Assembly: GCA_903868455.1 (NCBI GenBank)
Contig: CAIPVK010000189.1
Coordinates: forward strand, 1 to 38,740
Direction of reading: 5' to 3'
Source: an uncultured Opitutia bacterium
GTDB taxonomy: Bacteria; Verrucomicrobiota; Verrucomicrobiia; Opitutales; UBA953
DNA: 38,740 nt
Part shown: piece after piece, positions 1 to 38,740 of the stretch
How the letters are laid out: every line of letters starts with the position of its first letter
Numbering within the stretch: the stretch's first letter is position 1
The notes under the pieces: model-generated
Told to the model about the DNA's origin: nothing
Seen by the model: the letters and a program-made list of their open reading frames with translations, nothing else
Database searches by the model: none
Position numbers and translations under genes: made by a program

Positions 1-224
1 AGGTCGGCCGAGGGATCGACGCGGAGCGAGAAAGGGAAGCCGAGGGCGGCCGGGTCGTAGAAGTTGGCCTCCTCGTCCTCGCCGCAGAACTCGACGCCCT
101 CCACCAGAAGGGGTTCGTGCGCGGCGTGCAGGAACGAGCAATGCGTGTCGGGCATGTTGCGCAGCGCGGCGTAGAGCGCGACGGCGCCGAGGGTGAGGAG
201 GGCGACCTGGGCGGCTGGCCTCAT
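1..224 (-). CDS. hypothetical membrane-anchored protein (N-terminal part only; gene runs off the window start)
   Basis: ATG at 224-222 overlaps the TGA (223-221) of the upstream SCO gene as ATGA. My translation is MRPAAQVALLTLGAVALYAALRNMPDTHCSFLHAAHEPLLVEGVEFCGEDEE..., with one N-terminal hydrophobic helix. It is absent from the ORF track because there is no stop in the window. No family recognised. Confidence 0.45.
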   Translation of the reverse strand, partial: MRPAAQVALLTLGAVALYAALRNMPDTHCSFLHAAHEPLLVEGVEFCGEDEEANFYDPAALGFPFSLRVDPSAD

Positions 225-1039
225 CGGGGAGCGGCCAGGCGGCGCAGCAGGGGCAGGAGCTCGGCCGGGTCGAAGCGCGCGCCGGGACGGCGGCTGACGA
301 TGCGGCCGTCGGCCGAGACGACCACTGTGGCGGCGTTGTGCACGAGCGTGCCGTCCTGCTCCAGGACGAGGATGCCGAACTGGCGCATCAGGTCGCGGAC
401 CATCTCGCGGTCGCCGGTCAGCAGGCGGTGGTGCTCGGGATCGAGCCCGGACGCGGCGGCGTAGGCGCGCAGGACCCCGGGGCTGTCATGGCCGGGGTCG
501 AAGCTGAGGGTGACGAGGCGGACCTTGCCGGCGAGGCCCTCGGCGCGGAGCGCCTTGCCCAGGCCGGCCATGGAGGCGGTGGAGGCAGGGCACATCTCGG
601 CCGCCTTGCAGCGGGTGAAGATGAAGTTCAGGACGTAGGGCGCGCCGCGGAGGTCGGCCGTGCGCACGGGCGCGCCGTCTTGGCCCCAGAGCACGAAGGC
701 GGGGGCGTAGTCGCCCTCGGCCCGCGCGACAAGGCGACCGCGCTCGACGGTGTCGCGGCGCAACGCGGCGGCCGCGGCCGTCATCTCGGACAGGACGGCG
801 GGATCCTCGGGGAAGATCCGCTCCAGCCGGAACCGTCCGGACGACTCGACGAGCTCGCCGCGCACGGGTCGACCCGCCCAGCCGATCTCGAGGTCACCCT
901 GCCCCGCGGCGGCGACGACCTCCGCGCCGGAATCGGGACGGAGCCTCAGGGCGCCGGCCTCCCGGTCGACCGAGACCACCGAGCCGCGGAAGGGCGCGGC
1001 GCCGAGCGAGGCGGCCAGCAGCAGGCAGACGAGGCGCAT
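221..1039 (-). CDS. SCO1/SenC-family thioredoxin-fold (copper chaperone-like) protein
   Basis: Track ORF is 221..1051, but codon 1051 is TTG. The ATG at 1039 begins a signal-peptide-like MRLVCLLLAASLGAAP. FIFTRCKAAEMCP plus a downstream TLVHNAATVVVSADGRI resemble the SCO Cys...Cys...His site. Cys spacing is C-x5-C rather than the usual C-x3-C, so this is an atypical member. Confidence 0.7.
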   Translation of the reverse strand: MRLVCLLLAASLGAAPFRGSVVSVDREAGALRLRPDSGAEVVAAAGQGDLEIGWAGRPVRGELVESSGRFRLERIFPEDPAVLSEMTAAAAALRRDTVERGRLVARAEGDYAPAFVLWGQDGAPVRTADLRGAPYVLNFIFTRCKAAEMCPASTASMAGLGKALRAEGLAGKVRLVTLSFDPGHDSPGVLRAYAAASGLDPEHHRLLTGDREMVRDLMRQFGILVLEQDGTLVHNAATVVVSADGRIVSRRPGARFDPAELLPLLRRLAAPR

Positions 1040-1043
1040 GCCC

Positions 1044-1982
1044 TTATCCAAGGGCGGGCTCGGCGGAGAGCAAGTCGGCGGCGTCCGTCAGAAGCAGGGC
1101 TGCTACCCCTTGGCGGAGACCGTGATGGCTGACCTTGAGGTTGTCCGCCCCGAGGTGCTCGGCGAGGGCGGCCACCGTGGCCAGGGCCGCGGGGAGGATG
1201 TCGGCGCGGGCGGCGGGGACGCCCGGGATGCGGCGGCGACCCTCGACGTCCAGGGCGGCGAGGCGGCCCAGCCAATTGCGCACGGCGAGCAGCCCGAGGG
1301 TGTCGCCCGACTCGGGCTCGCCGGCCGCGCGCTGCATCTCGAGCAGGGTCGAGAGGGCGCCGCCGGAGGCGACCAAGGGGCAAAGGCGCGCCGCGCCCGC
1401 GGGGATGCGGCCGGAGACGCCGGCCAGGACCTGCTCGCGCAGCGACTCGAGGTCGGCCGACGACAGGGGCTTGGCGCCGTCGCCGAGCACGTGGCGGGTG
1501 AGGCGGACGGCGCCGAGCGGCAGGCTGAAGGCCTGCACGCAGCGACCGCCGACCACGCGGCCGACCTCGAGCGAGCCGCCGCCGAGGTCGAAGCCGACGA
1601 AATCGCGCACGCCCGCGAGGGCGGGGTCGGCGCGCATGCCGTCGAGGGCGAGGCGCGCCTCGACCTCGCCCGAGAGCAGGGTCAGGGGCAGCCCCGCGCC
1701 GGCGCGCAGGGCGTCGGCGAACTCGGCGCGGTTGGGGGCCTCGCGCAGGGCGCTGGTCCCGACGACGGCCAGCCGCGTCGCGCCCGCCTCGCCCGCCTGG
1801 GTGGCGAGGGCGCGGACGGCGGCGACGGCGGCCGCGATGGCCTCCGGCTCGAGCCGGTTGCCGCGCGCGGGGAAGAGGCGGACGTCGGCGGTGGCGCGAC
1901 GGACCTGCGACAGGCCGGGTCCCTCCGTCACGAGCAGCTTGAGGGAGTTCGAACCGAGGTCGATGACGCCGACGCGGGACAT
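1044..1982 (-). CDS. Ppx/GppA-family phosphatase (short, single-module exopolyphosphatase / pppGpp phosphohydrolase-like)
   Basis: N-terminus MSRVGVIDLGSNSLKLLV and GFDLGGGSLE match the ASKHA-fold Ppx/GppA phosphate-binding motifs. ATG start. Tightly packed between neighbours (6-nt and 4-nt gaps). Confidence 0.8.
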   Translation of the reverse strand: MSRVGVIDLGSNSLKLLVTEGPGLSQVRRATADVRLFPARGNRLEPEAIAAAVAAVRALATQAGEAGATRLAVVGTSALREAPNRAEFADALRAGAGLPLTLLSGEVEARLALDGMRADPALAGVRDFVGFDLGGGSLEVGRVVGGRCVQAFSLPLGAVRLTRHVLGDGAKPLSSADLESLREQVLAGVSGRIPAGAARLCPLVASGGALSTLLEMQRAAGEPESGDTLGLLAVRNWLGRLAALDVEGRRRIPGVPAARADILPAALATVAALAEHLGADNLKVSHHGLRQGVAALLLTDAADLLSAEPALG

Positions 1983-1988
1983 GGAAGG

Positions 1989-2891
1989 TCAGTAGATGAA
2001 GGCGAGGCGGAAGCTGCCGTACGCGTGGCCCGAGCCCTCCTGCCCCTCGAACTCCTTCGTCCGGTTGGCGACGCCGAAGGAGAACACGAAGCCGTCGAGG
2101 CGGGTCTGGATGCCGACGCCGAGCTGGGCGATGAGGGGGCGGCTCTCGACCGGGGCCTCGAACGCGAAGTCGGCGAAGGCGGGGCCGTCCACCGCGTAGT
2201 CGCGCGGCATGACCTCGACCGAGGCGTCGACGAAGAAGCACCAGCCCTGGCGGCCGGGATCGTCGCCGGCGACGGGGTCGACGAAGCCGTTCGACTGCCG
2301 GAGATACCCATGGCCCCAGGAGCCGTCGAGGGAGCCGAAGCGCAGCTGGGCGCCGAGCATCACGCCCGAGCGCAGGGTGCCGACGGACGCGCGGGCGCGG
2401 GTGATGAGGTCCCAGCGCGCGACATCGGGGCCGTCGAGGTCGAAGCGTCGGCGGATCTCGGCGTTGAAATTGAGGACGGGCTCGTCGGGCATCTGCCGGC
2501 TCCAGTCGTAGCCGCCCGTGCCGATGAGGCCGTGGAAGCCGTTCTGCACCTGGCGCGCGCGCGAGGAGGGTCCGAGCACGCCGGCGACGGCCTCCAGCGA
2601 GGCGAGCGCCTTGTGCTCGGGCATCAGGTACAGGCGACCGAGCGAGGCGACCAGCACGCCCGAGTAGGGCATGTCATCCGGCGCACCCGGGCGGTCCGAC
2701 GGGGTGTTGATCTCCTGGGCGAGGGCCCCGTGCCAGAGGTCGGGAGTCGTCCACGAGACCCTCAGCCCCTGGGTGTAGTAGCGGTCGGAATTGTCCGAGG
2801 TGAACTTGTCGTTCTCCTCCTGCACGTGCCAGGCCACGCCGGCCGAGGACGCGGCGGCGAGGAGCACGGGGAGGAGGGCGAGACGGCGCAC
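1989..2891 (-). CDS. LpxR-family lipid A 3'-O-deacylase-like outer-membrane protein (DUF2219 type)
   Basis: Signal peptide MRRLALLPVLLAAASSAG, then ENDKFTSDNSDRYYTQG, which resembles the LpxR N-terminal signature. The protein ends in an aromatic residue (RLAFIY), typical of beta-barrel OMPs. GTG start at 2891. Confidence 0.6.
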   Translation of the reverse strand: MRRLALLPVLLAAASSAGVAWHVQEENDKFTSDNSDRYYTQGLRVSWTTPDLWHGALAQEINTPSDRPGAPDDMPYSGVLVASLGRLYLMPEHKALASLEAVAGVLGPSSRARQVQNGFHGLIGTGGYDWSRQMPDEPVLNFNAEIRRRFDLDGPDVARWDLITRARASVGTLRSGVMLGAQLRFGSLDGSWGHGYLRQSNGFVDPVAGDDPGRQGWCFFVDASVEVMPRDYAVDGPAFADFAFEAPVESRPLIAQLGVGIQTRLDGFVFSFGVANRTKEFEGQEGSGHAYGSFRLAFIY

Positions 2892-3021
2892 GGGGCTCAG
2901 GGGGGAGGGTCAACCTAGCAAGGAGACCTCCCCGGGAAGAAGCCCAAACCTGCGCCGAGCAGAAGAATGCCGCTGGAATGGGATTTTGACACCTCCCCGC
3001 CCCCGCCCTACCCCTAAGGCG

Positions 3022-4131
3022 ATGTCCGAGCCCGCCCCAGAACCCCGCCCCGCCGTCCGGGTGACGGCGTCCGCGGGCGCCCTGGAACTCGAGCTCTCGG
3101 GACGCTGGCGACGCGACCAAGGCCTGCCGGACTTTCCCGAGCTGGGCGCGGGCTGCCGCGTCAAGGTGGGCATCGGGGGCGTCGCCGGATACGACAGCGC
3201 CCTGCCAGCCTGGCTGCACGGCCTCGGTCGCGAACTCCCCGAGGGAACGACCCTGGACCTCTCCCGCCTCCCCGCCGGCCTCGCCGCCGGGGTCGCCGCG
3301 GCGGAGGAGGAGAACGCGGACGACGGCGAGGCGGATCGGCTTCCCTTCCTCGAGCAGCTCGGGGACTGGGCCTCGTCGAGCAACCGCTCCTGGGGCCGCG
3401 CGGTCGCCCACATCGGGGACTGCGCCCTCGGGCTCGGCCGAATCGCCGTCGGCAAGGGCAAGGCCAACTGGGCCGAGTTCTCCCAGCTGCTCCGCACCGC
3501 CGGCCCGGACGCGCTGCCGATCGTCCTGCTGCTCGGCTTCCTCACCGGGGTGATCATGGCCTACGTGGGCCTGATCCAGCTCGGCAAGGTCGGGGCCGAC
3601 GTCTACATCGCCAACCTGGTCGCCCTCGCCATGGCCCGCGAGATGGGCGCGCTCATGACCGGCGTCATCGCCTGCGGGCGGACGTCCACGGCCTACGCCT
3701 CGCACCTCGGCAGCATGAACGTCACGCAGGAGACCGACGCGCTGAGGGCGATCGGCCTGCGCCCGACCGAGTACCTCGCCGTCCCCCGCCTCCTCGCCGT
3801 GACCGCGACCCTGCCCCTGCTCTCGGTCTTCGCCACCGCCGCCGGCATCCTCGGCGGCATGACCGTGGCGGTCGGCTCCGGGCTCTCGGCCGAGCAATAC
3901 CTCAACCAGGTCGTCGAGGCCGTCTCCGTGCGCAGCTTCCTCGCCGGCCTGATCAAGGCCCACGCCTTCGCCCTGATCGCGGCCTGGGCCGGATGCTACC
4001 GCGGCGCGGTGGCCCGCCCGACGGCCCGCGGCGTCGGCGAGGCGGCCACGACCGCCGCCGTGCTCGGCATCACCCTCCTCGTCGTCGCGGACGCGGTCTT
4101 CGCCGTGCTCTTCGACCTCTTCGGCATCTGA
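3022..4131 (+). CDS. MlaE-family ABC transporter permease with an N-terminal STAS-like extension of about 110 aa
   Basis: Track ORF 2791..4131; the in-frame ATG at 3022 (MSEPAPEPRP...) is the first plausible start after the divergent spacer. The core LLLGFLTGVIMAYVGLIQLGKVGADVYIANLVALAMAREMGALMTGVIACGRTSTAYASHLGSMNVTQETDALRAIG is typical MlaE/Ttg2B. Confidence 0.85.
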   Translation: MSEPAPEPRPAVRVTASAGALELELSGRWRRDQGLPDFPELGAGCRVKVGIGGVAGYDSALPAWLHGLGRELPEGTTLDLSRLPAGLAAGVAAAEEENADDGEADRLPFLEQLGDWASSSNRSWGRAVAHIGDCALGLGRIAVGKGKANWAEFSQLLRTAGPDALPIVLLLGFLTGVIMAYVGLIQLGKVGADVYIANLVALAMAREMGALMTGVIACGRTSTAYASHLGSMNVTQETDALRAIGLRPTEYLAVPRLLAVTATLPLLSVFATAAGILGGMTVAVGSGLSAEQYLNQVVEAVSVRSFLAGLIKAHAFALIAAWAGCYRGAVARPTARGVGEAATTAAVLGITLLVVADAVFAVLFDLFGI

Positions 4132-4886
4132 TGGCGACCGAACCCCGAGTCCGCTGCCTCGACCTCGCCGTCGGCCACGAGGGCCGCGCCATCATGTCGG
4201 GCGTCAGCTTCGCGGTCGAGGCCGGCCAGCTCGCGGCGGTCGTCGGGCCGAGCGGCTGCGGCAAGAGCACGCTCATGCGCGCGTTGGTCGGCCTGTCCGA
4301 GCCCCTCTCCGGCGAGGCCTGGCTCCTCGGCGAGCGGCTGGGCGACCTCGGCGAGACCCGGCGCGAGGCCCTCCTGCGGCGCGCGGGCTTCCTCTTCCAG
4401 GGCTCCGCCCTCTGGTCCTCGCTGACGGTGCGGGAGAACGTCGAGCTGCCCCTGCGCGAGTTCGGCGGCTGCGGCGCGCGCGAGCGCCGGCTGATCGCCG
4501 AGCACAAGCTCGCCCAGGTCGGCCTGCTGGCGGCGGCCGACAAGCTGCCCTCCGAGCTGAGCGGCGGCATGGCGAAGCGCGCGGGCCTCGCGCGCGCCCT
4601 GGCGCTCGATCCGGAGGTGCTCTTCCTCGACGAGCCCACGGCCGGGCTCGACCCCGTGACGGCGGCGCGCCTGGACGCGCTCATCCTCCGGCTGCGCGAC
4701 AGCCTCGGCACCGCCGTCGTCCTCGTGAGCCACGAGATCCGCAGCATCCGCCGCCTGGCCGACTTCTGCGTTTACCTCGACCCCTCGACCCGCAGGATGG
4801 GCCCCGTCGGCAAGGTCGACGACCTCCTGCGACCCGGCGGCCACGCCGGCGCCCGCGCCTTCTTCTCCCCCGGAACCCCCGCATGA
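4131..4886 (+). CDS. MlaF-like ABC transporter ATP-binding protein
   Basis: ATG at 4131 shares one base with the mlaE-like TGA (TGATG). Walker A GPSGCGKST, ABC signature LSGGMAKR, Walker B LFLDEPTAGLD. Confidence 0.9.
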   Translation: MATEPRVRCLDLAVGHEGRAIMSGVSFAVEAGQLAAVVGPSGCGKSTLMRALVGLSEPLSGEAWLLGERLGDLGETRREALLRRAGFLFQGSALWSSLTVRENVELPLREFGGCGARERRLIAEHKLAQVGLLAAADKLPSELSGGMAKRAGLARALALDPEVLFLDEPTAGLDPVTAARLDALILRLRDSLGTAVVLVSHEIRSIRRLADFCVYLDPSTRRMGPVGKVDDLLRPGGHAGARAFFSPGTPA

Positions 4887-5818
4887 GCACGTCCGCCAAC
4901 CGCACCCTCGTCGGCCTGTTCGTCCTCGGCGGCCTGGCCCTGACCCTCGGCTTCCTGCTGGCGCTCGGCGGCGGCTGGTTCGCCGGCGACCGCCCCCGCG
5001 CCCTCGCCCGCTTCGACCAGGACGTCAGCGGCTTGGACACCGGCTCGGCCGTGCGCCTGCGCGGCGTCACGGTCGGCAAGGTCGCCTCCATCCTCGTCCA
5101 GGTCGGCGGCGCGGACCCGCGCGGCGGCGTGCCCGTCGTGCTCGAGATCGACCCCGGAATCGCCGCGCGCCTCGGCGCGGGCGAGGTGCTGGGCACGCAG
5201 GAGGGGCTCGACGGCGCCATCCGCTCCGGCCTCACCGCCAAGCTCCGCCTCCAGTCCTTCGTCACGGGCGTCCTGTACGTCGACCTCGACTACGCCGCGC
5301 CGCGCGCCGAGGCCCCGGCCAAGGCCGACGGCCTGACGGTCATCCCGACCGAGCTCTCCGACCACGTGGCGCTCACCCAAGCCGTCGGGCGCACGCTCGA
5401 GAACTTGAGCGCGGTCGACTTCGCCGACCTCGCCGCCAAGGCCGGCAAGCTCTCGGACTCGCTGCGCGCCCTCAGCGACAGCCCCGAGGTCGGGCAGGCG
5501 ACGAAGGACCTCGCCGCCGCCATGGCCTCCCTCAACCGCCTGTCGGCGGCGCTCGAGAGCCAGACCGGCCCGCTCACCGGCGACCTGCGCGCCACGGCCG
5601 AGGAGGCCCGCCGCACGCTCGGCCAGCTCGGGCGCGCCGCGGACAACCTCGGCGACTTGGCCAAGCCGGGCGGCGCGACGCGCCTCCAGCTCGACCAGAG
5701 CCTCCAGGACCTCGGCGAGGCCGCCCAGGCCATCAAGGCCCTCGCGGACTACCTCGACCGCCACCCGGAGGCGCTGCTGCGCGGCAAGCGCACCCAGGAG
5801 ACGGAGGCCCCCAAGTGA
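4883..5818 (+). CDS. MlaD/MCE-family substrate-binding protein
   Basis: ATGA overlap with the ATPase gene. N-terminal TM helix LVGLFVLGGLALTLGFLLAL, followed by an MCE-like segment VSGLDTGSAVRLRGVTVGKVASI. Confidence 0.8.
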   Translation: MSTSANRTLVGLFVLGGLALTLGFLLALGGGWFAGDRPRALARFDQDVSGLDTGSAVRLRGVTVGKVASILVQVGGADPRGGVPVVLEIDPGIAARLGAGEVLGTQEGLDGAIRSGLTAKLRLQSFVTGVLYVDLDYAAPRAEAPAKADGLTVIPTELSDHVALTQAVGRTLENLSAVDFADLAAKAGKLSDSLRALSDSPEVGQATKDLAAAMASLNRLSAALESQTGPLTGDLRATAEEARRTLGQLGRAADNLGDLAKPGGATRLQLDQSLQDLGEAAQAIKALADYLDRHPEALLRGKRTQETEAPK

Positions 5819-6387
5819 GGCCCTGGCTCGCCATCGTCCCCGCCCTGCTCCTGGCAGGCTGCCTCGCGCCCGGCGTCAGCGAGACGAGCCGCGCCTGGCA
5901 ACTCCCGAGGTCCGAGCATGCCGGGCCGCCGGTCAAGGTCTTCCTCCCCTCCGAGCTGCGCACGCCCCGGGTCGTCGCCGCCGACACCTCGGGCGCGCGG
6001 GTCGAGCGCGACCTCGATCGCTGGGAATCCCCTTTGCCCGCCGCGCTGGGCGACCTCATCTCCGCGGCCCTTCCCGACGACGCGGGTATCCGTTCGGTCG
6101 TGGTGGAGTTTCGCAGCCTGAGGGTCGACGCGCGCGGCGGCCTGTCGCTGAGCGCCGATTATCGCCTGACCCTGCGCCGCGGGGCGGAGGGCTCCGAATT
6201 CCCGCTCTCGGGCACCCTCTCCCACGCCGTCGCCGAGCAGGCGGGAGAGGGCGAACGCGAGCGGATCCTCGCGGCGTACGCGGACGCGGCCCGGGCGGTG
6301 GGGACGCATCTGGCCGACATCTTGGCGAACGAGGCCAACGGCGAGGTTGCCAAGCCCGCCCCGGCCGTCACCGTCCCGGGTAAATGA
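5815..6387 (+). CDS. lipoprotein, ABC-type transport auxiliary component (PqiC/DUF330-like)
   Basis: GTGA overlap with the MCE gene. Lipobox LLLAGC at residues 11-16. The size (190 aa) and position after the MCE gene fit the auxiliary lipoprotein; family assignment rests on context and size only. Confidence 0.6.
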   Translation: MRPWLAIVPALLLAGCLAPGVSETSRAWQLPRSEHAGPPVKVFLPSELRTPRVVAADTSGARVERDLDRWESPLPAALGDLISAALPDDAGIRSVVVEFRSLRVDARGGLSLSADYRLTLRRGAEGSEFPLSGTLSHAVAEQAGEGERERILAAYADAARAVGTHLADILANEANGEVAKPAPAVTVPGK

Positions 6388-6857
6388 CCCAGGAAACCGG
6401 CGGCCGTCCCAACGGCTTCAGCGAGGCGACGGGGGAGATCTGCTACGACCTCCCCTCCTCCTACCTCCCCCACCCCGCCACGGGGCTCCTCCACCTGCCC
6501 CGCTTCCTGGCCAAGATCCGCAAGCACCTCCGCGGCGAGCTGCCGAAGTCCTACCAGCGCAACTTCGGCAAGGGCTTCGACCGCTTCCTCTGCCTCCACC
6601 TCGGGGTAGACCCCGAGCAGGTCGTCGCCTGCGTGCGCGAGGCGGCCGACGAGGCCGACCTCGACCGCCGGCTCCTCGCCCTCTTCCCCGCCGACCGCCG
6701 CGTCCATGTCTGGAACCGCGAGCTCGTCCAGAAGGGCATGAGCGAGATGGGCCGCGAGGCCCTGCTCGACGCCAAGCGCAAGATGGGCGCCGAGCACCGC
6801 ACCGACCTCATCTCCTTCGCCGACATGATCGACTTCGACGAGGGCCGCATTTCGTGA
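6384..6857 (+). CDS. DUF5069-like protein of unknown function
   Basis: ATGA overlap with the lipoprotein gene. Non-shadow amino-acid composition (K, F, Y, D present). GLLHLPRFLAKIRKHLRGELPKSYQRNFGKGFD recalls DUF5069; the family name is from memory and was not searched. Confidence 0.6.
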   Translation: MTQETGGRPNGFSEATGEICYDLPSSYLPHPATGLLHLPRFLAKIRKHLRGELPKSYQRNFGKGFDRFLCLHLGVDPEQVVACVREAADEADLDRRLLALFPADRRVHVWNRELVQKGMSEMGREALLDAKRKMGAEHRTDLISFADMIDFDEGRIS

Positions 6858-7666
6858 GCCTCGACCAATCCAATCCCAACCGCGTCGTCCTCCGCACGAC
6901 CGAGAGCATCCTGGCCTGCTTCAAGGCCCACCCGCGCGCGCTGCGCGAGCTCCGCGCCACGCGCGAGGCCGCCAAGGCGCTGCAGGAGGTCGCCGGATGG
7001 ATGGGCGGCCAAGGGCTGCCCGCCGTCGTCGTCGGCACCAAGGAGGTGCGCGAGCTCGCCGGGACGGACGCCGAGGCGGCCGCGATCACGGCGCGCCCGG
7101 TGCTCGGCCAGGCCAAGCCCTCGGACTTCGCCGACTGGCGCGACGAGGGGGCGACGGCCGTCGTGGCCGACGGCTTCACCGACCCCGCCGAGCTCGCCTC
7201 CGTCATCCGCGCCATGGCCGCCTTCGGCCACCGCCGCCTGCTGCTCGCGGGCGAGAGCGAGCGCCTGGCCTTCGACCCCCTCCTCTGGCAGCACGCCCGC
7301 GGCGCCCTGGAAGCCGTCCGCCTCATCCGCGCCCCCGCGCTGGGCGGCCTCCTCAGCCTGATCGAGCCGACGAGCGTCGTGCTGGGCTTCGACCCCAAGC
7401 AAGGGCGCTCGATCGCCGAGGCGGCGCCCGTCCGGGCCCCCGGTCGCGGGAATGTCCTGCTGCTCTCCGCCAACGGCCTCGGCCCGGCGATGCAGCCGAA
7501 GGCGGAGTACCTCTTCCGCCGCCCCGCCCAGACCGCGGACCACCCCCTTTCCGCCGGCGACGCCGCGGCGCTGATCTTCCATTGGAACGCCTCGGCTCCC
7601 AAGCCGAAGTCGAAGGAGACGGGGTTCTTCGCGAGGAAGAAGGCGAAGCAGAAGAAGGGGGAATAG
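6854..7666 (+). CDS. SpoU/TrmH-like methyltransferase-fold protein with divergent motifs and a Lys-rich C-terminal tail
   Basis: Track ORF 6347..7666; the in-frame GTG at 6854 overlaps the upstream stop (GTGA). VVADGFTDPAELASVIRAMAAFG resembles SpoU motif 1. NVLLLSANGLGP and HPLSAGDAAALIFHW resemble degenerate motifs 2 and 3. The TAG stop (7664-7666) lies inside the first GGGGAATAGGGG repeat word. Confidence 0.6.
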   Translation: MSLDQSNPNRVVLRTTESILACFKAHPRALRELRATREAAKALQEVAGWMGGQGLPAVVVGTKEVRELAGTDAEAAAITARPVLGQAKPSDFADWRDEGATAVVADGFTDPAELASVIRAMAAFGHRRLLLAGESERLAFDPLLWQHARGALEAVRLIRAPALGGLLSLIEPTSVVLGFDPKQGRSIAEAAPVRAPGRGNVLLLSANGLGPAMQPKAEYLFRRPAQTADHPLSAGDAAALIFHWNASAPKPKSKETGFFARKKAKQKKGE

Positions 7667-7691
7667 GGGATAGGGGGATGGGGGATGGGGG
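7657..7691 (+). other. G-quadruplex-type tract: five G4-5 runs with 2-4-nt loops, overlapping a stop codon
   Basis: GGGGGAATAGGGGATAGGGGGATGGGGGATGGGGG. The TAG of the SpoU-like gene is at 7664-7666. Confidence 0.6.
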
Positions 7692-8124
7692 ATTACGAGG
7701 ATTCGGAGGAGGCGGATGAGGCGGAGGATAAGCTACCGGGGCCGGAGGCCCCTCCGTAAGCCCGCTAGGACCGCTAGCACCGCTGGGAAGAGCTGGCAAA
7801 AGCTGGGAAGGGCTGAAAAAACTAGAAGGGGCTAGAAGAGGCTGGAAAAGGCGAAGACGAGGATTCCGAGGAGAACGAGGAGCACGGGGAAAAGGCGGTC
7901 GGCTCAGCGAGCCGCCCCTACCTCGATTGCAAATCTCGCAGGGCCGAAGGCCCTCCGCTGCCACCGCTGCTACCGCTGCCACCGCTGGACCTGCTTAACC
8001 ACCCCCACTATCCCCTTCCCCTATTCCCCAATTCCCCTATCCCTCATCCCATCCTCCGGCTCCTCCGCCTCCTCCGCCTCCTCCGAATCCTCGTCCTCCT
8101 CGTCATCCCCCTTCCCCACCCGCC
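7657..8124. repeat. intergenic mosaic repeat array R1
   Basis: Fills the whole spacer between the SpoU-like stop and the next ATG. Order: GGGG-AT words (7657-7691), GAGGAGGCGGA words, hairpin GGGGCC-GGA-GGCCCC, CCGCTAG words, AGCTGG/CTAGAAG words, REP half-site 7893-7922, hairpin GGGCC-GAA-GGCCC, (CCACCGCTG)n 7955-7988. Then the complements: CCCCTAT words (about 8000-8052) and CCTCC words (8053-8112). Confidence 0.9.
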
Positions 8125-8901
8125 ATGTCCGCTGACGTCCCCAATTCCTCCGCCTCCCCCTCATCCGGGGAGCCCACCATCAGCCTCCAGTCCATCAGCC
8201 GGAACCTCCTCGTCGCCCTCCAGCGGCAATTCGACCTCCTCGCCTTCAGCCTGGCCAACCTCCGCAACGAGGACCCCACCACCTACGACCTCTACTCCGC
8301 CCTGCCCCGCGTGATGCCGGCCCAGCCCGCCCACCTCACCCACGCCCAGATGCGCGCCTTCTCGCGCGGCCTCCTCCTGCGCACGAGCATCAACGACCTC
8401 CTCCAGCTCTCCGCGGCCGGCCTCGACCAGTGCCACCTCCTCTGCGCCTTCATCAAGGAGAAGGGCAAGAACCGCGCGCCCGACGCCGAGGCCGACCAGC
8501 GGGTCGCCAAGCGCCACCAGGAGTTCGCCCGGGCCAAGCTGCAGGACAAGTTCGAGACCCTCGAGAGGGAATACGGCATCATCAACGAGCTCGAGGACGC
8601 CCTCTTCAGCCTCGCCGCCGCCCTGCGCGTGCTGGCCAACGGCGGCCAGGTGACCAACGACGACATCTCGCCCGACGGCACCCTCGTCCTCGACTTCAAG
8701 ATGATCCGCGAGTCCGAGGAGGACGGCAAGAAGGTGGCCAAGCTCGCCGACATCGCCCGCACCTTCAAGCCGGGCGAGGCGCTCGAGCTCTCCGACGAGG
8801 AATTGCTCGGCCTCAACATCACCGTGGCCAAGTTCCTCGACAACCTCTTCCGCGCCGTGAACGACTACGGCACCTCGCAGCTCGGCGAGGCGAATGCCTG
8901 A
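8125..8901 (+). CDS. hypothetical protein (no family recognised)
   Basis: 258-aa ORF with balanced amino-acid composition and GC3-rich codons like its neighbours. ATG immediately follows the repeat array. It overlaps the downstream MFS gene by 8 nt. Confidence 0.7.
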   Translation: MSADVPNSSASPSSGEPTISLQSISRNLLVALQRQFDLLAFSLANLRNEDPTTYDLYSALPRVMPAQPAHLTHAQMRAFSRGLLLRTSINDLLQLSAAGLDQCHLLCAFIKEKGKNRAPDAEADQRVAKRHQEFARAKLQDKFETLEREYGIINELEDALFSLAAALRVLANGGQVTNDDISPDGTLVLDFKMIRESEEDGKKVAKLADIARTFKPGEALELSDEELLGLNITVAKFLDNLFRAVNDYGTSQLGEANA

Positions 8902-10171
8902 GGCCCCCGCCAGAAAGGCCTGGCTCTGGGTCGGGGCCGGCTTCCTCTTCCAGGCCATCCCCGGCGCCATCCGCGACGAGGCCCTCCCCGTCGCCCTGAA
9001 GAACGCCGGCCTGCCCGATGGCTGGAACACCCGCGTCGTCGGCATCCTCGGCCTGCTCGTCGGCCTGAAGCTCCTGTGGGCGCCGGCGGTCGTCCGCCTG
9101 GGCGAACCCACCCGGGTGATCCGCGCGGCGCAGGCCCTGCTCGTCGCCCTCCTCGGCTGGATCGCGCTCTCGGCCCCCGGGGCCGAGGCGAGCCCCTGGC
9201 CCCTGCTCGGCCTGCTCATCGCGCTCTCCCTGCTCTCGGCCGGGCACGACGTCGCCCTCGACGGCTACTACGTGGCCGCCCTGCGCGAGCAGGAGCGCAG
9301 CCGCCTCGCCGGGCTCCTCAACTTCGCCTCCAAGACCGGGTCCGTGCTCGCGGGCCCCTGCCTCATCTGGCTTGCCGGTTACCTCAGGGGCTCGGAGGAC
9401 AGCGCGGCCCAAGCCTGGGGCGACGCCCTGCTCGCGGCAGGTGGACTGGCCCTCCTCGCGTGGGTGGTCACGGCCCTCGGGCTCTCGCGCGAGCCGGCGG
9501 GCGCGCTGCCGGCCTCGCAGCCGATCGGCGCGAGCCTGCGCGAGCTCGCGACGGACGCGCGCTTCCCCGCCATCGTCGGCCTCATCCTGCTCTACCGCAC
9601 GAGCGAGGTGCACCTCGCGCGCGTGCTGCCGCTCTTCTCGGTCGCGCCGACGACCCAAGGCGGGCTCGGCCTGGACAACGAGACCTACGCCGTCCTTAGG
9701 CTGGCCACCGGGGTCGGCGGGCTGGCGCTCGGCGGCCTGATCGGTTCCTCCATCATCACCCGCCTCGGCATCGTGCGCAGCTTGGTGCCGCTCGGCATCG
9801 CCATGCACCTGCCGCTCATCGGCATCGCGTGGCTGGGGACCCACCCGGAACCGCCGATGGCGGTGATCGCCGCCGCCTTCGCCGTGGAGCACATCGCCTA
9901 CGGCGCCGGGGTCTGCGCCCTGCTGCTCGCCATGATGAAGGTCGCGGAGGGGCCGCACGCCGCCGTGCGCTACGCCGCGCTCTCCACCCTCGCCCTCATC
10001 GGCGCCTACCTGCCCGGCCTCTGGGCGGGCGCCCTCGCCCAACGCTTCGGCTACGGCGACTACTTCCTGCTGACGTTCGCCTTGGCGGCGCCGGGCGTCT
10101 GGGCCTCGGTCGTCGCCAAGCGCGCGCTGGCGGACTCAGCCCTTCGGCAGGAGCGTGACGGACTGGCCTAG
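8894..10171 (+). CDS. MFS transporter, AmpG/LplT-like
   Basis: About 12 predicted hydrophobic helices. The N-terminal segment VVGILGLLVGLKLLWAPAVV resembles the AmpG-family FKFLWSPLMD region. Subfamily is uncertain. Confidence 0.7.
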   Translation: MPEAPARKAWLWVGAGFLFQAIPGAIRDEALPVALKNAGLPDGWNTRVVGILGLLVGLKLLWAPAVVRLGEPTRVIRAAQALLVALLGWIALSAPGAEASPWPLLGLLIALSLLSAGHDVALDGYYVAALREQERSRLAGLLNFASKTGSVLAGPCLIWLAGYLRGSEDSAAQAWGDALLAAGGLALLAWVVTALGLSREPAGALPASQPIGASLRELATDARFPAIVGLILLYRTSEVHLARVLPLFSVAPTTQGGLGLDNETYAVLRLATGVGGLALGGLIGSSIITRLGIVRSLVPLGIAMHLPLIGIAWLGTHPEPPMAVIAAAFAVEHIAYGAGVCALLLAMMKVAEGPHAAVRYAALSTLALIGAYLPGLWAGALAQRFGYGDYFLLTFALAAPGVWASVVAKRALADSALRQERDGLA

Positions 10172-12688
10172 GTCGGCGCGGAGGTGGTCGCGGACGAAGC
10201 GGGCGACATCCTCGGCCGTCGCCGCGGCGAGGCGCGACTCCCAGGTGGCCTCGTAGTTCGCGCCGAGGCCGGTCAGCTCGCGGATCATCGCCCCCGGCAG
10301 GCGGCCCATCGGGGTCTGGCGAGCCTCGCGGCGCGCGACCCGCATGCGGCGCTTGGCCGACTCCAGCTCATCGGGCTCGAGGCGGGCTTCCGCGAGCCGA
10401 TCCAGTTCCGCGCGCATCTCGGCGAGCACCGTCGGCGCGGCCTCCGCATGGGTGCCGCCGTAGAGGTAGAACATCCCTTGGTCGGCGAGCTCGAGTCGCG
10501 AGGCGCCGACGAAGTAGGCGAGGCCCTTCTCCTCGCGCACCCGGCGGAAGAGGCCGCTGGACATGCCGCTCAGGAGCTCCTCGGCGAGGTTGGCCGCCGT
10601 GACGCGCGGGTCGGCGAAGCCGCAGTGCGGGAAGCCGACCAGGACGACCGCCTGCTCGCGCTCGACGGTCTCGCTGAGGGCGGCCGAGGGCCGGGTCGCG
10701 GCGACCGGCAGGCGGCGCAGGGGCTCGGCGACGCCGGAGAGGCCGGAGAACCGCGCGGCGACCCAAGCCTCCACCTGCGCGAGGTCGTAGTCGCCGGCCA
10801 CGCCGACGATGAGGTTGGAAGGGCGGACCAGACGGGCGTGCAGGGCGCGCAGGTCCTCGACCGTCAGCGCCTCCACCGAGGCGGGCGTGCCGCCGACCGG
10901 CTGGGCCAACGGGTGCTCGCCGTAGAAGGCGCCGAGCAGGCGCTGGCGCCCGAGCTCCACCACGTCGTCCAGCTCCTCGCGACAGGCGTCGGCCTGGGCG
11001 GCGCGCTCCTTCGCGACGGTTTCAGGCAGGAAGGAGGGCGTCAGGACGCCGTCGGCCACCAGCTCGGCCATGGGAGCGAAGTCGGCGGAGAGACCCTCCG
11101 CGAGGAGACCGGCGGAGAGCTGGGAGCCGTGCGGACGGAACGCCAGGCCGAGACGGCCGACGATCGCGGCGACCTCCTCCGAACCCCGGCGCGCGGTGTC
11201 GCGGGCGAGCAGGGTGGAGAAGAGGGATGTCAGCCCCGCCTTGCCGAGGGGTTCCTCGGCGACGCCGGCGGCGAAGATGACGCCGAGGGCGACCTTGGGC
11301 AGGGAGCGATCCGGCTGAAGCAACAGGCGCACGCCGTTCGGAAGGGTGCGTAGCTCGAAGGGGCCGGGCGCGGTCACGGCGGCCGAGGCGGCGGACGCGG
11401 CGGGCAAGGCATCGCGGCGCATCGAGGCCACGGTGCGGTTGGCGGGCGTCAGCCAGCGGCGGGCGACCTCGAGGAGGCGCTCCGGGGTGACCTCGGCCAG
11501 CTGGCGGACATTGGCCTGCGCCTGACGCTCGTCCCTCGCCATCGCCAGCGCGTAACCCGCGCGCGAGGCCAGTCCGCTCACCGTCTTCTGGGCGTTGACC
11601 ATGCCGACGGCGGCCTTGCGGCGCACCTTGGCGAAATCCTCCGGCGTCACCGGGCCCTTCAGGAAGCCATCGACCACGCCGACCACGGCGGCCTCGACCT
11701 CGCGGGGGTCGATCCCGGCCTCGCCGGACCAGCCTACCCAGAACATCCCGGCGTCCTCCACGCCCCAGGCGCTCGCGGAGATGGCGTGCACGATTCCGCG
11801 GCGCTCGCGCAGCTCGCGCCAGAGGAGCGAGTCGCGGCCCGACCCAAGCAAGCCGGCCACGAGGTCGATGGGCAGGGACTCGTGGGAGAGGATGCCCGGG
11901 GCGCGCCAGACGAGGACGCCGCGCGAGGTCGAGACGTCGCGGGTCAGCCGGACCTCGCGGGCGTCGGCCGGCGCGGGATCGGGCGCGAGGGCGCGCGCGT
12001 CGGGCGAGAGGCGGGGAAACCGGCCGAACCAGAGCGCGGCGAGGCGCAGGACCTCGGCGACGGGGACCGAGCCGGCGACGGCGAGGACCAGGTTCTCGGG
12101 CACGTAGCGGGCGGCGTGGTAGGCGCGCAGTCGCTCGGGGGTGACGGCGGCGAAGCGGGCCTTGTGCCCGATGATCGGGTGGCGCATCGGGTGCGCGCGG
12201 TAGGTCTCGGCGATGGCGGCCTCGGCCAGGACGCTGTCATGCTCGTCCTCGTACATGTCGATCTCCCGCAGGATGACCTCCTTCTCCAGGGTCGCGTCGG
12301 CGTCGGCCAAGGTCGGCGCGAGGGTCATCTCGGAGAGGATCTCCAGGGCGCCGTCGAGCGACTCCTCGGGGCCGTCGAGGTAGTAGACCGTGCGGTCGAA
12401 GCTCGTGTAGGCGTTGCTCGAGCAGCCCAGCGAGGCCGTGCGGTCGGTCAGCTGGCGCGCGGTCATCCGCGCCGTGCCCTTGAAGACCATGTGCTCGAGG
12501 TAGTGGGAGAGCCCGGACCCCTCGTCGACGCCCTCGTGGACGCTGCCGGTGCGGACCCAGACCTGGGCCGACATCAGCCCGCAGCCGGGACGCTCGCAGA
12601 CGACGACCTCGACGCCGTTGGGAAGGGTCAGGCGGACGGGCGCCGGGCCGGCGATCTGGTCGAGGGAAAGGCCTTCGAGGAGGGGCAT
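10136..12688 (-). CDS. M16 (pitrilysin/insulinase) family zinc peptidase, two fused M16 units
   Basis: Inverted zinc motif HYLEH in GLSHYLEHMVFKGT in the first half; the second half lacks HxxEH (typical inactive partner unit). 850 aa. ATG at 12688. Confidence 0.9.
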   Translation of the reverse strand: MPLLEGLSLDQIAGPAPVRLTLPNGVEVVVCERPGCGLMSAQVWVRTGSVHEGVDEGSGLSHYLEHMVFKGTARMTARQLTDRTASLGCSSNAYTSFDRTVYYLDGPEESLDGALEILSEMTLAPTLADADATLEKEVILREIDMYEDEHDSVLAEAAIAETYRAHPMRHPIIGHKARFAAVTPERLRAYHAARYVPENLVLAVAGSVPVAEVLRLAALWFGRFPRLSPDARALAPDPAPADAREVRLTRDVSTSRGVLVWRAPGILSHESLPIDLVAGLLGSGRDSLLWRELRERRGIVHAISASAWGVEDAGMFWVGWSGEAGIDPREVEAAVVGVVDGFLKGPVTPEDFAKVRRKAAVGMVNAQKTVSGLASRAGYALAMARDERQAQANVRQLAEVTPERLLEVARRWLTPANRTVASMRRDALPAASAASAAVTAPGPFELRTLPNGVRLLLQPDRSLPKVALGVIFAAGVAEEPLGKAGLTSLFSTLLARDTARRGSEEVAAIVGRLGLAFRPHGSQLSAGLLAEGLSADFAPMAELVADGVLTPSFLPETVAKERAAQADACREELDDVVELGRQRLLGAFYGEHPLAQPVGGTPASVEALTVEDLRALHARLVRPSNLIVGVAGDYDLAQVEAWVAARFSGLSGVAEPLRRLPVAATRPSAALSETVEREQAVVLVGFPHCGFADPRVTAANLAEELLSGMSSGLFRRVREEKGLAYFVGASRLELADQGMFYLYGGTHAEAAPTVLAEMRAELDRLAEARLEPDELESAKRRMRVARREARQTPMGRLPGAMIRELTGLGANYEATWESRLAAATAEDVARFVRDHLRADLGQSVTLLPKG

Positions 12689-12696
12689 GGGGGCGA

Positions 12697-12768
12697 GACG
12701 AGGAGGCGGAGGATGACGAGGAGGCGGAGGATGACGAGGAGCCGGAGGTGGCGGAGGAGCCGGAGGAG
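12697..12768. repeat. 18-bp tandem repeat, about 4 units (GACGAGGAGGCGGAGGAT)
   Basis: Units at 12697-12714 and 12715-12732 are identical. 12733-12750 and 12751-12768 are degenerate. The repeat begins 8 nt from the M16 peptidase start codon (12688). Confidence 0.85.
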
Positions 12769-12892
12769 GGATTAAAGGGAGAAAGGGATTAAAGGGATGA
12801 AGAGATGAAGGGGATTAAGGGAGGAGGGGATGGGAAGAGGGGATGGGGTGCAATACTTAGGGGGACTAGGGGGATAGGGGACTAGGGGACGA

Positions 12893-12947
12893 GGTAGGGG
12901 CGGCTCGCCGAGCCGACCGCGGACGCCTCGGAGAGGCATCCCTACCC
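12893..12947. repeat. REP-A structured palindromic element (full copy)
   Basis: GGTAGGGG-CGGCTCGCCGAGCCG-ACCGC-GGACGCCTC-GGA-GAGGCATCC-CTACCC: an outer GGTAGGG/CCCTACC stem enclosing two internal hairpins. Confidence 0.8.
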
Positions 12948-13250
12948 GTTTCAGCGGTGGCAGCGGTAGCAGCGGTGGCAGCGGAGGGCCTCCGGCCCTG
13001 CGAGATTTGCAATCGAGGTAGGGGCGGCTCGCCGAGCCGACCGCCTCTGCCTCGTGCTCCTCGTCATCCTTCGAATCCTCGTCTTCGCCTTTTCTAGCCT
13101 CTTCTAGCCCCTTCCATCGTTTTAGCGGTCCTAGCGGGCTAACGGAGGGAGCTTCGCTCCGGTAGCTTATCCTCCGCCTCCTCGTCATCCTCCCCATCCT
13201 CCACCTCCTCGCATTCCCCACTCCCCGCTCCCCAAAAGCCTCGCGATCAA

Positions 13251-13274
13251 CCGTGGCTACCACGGGGTTCTTTT
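13251..13274 (+). promoter_or_regulatory. terminator-like hairpin plus T-tract about 110 nt upstream of prfB
   Basis: CCGTGG-CTA-CCACGG followed by GGTTCTTTT. No plus-strand gene lies upstream, so any role (insulator or leader element) is speculative. Confidence 0.3.
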
Positions 13275-13382
13275 AAACTCTCGCCTCCCCTGCCCTCTTA
13301 CTTTTCACCCTAGGTTCATCGTGTCGCCTGGCTCCTGCCACGGCGGTCCCGCCTCCCCGCCATCCCGCCGTCCCGCCCACCC

Positions 13383-14525
13383 ATGTACATCCCGCCCGAG
13401 ACCCGAGCCGCCCTCGAGGAAGCCGAGCGCCGCGCCAACCACCTCTGGAAGTTCCTCGACGTCCCCGGCAAGCAGGCGCGCATCCTCGAGCTCGAGGGCA
13501 AGATGGCCGAGCAGGGCTTCTGGGATAGCCAGCAGGCCGCCCAGAAGGTCATCCAGGAATCCAACCAGCTGAAGACCATCGCCAACCCCCAGGCCGCCTT
13601 CCGCCGCAAGATCGAGGACGCCAAGACCCTGGCCGAGCTCGTGGCCGAGACCCCCGAGGGCGCCGAGGCCGAGGTCGCCGAGCTGACCGAGCTGGCCAAC
13701 GCCTTGGTGGCCGAGGTCGCCGACCTCGAGATCGCCTCCTTCCTCTCCGGCCCGCACGACAAGTCCAACGCCCTGCTCACGGTCAAGGCCGGGGCCGGCG
13801 GCACCGAGTCCAACGACTGGGCGGACATGCTCTTCCGCATGTACATGCGCTGGGCCGAGCGCCGCGGCTACAAGGTCGAGGTCGAGGAGGTCTCCGAGGG
13901 CGAGGGCGCCGGCATCTCGTCCGCGACGATCCGCATCGAGGGCCCCAACGCCTACGGCTACGCCAAGGCCGAGCGCGGCGTCCACCGCCTCGTCCGCATC
14001 TCGCCCTTCGACGCCAACGACCGCCGCCACACCTCCTTCGCCTCGATCGACGTGGTGGCGGAGATCGACGACGACGTGGATGTCGAGGTGAAGGAGGCCG
14101 ACCTCCGGGTCGACGTCTACCGCTCCTCCGGCAAGGGCGGCCAGCACGTCAACAAGACCGAGTCGGCCGTGCGCCTCACCCACATCCCCACCGGCATCGT
14201 GGTGGCCTGCCAGCGCGAGCGCTCGCAGCACAAGAACCGCGAGCTCGCCATGAAGATCCTCCGCGCCCGCATCTACGAGAAGACCCTCGACGACAAGCGC
14301 GCCGAGATGGAGCGCTTCTACGGCGAGAAGGGCGACATCGGCTGGGGCAACCAGATCCGCTCCTACGTCTTCCAGCCCTACCAGATGGTGAAGGACCTCC
14401 GCACCGGGGTCCAGACGGGCAATATCCAGGCGGTGATGGACGGCGACCTCGACCAGTTCGTGAACGCCTGGCTGCGCGCCGGCGGCCCCCGCACGCGCAA
14501 CAAGGATATCAAGATGGAGGATTGA
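13383..14525 (+). CDS. prfB: peptide chain release factor 2
   Basis: SPF tripeptide (RISPFD) and the GGQ motif ([26 protein letters not shown]). One uninterrupted frame from the ATG at 13383; no internal UGA frameshift site. Confidence 0.95.
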
Positions 14526-14542
14526 GCGGCCTTCGGCCGCTC
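14524..14542 (+). terminator. GC hairpin overlapping the prfB stop codon (no U-tract)
   Basis: GAGCGGCC-TTC-GGCCGCTC, an 8-bp perfect stem starting within the TGA (14523-14525). It is followed by G-rich words rather than T residues, so it is not a canonical intrinsic terminator. Confidence 0.4.
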
Positions 14543-14840
14543 GGCGGGTAGGCGGGGACAGCGGTTCGGCGGGGTTGGCGGGGAATAACTCGCTGCGCTA
14601 ATTTGGCGGGGTTGGCGGTTCGGCGGGGTCAGCGGGGTTGGCGGGAGAGAACGCGCTGCGCTCGTTTCCGTATGCTATGTTGGGAGCTGAAAGGTGGGCC
14701 GAGATGGGCCGGCTCAACCGTCCGACCACGGTCCGCTCAATAGCCGAATCGCATCCAAGGCCACGAGCGCAGCGAGTTCTGCGCCGCGGACCCCGCCGAC
14801 CCCGCTGCCCCGCTAGCTTCTCCTCCGCCCCTTTGCCGCC
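14543..14840. repeat. intergenic repeat array R8 (distinct GGCGGGGTTGGCGG vocabulary)
   Basis: Convergent spacer between prfB and the sulfatase gene. G-rich words GGCGGGGTTGGCGG / GCGGTTCGGCGGGG on the left, C-rich complements GGACCCCGCCGACCCCGCTGCCCCGC on the right. Three copies of the word ACTCGCTGCGCT, one of them inverted. Confidence 0.8.
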
Positions 14841-16208
14841 TCAGCGCCTCCTCTGTCCCTTCGGCGGACTGGCCTTCGGATCGTAGGCGGGGTTGGGTTG
14901 GTCGGCGAGGAAGGCGCCGGTCGCGCGCTGCCAAGCCGTCAGCTTGGCCTTCATCTCCTCCAGGCGGCGCGGCTCGGCGGCGGCGAGATTGCGGCTCTCG
15001 GAGGGATCCTCGCGGAGGTTGTAGAGCTCGTAGGTCGGCCCCGCGAACTTGTGGATGAGCTTGAAGTCGCCGTCGCGCATCAGGCTCATCGGCTCGCCCT
15101 TGCCGATATAGCACGGGAAGTGCCAGAAGAGCGGCCGGGCCGCCAGCGAACCGCCCGAGCGGAGCGCGGGCAGGAGGCTGACGCCGTCCACCGGCTGGTC
15201 CTTGGGCAGGGCGACGCCGGCGGCCTCGAGCGCGGTCGGGAAAAGGTCCATGCCGAGCACCGGCGACTCCAGGGTCTTGCCGGCGGGGATGACGCCGGGC
15301 CAGCGCGCGGCGCCGGGCACGCGGATGCCGCCCTCGTAGAGGAGGCCCTTGCTGCCGCGCAGGGGCGCGACCACGGAGGGCATGCCGCCGTTGTCGCTCG
15401 TGAAGAGGACGAGCGTGTCGCGGTCCAGGCCGAGCGAGGCGAGCGCGGCCATGAGCCGGCCGAAGTTGGCATCCACCGCCTCGACGCTGGCGGCGTAGGC
15501 GGGATCCTGGGAGGCCGAGCCGGCCTGGGCGGCCTTGCGACGATACTTCTCGAGCAGCTCGGGCTTGGGGTCGAGGGGCTCGTGCACCGAGTGATCGGCG
15601 AAGTAGAGGAAGAAGGGCTTGCCCTTCTGCTTCCCGACCCAGGCGATGGCCTCGTCGGTGAGCGCGTCGCTCAGGTAGCGCCCCTTGGCGTCCTTGTAGG
15701 CGTCCTTGGCGAAACCGAGGTCCTCCGGCCGACGATAGAGGTCGAAACCCTGGCCGGTCGGGCTCCCCGAGGCGCCGGCGCGGCCCCGGCCGAGGTTCCA
15801 CATGCCGACGAGGGCGGTCGAGTAGCCCTGAGCCTTCAGCGCCTCGGCCAGGTTCGTCGTGCGGGTCGGCAGCTCGTCGGACCCGCGGGTCGACATCACG
15901 CGCATGTGCGCCTGGCCCGGGGCGTAGCGCTCGTCGACGACCGTGTAGACGCCGTGGCGGGGCGTGTATTGGCCGGTGAGGAGGCAGGCCCGGCTCGGCG
16001 CGCAGTTGGGGGCGCTGGCGTAGCACTGCGCGAAACGGACGCCTTCCTGGGCGAAGCGGTCGAGGTGGGGGGTCTCGACGAAGCGGTTGCCGGCGAACCC
16101 GGTGTCGCGCCAGCCCATGTCATCCATCAGCACGACCACGATGTTGGGCCGCTGGGCGGCGGCGAGCGACGACGCCAGGCAGGCCAGCAGGAGGGCGAGG
16201 CGGCTCAT
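14841..16208 (-). CDS. Cys-type sulfatase (arylsulfatase A family)
   Basis: Signal peptide, then PNIVVVLMDDMGW and SAPNCAPSRACLLTG (C-x-P-x-R formylglycine motif). Confidence 0.9.
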   Translation of the reverse strand: MSRLALLLACLASSLAAAQRPNIVVVLMDDMGWRDTGFAGNRFVETPHLDRFAQEGVRFAQCYASAPNCAPSRACLLTGQYTPRHGVYTVVDERYAPGQAHMRVMSTRGSDELPTRTTNLAEALKAQGYSTALVGMWNLGRGRAGASGSPTGQGFDLYRRPEDLGFAKDAYKDAKGRYLSDALTDEAIAWVGKQKGKPFFLYFADHSVHEPLDPKPELLEKYRRKAAQAGSASQDPAYAASVEAVDANFGRLMAALASLGLDRDTLVLFTSDNGGMPSVVAPLRGSKGLLYEGGIRVPGAARWPGVIPAGKTLESPVLGMDLFPTALEAAGVALPKDQPVDGVSLLPALRSGGSLAARPLFWHFPCYIGKGEPMSLMRDGDFKLIHKFAGPTYELYNLREDPSESRNLAAAEPRRLEEMKAKLTAWQRATGAFLADQPNPAYDPKASPPKGQRRR

Positions 16209-17821
16209 CGGGGCTTCACCACGTAGCTGTGGGCGACGGCGCCGTGGCGGCGGTCGACGGACTCATCCTTGGGGAGGAAGGTCCGCACATACTCGACCTT
16301 CACCTCGGCGGGGGAGACCGAGACGCGGACGTAGCCCGAGTTCGGGAGGACGGGGCCGCCGGCGTAGCGGTCGGCGTTGAGGGCCTCGTAGGTGCTGTCC
16401 GAGGGCATCGGCAGCTCCTGGTAGACGACGCCGTCCTTCTCCTGGCGGCAGTAGAGGTGGTCGTGGCCCTGGAAGAAGACGCTGACCTTGTGCTTGGCCA
16501 TCAGCTGGTGGACGGGCAGTTCCCAGCCGGGGCGCTTCTGGGCGAACGTGCCGCCCTTGCCCTTGCCGCCCCACTCGTAGAGCTCGGCCTCCTCGACCCC
16601 GCCGCGGCCGGTGCCGAGGACGTGGTGGGCGAAGACGAACTTATGGCGGGCCTTGCTCTGCTCGAGGGTCCGCTTGAGCCAGGCGTACTGGGCGTCGCCG
16701 AGGGTGATGCCCCACCAATCGCGATCGCGGCCCTTGCCGCCGCCGCGGGTGTCCTCGCCCTTGAACCCGCTGTCCACGAGGGCGGGCGAGTGCCAGTAGT
16801 TGTCGAGGATGACGAACAGGGCGTCGCCCCAGGTCCAGGCGCAGTAGCTGCGCAGCTCGCCGATGTCCTTCCAGGGCGTCGGGTCGCCGCTGTGGAAGGC
16901 GCCGGCCTTCGGCGTGGGGTAGAACCGGTTGCGGGCCACCTGGGCGCCCACGGCCACGGCGCGGCGGTCGTCGGTCTGGCTGTAGTTGTAGAGCGAGGCC
17001 TGCTCGTGGTTGCCGTTGAGGAGGAAGAGGGGGGCGGTCTGGCCGACGATGCCGAGGAAGGGGCGCTGGAGGACGTAGGGGGCGGCGAGGGACTCCGGGC
17101 TGATCGTGCGGACCTGCTCCACGCTGAAGTCGTCGCCCATGCAGATATGGAAGTCGGGCCGGGAGGCGGCCGCGTGGGCGAGGGTCCGGGCGTAGAGCTC
17201 CGGATTCGAGACCTTGCCCATGCGCTCGGGGTGCGAGTCGCCCTGGATCGTGAACGTGAAGGCGCTGCCCGGGGCCCGCTGGGTCGAGAACCCCTGCTCG
17301 GGGCGGGCGGCGAAGGCGGGGGCGCCGGCCTTGCGATGGTGGAGGCGATAATGGACGCGGCTGTCGGGACGAAGGCCGTCCACCTCCACCTCGACGGGCT
17401 GGCCCGCGGGAAGGGCGGTCACGGCGGTCTTGCGGTCATACTTGCCCGGCGCGGCGCCGATCTCGAGGTAGGCCTCCGAGGCGGTGGGCGCGAGCAGGCT
17501 GAAGGTGGCCGAGTTGGCCGTCACCCGGCCCAGCACGACCGAGAGCGCGTTCTGGTCGGCGTGCTCGGCGGGAACCACGAAGGCTCCCTTGCCCTCGCCT
17601 CGGCCGCCGCCGGCGCCGCCGCGTTTCCCTCCCTTGCCCTCCTTGCCGCCCTTGGCGGGAGCCGCGGGGGTCGCGGGCTCGGCGGCGCGGGCGCCGGCCG
17701 CCATGGCCCCGAGGAGACCGAGGGCGCCCAGGAACCAGCGCCGGCCATGTTGGGGCAAGGCGGGGATGAAGAAGGGATTGGGGCGTTCGGAAGGGGGCTG
17801 GCCCTGGTCGCGCGGTTCCAT
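16205..17821 (-). CDS. Tat-exported metallophosphoesterase (purple-acid-phosphatase/PhoD-like)
   Basis: Twin-arginine motif GRRWFLGALGLLGAMAAGARA. Metallophosphoesterase motifs GDSH, GDDF, NGNHE, GHDH. ATGA overlap with the sulfatase gene. Confidence 0.8.
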   Translation of the reverse strand: MEPRDQGQPPSERPNPFFIPALPQHGRRWFLGALGLLGAMAAGARAAEPATPAAPAKGGKEGKGGKRGGAGGGRGEGKGAFVVPAEHADQNALSVVLGRVTANSATFSLLAPTASEAYLEIGAAPGKYDRKTAVTALPAGQPVEVEVDGLRPDSRVHYRLHHRKAGAPAFAARPEQGFSTQRAPGSAFTFTIQGDSHPERMGKVSNPELYARTLAHAAASRPDFHICMGDDFSVEQVRTISPESLAAPYVLQRPFLGIVGQTAPLFLLNGNHEQASLYNYSQTDDRRAVAVGAQVARNRFYPTPKAGAFHSGDPTPWKDIGELRSYCAWTWGDALFVILDNYWHSPALVDSGFKGEDTRGGGKGRDRDWWGITLGDAQYAWLKRTLEQSKARHKFVFAHHVLGTGRGGVEEAELYEWGGKGKGGTFAQKRPGWELPVHQLMAKHKVSVFFQGHDHLYCRQEKDGVVYQELPMPSDSTYEALNADRYAGGPVLPNSGYVRVSVSPAEVKVEYVRTFLPKDESVDRRHGAVAHSYVVKPR

Positions 17822-17944
17822 GCGATTTGAACCCCCGGAAGGAGGGAAAGTTGGGGGTGTTGGGGGCAGATATCAGACGGCAGACGCTAGAGGCCAGAGG
17901 GGTACCTAATGGCTCATCTATACTTAAAATCTGATATCTGAAAT

Positions 17945-18304
17945 CTATCCCAGGTAGGGCTGGTTCGCCGAGCCGGCCGTCTTGCTAGAAAAGCTGGCAA
18001 AAGCTGGGAACGGCTGGAAAGAGCTGGAGACTAGGATACGGTGGATGACGAGGAGCCGGAGGACTATCTACCGGGGCCGAAGGCCCCTCCGCTAGCCCGC
18101 TGATACCGCTTGTACCGCTGATCAAGCCGCTGCCACCGCTGTTACCGCCAAAACCGCTGAGGGCGATGTCAGAGGCCGGTTAGGAAAAGGCGGTCGGCTC
18201 GGCGAGCCGCCCCTACCAATCCCCTAGCCCCCTATTCCCCTAGCCCCCTAGTCCCCTATTCCCCTAGTCCCCAATTCCCCTAGTCCCCAATTCCCCTATC
18301 CCCT
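17945..18304. repeat. intergenic mosaic repeat array R3
   Basis: REP half-site 17953-17980, AGCTGGCAAAAGCTGGGAA words, GAGGAG words, hairpin GGGGCC-GAA-GGCCCC, CCGCT words, inverted REP half-site 18189-18217, then 11 consecutive CCCC-N3-4 words (18221-18304) running into the glgP stop. Confidence 0.9.
18221..18304 (-). other. G-quadruplex-type tract: eleven G4-5 runs on the minus (glgP sense) strand, overlapping the glgP stop
   Basis: Plus strand reads CCCCTAGCCCCCTATTCCCCTAGCCCCCTAGTCCCCTATTCCCCTAGTCCCCAATTCCCCTAGTCCCCAATTCCCCTATCCCC. Confidence 0.6.
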
Positions 18305-20863
18305 CACCGGCTTAACATCCCAAATCTCCCTCGCATACTCCGCGATCGTCCGGTCGGAGGAGAACTTGCCCATCCGGGCGGTGTTGAGGATGGCCATGCG
18401 GGCCCAGCGACGGCGGTCGCGGAAGGCCGCGGCGGCGCGATCCTGGGCCTCGATGTAGGCGCGGAAGTCGGCCAGCACGAGATAGGGGTCGCCGCCGTCG
18501 AGCAGGCCGTGGACCACGGGGGCGAGCAGCCCAGGCTGGCCGGGCGTGAAGGCGTCCGAGGCCAGCCAATCGAGGACGGCCTTGAGCTCGGGGTCGGCCT
18601 CGGCCGTCGCGCGCGGGTCGTAGCCGCGGGAGCGGAGCTCGGCGACCTCCTCGACCGTCAGGCCGAAGATGAAGATGTTGTCGTCGCCGACCTCCTCGAG
18701 GATCTCGACGTTGGCGCCGTCGAGCGTGCCGATGGTCAGGGCGCCGTTGAGGGCGAGCTTCATGTTGCCCGTGCCGGAGGCCTCCTTGCCGGCGGTGGAG
18801 ATCTGCTCGGAGAGGTCGGCCGCCGGGATGATGCGCTCTGCGAGCGTCACGCGGTAGTCGGGGAGGTAGACGACCTTGAGGCGGCCGCGCACGCGGGGGT
18901 CGGCGTTGATGACGGCGCCCACGCGGTTGATGGCGTGGATGATGTGCTTGGCCATCGCGTAGCCGGGCGCGGCCTTGGCGCCGAAGACGAAGGTGCGGGG
19001 GGTGACGTCGGCCGAGGGGTCGTTGAGGATCCGGCGGTAGAGCGCGAGGATATGCAGGAGGTTGAGGTGCTGGCGCTTGTACTCGTGCAGGCGCTTGATC
19101 TGGACGTCGAAGAGCGAGTCGGGGTCGACCTCGGTGCCGACCAGCTCGCGGATGACCTCGGCGAGGCGCAGCTTGTTGTCGCGTTTCACCGCGAGGAAGC
19201 GGTCCTGGAAGCGGCGGTCGTCCGCCACCGCCTCGAGCGCGCGCAGGCGCGAGAGGTCGGTGTCCCAGCCCGGGCCGGCGACCTCGTCGCAGAGGGCCGA
19301 GAGCCCGGGGTTGCAGGCGCGCAGCCAGCGGCGGGGCGTGATGCCGTTGGTCATGTTGACGATCTTGCCCGGGCTGAGCTCGTCGAACCCGCGCAGGAGG
19401 TTGGCCTTGAGCAGGCGGGTGTGGAGGGCGGCGACGCCGTTGACCTTGGAGGAGCCGACGATGGCGAGGTGGGCCATGCGGACGTGGCGGTGCGGGCCCT
19501 CGCCGATGAGGGAGAGCTCGGCCTTGCGGGCGCCGTCGCCCGGCCAGCGCGCCTCGACCTCCTCGAGGAAGCGGCGGTTGATCTCGTAGATGATCTGGAG
19601 GTGGCGGGGGACGACGCGGTTCAGGAGGTCGACGCCCCAGGTCTCGAGCGCCTCGGGCAGGAGGGTGTGGTTGGTGTAGTTGAAGATGCGCGTGACCTGC
19701 GACCACGCGTCGTCCCACGGGAGGCGATGGACGTCCACCAGCAGGCGCATCAGCTCCGCGACGGCGATGGCGGGGTGGGTGTCGTTGAGCTGCACCACGG
19801 CCTTGTCGGCCAGGTTGGCCCAGCCGGGGTTGCGCCGGCGGTGGCGGCGGAGGATGTCCTGCAGCGAGCAGGAGACGAAGAAGATCTGCTGGACGAGGCG
19901 CAGCTCCTTGCCCGCGGCCTTGCTGTCGTTGGGGTAGAGGACCTTGGAGACGGTCTCGCCCTCGATGCGCGAGCGCACGGCGTCGACGTAGTCGCCCTGG
20001 TCGAAGGCGCGGAAGTCGAACTCGGTGGTGGCCTTGGACTCCCAGAGGCGGAGGAAGTTGACGGTCGAGCCGCCCGCGCCGACCACGGGGATGTCCCACG
20101 GGATGCCGAGCAGGTCCTGGGTGTCGACGAGGTGGGGGGCGTAGTTGCCGCGGTCGTCGATGGCGTCGACCACCCTGCCGTAGAGCGGGACGCGGGCCTG
20201 GTACTCGGGGCGGCGGATCTTCCAGGGCGTGCCGCGCGCGAGCCAGTTGTCGGCCTCCTCGACCTGGCGGCCGTCGACGAAGGTCTGCCGGAAGAGGCCG
20301 AACTCGTAGTGGATGCCGTAGCCGATGGCCGGGAGGTCCATCGTGGCCAGCGAGTCGAGGAAGCAGGCGGCGAGGCGGCCGAGGCCGCCGTTGCCGAGGC
20401 CCATGTCGTTCTCCTCCTCGCAGACGTCGTCGAGGTCCTTGCCGAGCTCGGAGAGGGCGGTGCGGGCGGACTCCAGCATGCCGAGGTTGCTCAGGTTGTT
20501 CCGCAGCAGGCGGCCCATGAGATACTCGAGCGAGAGGTAGTGGACGCGGCGGACGTTGCCCGAGGCGTGGCGACCCTGCGTCTTGAGGAAGCGCTCCAGC
20601 ACCCGGTCGCGCAGCGCGAAGCAGGTCGCGAGCCACCAGTCCATCCGGATGGCCGTGGTGGTGTCGCGCGCCAGGGTGTAGGTCAGGTGGCGGAGGATGT
20701 CGGCCTTGAACGAGGCGGGGTCGCAGTTGTGGCAGTCGACGGCGAAGTCCGTCCCAGCGGGCAGCTTCACGGCCTTGGCGGCCTTCGCCCCGCTCCGTGC
20801 GGCCTTGGCCACGGGCTTGGCGGCTTTCTTGGACGCGAGGGACTTCTTGACGGTCTTGGCCAT
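18296..20863 (-). CDS. glgP: glycogen/maltodextrin phosphorylase with a Lys/Ala-rich N-terminal extension
   Basis: [35 protein letters not shown] and the PLP-lysine region [28 protein letters not shown]. The stop TAG (18298-18296) lies inside a CCCCTAT repeat word. Confidence 0.95.
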
Positions 20864-20929
20864 GGTCGGATGCCGTCATTTTGCCCGCCACGCGAAGCCT
20901 CAGGCGAGGAAAAAGGGGTGGTTGGAACG

Positions 20930-21281
20930 AAGAGCGAAAAACGAAGAACGAAGAGGCTGAAGGGGACTAGGGGGATGGGGGAATAGGGGATGGGATTGGG
21001 AGAATTAAAAATTAAGAATTAAGAATTAAAGAGGGTGGGTCAGGGGCTGACGAAAGGTCGGCACCCTGTGCGATTTTCGACTCTTCGCACTTCGTCACCC
21101 CTCCCCCTCCTCCCCCTCCTCCCCATCCTCCGCCTCCTCCCCTTCCTCCGCCTCCTCGTCATCGTCGTCTTCCTCGTCCTCCTCGTCATCCCCCATCCCG
21201 CTATCCCCCTAGTCCCCCATTCCCCTATCCCCCTTCATCTTTTCATCCCTTCATCCCTGCATCTCTTCATCCCTTCCTCTC
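20930..21281. repeat. intergenic mosaic repeat array R4
   Basis: GAACGAAGA words, GGGG words (20962-21000), AT-rich AATTAAG x3 (21001-21031), two small hairpins, then CCTCC/CGTC words, CCCC words and CTTCATCCC words up to the Aas-like stop. Confidence 0.85.
21001..21031. promoter_or_regulatory. AT-rich island (AGAATTAAAAATTAAGAATTAAGAATTAAAG) in the glgP upstream spacer
   Basis: The only stretch of about 30 nt with >85% A+T that I noticed in the window. It lies 140-170 nt upstream of the glgP start on the minus strand. Candidate promoter/UP or bending element. Confidence 0.3.
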
Positions 21282-23594
21282 CTACACCCTTGCCATCTCC
21301 CTGATCGCCCTCAGATCCAGCTTCCCCGTCCCGAGCACCGGAATCGCCGGCACCCGGACGAAGGTCTTCGGGATCCAGAGGTTCGGAAGGCCCGCGGCGA
21401 CCAAGCCCTCGCGGATGCGCTCGGGGTCGAGGTCGACGGCGTGGAGCACGACCAGTTGCTCGCCCTTGGCGTCGTCCGGCCGTCCCGCGACCGCCAAGGG
21501 AATCGTGCCCTCGGCGGCCGCCGGGATGAGGCGAAGCAGAGCCTCCTCGACCGTGCCATGGGGGACCATCTCGCCGCCGACCTTGGAGAAGCGGCTGAGG
21601 CGCCCCTCGAGGTGCAGGAAGCCGTCGTCATCCAGGCGCCCGAGGTCGCCCGTCACATACCAGCCGTCGCGATGCGCCTCGGCCGTGCGGACGGGATCGT
21701 CGAGGTAACCGCCGAAGAGGTTGGCGCCCCGGACGAGGAGCAAGCCGGTCGAGCCCGCGGGCACCTCGGCGCCCGTCTCGGGATCGACGAAGCGGACGGC
21801 CACGCCGTTGACGGGGCGGCCCACGGAGCCCGGACGGTTGCCGCGCCACGCGCCGCCGGGGGCGCGCGGGTCGGCGAGGTCGGGCACGTTGACGGCGAGG
21901 ACGGGGCTCGCCTCGGTCGTGCCGTAGCCCTCGAGCAGGGGCGTGGCCAGCGAGCGGTCCCAGGCCTCGACCAAGTCGGCCGGCACCTTCTCCGCCCCGG
22001 CCACCGCCCACTCGAGCGCGGCGAGGTCCTCCGCCTTCGCCTTGCGCAGCCAGGGCCGCAGGAAGGTGGGCGTGCCGACCGTGACCGTGGCGCCCTCCTC
22101 GCGGGCGGCGGCGACGTTCGCCGCGGTGTCGACGGGCGACGGCAGGGTGATGAGCGTGGTGTCGCGCGAGAGGGCGTACCAGACGCCGACCGTGAAGCCG
22201 AAGGAATGGAAGACGGGCAGGCTGCAGAGGAGGCGCGCGCGCCTCGGCACCGCGCCTGAGTCGTCGATCTGCGAGAGGTTCGCGAGCAGGTTGGCGTGGG
22301 TGAGCGGCACGCCCTTGGGCTCGCCCGAGCTGCCGCTCGTGAAGAGCAGGCCGGCCTCGCGGTCGCCGCCCTCGCGCGGCAGCCCGAGCACGAGCGGCAC
22401 AAGGTCGGAAGGCGTCAGGCGCACGAGCAGGACCAGCGCGGCGATCTTCCAGCGCGGGAGCGCCTTGAGCTCGTCCGCGACGTCAAGGACGGCGTCCGAC
22501 CAAGGGAAGTCGGCGAAGCGCTCGCCGACCTTCGCGCGGAAGGCCGAGGCCGTGAGCATCGTCCGCACCCCCGAGCGCCGCAGGCAGGACTCGGCGGCGG
22601 CCCGGCCGATGGTGAAGTTGAGGTTCACCGGCACCTTGCCGGCGAAGGCGCAGGCGAGGTTGGCGACCGCGGCGCCGATGCCCGCGGGGAGGACGACGCC
22701 GACGCGGGCCTCCGGCAGGCGACGCAGGCGACGCGCGAGCAACCAGGCGAGGGCCAGGGTGACCGCGCCCGAGAGCGCCCGGCGGCCGGCCGTGCGGTCC
22801 ACGATCACCTCGCGCCCGGCGCGGCGGGCGAGACCCTTGGCGACCTCGGCCGCGAGATGGCCGCGGAAGGAAGGCCGGCTCGCCACCAACTCGGAGCCGA
22901 CATCCAGGAGCCGCAGGCGGGCGGACGCCGCCTCGGCCGCCGGGAAGGGCTTGCCATAGGCCACGCCGACCTCGCGCCGCAGCCCGCGCGGCCACTTCCA
23001 GAAGAGCCGGCCCTCGCTGAGGCTCAGGATCGAGCCCCACTTGCCATCGACCCAGGCGGGCACCACCGGGCAGCCGGCGCGGCGGGCGATGACCTCGAAA
23101 CCGCCGCGCAGGTCCATCAGGGCGCCGGTGCGGGTGACGTGCCCCTCGGGGAAGATGCAGACGACCTCGCCCCGGCGCAGGGCCTCCACGGCCTTGGCGA
23201 GGGCGTCCTTGGCCTTGGTCTCGTCGACCGGGATGGTCCCCATCAGGCGCATCACCCGGCGCATCACCGGCACGCGCTCGAAACCCTCCCAGGACAGGAA
23301 GCGGACGGGACGGGGCGAGAAGGTGCCGATGAGGACGGGGTCGAGGTAGGAGACGTGGTTGCAGACGATCAGGACGCCGCCCGAGTCGGGAAGGTTGGAA
23401 ACCCCGCGCACCCGCACGCCGTAGAAGCAGCGGACGAAGATCAGGCAGAGGGTCTGCACCCCGCAGTAGAACCACCCCATCTCGGGATGGCGCCGCGCCA
23501 TCCGCCAGGCGTAGACCAGGAGAAAGGTCGCCGCGCCCACGGCCACGAACGCCGCGAGCAGGGCGAGCAGGAACAGGGCGGCGAAGACCGGCAT
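21282..23594 (-). CDS. bifunctional Aas-like protein: PlsC-type acyltransferase fused to an AMP-dependent acyl-ACP synthetase/ligase
   Basis: HX4D acyltransferase motif CNHVSYLDP near the N-terminus. AMP-binding motif LFTSGSSGEPKGV and GWYVTGDLG in the C-terminal half. The track start 23630 is TTG; the ATG at 23594 (MPVFAALFLLALL...) begins the TM helix and is preferred. Confidence 0.85.
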   Translation of the reverse strand: MPVFAALFLLALLAAFVAVGAATFLLVYAWRMARRHPEMGWFYCGVQTLCLIFVRCFYGVRVRGVSNLPDSGGVLIVCNHVSYLDPVLIGTFSPRPVRFLSWEGFERVPVMRRVMRLMGTIPVDETKAKDALAKAVEALRRGEVVCIFPEGHVTRTGALMDLRGGFEVIARRAGCPVVPAWVDGKWGSILSLSEGRLFWKWPRGLRREVGVAYGKPFPAAEAASARLRLLDVGSELVASRPSFRGHLAAEVAKGLARRAGREVIVDRTAGRRALSGAVTLALAWLLARRLRRLPEARVGVVLPAGIGAAVANLACAFAGKVPVNLNFTIGRAAAESCLRRSGVRTMLTASAFRAKVGERFADFPWSDAVLDVADELKALPRWKIAALVLLVRLTPSDLVPLVLGLPREGGDREAGLLFTSGSSGEPKGVPLTHANLLANLSQIDDSGAVPRRARLLCSLPVFHSFGFTVGVWYALSRDTTLITLPSPVDTAANVAAAREEGATVTVGTPTFLRPWLRKAKAEDLAALEWAVAGAEKVPADLVEAWDRSLATPLLEGYGTTEASPVLAVNVPDLADPRAPGGAWRGNRPGSVGRPVNGVAVRFVDPETGAEVPAGSTGLLLVRGANLFGGYLDDPVRTAEAHRDGWYVTGDLGRLDDDGFLHLEGRLSRFSKVGGEMVPHGTVEEALLRLIPAAAEGTIPLAVAGRPDDAKGEQLVVLHAVDLDPERIREGLVAAGLPNLWIPKTFVRVPAIPVLGTGKLDLRAIREMARV

Positions 23595-23676
23595 CGGCCC
23601 TACCCTTCCCCAGCCGCCCACCAAGGGCAACCCTTAGAAAACTCCCCTCCCTAATCGGGGTTTACCCGAAAACCCC

Positions 23677-24408
23677 ATGCGCGTCCTCCTGCTCCTTCCC
23701 CTCGCCGCCGGCCTCCTCGGCCAGACACCGCCTCCCGGCCGCGAGGGTGAGCGCCCCGCCCGCGGGGGCGAGGCCCGGGGCAAGGGCCGGGCGGGAGCCG
23801 GCGCCGGCCTCGTCAAGCCGACGATGGCCGACACCGTCCGGCTCAACGTCTACGCCGACAACTGGTTCATCCTCTACATCAACGGCAAGCTGGTCGCCAC
23901 GGACCCCATCGACTTCCTGCCGCACAACGTCGTCAGCGTCGACGTCCTGCCCGAGTATCCCATGACGATCGCCGTGATGGCCAAGGACAACGCCAACGCC
24001 GCCACCGGCATGGAATACGGCGACCATATCGGCGACGGCGGCTTCATCCTGAAGTTCGCCGACGGCACGGTCACCGACGCCAAGTGGAAGGCCCGCAGCT
24101 TCTCGCGCGGACCGATCGGCCGCGACACCGCCAACCCCAGGGTGGAGAACGACCCCATCCCCGCCAACTGGTTCGCGACGGACTTCGACGACCGCGACTG
24201 GCCGGCGGCGAGCGTCTTCACGGAACAGGCGGTCGGGCCCAAGGCGCCCTTCTACGAGGCCGACTTCAAGGGCGCGTCCTGGATCTGGTCCAAGGACCTC
24301 GGCCTCGACAACACCGTCATCTTCCGCGCCCGCGTCGAGAAACCCGGCTTCAAGCCGCGGTGGACGACCAAGCCCGAGATCGACATCCGCGGCGCGCCCC
24401 TGAGGTAA
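23677..24408 (+). CDS. secreted hypothetical protein (signal peptide, Gly/Arg-rich linker, beta-sandwich-like domain)
   Basis: MRVLLLLPLAAGLLG signal peptide. Low-complexity GREGERPARGGEARGKGRAGAGAG. NVYADNWFILYINGKLV is reminiscent of galactose-binding-like/CBM folds. No confident family. Confidence 0.65.
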   Translation: MRVLLLLPLAAGLLGQTPPPGREGERPARGGEARGKGRAGAGAGLVKPTMADTVRLNVYADNWFILYINGKLVATDPIDFLPHNVVSVDVLPEYPMTIAVMAKDNANAATGMEYGDHIGDGGFILKFADGTVTDAKWKARSFSRGPIGRDTANPRVENDPIPANWFATDFDDRDWPAASVFTEQAVGPKAPFYEADFKGASWIWSKDLGLDNTVIFRARVEKPGFKPRWTTKPEIDIRGAPLR

Positions 24409-24763
24409 GGCGGAGCGACGCTCCTTCGCACCCGCGGCCCGGCCCCGGGCGGAGCCCCCTACCCCGCCCTTTTGCCCTTTTCCTCCCCCTACCCCGCCCC
24501 CTATTCCTCTAGGACGGCCGTGGGCCTCACCCCCTGTGGCCAGCTATGTAACTAAGACCCTAAGTCTCTAAGTGACGAAGTATCTAAGTACCTAAACCAC
24601 ACGTCCCTTTAGTCCTTCTTCGTCCCCCTTAGTCCTCTTTCGTCCTCCTCGCCCCCTTCCCCCTTAGCATCTCAGCCACTTAGAAACTTAGCACACCCCT
24701 TCATCCCTTCCTCCCTTTCATCCCTTCATCATTTCATCCCTTTAATCCCTCTTTCCTCCCTCA
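24409..24763. repeat. intergenic mosaic repeat array R5
   Basis: CCCCCTACCCCGCCC words, CTAAG/GACGAAG words (24550-24595) facing their complements CTTAGTCC/CTTCGTCC (24605-24645), then CTTCATCCC words identical to those in R4, ending 3 nt before the alaS ATG. Confidence 0.8.
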
Positions 24764-27457
<2,694 letters not shown>

Positions 27458-27477
27458 GGACGGGCCTTTTCCGGCTC

Positions 27478-27498
27478 GCCCCCCTTCGGCCGGGGGGC
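27478..27498 (+). promoter_or_regulatory. GC stem-loop in the 52-nt alaS-nadK spacer
   Basis: GCCCCCC-TTCGGCC-GGGGGGC, a 7-bp stem with no U-tract. Function unknown (possible processing or attenuation site). Confidence 0.3.
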
Positions 27499-27509
27499 AA
27501 CCTAGGGTC

Positions 27510-28319
27510 GTGGCTATCCGCACCCTCGCCCTCGTCGTCAACCGCGCCAAGGCCGGCACGGACGACATCGTCGCCGACATCGGCCGGGCCGCCCGCGAGG
27601 CGGGGGTGACCGTCCGCCCCGTCGAGTGGCCCATCGAGCAGGCCAACCTGCGCGGGGCCGACGCCTGCTGCGTGGTCGGGGGCGACGGCACCTTCCTCGG
27701 CGTGGCCGAGGCCGCGGCCAAGGAGGGCGTCCCCCTCTTCGGCATCAACCGCGGCAAGCTCGGCTTCCTCGCCGCCTACCCCGCCGAGGACGTCGCCGCC
27801 AGCGTGCGCTCCGTGCTCGCCGGCGAGTGCCGCCGCGAGGAGCGCGCCCTGCTCGAGGTCCGCTTCGCCGACGGCGACTTCGCCCTCGCGCTCAACGACG
27901 TCGTGGTGAAGACGCGCGATGTCTTCCGCATGGCCCGGCTCGCCGTGCAGGCGGATGGGCATCCCGTGAACACCTACCGGGCGGACGGCGTGATCGTCGC
28001 GACCCCGACCGGCTCCTCGGCCTACAACCTCGCCGCGGGCGGCCCGCTCATCGACCCGTCGGCCTCGGTCATCGCCGTCACCCCGCTCTGCGCCCACACG
28101 CTCTCCAACCAGCCGCTCGTCTTCTCGTCCGAGTCCGAGATCCGCGTGGAGAGCCTGGACAACGTCCCGCTCGGCCTCTCGGTCGACGGACGGAGCCCGC
28201 TGGACGCGTCGAGCCGACTGCCCCTGATCGTCCGTACCGCGAAGGTCCGTCTGGGGATCCTGCGGCCGGCCGGGCTCAGCCATTTCGACGTCCTCCGCTC
28301 GAAGCTGAGGTGGGCGTGA
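27510..28319 (+). CDS. nadK: NAD(+) kinase
   Basis: GGDGTFLG, NRGKLGFL and ADGVIVATPTGSSAYNLAAGGP motifs. GTG start at 27510. Confidence 0.93.
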   Translation: MAIRTLALVVNRAKAGTDDIVADIGRAAREAGVTVRPVEWPIEQANLRGADACCVVGGDGTFLGVAEAAAKEGVPLFGINRGKLGFLAAYPAEDVAASVRSVLAGECRREERALLEVRFADGDFALALNDVVVKTRDVFRMARLAVQADGHPVNTYRADGVIVATPTGSSAYNLAAGGPLIDPSASVIAVTPLCAHTLSNQPLVFSSESEIRVESLDNVPLGLSVDGRSPLDASSRLPLIVRTAKVRLGILRPAGLSHFDVLRSKLRWA

Positions 28320-28413
28320 GGGGTGGCTGAAGAAGAGGATTCGGAGGAGGCGGAGGAGAACGAGGATGACGAGGAAGGAGGTAGGGCTGGCTCGCCGAGC
28401 CGGCCGCGGAATT

Positions 28414-28470
28414 GGGTAGGGTCGCGGCTACGTCCGTGACCTAGGGCATGGGCGTAGCCATGCCCCTACC
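28414..28470. repeat. REP-B structured palindromic element
   Basis: GGGTAGGGTCGCGGCTACGTCCGTGACCTAGGGCATGGGCGTAGCCATGCCCCTACC. Outer GGGTAGGG/CCCTACC stem. Internal GGGCATGG/CCATGCCC stem, whose loop (GCGTAGC) can alternatively pair with the upstream GGCTACG. Confidence 0.8.
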
Positions 28471-28479
28471 TGGGCGCCA

Positions 28480-28534
28480 GGTAGGGCTGGGTCTCCGACC
28501 CGGCCGCGGACGCCTCGGAGAGGCGTCCTTACCC
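28480..28534. repeat. REP-A element (variant copy with compensatory change in hairpin 1)
   Basis: GGTAGGGCTGGGTCTCCGACCCGGCCGCGGACGCCTCGGAGAGGCGTCCTTACCC. Hairpin 1 is GGGTC/GACCC instead of GGCTC/GAGCC. Confidence 0.8.
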
Positions 28535-28696
28535 ATTCCAGCGGTGGCTGCGGTAGCAGCGGTGGCAGCGGTGGCAGCGGGTAAGCGGAGGGGCCTGCGG
28601 CCCCGGTAGTTCATCCCTCCGCATCCTCCGCATCCTCGTAATGCTCTACATCCTCGCCTCTAGGTAGGGCTGGGTCTCCGACCCTGCCGCGGGCTT

Positions 28697-28752
28697 GGGT
28701 AGGGCTGGCTCGCCGAGCCGGCCGCGGACGCCTCGGAGAGGCGTCCCTACCC
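28697..28752. repeat. REP-A element (full copy, left of the giant gene)
   Basis: GGGTAGGGCTGGCTCGCCGAGCCGGCCGCGGACGCCTCGGAGAGGCGTCCCTACCC. Confidence 0.85.
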
Positions 28753-28804
28753 GGGGAAGAATTCAGACGGAAGAATTCAGATGAAAGAACGCCGAAAGAC
28801 CCAT

Positions 28805-28835
28805 GAAAACAAAGAGGCCCGCTTTCGCGGGCCCC
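28805..28835 (-). terminator. intrinsic terminator of the giant gene
   Basis: Minus strand reads GGGGCCCGC-GAAA-GCGGGCCTC followed by TTTGTTTTC, about 20 nt downstream of the TAA at 28859-28857. Confidence 0.75.
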
Positions 28836-28856
28836 CTTCTCTTTCATTTGAACTCT

Positions 28857-31800
28857 TTACTTTGAATTCTTCTTCCGACGGCGCAGGGCCGCCCCAGCGA
28901 GGGCCAGGCCGCCGAGCATCAGGCCGTAGGTCGAGGGCTCGGGGATGGGGGCGTAGGTGAGCCTGATCGCGGACCCGGTGTCGACCAGCGAGAGGAATGC
29001 CGGGTCGAGGCCGAATCCGGCGTAGGTCAGCCCGGTGGTGTCGAGGTCGAAGAACTGCGAGATCGAGCCCTCGTAACTGCTGATGGAGCCGTAGCTGATC
29101 AGGTCGAAGGCGTAGGTCTCGGCGGGATCGAAGTCCTGGAGGTCACCGGCCGTCGTGAGGTCCGACAGCGAGACGACCGTCAGGCCGACGCGGTTGAGCA
29201 GCGAGAGGGCGGAGATGTCCAGCAGGCCCGAGACGACGATCGTGTCGTAGTCCGTGCCGGCGTTGGGCGTGTAGACGCCACCTCCGGAGTTGAGGATCTC
29301 GAAGTCCAGGTTGCCGCCGGTCAGGGTCAAGGTGGCGAGGTTCTGGATGCCGGGCGAGTTGCCGGGGGCGAGCGTGCCGCCCGCCGCCAGCGTCACCGCG
29401 TCGAGCGAGCCCGAGCCGCGCAGGGTGCCGTCGGAGACGACGACGTCGGCGTTCGGGGCGTCGGCCGTCGTGAGGTTGAGCTCGGCGCCTTCCGTGAGCT
29501 CGAGGGAACCCGTGAAGCTCGTCAGGCCGGCCGCGACCGCGCCGGTGCCGGCAAGGCGGAGGGAGCCGGTGAAGTTGGCGACGTCGACCGAGGCGCCGGT
29601 GCCGACGAGGACCGTGGGCGAGCCGCCCAGGTTGGCGTCGTCCAACACGACCTCCTCGTCCGCGACATTGAGCGTCCCCTTGAAGGCCGAGCCCTGGATC
29701 TGGCCGCCCTTGTAGGCCACCGTGCCGGTGAAGTCGGCGCCGGAGCCGAAGTTCAGCGAGCCGCCGGCGCGGACCTCGAGGGTCGCGTTCTGGCCGGGGC
29801 GGTTGCCGGCCGAGGAGAGGTCGAGCGCGCCCGCGACGGCGAGCGTGCCCGAGAAGGAACCCAAACCCGTGAGGGTGGGCGCGCCGGTGAGGACGAGCGT
29901 CTTGCCCGGGTTGAGCTGCGAGGCGTCGACCGTGGCGCCCGTGCCGAGGGTGATCTCGGAAGCCGCGAGGTTGTTGATCGTCTCGGCGGAGACATTGCCC
30001 GTGACGGTCACCGTGGCGGGAGCCCAGTTGCCGGCGTTGAGAAGGCCGCCGCCCGCGAGGGTGATGACGTTGGTCGGGTTCAGGCCGGCGAGGTCGAGGA
30101 AGCCGCCGTTGATGACCACGGAGCCGGTGCCGAGCGCCGACACATGGCCGATGCTGAGCGTGCCCCCGCTGATGGTCGTGCCCCCCGAGTAGGTGCTGGC
30201 GGCACCCAGGATCCAGGTGCCCGCGCCGGACTTGGTCAGGGAACCGGAGCCGGAGAAGGCCTTGCCGAAGGTGCCGTCGCCGGCGCCGGCGAGGGTCAGG
30301 TTGGGATTGCCGTTGTAGACGAAGGCGACGTCGCCGTCGGTTCCGTCGAGCACCCAGTTGGCCCCGGAGAGCGACTCGAGGGTGGCGCCGCCGGAGTTGA
30401 CGGTGATGCCGCGGCCGTAGGCGGTGGTGCCGGCGGCGGCCATGCGGACGGTGCCGCCGTTGACCACAAAGGCGGCGGCGGCGTTGCGTAGCCCGCCGAG
30501 GGACTGGGAAGTCTCGCCGTAGGCCCAGTTCTCGAGCTCGACCGTGGCGCCTGAGTTGACGGTGACCACCGCGGTGCCGTTGAAGGCGCCGGAATAGAGG
30601 CGGCCTCCCGAGGCGAGGCGCAGGACGCCGTTGTCGACCGTGGTGGAACCGACGTAGGTGTTGGCGCCCTGGAGGGTCATGACCCCGGTGCCCGTCTTGC
30701 GGAGGCCATTGGTCGAGCCGTTCATCTGCGTGATCGCCCCGGTCACGGTGAGGTCGGAAGCCGGGGTGAGGGAGCCGCGGGAGACGGCGAAGGTCGTCAG
30801 GCCGCCGTTGTCCTGCAGGGCGAGCTTGGCGGCGCTGATCGTGGCGGCGTTGCCGGAGGCGTCCGAGGTGGCGGTGATCCCGGCCCCGTTGAAGAGCGAG
30901 TAGTTCCCCCAGGTGTCGCCGTTCCCGACGCCGGCGAGGGTGCCGCCGGTCATGGTGAGGGTGTTGGCGACCGTGGCGCGGAAGCCGGAGGAGATGGTGA
31001 TCGTCCCGCCGGAATTGACGGTCATCGCGCCGCGACCCGTGGTGTAACCGAGGGCGTCCTGGGCGTCGAGGCGGAGGGTGCCGCCGGAGTTGACCGTGAC
31101 GCCGCTGGCAAGCGTGCCGGCGGCGGAATTCGCCAGCGCGAGCGAGAGGACGCCGCCGTTGACCACGGCGCCTCCGGTGAAGGTGTTGCCTGCGGAGAGA
31201 CGCATCACGCCGGAACCCGTCTTGCGGAGGGGGGTGACGCCGGAGAGGATGGCGGAGACCAGGAGGTCGACTCCGGAGGCGTCGCCCGTGGAGCCGACGA
31301 CGAAGTCGTTGAAGCCGCCGGCCGCGGGCGTGTTTCCTGCGTTGAGCGCGAAGCTGTAGGTCGAGCCCGAGATGACCGAGCGGGCGGAGCCGTTGACGGT
31401 GATCGTGTTGTCCAGCGTGCCGAACTCGTTGTTGTAGGGCGCGGCCGACGCGAGACCGGTGAGTGTGCCGCCGGCGAGGGTCACGAGGCCGAAGTGGTTG
31501 TGACCGTTGGCGGAGGAATAGCTGACCCGGATGGTGCCGCCCTCGGCGATCACAGGGAGCGTGTCGGAGACGTTGTTATAGATGATGTTGACGCCGGTGA
31601 GCGTCAGCGTCGCCCCGGTCTTGACCGTCACGGCCGAGGACGAGAGCGCGCGGCCGTAGTTCTCGGTGGAGAGGACAAGCTCGCCGGAGTTGACGGTGGT
31701 GGCGCCGGTGTAGGTGCTGCGCGTGCGCAGGACGAGTGTGCCGGCGTCGACGGTCAGGGTGCCGGTGCCGGAAATGGCTCCCGTCAGGTCGAGGGTGCCC

Positions 31801-34800
31801 GCGCCGGCCTTGGTGAAGGACCGGCTGCGCGTGCCGCCGCCGTTGAGCGTGAGCGATCCGGTGGCGCTGGAGACGTCGATCGTGCCCGTGCCCTGGTCGA
31901 AGAACAGCGAGCGACCGCTGGTGACGGCGCCTGAACCGGTGTAACGCAGCGTGCCGCCGACAAGCGAGATGAAGCCGGTGGCGCCGGAACCGGCTCCGAG
32001 GTTCGACGCCGAGCCGTCGGCGACCGTGGAGAACTCAAGGACGCCGGCGTTGACCACGGTGCCGCCGGTGTAGGTGTTGGCGCCGGAGAGCGTGAGCGTG
32101 CCGTTTCCGGACTTGCGCAGGGTGCCGTTGGAGACGACGCCGGAGAGGGTCACCGCCGAGTCGGTGGTGAGGACCGGGCCATTGCCGCCCAGGTCGAACC
32201 CGCCGGAGAACGTGAGCGCGCCGGAGCGGGTGGCGTCGCCGAGGGTGGTGGAGGCGGCGAGGCTAACCGAGTTGGCAAGGGAGCGCGCGGAGGAGCCGTC
32301 CGAGGAGAGGCGGCCGCCCGAGAGGGTCAGGGTGCCGTTGCCCAGGGCGGTCGAGGAGCCGACGCGCAACGTGCCGTCGGACAGGCTGACGCCGCCCGAG
32401 AAGGTGTTGGAGCCGGCGAGGGTCAGGACACCCGCGCCGCTCTTGGAGATGGCGCCGTTGGAGACCGCGCCGTTGAGGGTGAGGTCGGAGGCGGAGCTGG
32501 CGGCGAGGGTGGAACCTCCGAGATTGAGCGCGCCGTTGAGGGTGCCGACGCCGGTCAGGGAGCCGCCGGAGAGGGTGATGGCGTTGGCGAGGGTGCGTCC
32601 GTTGATATCAAGGCTGCCGCCGGAGACGGTAACCGAGCCCGTGCCGAGGGCCGAGTTGTCGTTGGCCCGGACGACGCCCGCCTGGATGGTCGTGCCGCTC
32701 GAGTAGGTGTTGGCGCCGGAGAGCTCGAGGGTGCCGTTGCCCGCCTTGGTGAGCCCGCCGTTGGAGACGACGCCGGAGATCGCGACGTCGGACGCCACGG
32801 TGACGGCGCGGGTGGCGCCGCCGAGGTCCTGGGCGCCCGAGAGGGTCAGCGCGCCGGTGTCGGTCGCGTCGCCGAGGGTGACGTCGCCGCCGTAGACGAC
32901 GGCGACGGAGAGGGTCCGCGTGGTGCCGGAATCGGAGGAGAGGGCGCCGCCATTGAAGAGGAGGGCACCGGAGCCGAGGGCGCCGGCCGCGCCGAGGCGG
33001 ATGCGGCCCGAGGAGAGGGTCGTGCCTCCGGCGTAAGTGTTGGCGTTGCCGAGGGTCAGGGAACCGTAGCCGGACATGGCCAAGCTGCCGGAGGCGATGC
33101 CGTGGGTGCCGGTGATGGTGAAGTCGTTGAAGCCGGTGACGAGGACGCTCGTCGTGTTGACGTCCGCGCCGTCGATGCGGGCCGTCGTGCCGGTGGCCAG
33201 GTCGTTGAAGAGGACGGCGTCGGCGTCGAGGAACTCGGTGCCGGAATCGTCGGTGTCGAGCTTCCAGTTCTGCGCGCCGCCGATCGCGGCCGTGGTCCAG
33301 AGGTCGCTCTCCTCGCCGCTCCAGTAGGGAGTGGCGCCGGTCACGACATACTGCAGGACGCCGCCGTTTACCTCGAGGGAGGGCGTCTGGCGGCTGGAGG
33401 TCGTGGGCTGGGTGCCGAGGACGAAGGCCGAGAGGCCGGTGCCGCCGATGGATCCCCCGGTGAACGAGACCAGGTTGTAGGCGCCGTTGACGGCTCCCCC
33501 GCCACCGAGGTTGACCGTGACGGAGTTCGCGCCCCCGTTGGCCGTGAGCGCGCCGACGGAGAGGGCCGAGGAGACGGAGTAATTGGTGAAAGGCCCGATG
33601 TTCAGGGTCGCGGCGCCGGCGAAGGTGAGGTTGCCGGTGGTGAGGGTGCCGAGCACGCCGTTTCCGGCGGTGAGGATCGCGCCGGAAGCGGCCGTCACCG
33701 CTCCGACCGAGCCCGCGCCCGAGAGGACGGAGCCGCTGTCCAAGGAGACCGAGTTGGAGACGGTGCCCGCGACCGTGAGGGAGGCGTTGCCGGTGAGGGT
33801 GACCGCCCCGGCCACGGTGCCGGAGACGGACGCGCTGGAGCCGGCGGCGAGGGCGACGGTGCCGCCGACCGTGCCGGCGACGTTGAGGGTGGCGCCGGAG
33901 GCGACGCTGACGGCTGAGCTCGCCGAGAGGGAGCCGCCCGCCGCCACGGACAGGGTGCCGTTGCTCACGGTCGTGGCCCGGGTATAGGTGTTGACGCCCG
34001 AGAGGGTGAGCGTGCCGGCGCCCAGCTTGGTGAGGGCGAGGGTGCCACCCGACTGGCCGATGGCGCCGGAGAAGGAACCGTCGGAGACAATGAGCGTGTC
34101 CGCGCCCGCGATGGCGGAGATGACGCCCGAGCCGGCGAGGGTGCCGATGGTCTCGGAGTTGCCACCCTTGGCGAGACGGAGCGAGCCATTGACGGTCGTC
34201 GTGCCGGCGTCGGGGATGAAGCTGTTGGAGGTGGCGGAGCCGTCGCTCAGCTGCAGGATGGAACCCGAGCCGACGGTGGTGGCGCCGGCATAGCTGTTGG
34301 CGGTCCCGAGGAAGATGACGCGGTTCGTGCCGGCGATCGTGACGTCGCCGGTGCCGGAGATGCCGCCCGAGAAGTCCGTGCGGCCGCCCGCGGTGCTGCC
34401 GGTCAGGGTGACGGAACGAGCGAGGGTGACGGCTCCCGAGAAGGCCGCCGTGCTCGTGCCCGAGGTCGTGGCCGAGCCGAGGGTGACGACGCCGGCGCCA
34501 TTGGAGGTCACGCTGATGGCGCGGCCGAGCGTGACGCCGCCGGCTGTGGCGTTGACCAGGAGCGAGAGGTCGCTCGAACCGGTGGAGGCGTCGCCGAGGG
34601 TAACGGTGCCGGTGGTGCCGAGGGCGTTGGCGTTGGAGGCGACCACCGTGCCGGCGCGGACGGTCGTGCCGCCGCTGTAGGAGTTGGAGCCGGAGAGGAG
34701 CAGCGTGCCGGCGCCGGTCTTCAGGAGGGCGCCGTTGCCGATGCGGTCATTGGAGCCGTTGGTGAGGACGGCGGAGACCGTGAGGTCGACGGCCGAACTC

Positions 34801-36485
34801 AAGGTGGCGTCGGCGACCGCCAAGGTCAGGGTCTTGCCGCCACCGATGTGGTAGGCGCCGTTGGAGGCGGCCGAGCTGGATATGGTCGAGGCGGAGGAAC
34901 CGCCGACGGTCACGGTGCTGCCGTTGAACTCCCAAGTCTGGTACGAGCCGTTGGAGCCGGCGGTGGCGGTCATGGTGCCGCCGTTGAGGTCGACGTTGCC
35001 GATGACGTTGTAGGCGTCGGCGGCGAGGGTGCCGCCGTTGACGATCACCTTGATGGTGTTGGCCAAGGTCTGCGAGCCGCCGCCGAAGACGTTGTTGCCG
35101 GAGGCGAGGAGGGTGGCGCCGGAATTGACGGTGATCGTCCGCGAGCCGCTGGACTGACCCAGGGAGGTGTTGGTGTTGCCGGAGGCCCCGAGGCCGACCA
35201 GCGTGCCGCCGTCGACCGTGATGTTGCCGGTGAAGCTGTTGTTGACGTTGTTGAGCACCATGGTGCCGACACCGGTCTTGAGGATACCCCCGGCGGTTCC
35301 TCCGTTGGTGCCCGTCGGGCCGAGGGCCATGGTCACAAGGAGGTCGCGCCCGCTGTCCGTGGCGGTGGAGTTGACGTCGGCGACCGCGAAGGTCGACACG
35401 CCCGTCATGTTGAAGCCGCCGGTGCCGTTGAGGCGGGCCGCGCCGGCATAGGTGCCGCTGACGGTGACGACGGCGGCGCCGGTGCTGGTGCTGCCGAGGA
35501 GGATGCCGTAGCCGCCGGTGGCCCGGTTGGAGGTGATGGTGCCGCCGTTGTTCAGCGTGAGGTTGCCGATGCGCATCTCGACCCCGCTCTCGAAGCGGAC
35601 GATGCCGGTGCCCTCGGCGGCGATGCTGCGGTTGGCCGCCATGGCGGTGCCGTGGCCGCCGGTGAAGAGGTTGGTGGCGTTGAGGGAGATGGTGCCGCCG
35701 GTGCGGGCGGTGACCGTCGTGACGGAGTGCAACCCCTGGAAGGCGCCGAAGGTCAGGGTGCCGGTGCCGGCGTAGATCACATTGCCGTTGCTGGTGTTGG
35801 CCGAGATGGTCTCGTTGACGGTGATGTTGCCCGCGCCGCCGAAGGTGAGGGTGCCGCCGACCGCGATGTCGCTGTTGCCGTTGCCCGAGAGCGTCAGGGT
35901 CTGGCCGGCCGTGGCCATGTTGAAGAAGCCCGTTGAGCCGTTGGCGACGTTGAAGTTGTTACCGGCGGAATGCGAGTTGCCGACGACATTGATCGTGCCG
36001 CCATTCAGGACGCGGCGCGCGCCGTAGTCGGCGAGCTGGCCGAGGCCGCCCGCGGCGCCGTAGGCGAAGCTGTCGAGCTCGAGCGTGCCGCCGGCGTTGA
36101 CCGTGACGGCGTAGGCGTTGGTGTAACCCGCGTTGTAGAGCTGCCCGCCGGAGACCTTGAACTTGCCATCCGCGATCGAGAGATTGCCGGTGTAGGTGGA
36201 CGAGCCGGTGAGGGTGAAGGTGCCGGCGCCGGTGAGCGAGAGGTTGCCGGAGCCCGTGAGCGTGGTGGCCGAGAGGTTGAAGCCGGCGTTCGCGAGGGTG
36301 TAGGCGCTGCTGACGGTGACCGTGCCCGCGGTGATGGCGCTGCCGAGCGTGATCGTGCCGACGGTGCCGGCGAGGACGGCGTTGTCGCCGTTGGTCCAAT
36401 TGACGGCGGTCGCGCCATCCTCCCAGCCCGAGGCGCCGGCGGTCCAGGTGCCGCTGCCGCCGCCGGAGGCGGTGTTGACGGTCAC
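28857..36485 (-). CDS. giant (2,542 aa as called) autotransporter-associated beta-strand-repeat surface protein with a C-terminal PEP-CTERM sorting signal; 5' end apparently frameshifted
   Basis: Longest ORF in the window. Dozens of degenerate units of the type GTLTLSGANTYSGGTTVxxGxL (PF12951-like). The C-terminus PIPEPSTYGLMLGGLALAGAALRRRKKNSK is a PEP motif plus a TM helix plus a basic tail. The called start is a GTG with no signal peptide; see 36482..36586. Confidence 0.9.
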   Translation of the reverse strand: MTVNTASGGGSGTWTAGASGWEDGATAVNWTNGDNAVLAGTVGTITLGSAITAGTVTVSSAYTLANAGFNLSATTLTGSGNLSLTGAGTFTLTGSSTYTGNLSIADGKFKVSGGQLYNAGYTNAYAVTVNAGGTLELDSFAYGAAGGLGQLADYGARRVLNGGTINVVGNSHSAGNNFNVANGSTGFFNMATAGQTLTLSGNGNSDIAVGGTLTFGGAGNITVNETISANTSNGNVIYAGTGTLTFGAFQGLHSVTTVTARTGGTISLNATNLFTGGHGTAMAANRSIAAEGTGIVRFESGVEMRIGNLTLNNGGTITSNRATGGYGILLGSTSTGAAVVTVSGTYAGAARLNGTGGFNMTGVSTFAVADVNSTATDSGRDLLVTMALGPTGTNGGTAGGILKTGVGTMVLNNVNNSFTGNITVDGGTLVGLGASGNTNTSLGQSSGSRTITVNSGATLLASGNNVFGGGSQTLANTIKVIVNGGTLAADAYNVIGNVDLNGGTMTATAGSNGSYQTWEFNGSTVTVGGSSASTISSSAASNGAYHIGGGKTLTLAVADATLSSAVDLTVSAVLTNGSNDRIGNGALLKTGAGTLLLSGSNSYSGGTTVRAGTVVASNANALGTTGTVTLGDASTGSSDLSLLVNATAGGVTLGRAISVTSNGAGVVTLGSATTSGTSTAAFSGAVTLARSVTLTGSTAGGRTDFSGGISGTGDVTIAGTNRVIFLGTANSYAGATTVGSGSILQLSDGSATSNSFIPDAGTTTVNGSLRLAKGGNSETIGTLAGSGVISAIAGADTLIVSDGSFSGAIGQSGGTLALTKLGAGTLTLSGVNTYTRATTVSNGTLSVAAGGSLSASSAVSVASGATLNVAGTVGGTVALAAGSSASVSGTVAGAVTLTGNASLTVAGTVSNSVSLDSGSVLSGAGSVGAVTAASGAILTAGNGVLGTLTTGNLTFAGAATLNIGPFTNYSVSSALSVGALTANGGANSVTVNLGGGGAVNGAYNLVSFTGGSIGGTGLSAFVLGTQPTTSSRQTPSLEVNGGVLQYVVTGATPYWSGEESDLWTTAAIGGAQNWKLDTDDSGTEFLDADAVLFNDLATGTTARIDGADVNTTSVLVTGFNDFTITGTHGIASGSLAMSGYGSLTLGNANTYAGGTTLSSGRIRLGAAGALGSGALLFNGGALSSDSGTTRTLSVAVVYGGDVTLGDATDTGALTLSGAQDLGGATRAVTVASDVAISGVVSNGGLTKAGNGTLELSGANTYSSGTTIQAGVVRANDNSALGTGSVTVSGGSLDINGRTLANAITLSGGSLTGVGTLNGALNLGGSTLAASSASDLTLNGAVSNGAISKSGAGVLTLAGSNTFSGGVSLSDGTLRVGSSTALGNGTLTLSGGRLSSDGSSARSLANSVSLAASTTLGDATRSGALTFSGGFDLGGNGPVLTTDSAVTLSGVVSNGTLRKSGNGTLTLSGANTYTGGTVVNAGVLEFSTVADGSASNLGAGSGATGFISLVGGTLRYTGSGAVTSGRSLFFDQGTGTIDVSSATGSLTLNGGGTRSRSFTKAGAGTLDLTGAISGTGTLTVDAGTLVLRTRSTYTGATTVNSGELVLSTENYGRALSSSAVTVKTGATLTLTGVNIIYNNVSDTLPVIAEGGTIRVSYSSANGHNHFGLVTLAGGTLTGLASAAPYNNEFGTLDNTITVNGSARSVISGSTYSFALNAGNTPAAGGFNDFVVGSTGDASGVDLLVSAILSGVTPLRKTGSGVMRLSAGNTFTGGAVVNGGVLSLALANSAAGTLASGVTVNSGGTLRLDAQDALGYTTGRGAMTVNSGGTITISSGFRATVANTLTMTGGTLAGVGNGDTWGNYSLFNGAGITATSDASGNAATISAAKLALQDNGGLTTFAVSRGSLTPASDLTVTGAITQMNGSTNGLRKTGTGVMTLQGANTYVGSTTVDNGVLRLASGGRLYSGAFNGTAVVTVNSGATVELENWAYGETSQSLGGLRNAAAAFVVNGGTVRMAAAGTTAYGRGITVNSGGATLESLSGANWVLDGTDGDVAFVYNGNPNLTLAGAGDGTFGKAFSGSGSLTKSGAGTWILGAASTYSGGTTISGGTLSIGHVSALGTGSVVINGGFLDLAGLNPTNVITLAGGGLLNAGNWAPATVTVTGNVSAETINNLAASEITLGTGATVDASQLNPGKTLVLTGAPTLTGLGSFSGTLAVAGALDLSSAGNRPGQNATLEVRAGGSLNFGSGADFTGTVAYKGGQIQGSAFKGTLNVADEEVVLDDANLGGSPTVLVGTGASVDVANFTGSLRLAGTGAVAAGLTSFTGSLELTEGAELNLTTADAPNADVVVSDGTLRGSGSLDAVTLAAGGTLAPGNSPGIQNLATLTLTGGNLDFEILNSGGGVYTPNAGTDYDTIVVSGLLDISALSLLNRVGLTVVSLSDLTTAGDLQDFDPAETYAFDLISYGSISSYEGSISQFFDLDTTGLTYAGFGLDPAFLSLVDTGSAIRLTYAPIPEPSTYGLMLGGLALAGAALRRRKKNSK

Positions 36486-36586
36486 GGTCGCGCCATCCAG
36501 TAGAGGGTGGCGGCGGAAGTCGTCGCGGTCGCGCCGATGAACGCGGCAGCGAGAAGGGTACGCAGAGAGGTCCGTGCGGTACGCAT
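36482..36586 (-). other. orphaned signal-peptide mini-ORF; probable true 5' end of the giant gene in another frame
   Basis: My translation of the minus strand from the ATG at 36586: MRTARTSLRTLLAAAFIGATATTSAATLYWMARP-stop (TGA 36484-36482). The giant ORF's frame is open but start-less across this stretch. Adding one G at GGATGG (about 36493-36499) would read ...ATLYWDGATVTVNTASGGGSGTW. Confidence 0.7.
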
Positions 36587-36702
36587 AGATATAAGAAGGG
36601 GTATGGGTAAATTTAACGACCCGTCCCGAATCCCCGCAAGCCTCTTGGCCGGTTTTTTTTGGTTAAAGAAAGGAATACAGGCAGGGCCTACCCGTTCCAG
36701 CT

Positions 36703-36760
36703 GGGTAGGGTCGCGGCTACGTCCGAGACCTAGGGCATGGGCGTAGCCATGCCCTTACCC
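36703..36760. repeat. REP-B element (second copy, same orientation)
   Basis: Differs from 28414-28470 at 2 positions by eye (CGTGAC vs CGAGAC; CCCCTACC vs CCCTTACC). Confidence 0.8.
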
Positions 36761-36767
36761 TTGCAGC

Positions 36768-36823
36768 GGGTAGGGCCGGCTCACCGAGCCGGCCGCGGAC
36801 GCCTAGGCGTGGCGTCCCTACCC
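36768..36823. repeat. REP-A element (full copy, right of the giant gene, same orientation)
   Basis: GGGTAGGGCCGGCTCACCGAGCCGGCCGCGGACGCCTAGGCGTGGCGTCCCTACCC. Confidence 0.85.
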
Positions 36824-37128
36824 GGAGAAGAATTCAGATGAAAGAATTCAAAGTTCAGAACGGGAGACAGGCGGTCCGCTCGGTGAGCGGATCCTACCCA
36901 TTCCAGCGGTAGCTGCGGTAACAGCGGTGGCAGCGGGTCAGCGGAGGGGCCTTCGGCCCCAGGAGCTTATCCTCGTCATCCTCCCAATCCTCGTCACCCC
37001 TGCCCTTTCGGCCTTTTTTAGCCCCTTCTAGCTACTTCTAGCTTCTTTCCAGCCCTTCCCAGCCCTTCCCAGCCTTCCTCCCACAGTTGCCAACCACCCC
37101 GGAAACACCATCTAGAACCTTTCCGACC

Positions 37129-38205
37129 GTGTCCCGCATCCTTGTGGCCCTCTCCGGCGGCGTCGACAGCGCCGTGGCCGCCCTCCTGCTCAAGCGCGAG
37201 GGGCACGAGCTCGTGGGAGCCCATATCCGGACCTGGAAGAACGAGGAGGGCCTCCCCTTCCCCGGTGAATGCCCCTGGGAGGCCGACCAGCGGGATGCCG
37301 AGGCCGTCGCCCGGACCCTGGGAATCCCCTTCCGTTCGGTCGACCTCGTGGCCGACTACCGCCGGGTCGTGGTGGATTATCTCGTGGAGGGCTACCGGCG
37401 CGGCCTTACCCCCAACCCCGACATCGTCTGCAACCGCGAGATGAAGTTCGGGGCCTTCCTGAACCTCGCCCGATCCGAGGGCTTCGAGGCCGTCGCCACC
37501 GGGCACTACGCCCGCCGCCTGCCCCGCCCCGACGGCTCGGTCGAGATCCACATGGGGGCCGACCGCGACAAGGACCAGACCTACTTCCTCGCGCTCAACC
37601 GCCAGGAGCAGATGCGCGACGCGCGTTTCCCGCTGGGAGGCCTGCTCAAGGGCGAGGTCCGCCGCCTCGCCACCGAGGCCGGCCTGCCCAACGCCGAGCG
37701 CAAGGACAGCCAAGGCATCTGCTTCCTCGGCCAGGTCCGCATCCAGGATTTCCTCGAGCGCCACATCCCCGACGCGCCGGGGCCGATCGAGACGCCCGAC
37801 GGCAAGGTGCTGGGCGAGCATCGCGGCCTGCACCGCTTCACGCTCGGACAGCGAAAGGGCATCGGATTGCCGTCCAACGCCGACCACGAGCACTTCGTCG
37901 TCGTGGCCAAGGACCTCGCGCGGCGCGCCCTCATCGTGGCCTTCGACCATCCGGGCACGCCCGGCCTCTACGCCGACCACGCCGTGGTCGACGGCCTCTC
38001 GTGGCTCAACGAGCCGGCGACCGAGGCGCGCGAGCTGCTCGCGCGCGTCCGCCACCGCGACCCCGCGACGCCGGCGCGCCTCGAGCCGCGCGGCGACGGG
38101 TCGGCGACCCTTAGGTTCGCCCGGACCCAGCGCGGCCTCGCCTCCGGGCAGGTCGTGGCGCTGTACGACGGCGAGCGGCTGATGGGAGGCGGCGTCCTGC
38201 GATGA
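37129..38205 (+). CDS. mnmA: tRNA 2-thiouridine(34) synthase MnmA
   Basis: PP-loop RILVALSGGVDSAVAA. Conserved NPDIVCN and DKDQTYFL. The track start 37087 is TTG and sits directly against the repeat array; the in-frame GTG at 37129 gives a typical MnmA N-terminus. Start is uncertain (37087 or 37129). Confidence 0.9.
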   Translation: MSRILVALSGGVDSAVAALLLKREGHELVGAHIRTWKNEEGLPFPGECPWEADQRDAEAVARTLGIPFRSVDLVADYRRVVVDYLVEGYRRGLTPNPDIVCNREMKFGAFLNLARSEGFEAVATGHYARRLPRPDGSVEIHMGADRDKDQTYFLALNRQEQMRDARFPLGGLLKGEVRRLATEAGLPNAERKDSQGICFLGQVRIQDFLERHIPDAPGPIETPDGKVLGEHRGLHRFTLGQRKGIGLPSNADHEHFVVVAKDLARRALIVAFDHPGTPGLYADHAVVDGLSWLNEPATEARELLARVRHRDPATPARLEPRGDGSATLRFARTQRGLASGQVVALYDGERLMGGGVLR

Positions 38206-38740
38206 GCGACGGCATCCCGCGGTCGGAGGAGGTGCGCGCCATGTTCGGCCGCATCAGCCGGCGCTACGATCTCGCCAACCGCGTCCTCAGCCTCGGCCTC
38301 TGCGTCGGCTGGCGCAACGCGCTGGTGCGCGCCTGCGCGGCGCGCCGCCCGGGCAAGGTCGCCGACCTGGCGACGGGCAGCGGCGACGTCGCCTTCGCCC
38401 TGCGCGCCGCCCTGCCCGAGTCGGCCGAGGTCGCCGGCCACGACTTCTGCGAGCCGCTGCTCGAGCTGGCGCGCGCCCGAGCGGCGCGCGAGGGGACGCG
38501 CGGGCTGAGCTTCGCGCAGGGCGACTGCCTCGCCCTGCCCTTGGCCGACGCCTCGGTCGACGCCGTGACGATCGCCTACGGCGTGCGCAACTTCGAGGAC
38601 CGCGCGCGCGGCCTGCGCGAGCTGCGCCGAATCGTCCGCCCGGGCGGCGCGGCCCTCATCCTCGAGTTCTCGCAGCCCGACGCCTGGTTCGCGCCGATCC
38701 ATTGGGTCCAGGTCCGGCTCATCGCCCCGGTGGTCGCGGC
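38202..38740 (+). CDS. ubiE: demethylmenaquinone/ubiquinone C-methyltransferase UbiE/MenG (5' part; runs off the window end)
   Basis: ATGA overlap with the mnmA stop. My translation is MSDGIPRSEEVRAMFGRISRRYDLANRVLSLGLCVGWRN...VADLATGSGDVA...AYGVRNFED...LRPGG, the UbiE/MenG class I SAM-methyltransferase pattern. No stop in the window. Confidence 0.85.
   Translation, partial: MSDGIPRSEEVRAMFGRISRRYDLANRVLSLGLCVGWRNALVRACAARRPGKVADLATGSGDVAFALRAALPESAEVAGHDFCEPLLELARARAAREGTRGLSFAQGDCLALPLADASVDAVTIAYGVRNFEDRARGLRELRRIVRPGGAALILEFSQPDAWFAPIHWVQVRLIAPVVA

Follow-up and report, generated by a model that had tools for sequence, protein, structure and literature searches.

What fills the long intergenic spacers of this locus, and whether the filling serves the adjoining genes, are the questions raised by the 38,740-nt stretch analysed here (the window). 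It belongs to an uncultured Opitutia (Verrucomicrobia) bacterium with a high-GC genome (72% G+C). Eight long spacers of the window (S1 to S8) and four beyond its ends were surveyed, a census of one genomic neighbourhood in one organism. All 12 long spacers in these 53 kb are non-coding and filled with repeats, namely GTAG-tagged REP hairpins and tandem arrays of short words with periods of 7-10 and 18 nt. Most likely, they consist of selfish REP-type elements and slippage-grown arrays, retained in a barrier-forming orientation. Taken as a whole, this account of mosaic origin and function has a probability of roughly 0.5; its part on identity and origin is quite probable, and its functional part is tentative.

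Content of the long spacers

An earlier note had delimited the eight window spacers and described them as built almost entirely from short recurring words. Seven of the coordinate pairs held, and the eighth spacer spans 36486-37128 by metagenome gene calls, not 36587-37086. The repeat content was confirmed, but "almost entirely" was too strong, as TRF arrays account for 35% of spacer bases and the remainder consists of REP hairpins and unique AT-richer cores. The listed words are indeed commoner in spacers than in the rest of the window, by 8- to 160-fold per base: GAGGAGGCGGAGGA occurs 8 versus 0 times, CCACCGCTG, CCTCGTCATCC and CTAGGGG 9 versus 0 times each, and GGTAGGG 18 versus 3 times. 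Operon-internal and other short junctions carry no word arrays (23631-23676 and 27458-27509 were inspected). Arrays do overlap stop codons (7664-7666 and 18296-18298), and they come close to start codons, ending 8-14 nt from those at 12688, 24764 and 8125.

Of all spacer bases, 44% (range 4-81%) fall in exact 12-mers that also occur in another spacer, compared with 7% for coding against coding and 1.4% for coding against spacer DNA; the corresponding 14-mer values are 38%, 1.2% and 0.2%. Coverage is highest in S1 (81%), and S3 (4%) and S6 (21%) have little in common with the other window spacers. The S3 words recur beyond the window, in L053, L050, L048 and L030. Canonical terminators and sigma-70 promoters were not enriched in the spacers.

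In the roughly 56-nt elements that the earlier note called REP-like, two GTAG-tagged REP hairpins form a doublet. Ten matches to the REP pattern were counted, all of them in spacers, versus 0 in 100 shuffles. Its GGTAGGG tag is invariant, and its 9-bp stem is paired in 96% of cells with compensatory changes on both sides in five of nine pairs, pairing that none of 500 shuffles equalled. For the doublets, the folding energy is -23.3 kcal/mol (z -4.3). A second hairpin, H, likewise has compensatory stem variants across its copies (GGGGCC/GGCCCC and GGGAGC/GCTCCC). The REPs are embedded, BIME-like, in mosaics with other conserved motifs, and the proposal of a lineage-specific BIME/REP-like system of unusual density was upheld with respect to REP likeness, BIME likeness and lineage specificity, and density.

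Mosaic structure, probable copying and turnover

The complete mosaic is seen in S1 (7667-8124), between a hypothetical gene at 6854-7666 (+) and another starting at 8125 (+), in the order A-B-H-c-D-B-REP-hairpin-c-a-b. On the plus strand, it opens with a G-quadruplex-type A array of GGGGAAT/GGGGATA (7657-7693, period 7-8; detected by TRF, G4 motif and sequence), which holds the stop codon TAG at 7664-7666. There follow a B array of GAGGAGGCG (7697-7729, period 9), the H hairpin CTACC-GGGGCC-GGA-GGCCCC-TCC (7733-7755), which is the core of a B-H-c element, and at 7762-7852 a c array of CCGCTAGNA (period 9) and D arrays of GCTGGGAAGA and CTAGAAGAGG (period 10). An alpha-type REP hairpin lies on the minus strand (7896-7922). 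The C-rich arm (7955-8112, +) comprises a c array of CCGCTGCCA, an a array (the C form of A) with a G4 motif on the minus strand (8002-8050), and a b array of TCCTCCGCC.

S2 (12689-13382), between an M16 peptidase gene (-) and a release factor gene (+), carries the S1 mosaic in reverse orientation. Its features are all on the plus strand: a G-rich arm (12697-12894) with a B array (18-nt unit GACGAGGAGNCGGAGGAT, 3.9 copies), an E array of GGGATTAAA/GGGATGAAG and an A array of GGGGACTA; a REP doublet (12892-12948; alpha plus beta, GTAG tags outward); a C array of CAGCGGTGG (12952-12984, period 9), whose 33 nt recur inverted and without a mismatch at 7955-7987; an alpha REP hairpin (13017-13043); and a C-rich arm (13050-13234) with b and d arrays, a C-H element (H at 13144-13165), and b and a arrays. 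Positions 7666-7987 of S1 align in inverted orientation with 13233-12952, and 77% of the 323 aligned nt are identical. The indels in this alignment are a four-unit array difference (40 nt, 4 x 10, in the S1 c/D stretch) and the REP doublet, which is missing from the collinear S1 copy.

A second collinear pair, in direct orientation over about 250 nt and with a 76-nt indel adjoining CCTACCC, is formed by S7 and S8. S7 (28320-28856) separates an NAD kinase gene (+) from a giant PATR gene (-). Its first half holds a B array (28329-28381), a REP (28380-28406), a gamma-delta doublet (28413-28470), an alpha-beta doublet (28479-28535) and a C array (28539-28580). H (28587-28609), a b array (28616-28650), a REP (28663-28689), a further alpha-beta doublet (28697-28753) and GAAGAATTCAGA words (28755-28789) make up the second half, and a bidirectional terminator lies at 28811-28838. 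S8, between the giant gene (-) and mnmA (+), contains a gamma-delta doublet (36702-36759), an alpha-beta doublet (36768-36824), GAAGAATTCAGA words, a REP (36871-36898, -), a C array (36904-36944), H (36943-36960), a b array (36969-36996) and d arrays (37025-37078).

The earlier note had the modules recur in a different order and orientation in each spacer; the two collinear pairs speak against such free shuffling. Both this long-range collinearity and the G-to-C polarity of the spacers had been overlooked there.

S3 (14526-14840), between the convergent release factor (+) and sulfatase (-) genes, has F arrays of GGCGGGGTT (period 9) around GAGAAC..GCTGCGCTCGTT cores at 14542-14668 and an inverted C-rich partner at 14763-14814; the element is also present in L053, L050, L048 and L030, and its core in L005. 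S4 (17822-18295), between metallophosphoesterase (-) and glycogen phosphorylase (-) genes, contains REPs at 17953-17979 (+) and 18191-18217 (-), a D array (17989-18028), a B-H-c element (18030-18148, H at 18068-18090) and the longest A array (CTAGGGGA/ATTGGGGA, 10.8 copies, 18220-18304, -), which is G-rich on the phosphorylase sense strand and holds that gene's stop codon (18296-18298). In S5 (20864-21281), a left arm of GAACGAA, an A array (20962-21000) and an AATTAAG array faces a right arm of b (21100-21191), a (21188-21234) and e (21231-21281) arrays. S6 (24409-24763), upstream of alaS, has a G4-type motif on the minus strand (24455-24501), a CTAAGTNT array and an e array of CCCTTCAT (24697-24750), and a homologous remnant lies upstream of alaS in L005 and L006.

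Each long spacer is best explained as a BIME-like mosaic of three components. The first is the GTAG-tagged REPs, mostly inverted, REPIN-like doublets. A RAYT-type single-strand transposase with its gene in another part of the genome probably mobilises them in trans; no RAYT (PF01797) gene was found in the organism's 53 kb or in the relatives' loci examined. The second is a composite of about 100 nt, in which a short G+C hairpin (CTACC-GGGGCC-loop-GGCCCC-TCC) forms the core between an array of GAGGAGG type and one of ACCGCT type. The third comprises at least seven families of short tandem arrays, with units of 7-10 or 18 nt, which replication slippage may lengthen and shorten. Mosaics or blocks of them would be copied among spacers via transposition, recombination or gene conversion, and such copying would homogenise the word set within a lineage and replace it between lineages (concerted evolution). 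Because neither target-site duplications nor clean empty-site/filled-site pairs were found, mobility is inferred from non-orthologous similarity and indels alone.

The spacers are not assembly artefacts, a concern raised with the first description, as five independent metagenome assemblies are 99.83-99.98% identical through them. One assembly lacks a 9-nt C unit at 28556-28564 in S7, a copy-number polymorphism, and strain contig L052 has a REP cluster replaced. In two comparisons, spacers hold 5 of 7 and 24 of 25 of the differences between strains. Only one GTDB Opitutia MAG (L030, coding identity 90.9%) and two contigs from JGI metagenomes were found to share the words of the window. The flanking spacers of L030 are not collinear with the window's own and match other window spacers at 80-92%, with the central module inverted. 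Relatives at 85% coding identity or below have other words (GGGGCACAG, GGGACAG) in an unchanged G-left, C-right layout, and close relatives have spacers of 130-370 nt with other words. Spacer turnover is fast. That one layout is kept through a change of words suggests selection on the architecture.

Polarity, folding and possible function

On either strand, read 5' to 3', 41 of 48 skewed arrays follow the rule that G-rich forms precede C-rich ones (p = 6e-7); besides the seven exceptional arrays, S6 is C-rich throughout and S7 weakly polar. Owing to this polarity, whole spacers fold end to end as giant hairpins (z -4.2 to -5.4), namely S1 (-228.5 kcal/mol, z -5.2), S3 (z -5.35) and S5 (z -4.2). 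The sense strand is consequently G-rich just past stops and C/U-rich just ahead of starts: GC skew is positive after 9 of 11 stops (mean +0.28) and negative before all 12 starts (mean -0.54). An SD-like core is absent in 18 of 27 genes, and where a repeat spacer precedes the gene, purines make up 0-24% of positions -25 to -1.

A transcript across a spacer could accordingly fold into one long hairpin. RNA polymerase running past a gene would meet a G-rich non-template arm, prone to G4 or R-loop formation, before a very stable hairpin is completed. Effects of the kind suggested for REP/BIME might follow, namely termination in either orientation, insulation or protection of 3' ends. Transcripts starting in the AT-richer core would have unstructured pyrimidine leaders suited to SD-independent initiation.

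The strain-level hypervariability of the spacers counts against this account, as it fits neutrality as well as function. REP-type elements and slippage-prone microsatellites may simply gather where they are harmless, the polarity being a filter that removes orientations placing G-rich, SD-like or G4-forming RNA in leaders. We consider such filler without a positive role possible, though less likely than the account above. The concentration of strain differences in spacers, their complete remodelling at 9% coding divergence and the short, differently worded spacers with which close relatives get by all agree with it, and Rehm et al. saw no regulatory role for analogous repeats (PMC4692102). However, polarity also holds at stop codons and in convergent S3, where a leader constraint does not apply, the layout outlasts the words, and all 12 long spacers are occupied.

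It is rather improbable that the GGGGAT-type (perhaps also GGAGG) arrays act via G-quadruplexes or i-motifs that form close to gene ends in DNA or RNA, the role suggested for such repeats in Xanthomonas and Nostoc, with the other words and REPs incidental. The density of G4 motifs in spacers is 10-fold that in coding DNA (2.36 versus 0.22 per kb), the motifs usually have at least four G-runs, and the strand and position rule and the stop-codon overlap are those of PMC4692102. But word families unable to form three-tetrad G4s (CAGCGGTGG, GCTGGGAAGA, GAACGAA, AATTAAG) follow this polarity too, and with a complementary C arm for every G arm, duplex or hairpin competes with G4.

Even less likely, the 9-10-nt words and the phased A-tracts in GCTGGCAAAA and CTAGAAGAGG would organise supercoil domains by bending DNA or binding a nucleoid protein, gyrase or IHF. 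E. coli BIME-1 and BIME-2 bind IHF and gyrase. BIME roles have been summarised (PMC3733652). Array periods cluster at 9-10 nt and A-runs in the D arrays are spaced by 10 nt, but 7- and 8-nt periods are equally common, no candidate protein was found, and wholesale word change between close relatives would require co-evolving binding proteins. Hidden content is very nearly dismissed: GAGGAGGCGGAGGATGAC, a 20-mer also present where unrelated genomes encode acidic stretches, would translate as EEAEDD, but repeat units of 7, 8 and 10 nt, the stop codons inside them and the use of both orientations reject coding, the lack of regular unique spacers and cas genes rejects a CRISPR-like array, an Rfam search of the spacers gave no match even at E <= 0.1 for small RNA genes, and the five assemblies agree.

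Likeness to known repeat systems

The earlier note did not recognise a described repeat family, yet parts of the system have been described (GTAG REPs, PMC3733652; heptamer arrays, PMC4692102). It is a very dense, lineage-specific form of repeat types known from E. coli, Xanthomonas and Nostoc, and no new kind of system. Like MITEs (Correia, ERIC, RPE), the elements are non-autonomous and intergenic, have inverted ends, and are able to provide stop codons and to fold as RNA; unlike MITEs, they lack defined termini, target-site duplications and a fixed length, the "inverted ends" being variable-number arrays. In Nostoc, tiny hairpin-forming repeats are reportedly nested in each other and in intergenic tandem heptamer arrays, with signs of mobility; the nesting is similar here, whereas sequences and host differ.

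Arrays of GGGGA(C/T)T in Nostoc (STRR1 type) and GGGAATC in Xanthomonas form G-quadruplexes, are polar by strand and position and occur as inverted pairs (Rehm et al. 2015, PMC4692102). The units GGGGAAT, GGGGACT and GGGGATA are nearly the same, and here too the arrays are intergenic, overlap stop codons, lie within about 50 nt of ORFs, are sense past stops and antisense ahead of starts, form inverted convergent pairs and vary widely in length among relatives (PMC4692102). In this verrucomicrobial host, however, at least six further non-G4-type families obey the same rule, interleaved with REPs, and divergent spacers, under-represented in Xanthomonas (PMC4692102), are occupied.

E. coli BIMEs, too, are mosaics in which REPs of at least two types alternate in orientation and are joined by other short conserved motifs. 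They are intergenic, occur at 3' ends and in convergent or co-directional gaps, and vary in copy number by strain. The GTAG tag is the sole sequence relationship, and the "extra-PU" motifs of E. coli are single short boxes rather than tandem arrays. The present mosaics are longer (300-700 nt), strongly polar and found in every long spacer, including divergent ones.

The hairpins resemble GTAG REPs and REPINs (Di Nocera et al. 2013, PMC3733652; Bertels & Rainey 2011, PMC3116915), which are likewise extragenic 27-29-nt hairpins, tagged at one end by an unpaired GTAG, with compensatory stem changes, several coexisting sequence types, and clusters of repeated singletons and dimers. They differ in that no RAYT accompanies the present REPs within the 53 kb, and that these make up about one sixth of the spacer, the remainder being tandem word arrays. 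GTAG REPs are abundant in Opitutus terrae, also of class Opitutia, where GTAG-17 forms close head-to-head doublets 0-2 nt apart (PMC3733652). Head-to-head doublets of this spacing are shared with the present spacers, the comparison with GTAG-17 to GTAG-20 being one of description and not of consensus sequence.

Repeat-filled spacers and their genomic setting

The long intergenic spacers of the window are non-coding, polar, fast-turnover mosaics in which structured REP doublets occur together with variable-number arrays and a composite built around a hairpin. Seven of the eight lie where the earlier note had placed them (S1, 7667-8124; S2, 12689-13382; S3, 14526-14840; S4, 17822-18295; S5, 20864-21281; S6, 24409-24763; S7, 28320-28856), and the bounds given there for the eighth, S8, are corrected to 36486-37128. 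The words listed in that note are concentrated as claimed, their density in the spacers exceeding that in the remaining sequence 8- to 160-fold, and short junctions are free of word arrays. Sharing between spacers was assessed with 12- and 14-mers because 9-mers are uninformative at a G+C content of 72%, the value for the window, where coding versus coding coverage already reaches 66%. Of the spacer bases, 44% (range 4-81%) fall in exact 12-mers that also occur in another spacer; the controls reach 7% (coding versus coding) and 1.4% (coding versus spacer), and the three values drop to 38%, 1.2% and 0.2% when 14-mers are used. Arrays identified by Tandem Repeats Finder, with periods of 7, 8, 9, 10, 14 and 18 nt, account for 35% of spacer bases. 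Two contigs of the same organism, L050 (10 kb rightward) and L053 (5 kb leftward), add four further long spacers with the same vocabulary, and all 12 long spacers in ~53 kb are filled.

The gene map was built from Pfam and metagenome gene calls. It begins on the minus strand with SCO1 (SCO1/SenC, 221-1039), Ppx-GppA (1044-1982) and LpxR (1989-2867); a plus-strand ORF at 750-2918 was rejected as a gene, as the metagenome gene calls of L053 give three minus-strand genes there. The plus strand then carries the Mla operon (3022-6387, MlaE starting at 3022), DUF5069 (6384-6857), two hypothetical genes (6854-7666 and 8125-8901) and an MFS gene (8894-10171). An M16 peptidase gene (10136-12688, minus) and a class-I release factor gene (13383-14525, plus) precede four minus-strand genes, for a sulfatase (14841-16208), a metallophosphoesterase (16205-17821), glycogen phosphorylase (18296-20863) and an acyltransferase/AMP-ligase (21282-23630). 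A hypothetical gene (23677-24408), alaS (24764-27457) and the NAD kinase gene (27510-28319) are on the plus strand, followed by a giant gene of 7.6 kb encoding a PATR/PEP-CTERM protein of 2542 aa (28857-36485, minus) and by mnmA (37129-38205, plus). The sequence is found in metagenome assemblies of ENA, and the nearest organism-named AlaS proteins are from Verrucomicrobiota and Opitutae MAGs. The divergent spacer at 2868-3021 (154 nt) is without word arrays, yet still passes from a G-rich left to a C-rich right side. A tRNA-Arg(ACG) gene (L050 12146-12220), ~530 nt to the right of the window, stands alone between repeat-filled sub-spacers of 367 and 341 nt.

Several other identities were considered for the spacers. 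A coding reading is excluded because of the array periods and the stop codons within units. The spacers agree at 99.83-99.98% identity among five independent assemblies, and an assembly artefact, which the earlier note had named as a possible refutation, is therefore excluded. CRISPR was rejected since the units run head to tail without unique spacers and cas genes are absent from the window, and a MITE assignment fails on the ends, which are variable-number arrays. Neither the spacer/gene borders nor the indels show a target-site duplication, the sole direct repeat seen being CCTACCC at a 76-nt indel. An sRNA reading was rejected on the Rfam search, in which the spacers had no match at the gathering threshold or at E <= 0.1. 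Scans for sigma-70 promoters and intrinsic terminators revealed no enrichment; the only clear terminator among the spacers is a canonical bidirectional intrinsic one at the convergent junction in S7 (28811-28838), with a 12-bp G+C stem and T-runs on both strands.

Beyond the host, the same repeats were found in only one GTDB genome, the "Opitutia bacterium" MAG represented by contig L030. This was the one true relative among the 40 matches of a genome-contig scan with the 20-mer GATGACGAGGAGGCGGAGGA, a word of array family B; the other 39, two further Verrucomicrobiota contigs (L035 and L042) among them, matched by chance where genes of unrelated phyla encode acidic stretches. A metagenome-contig scan with the pattern of the GGGGCC-loop-GGCCCC hairpin (H) matched two contigs only. 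On L048, a JGI metagenome contig, a putative Phd/YefM-RelE/ParE-like toxin-antitoxin pair, identified by eye from ORFs (20-585), lies directly 5' of a 290-nt spacer with a mosaic of the same kind, D-B-H-c-D-F (H is the hairpin; the other letters denote array families, capitals their G-rich and small letters their C-rich form). A literature search found no description of these arrays in Opitutia. Contig L030 ends inside a D array and a REP (1-20 and 3600-3623), and the strain contig L052 has a gap of 100 Ns over a spacer (10206-10305). MAG contigs and scaffolds thus break inside the repeats, and Opitutia MAGs of this lineage will therefore be fragmented at these spacers.

REP doublets, composite elements and turnover

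Each 56-nt REP-like element is a doublet of hairpins, 27-29 nt long and starting with GGTAGGG, a tag invariant in all 14 aligned units; GTAAGG variants of the tag occur in two units. Each unit has a 9-bp stem and a 3-nt loop, with 96% of cells paired across 14 distinct units and changes on both sides, i.e., compensatory, in five of the nine pairs. None of 500 shuffles paired as well, and slid registers reach 25-45%. The REP pattern has 10 matches, all inside spacers, versus 0 in shuffles, and there are ~30 units in 48 kb. The six doublets of the window have their GTAG tags facing outward with 0-2 nt between the arms; in the one at 28697-28753 the arms adjoin (0 nt), and the doublet folds at -23.3 kcal/mol (z -4.3).

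The units are thus imperfect palindromes of 20-40 bp with an unpaired GTAG end, present in many copies and mainly extragenic, as in GTAG-tagged REPs. Two close inverted REPs fold as a unit, and the doublets fit the REPIN concept (PMC3116915). REPs also alternate with conserved non-REP motifs in the module maps and in the S1/S2 and S7/S8 alignments, as in BIMEs, and the BIME/REP-like reading of the earlier note was essentially right. Several GTAG REP families, including head-to-head dimers 1-2 bp apart, are especially abundant in Opitutus terrae (PMC3733652), which belongs to the same class as the host, and the window doublets share with them the tag and the close doublet layout. With the PU (Y/Z) units of E. 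coli BIMEs the GTAG tag alone is shared by eye, and the claim is that the window spacers resemble BIMEs in how they work, not that they belong to that family. No RAYT (Y1 transposase, PF01797) was found among the genes of the window, L050 and L053.

The earlier note had described the modules as shuffled; long collinear stretches show that the shuffling is not free. Over 323 nt, S1 (7666-7987) is 77% identical to S2 read as its reverse complement (13233-12952), and the alignment runs on loosely to both ends; the two differ by a 40-nt (4-unit) copy-number change in a 10-nt array and by a 56-nt REP doublet present in one and absent in the other. S7 and S8, which flank the giant gene, have ~250 nt in common in direct orientation at 77-90% identity, and S8 has an extra 76 nt that begins after CCTACCC and ends in CCTACCC. 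A composite of ~100 nt is present in at least 11 copies, of either orientation, in the host and its relatives. It joins an array of the GAGGAGG type and one of the ACCGCT type to a hairpin between them, CTACC-GGGGCC-loop-GGCCCC-TCC, whose stem exists in two compensatory versions, GGGGCC/GGCCCC and GGGAGC/GCTCCC.

Within the species, differences between assemblies are concentrated in spacers (5/7 and 24/25) and partly clustered. A single 9-nt unit (28556-28564) is missing from one assembly, and L052 has a different 110-nt sequence in place of the 116-nt REP cluster of L050; an apparent 295-nt deletion in L052 was rejected as a polymorphism, being a scaffold N-gap. L050 12047-12090 differs from L051 by 15 substitutions and indels within 45 nt in assemblies otherwise 99.8% identical, a cluster that resembles either a gene-conversion tract or a different word variant within the C-rich arm that lies 5' of the tRNA.

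Between lineages the words themselves change. L030 carries an orthologous sulfatase-phosphoesterase pair at 90.9% nucleotide identity to the window; the spacers on either side of the pair fail to align with their orthologues in the window and match S1, S2, S4, S7 and S8 at 80-92%, with the central D-C-H-B module inverted. L005, a contig of a relative with 93% AlaS identity, has 85% nucleotide identity, spacers of 130-370 nt and different 9-mers (GGGGCACAG / CTGTGCCCC, ACCGCTAAT) around a common GAGAAC..CTGCGCTCGTT core, in the same G-left, C-right layout as the window. In a more distant relative the words are GGGACAG / CTGTCCC. In these relatives the polarity is also seen, in weaker form. Homogenisation within and word replacement between lineages, with the architecture kept, is concerted evolution, which argues for ongoing inter-spacer copying and slippage under some constraint on layout.

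Differences in synteny between L005 and window positions 13383-28319 fall at repeat spacers. L005 is without the sulfatase/metallophosphoesterase pair, the hypothetical gene at 23677-24408 and, at the corresponding position, the giant gene, so the ~250-nt mosaics bracketing the latter could be the mark of an insertion or of a cassette prone to recombination; in L005 a cupin gene lies beside the M16 gene. The G+C content shifts widely among close relatives, being 72% in the window and 64%, 56% and 67% in L005, L006 and L007, contigs of relatives at 93%, 87% and 79% AlaS identity, respectively.

Polarity and its possible meaning

G-rich word forms occupy the left and C-rich forms the right half of a spacer, independent of the orientation of the flanking genes, a rule kept by 41 of the 48 arrays with |GC skew| >= 0.2 (binomial p = 6e-7). 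In the 100 nt upstream of starts, the sense strand is C-rich in 12/12 cases (mean skew -0.54); in the 100 nt downstream of stops, it is G-rich in 9/11 (mean +0.28). Owing to this polarity, whole spacers fold as single giant hairpins, with z values of -5.2, -4.2 and -5.35 for end-to-end folds relative to dinucleotide shuffles. The two arms of the B-H-c composite are not mutually complementary, yet the composite obeys the rule in either orientation, and the rule is therefore one of strand composition as well as of pairing.

The A arrays (7657-7693, 8002-8050, 12858-12894, 20962-21000, 21188-21234 and, with 10.8 units, 18220-18304) are of the G4-type heptamer kind. Their units, GGGGAAT/GGGGACT/GGGGATA, are almost those of the Nostoc repeat GGGGA(C/T)T and resemble Xanthomonas GGGAATC. 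The Nostoc and Xanthomonas G-rich repeats are found between genes, overlapping stop codons, and lie <=50 bp from ORFs, in the coding strand when they follow a stop and in the non-coding strand when they precede a start. They often form convergent inverted pairs, vary in length among close relatives and have no known function (Rehm et al., PMC4692102). The same strand and position rule holds in the window, where the heptamers lie within ~50 nt of an ORF, sense after a stop or antisense before a start, and stop codons fall inside arrays at 7664-7666 and 18296-18298. Unlike in Xanthomonas and Nostoc, at least six further word families obey it: GAGGAGGCG; CAGCGGTGG/ACCGCTAGC; GCTGGGAAGA/CTAGAAGAGG; GGGATGAAG; GGCGGGGTT; and GAACGAA/AATTAAG.

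We place the probability of the explanation of identity and origin at roughly 80%. REP doublets would have moved by a RAYT-type single-strand mechanism, arrays would change by slippage and blocks may spread through transposition or gene conversion. The functional part is put forward only tentatively. Whichever way it exits a gene, a polymerase would first meet the G-rich non-template arm, prone to G4 or R-loop formation, and would next transcribe the complementary C-rich arm and complete the hairpin. The completed hairpin might then provide orientation-independent termination, insulation or 3'-end protection, as proposed for REP/BIME, and transcripts starting in the AT-richer cores would have unstructured pyrimidine leaders.

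The main rival holds that the spacers are neutral filler, with polarity reflecting only a filter against harmful orientations, and is likewise possible rather than probable. A further reading extends the functional one to a genome-wide intergenic grammar in this Opitutia clade, in which each non-operonic spacer would be a polar G-to-C palindrome of co-evolving words and REP doublets, serving as orientation-independent insulators and SD-free pyrimidine leader modules, with words replaced wholesale between sister lineages by an active homogenising mechanism, RAYT-like or of another kind, that carries short non-coding satellites around the genome. It is improbable. In a survey of prokaryotic satellites, dispersed non-coding families were rare, as was movement of this type (PMC6749651). 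A G4-centred reading is likewise improbable. G-quadruplex sequence motifs number 2.36 per kb in spacers and 0.22 per kb in coding DNA, the spacer motifs all lying on the strand expected from the polarity rule, and an A array alone has no hairpin alternative in a nearest-neighbour fold. Against it, the further word families obey the same rule and most of them are incapable of three-tetrad quadruplexes, which argues that the rule concerns strand composition or hairpins relative to transcription and translation and not G4 as such. Protein binding or curvature is a very unlikely basis for the pattern.

The components of the mosaics are of known kinds, namely GTAG REP/REPIN, BIME-like mosaics and polar G-rich heptamer repeats. 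It is their combination that is unusual: in this verrucomicrobial lineage every long spacer is saturated, at least seven word families follow a single polarity rule, and these are fused with REP doublets. Three separately studied types (REP/REPIN, BIME mosaics and polar G-rich microsatellites) are here fused under one orientation rule, and if the pattern is genome-wide, the lineage would be among the most repeat-saturated bacterial intergenic landscapes known.

Leaders and translation starts

Initiation in the host must be largely SD-independent, judged from its start regions, as an SD-like core of 4 nt is missing in 18 of the 27 genes and purines make up 0-24% of positions -25 to -1 in genes that follow repeat spacers. 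The leaders of such genes are 76-100% pyrimidine up to the start codon (e.g., 8100-8124, 12689-12713 and 24739-24763).

Follow-up and report, generated by a model that had tools for sequence, protein, structure and literature searches.

A gene for a giant PATR/PEP-CTERM protein is separated from its own signal peptide by a 1-bp deletion in the window, the 38,740-nt stretch of DNA from an uncultured Opitutia bacterium that was analysed here, and this deletion is genuine; within a single near-clonal lake population it is either fixed or the dominant state. We consider it very probable that this is a recent loss-of-export mutation, which would make the window copy a young loss-of-function allele, or incipient pseudogene, of an ordinary secreted PATR/PEP-CTERM protein. 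The features concerned are collected in Table 1.

Table 1 Features of the frameshifted giant gene and its leader in the window
Feature	Positions	Strand	Basis
Signal-peptide-coding 5' part of the ancestral gene (M1..W30)	36497..36586	-	ATG and hydrophobic core retained; aligns with the signal peptides of P0003 and six further homologues
Leader ORF of 34 codons left by the frameshift: signal peptide, MARP and TGA	36482..36586	-	sequence reading
1-nt deletion: GG in the window, GGG in the orthologue and all relatives (TGG-GAT, W30-D31)	36497..36498	-	alignment A1; relatives' contigs with a C put in behind 36496 (plus strand)
GTGA overlap of the leader's TGA and the giant ORF's GTG, a putative termination-reinitiation site	36482..36485	-	read from sequence
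Giant ORF as callable: 2,542 aa, 13 PATR matches, 0 internal stops, GC3 94.5%	28857..36485	-	profile matches, codon statistics
PEP-CTERM sorting signal: PEP motif, hydrophobic helix, RRRKK (residues 2514-2539)	28869..28946	-	TIGR02595, 25.7 bits (curated cut-off 16)

The first usable start of the giant ORF is the GTG at 36485, and its frame, which is -1 relative to that of the leader, reads ...HPLLDGATVTVNTASGGGSGTW and continues to 28857. Upstream of this GTG the frame stays open to about 36660, and ATG, GTG and TTG are all absent from that part. The profile TIGR02601 (autotransporter-associated beta-strand repeat, PATR) matched 13 stretches of the giant protein with E = 2e-66, and the multiple TIGR02601/PF12951 repeats make it a member of the PATR group. 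At the C-terminus the PEP motif, helix and basic cluster of PEP-CTERM proteins were found with TIGR02595, and PF07589 is precomputed for the same protein. The in-frame N-terminal Sec signal peptide of this family is missing; a signal peptide is present in another frame, beyond the 1-nt deletion.

That signal peptide is encoded by a 34-codon ORF on the minus strand, which opens at the ATG at 36586-36584, reads MRTARTSLRTLLAAAFIGATATTSAATLYWMARP and ends at the TGA at 36484-36482. The leader shows a basic n-region, the hydrophobic core LLAAAFIGATA and a small-residue c-region (TSAA). The core had a mean Kyte-Doolittle value of 2.07; the N-terminus of the giant ORF as called has no hydrophobic stretch, and its mean was 0.02. 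An earlier note on this DNA had described the leader from its ATG to its TGA, a giant frame with no start before the GTG, and an export signal confined to the leader frame; all of its ORF coordinates and translations proved correct, and the hydropathy values agree with its assignment of the signal peptide. A sigma-70 promoter scan upstream of the gene gave no match, with a model that may not be that of the host.

When the two frames are joined, the fused reading ...ATLYW-DGATVTVNTASGGGSGTW fits the N-termini of homologues. A search with the first 400 residues returned the window's own product (P0002) and then P0003, a protein of 2,681 aa that is 69% identical to the giant protein over the N-terminal query region and 61.5% identical over the full length. 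This orthologue starts with MRSVLSRSSLLAAAALVGTALSSSAATFYWDGATVTADATS..., and its junction region reads ...SSSAATFYWDGATVTADATS. The N-termini of P0005, P0010, P0011 and P0022 follow ...AATY[YH]WDDG[ST]VTV[ND]GASGGG, and several distant homologues likewise have a signal peptide followed by AAT-Y-Y/H-W-D-D-G-T-V-T-V-N-G-A-S-G-G-G. Across the eight aligned N-termini the fused window reading fits throughout, with W30 and D31 invariant, and the arrangement common to the homologues is a Sec signal peptide and then (A)T-[LYF]-Y-W-D-G. Alignment to orthologues' N-termini, which the earlier note had proposed as a check, thus matched the fused reading to proteins that start with a signal peptide. A scan of genome contigs with the fused N-terminus found only one distant locus (L008, 41% identity).

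The locus of P0003 (L007, NCBI assembly GCA_964510855.1) is syntenic with the window, with genes for an mnmA-type protein and a UbiE-type methyltransferase divergently upstream. In the DNA alignment (A1), the window and six further contigs of the source population (L001-L006) show one gap only, of 1 nt, opposite TATTGGGATGG of this orthologue; the orthologue has TAT TGG GAT GGT and the window TAC TGG ATG G. The fit of the fused N-terminus is not due to chance, and the position of the gap at TGG-GAT shows that the GGG run at 36497-36498 has lost a single G. The motif TAYTGGGAYGG had no match elsewhere in the window, and a paralogue sharing this junction is therefore absent from it.

The deletion is present in every assembly of the source population. 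Four lake-water metagenome runs of one study (X1-X4) each contain the complete stretch, and their sample names and the ENA label 'BUCK21-1' suggest that they belong to the data set on stratified lakes by Buck et al. 2021 (PMC8121793). Among RNA runs, none was found to contain the stretch. The Logan contigs of these runs are independent k-mer assemblies (reporting threshold 1%, likeness 80-85%) in which rare variants are dropped. Over 36462-36532 exactly one Logan contig was found per run, with 0 differences from the window and depths of 15.3, 10.4, 30.8 and 13, respectively, and no contig of the four runs carried an inserted base at 36497-36498 at the 1% threshold. Six ENA contigs (L001-L006) produced by other assemblers, labelled as 'METAG-scaffold' scaffolds and 'k141' contigs, are the same as the window at the site and 99.9% identical to it over up to 12.9 kb. 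Gene calls with exactly the 2,542-aa product occur on 11-12 contigs of about ten ENA/NCBI assemblies, and the 90%-identity cluster of this protein has no other member; the product exists only with the frameshift. A look-up of the exact protein is biased against variants.

Within the population 8 differences were counted over 12,884 nt (about 0.06%), which makes it nearly clonal. The SNPs located in five gap-free aligning loci all lie outside the giant gene, and the long contigs of X1-X4 have no SNP in its 7.6 kb except a 4-nt variant of the PEP-CTERM tail, which in X2-X4 leads to one conservative L>I change only. SNPs between assemblies were found in the neighbouring mnmA gene. The deleted allele is linked to two different 3'-end alleles, and in one record a PhdYeFM/YoeB pair stands downstream in place of the NAD kinase gene. 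In X3 and X4 a minor strain (depth 3-6) merges with the main path at 36427-36456 and departs from it at 36562-36591. In X3 the depth of the shared segment (30.8) equals that of the major (26.5) plus that of the minor strain (4.36), and this sum suggests that the minor strain of X3 and X4 shares the deleted segment.

The missing base was found in relatives from other studies. X6 and X9, which are probably one data set filed twice, come from another lake study and contain fragments at low depth that match the giant gene and its neighbours mnmA and ubiE with 92-99% identity. In their contig over 36362-36511 (150 nt), 6 bases are mismatched and an extra C stands behind plus-strand position 36496; this C corresponds to the missing G. 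The same extra base is present in contigs 84-89% identical to the window from freshwater (X11, X12), mine tailings (X14) and groundwater (X5). Six sources at three divergence levels (X6/X9, X11, X12, X14, X5 and L007) are thus in frame. Since the relatives and the orthologue all have the extra base, the deletion is recent and restricted to the source population, and it is younger than a split of about 4% nucleotide divergence. The earlier note had placed a 1-nt indel at TGG-ATG (plus-strand CCATCC, 36493-36498) and argued that an extra G would fuse the two frames; this is borne out by the orthologue DNA and by the contig sets of five relatives.

Upstream of 36497, most of the changes that separate the window from its relatives are silent in the signal-peptide frame, and downstream of it most are silent in the giant frame, indicating that leader and body were coded as one gene. 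The dN/dS against the orthologue was 0.23, with dS saturated, and the gene frame is free of stops over 2,546 codons, whereas 54 and 7 stops interrupt the two remaining sense frames. Together with the GC3, the synonymous bias, dN/dS and stop counts indicate that the gene was functional until recently. No second lesion was found in the gene body. At a divergence of about 0.06%, neutral evolution would not yet be expected to have placed another disabling mutation in 7.6 kb, so its absence is no argument for continued function.

We propose that the ancestral gene encoded a giant beta-helix protein of PATR repeats that was secreted and carried a PEP-CTERM anchor signal, and that one G of the GGG run at TGG-GAT was lost, probably by replication slippage at this short run. 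Translation from the ancestral ATG would then stop after 34 codons, and the 2,542-codon body would be left with no in-frame signal peptide, so that its product would neither enter the Sec pathway nor reach the exosortase. A GTGA stop/start overlap is the classical geometry of termination-reinitiation. Judged from this overlap, reinitiation at the GTG may still yield the giant-ORF product in the cytoplasm, as a protein without a signal peptide. 

The proposed loss of export is consistent with what is known of exosortase substrates. The window copy shares with them the C-terminal PEP motif, helix and basic tail (Haft et al. 2006, PMC1569441), its body here being made of PATR repeats (TIGR02601/PF12951). 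In the PEP-CTERM family 97% of the proteins have an N-terminal signal peptide, whereas in the window copy signal peptide and body lie in different frames. In the published model, passage across the inner membrane by Sec precedes the action of exosortase (PMC1569441). This model needs a signal peptide, and a copy without one should therefore not be sorted.

Recent pseudogenisation was one of four causes that the earlier note had offered for the frame change, and it is the only one that fits. Another was a sequencing or assembly error, in which case the true genome would have GGG and the gene would be ordinary and intact. The window is itself a metagenome assembly, and X1-X4, which belong to one study, may be its source reads. 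However, independent k-mer assembly recovered one and the same sequence from four separate samples at depths of 10-31 and produced no alternative contig, and the 'METAG-scaffold' and 'k141' records from other assemblies concur. A two-base run is not indel-prone for short reads. As the four runs and six contigs of other assemblies agree, an artefact is very unlikely, and we give it almost no weight. Equally hard to credit is programmed recoding, in which a -1 shift of the ribosome or slippage during transcription at the W/D junction would restore a protein with its signal peptide at a set rate. Both parts of the gene are intact, a second lesion is absent, and promoter-proximal motifs are conserved with the orthologue; two overlapping frames that would give a sensible fusion after a -1 shift are also a feature that the locus shares with dnaX and IS-element frameshifting. 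A functional signal peptide requires that the shift fall within T-L-Y-W-M-A-R-P-stop, but inspection of ACC CUC UAC UGG AUG GCG CGA CCG UGA revealed no X XXY YYZ heptamer, and tRNA-Trp would be unable to re-pair on CUG after slipping back. The 93 nt downstream contained no stimulatory RNA structure beyond chance, with a predicted fold of -45 kcal/mol, where shuffled sequences averaged -44.9 (z = -0.04). Unlike the dnaX and IS-element systems, the two-frame arrangement is not conserved, and all relatives, down to about 96% identity, encode the in-frame fusion. A run of two G is far too short for transcriptional slippage or phase variation. With neither heptamer nor structure, long homopolymer nor conservation, programmed frameshifting and phase variation are both unlikely, and the former had to be abandoned as a cause.

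The last of the four suggested causes was a population or phase variant. Phase variation did not stand: known phase-variable contingency loci have a long simple-sequence tract and occur in both states, whereas the site here has GG or GGG only and the contigs of X1-X4 show a single state. Intact and deleted alleles might nevertheless coexist, with the assemblies showing the majority state. Contigs drop rare variants, so a minor intact allele may exist, and the state of the minor strain of X3 and X4 at the site is not certain. Against this, a contig with the extra base occurred in 0 of the 4 runs at the 1% threshold, the depth sum in X3 favours a shared segment, and the 90% protein cluster contains no intact variant; we therefore regard coexisting alleles as improbable. 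Somewhat better placed, though still unlikely, is adaptive loss, in which a selected export knock-out of a costly exposed giant fibre, for example as an escape from phages or grazers, would have swept the lake population. In all samples the deleted allele is the sole one observed, it occurs together with two different 3'-end alleles and also in a strain whose downstream context differs, and the 7.6-kb gene is free of SNPs in long contigs while mnmA differs between assemblies. On the other hand, the population is near-clonal everywhere (99.9%), so that drift or hitch-hiking explains the pattern equally well, and the exact-protein look-up was biased against finding variants. The two 3'-end alleles and the PhdYeFM/YoeB context imply that the deleted allele has persisted or spread across strain backgrounds, and such spread would also fit a tolerated or selected state. 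By the same token, there is a small chance that a selected knock-out swept several strain backgrounds by recombination, and it is less likely still that the body would be kept for a cytoplasmic or rare frameshifted product.

A recent loss-of-export deletion, the reading we prefer, is a known kind of event and involves no new mechanism, the window copy being an ordinary young pseudogene or loss-of-function allele. Its frame is disrupted relative to intact close orthologues, and it has what young frameshift pseudogenes have in common, namely a single 1-nt deletion in a short homopolymer, intact orthologues in close relatives and an otherwise intact coding signature. Nothing essential differs from such pseudogenes, and only the clean split between the export signal and the 7.6-kb body and the GTGA overlap are unusual. 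The locus is a clear case in which one very recent lesion has inactivated a costly surface protein in a natural freshwater population, with intact alleles in sister populations, and it could be of use to work on how genes are lost in nature. The main consequence is for annotation: the 2,542-aa call at the GTG at 36485 should be marked as a frameshifted gene with its true start at the ATG at 36586, not as an intact protein that lacks a signal peptide.

The gene order around the giant gene was compared with that of L007, the orthologue's locus in GCA_964510855.1. There, the giant gene and the NAD kinase gene are separated by the genes for LepA, a TPP enzyme and signal peptidase I, while in the window the two directly adjoin each other; this part of the chromosome has therefore undergone rearrangement since the two lineages split. 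In one ENA assembly that contains the same 2,542-aa gene, a PhdYeFM antitoxin/YoeB toxin pair lies 366 nt downstream of it, at the position that the NAD kinase gene occupies in the window. This arrangement is a structural variant at strain level, and it bears the same frameshifted allele.

Coordinates of the features compared
Feature	Position	Source or comparison
lepA, TPP-enzyme gene, signal peptidase I (Peptidase_S26) gene	L007 12789-17818	
Four mnmA SNPs in 37 nt	window 37623-37659	window vs L001-L003, L006
Second PEP-CTERM tail allele	window 28884-28896	runs X2-X4
Intergenic stretches either side of giant gene	window 36691-36800 and 28700-28966	many metagenome contigs matched
Depth-6 contig diverging from window	window 36592 and upstream	run X3

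The PEP-CTERM tail of the giant gene was found in two forms among the lake-metagenome runs, the window's form in X1 and the second form in X2-X4, with both present in X3. The second allele carries four changes within 13 nt (C>G, G>T, G>A and A>C), which alter only one residue (L>I). In samples with either tail allele, the deleted 5' end was the sole 5' end seen. Within mnmA, a cluster of SNPs sets the window apart from four of the other assemblies; its appearance suggests either a short tract of recombination or a mosaic in the assembly consensus.

Both intergenic flanks of the giant gene matched metagenome contigs at a summed depth of 200-1,400, compared with 10-30 for the gene itself. This excess places them in a high-copy family of REP/MITE-like palindromic repeats (GGGTAGGG.../...CCCTACCC). 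The X3 contig shares 36562-36591 with the window, a segment made up of 5 nt of leader and the first codons, and diverges completely upstream of 36591. It comes from a minor strain or a relative whose 5' untranslated/promoter region differs.
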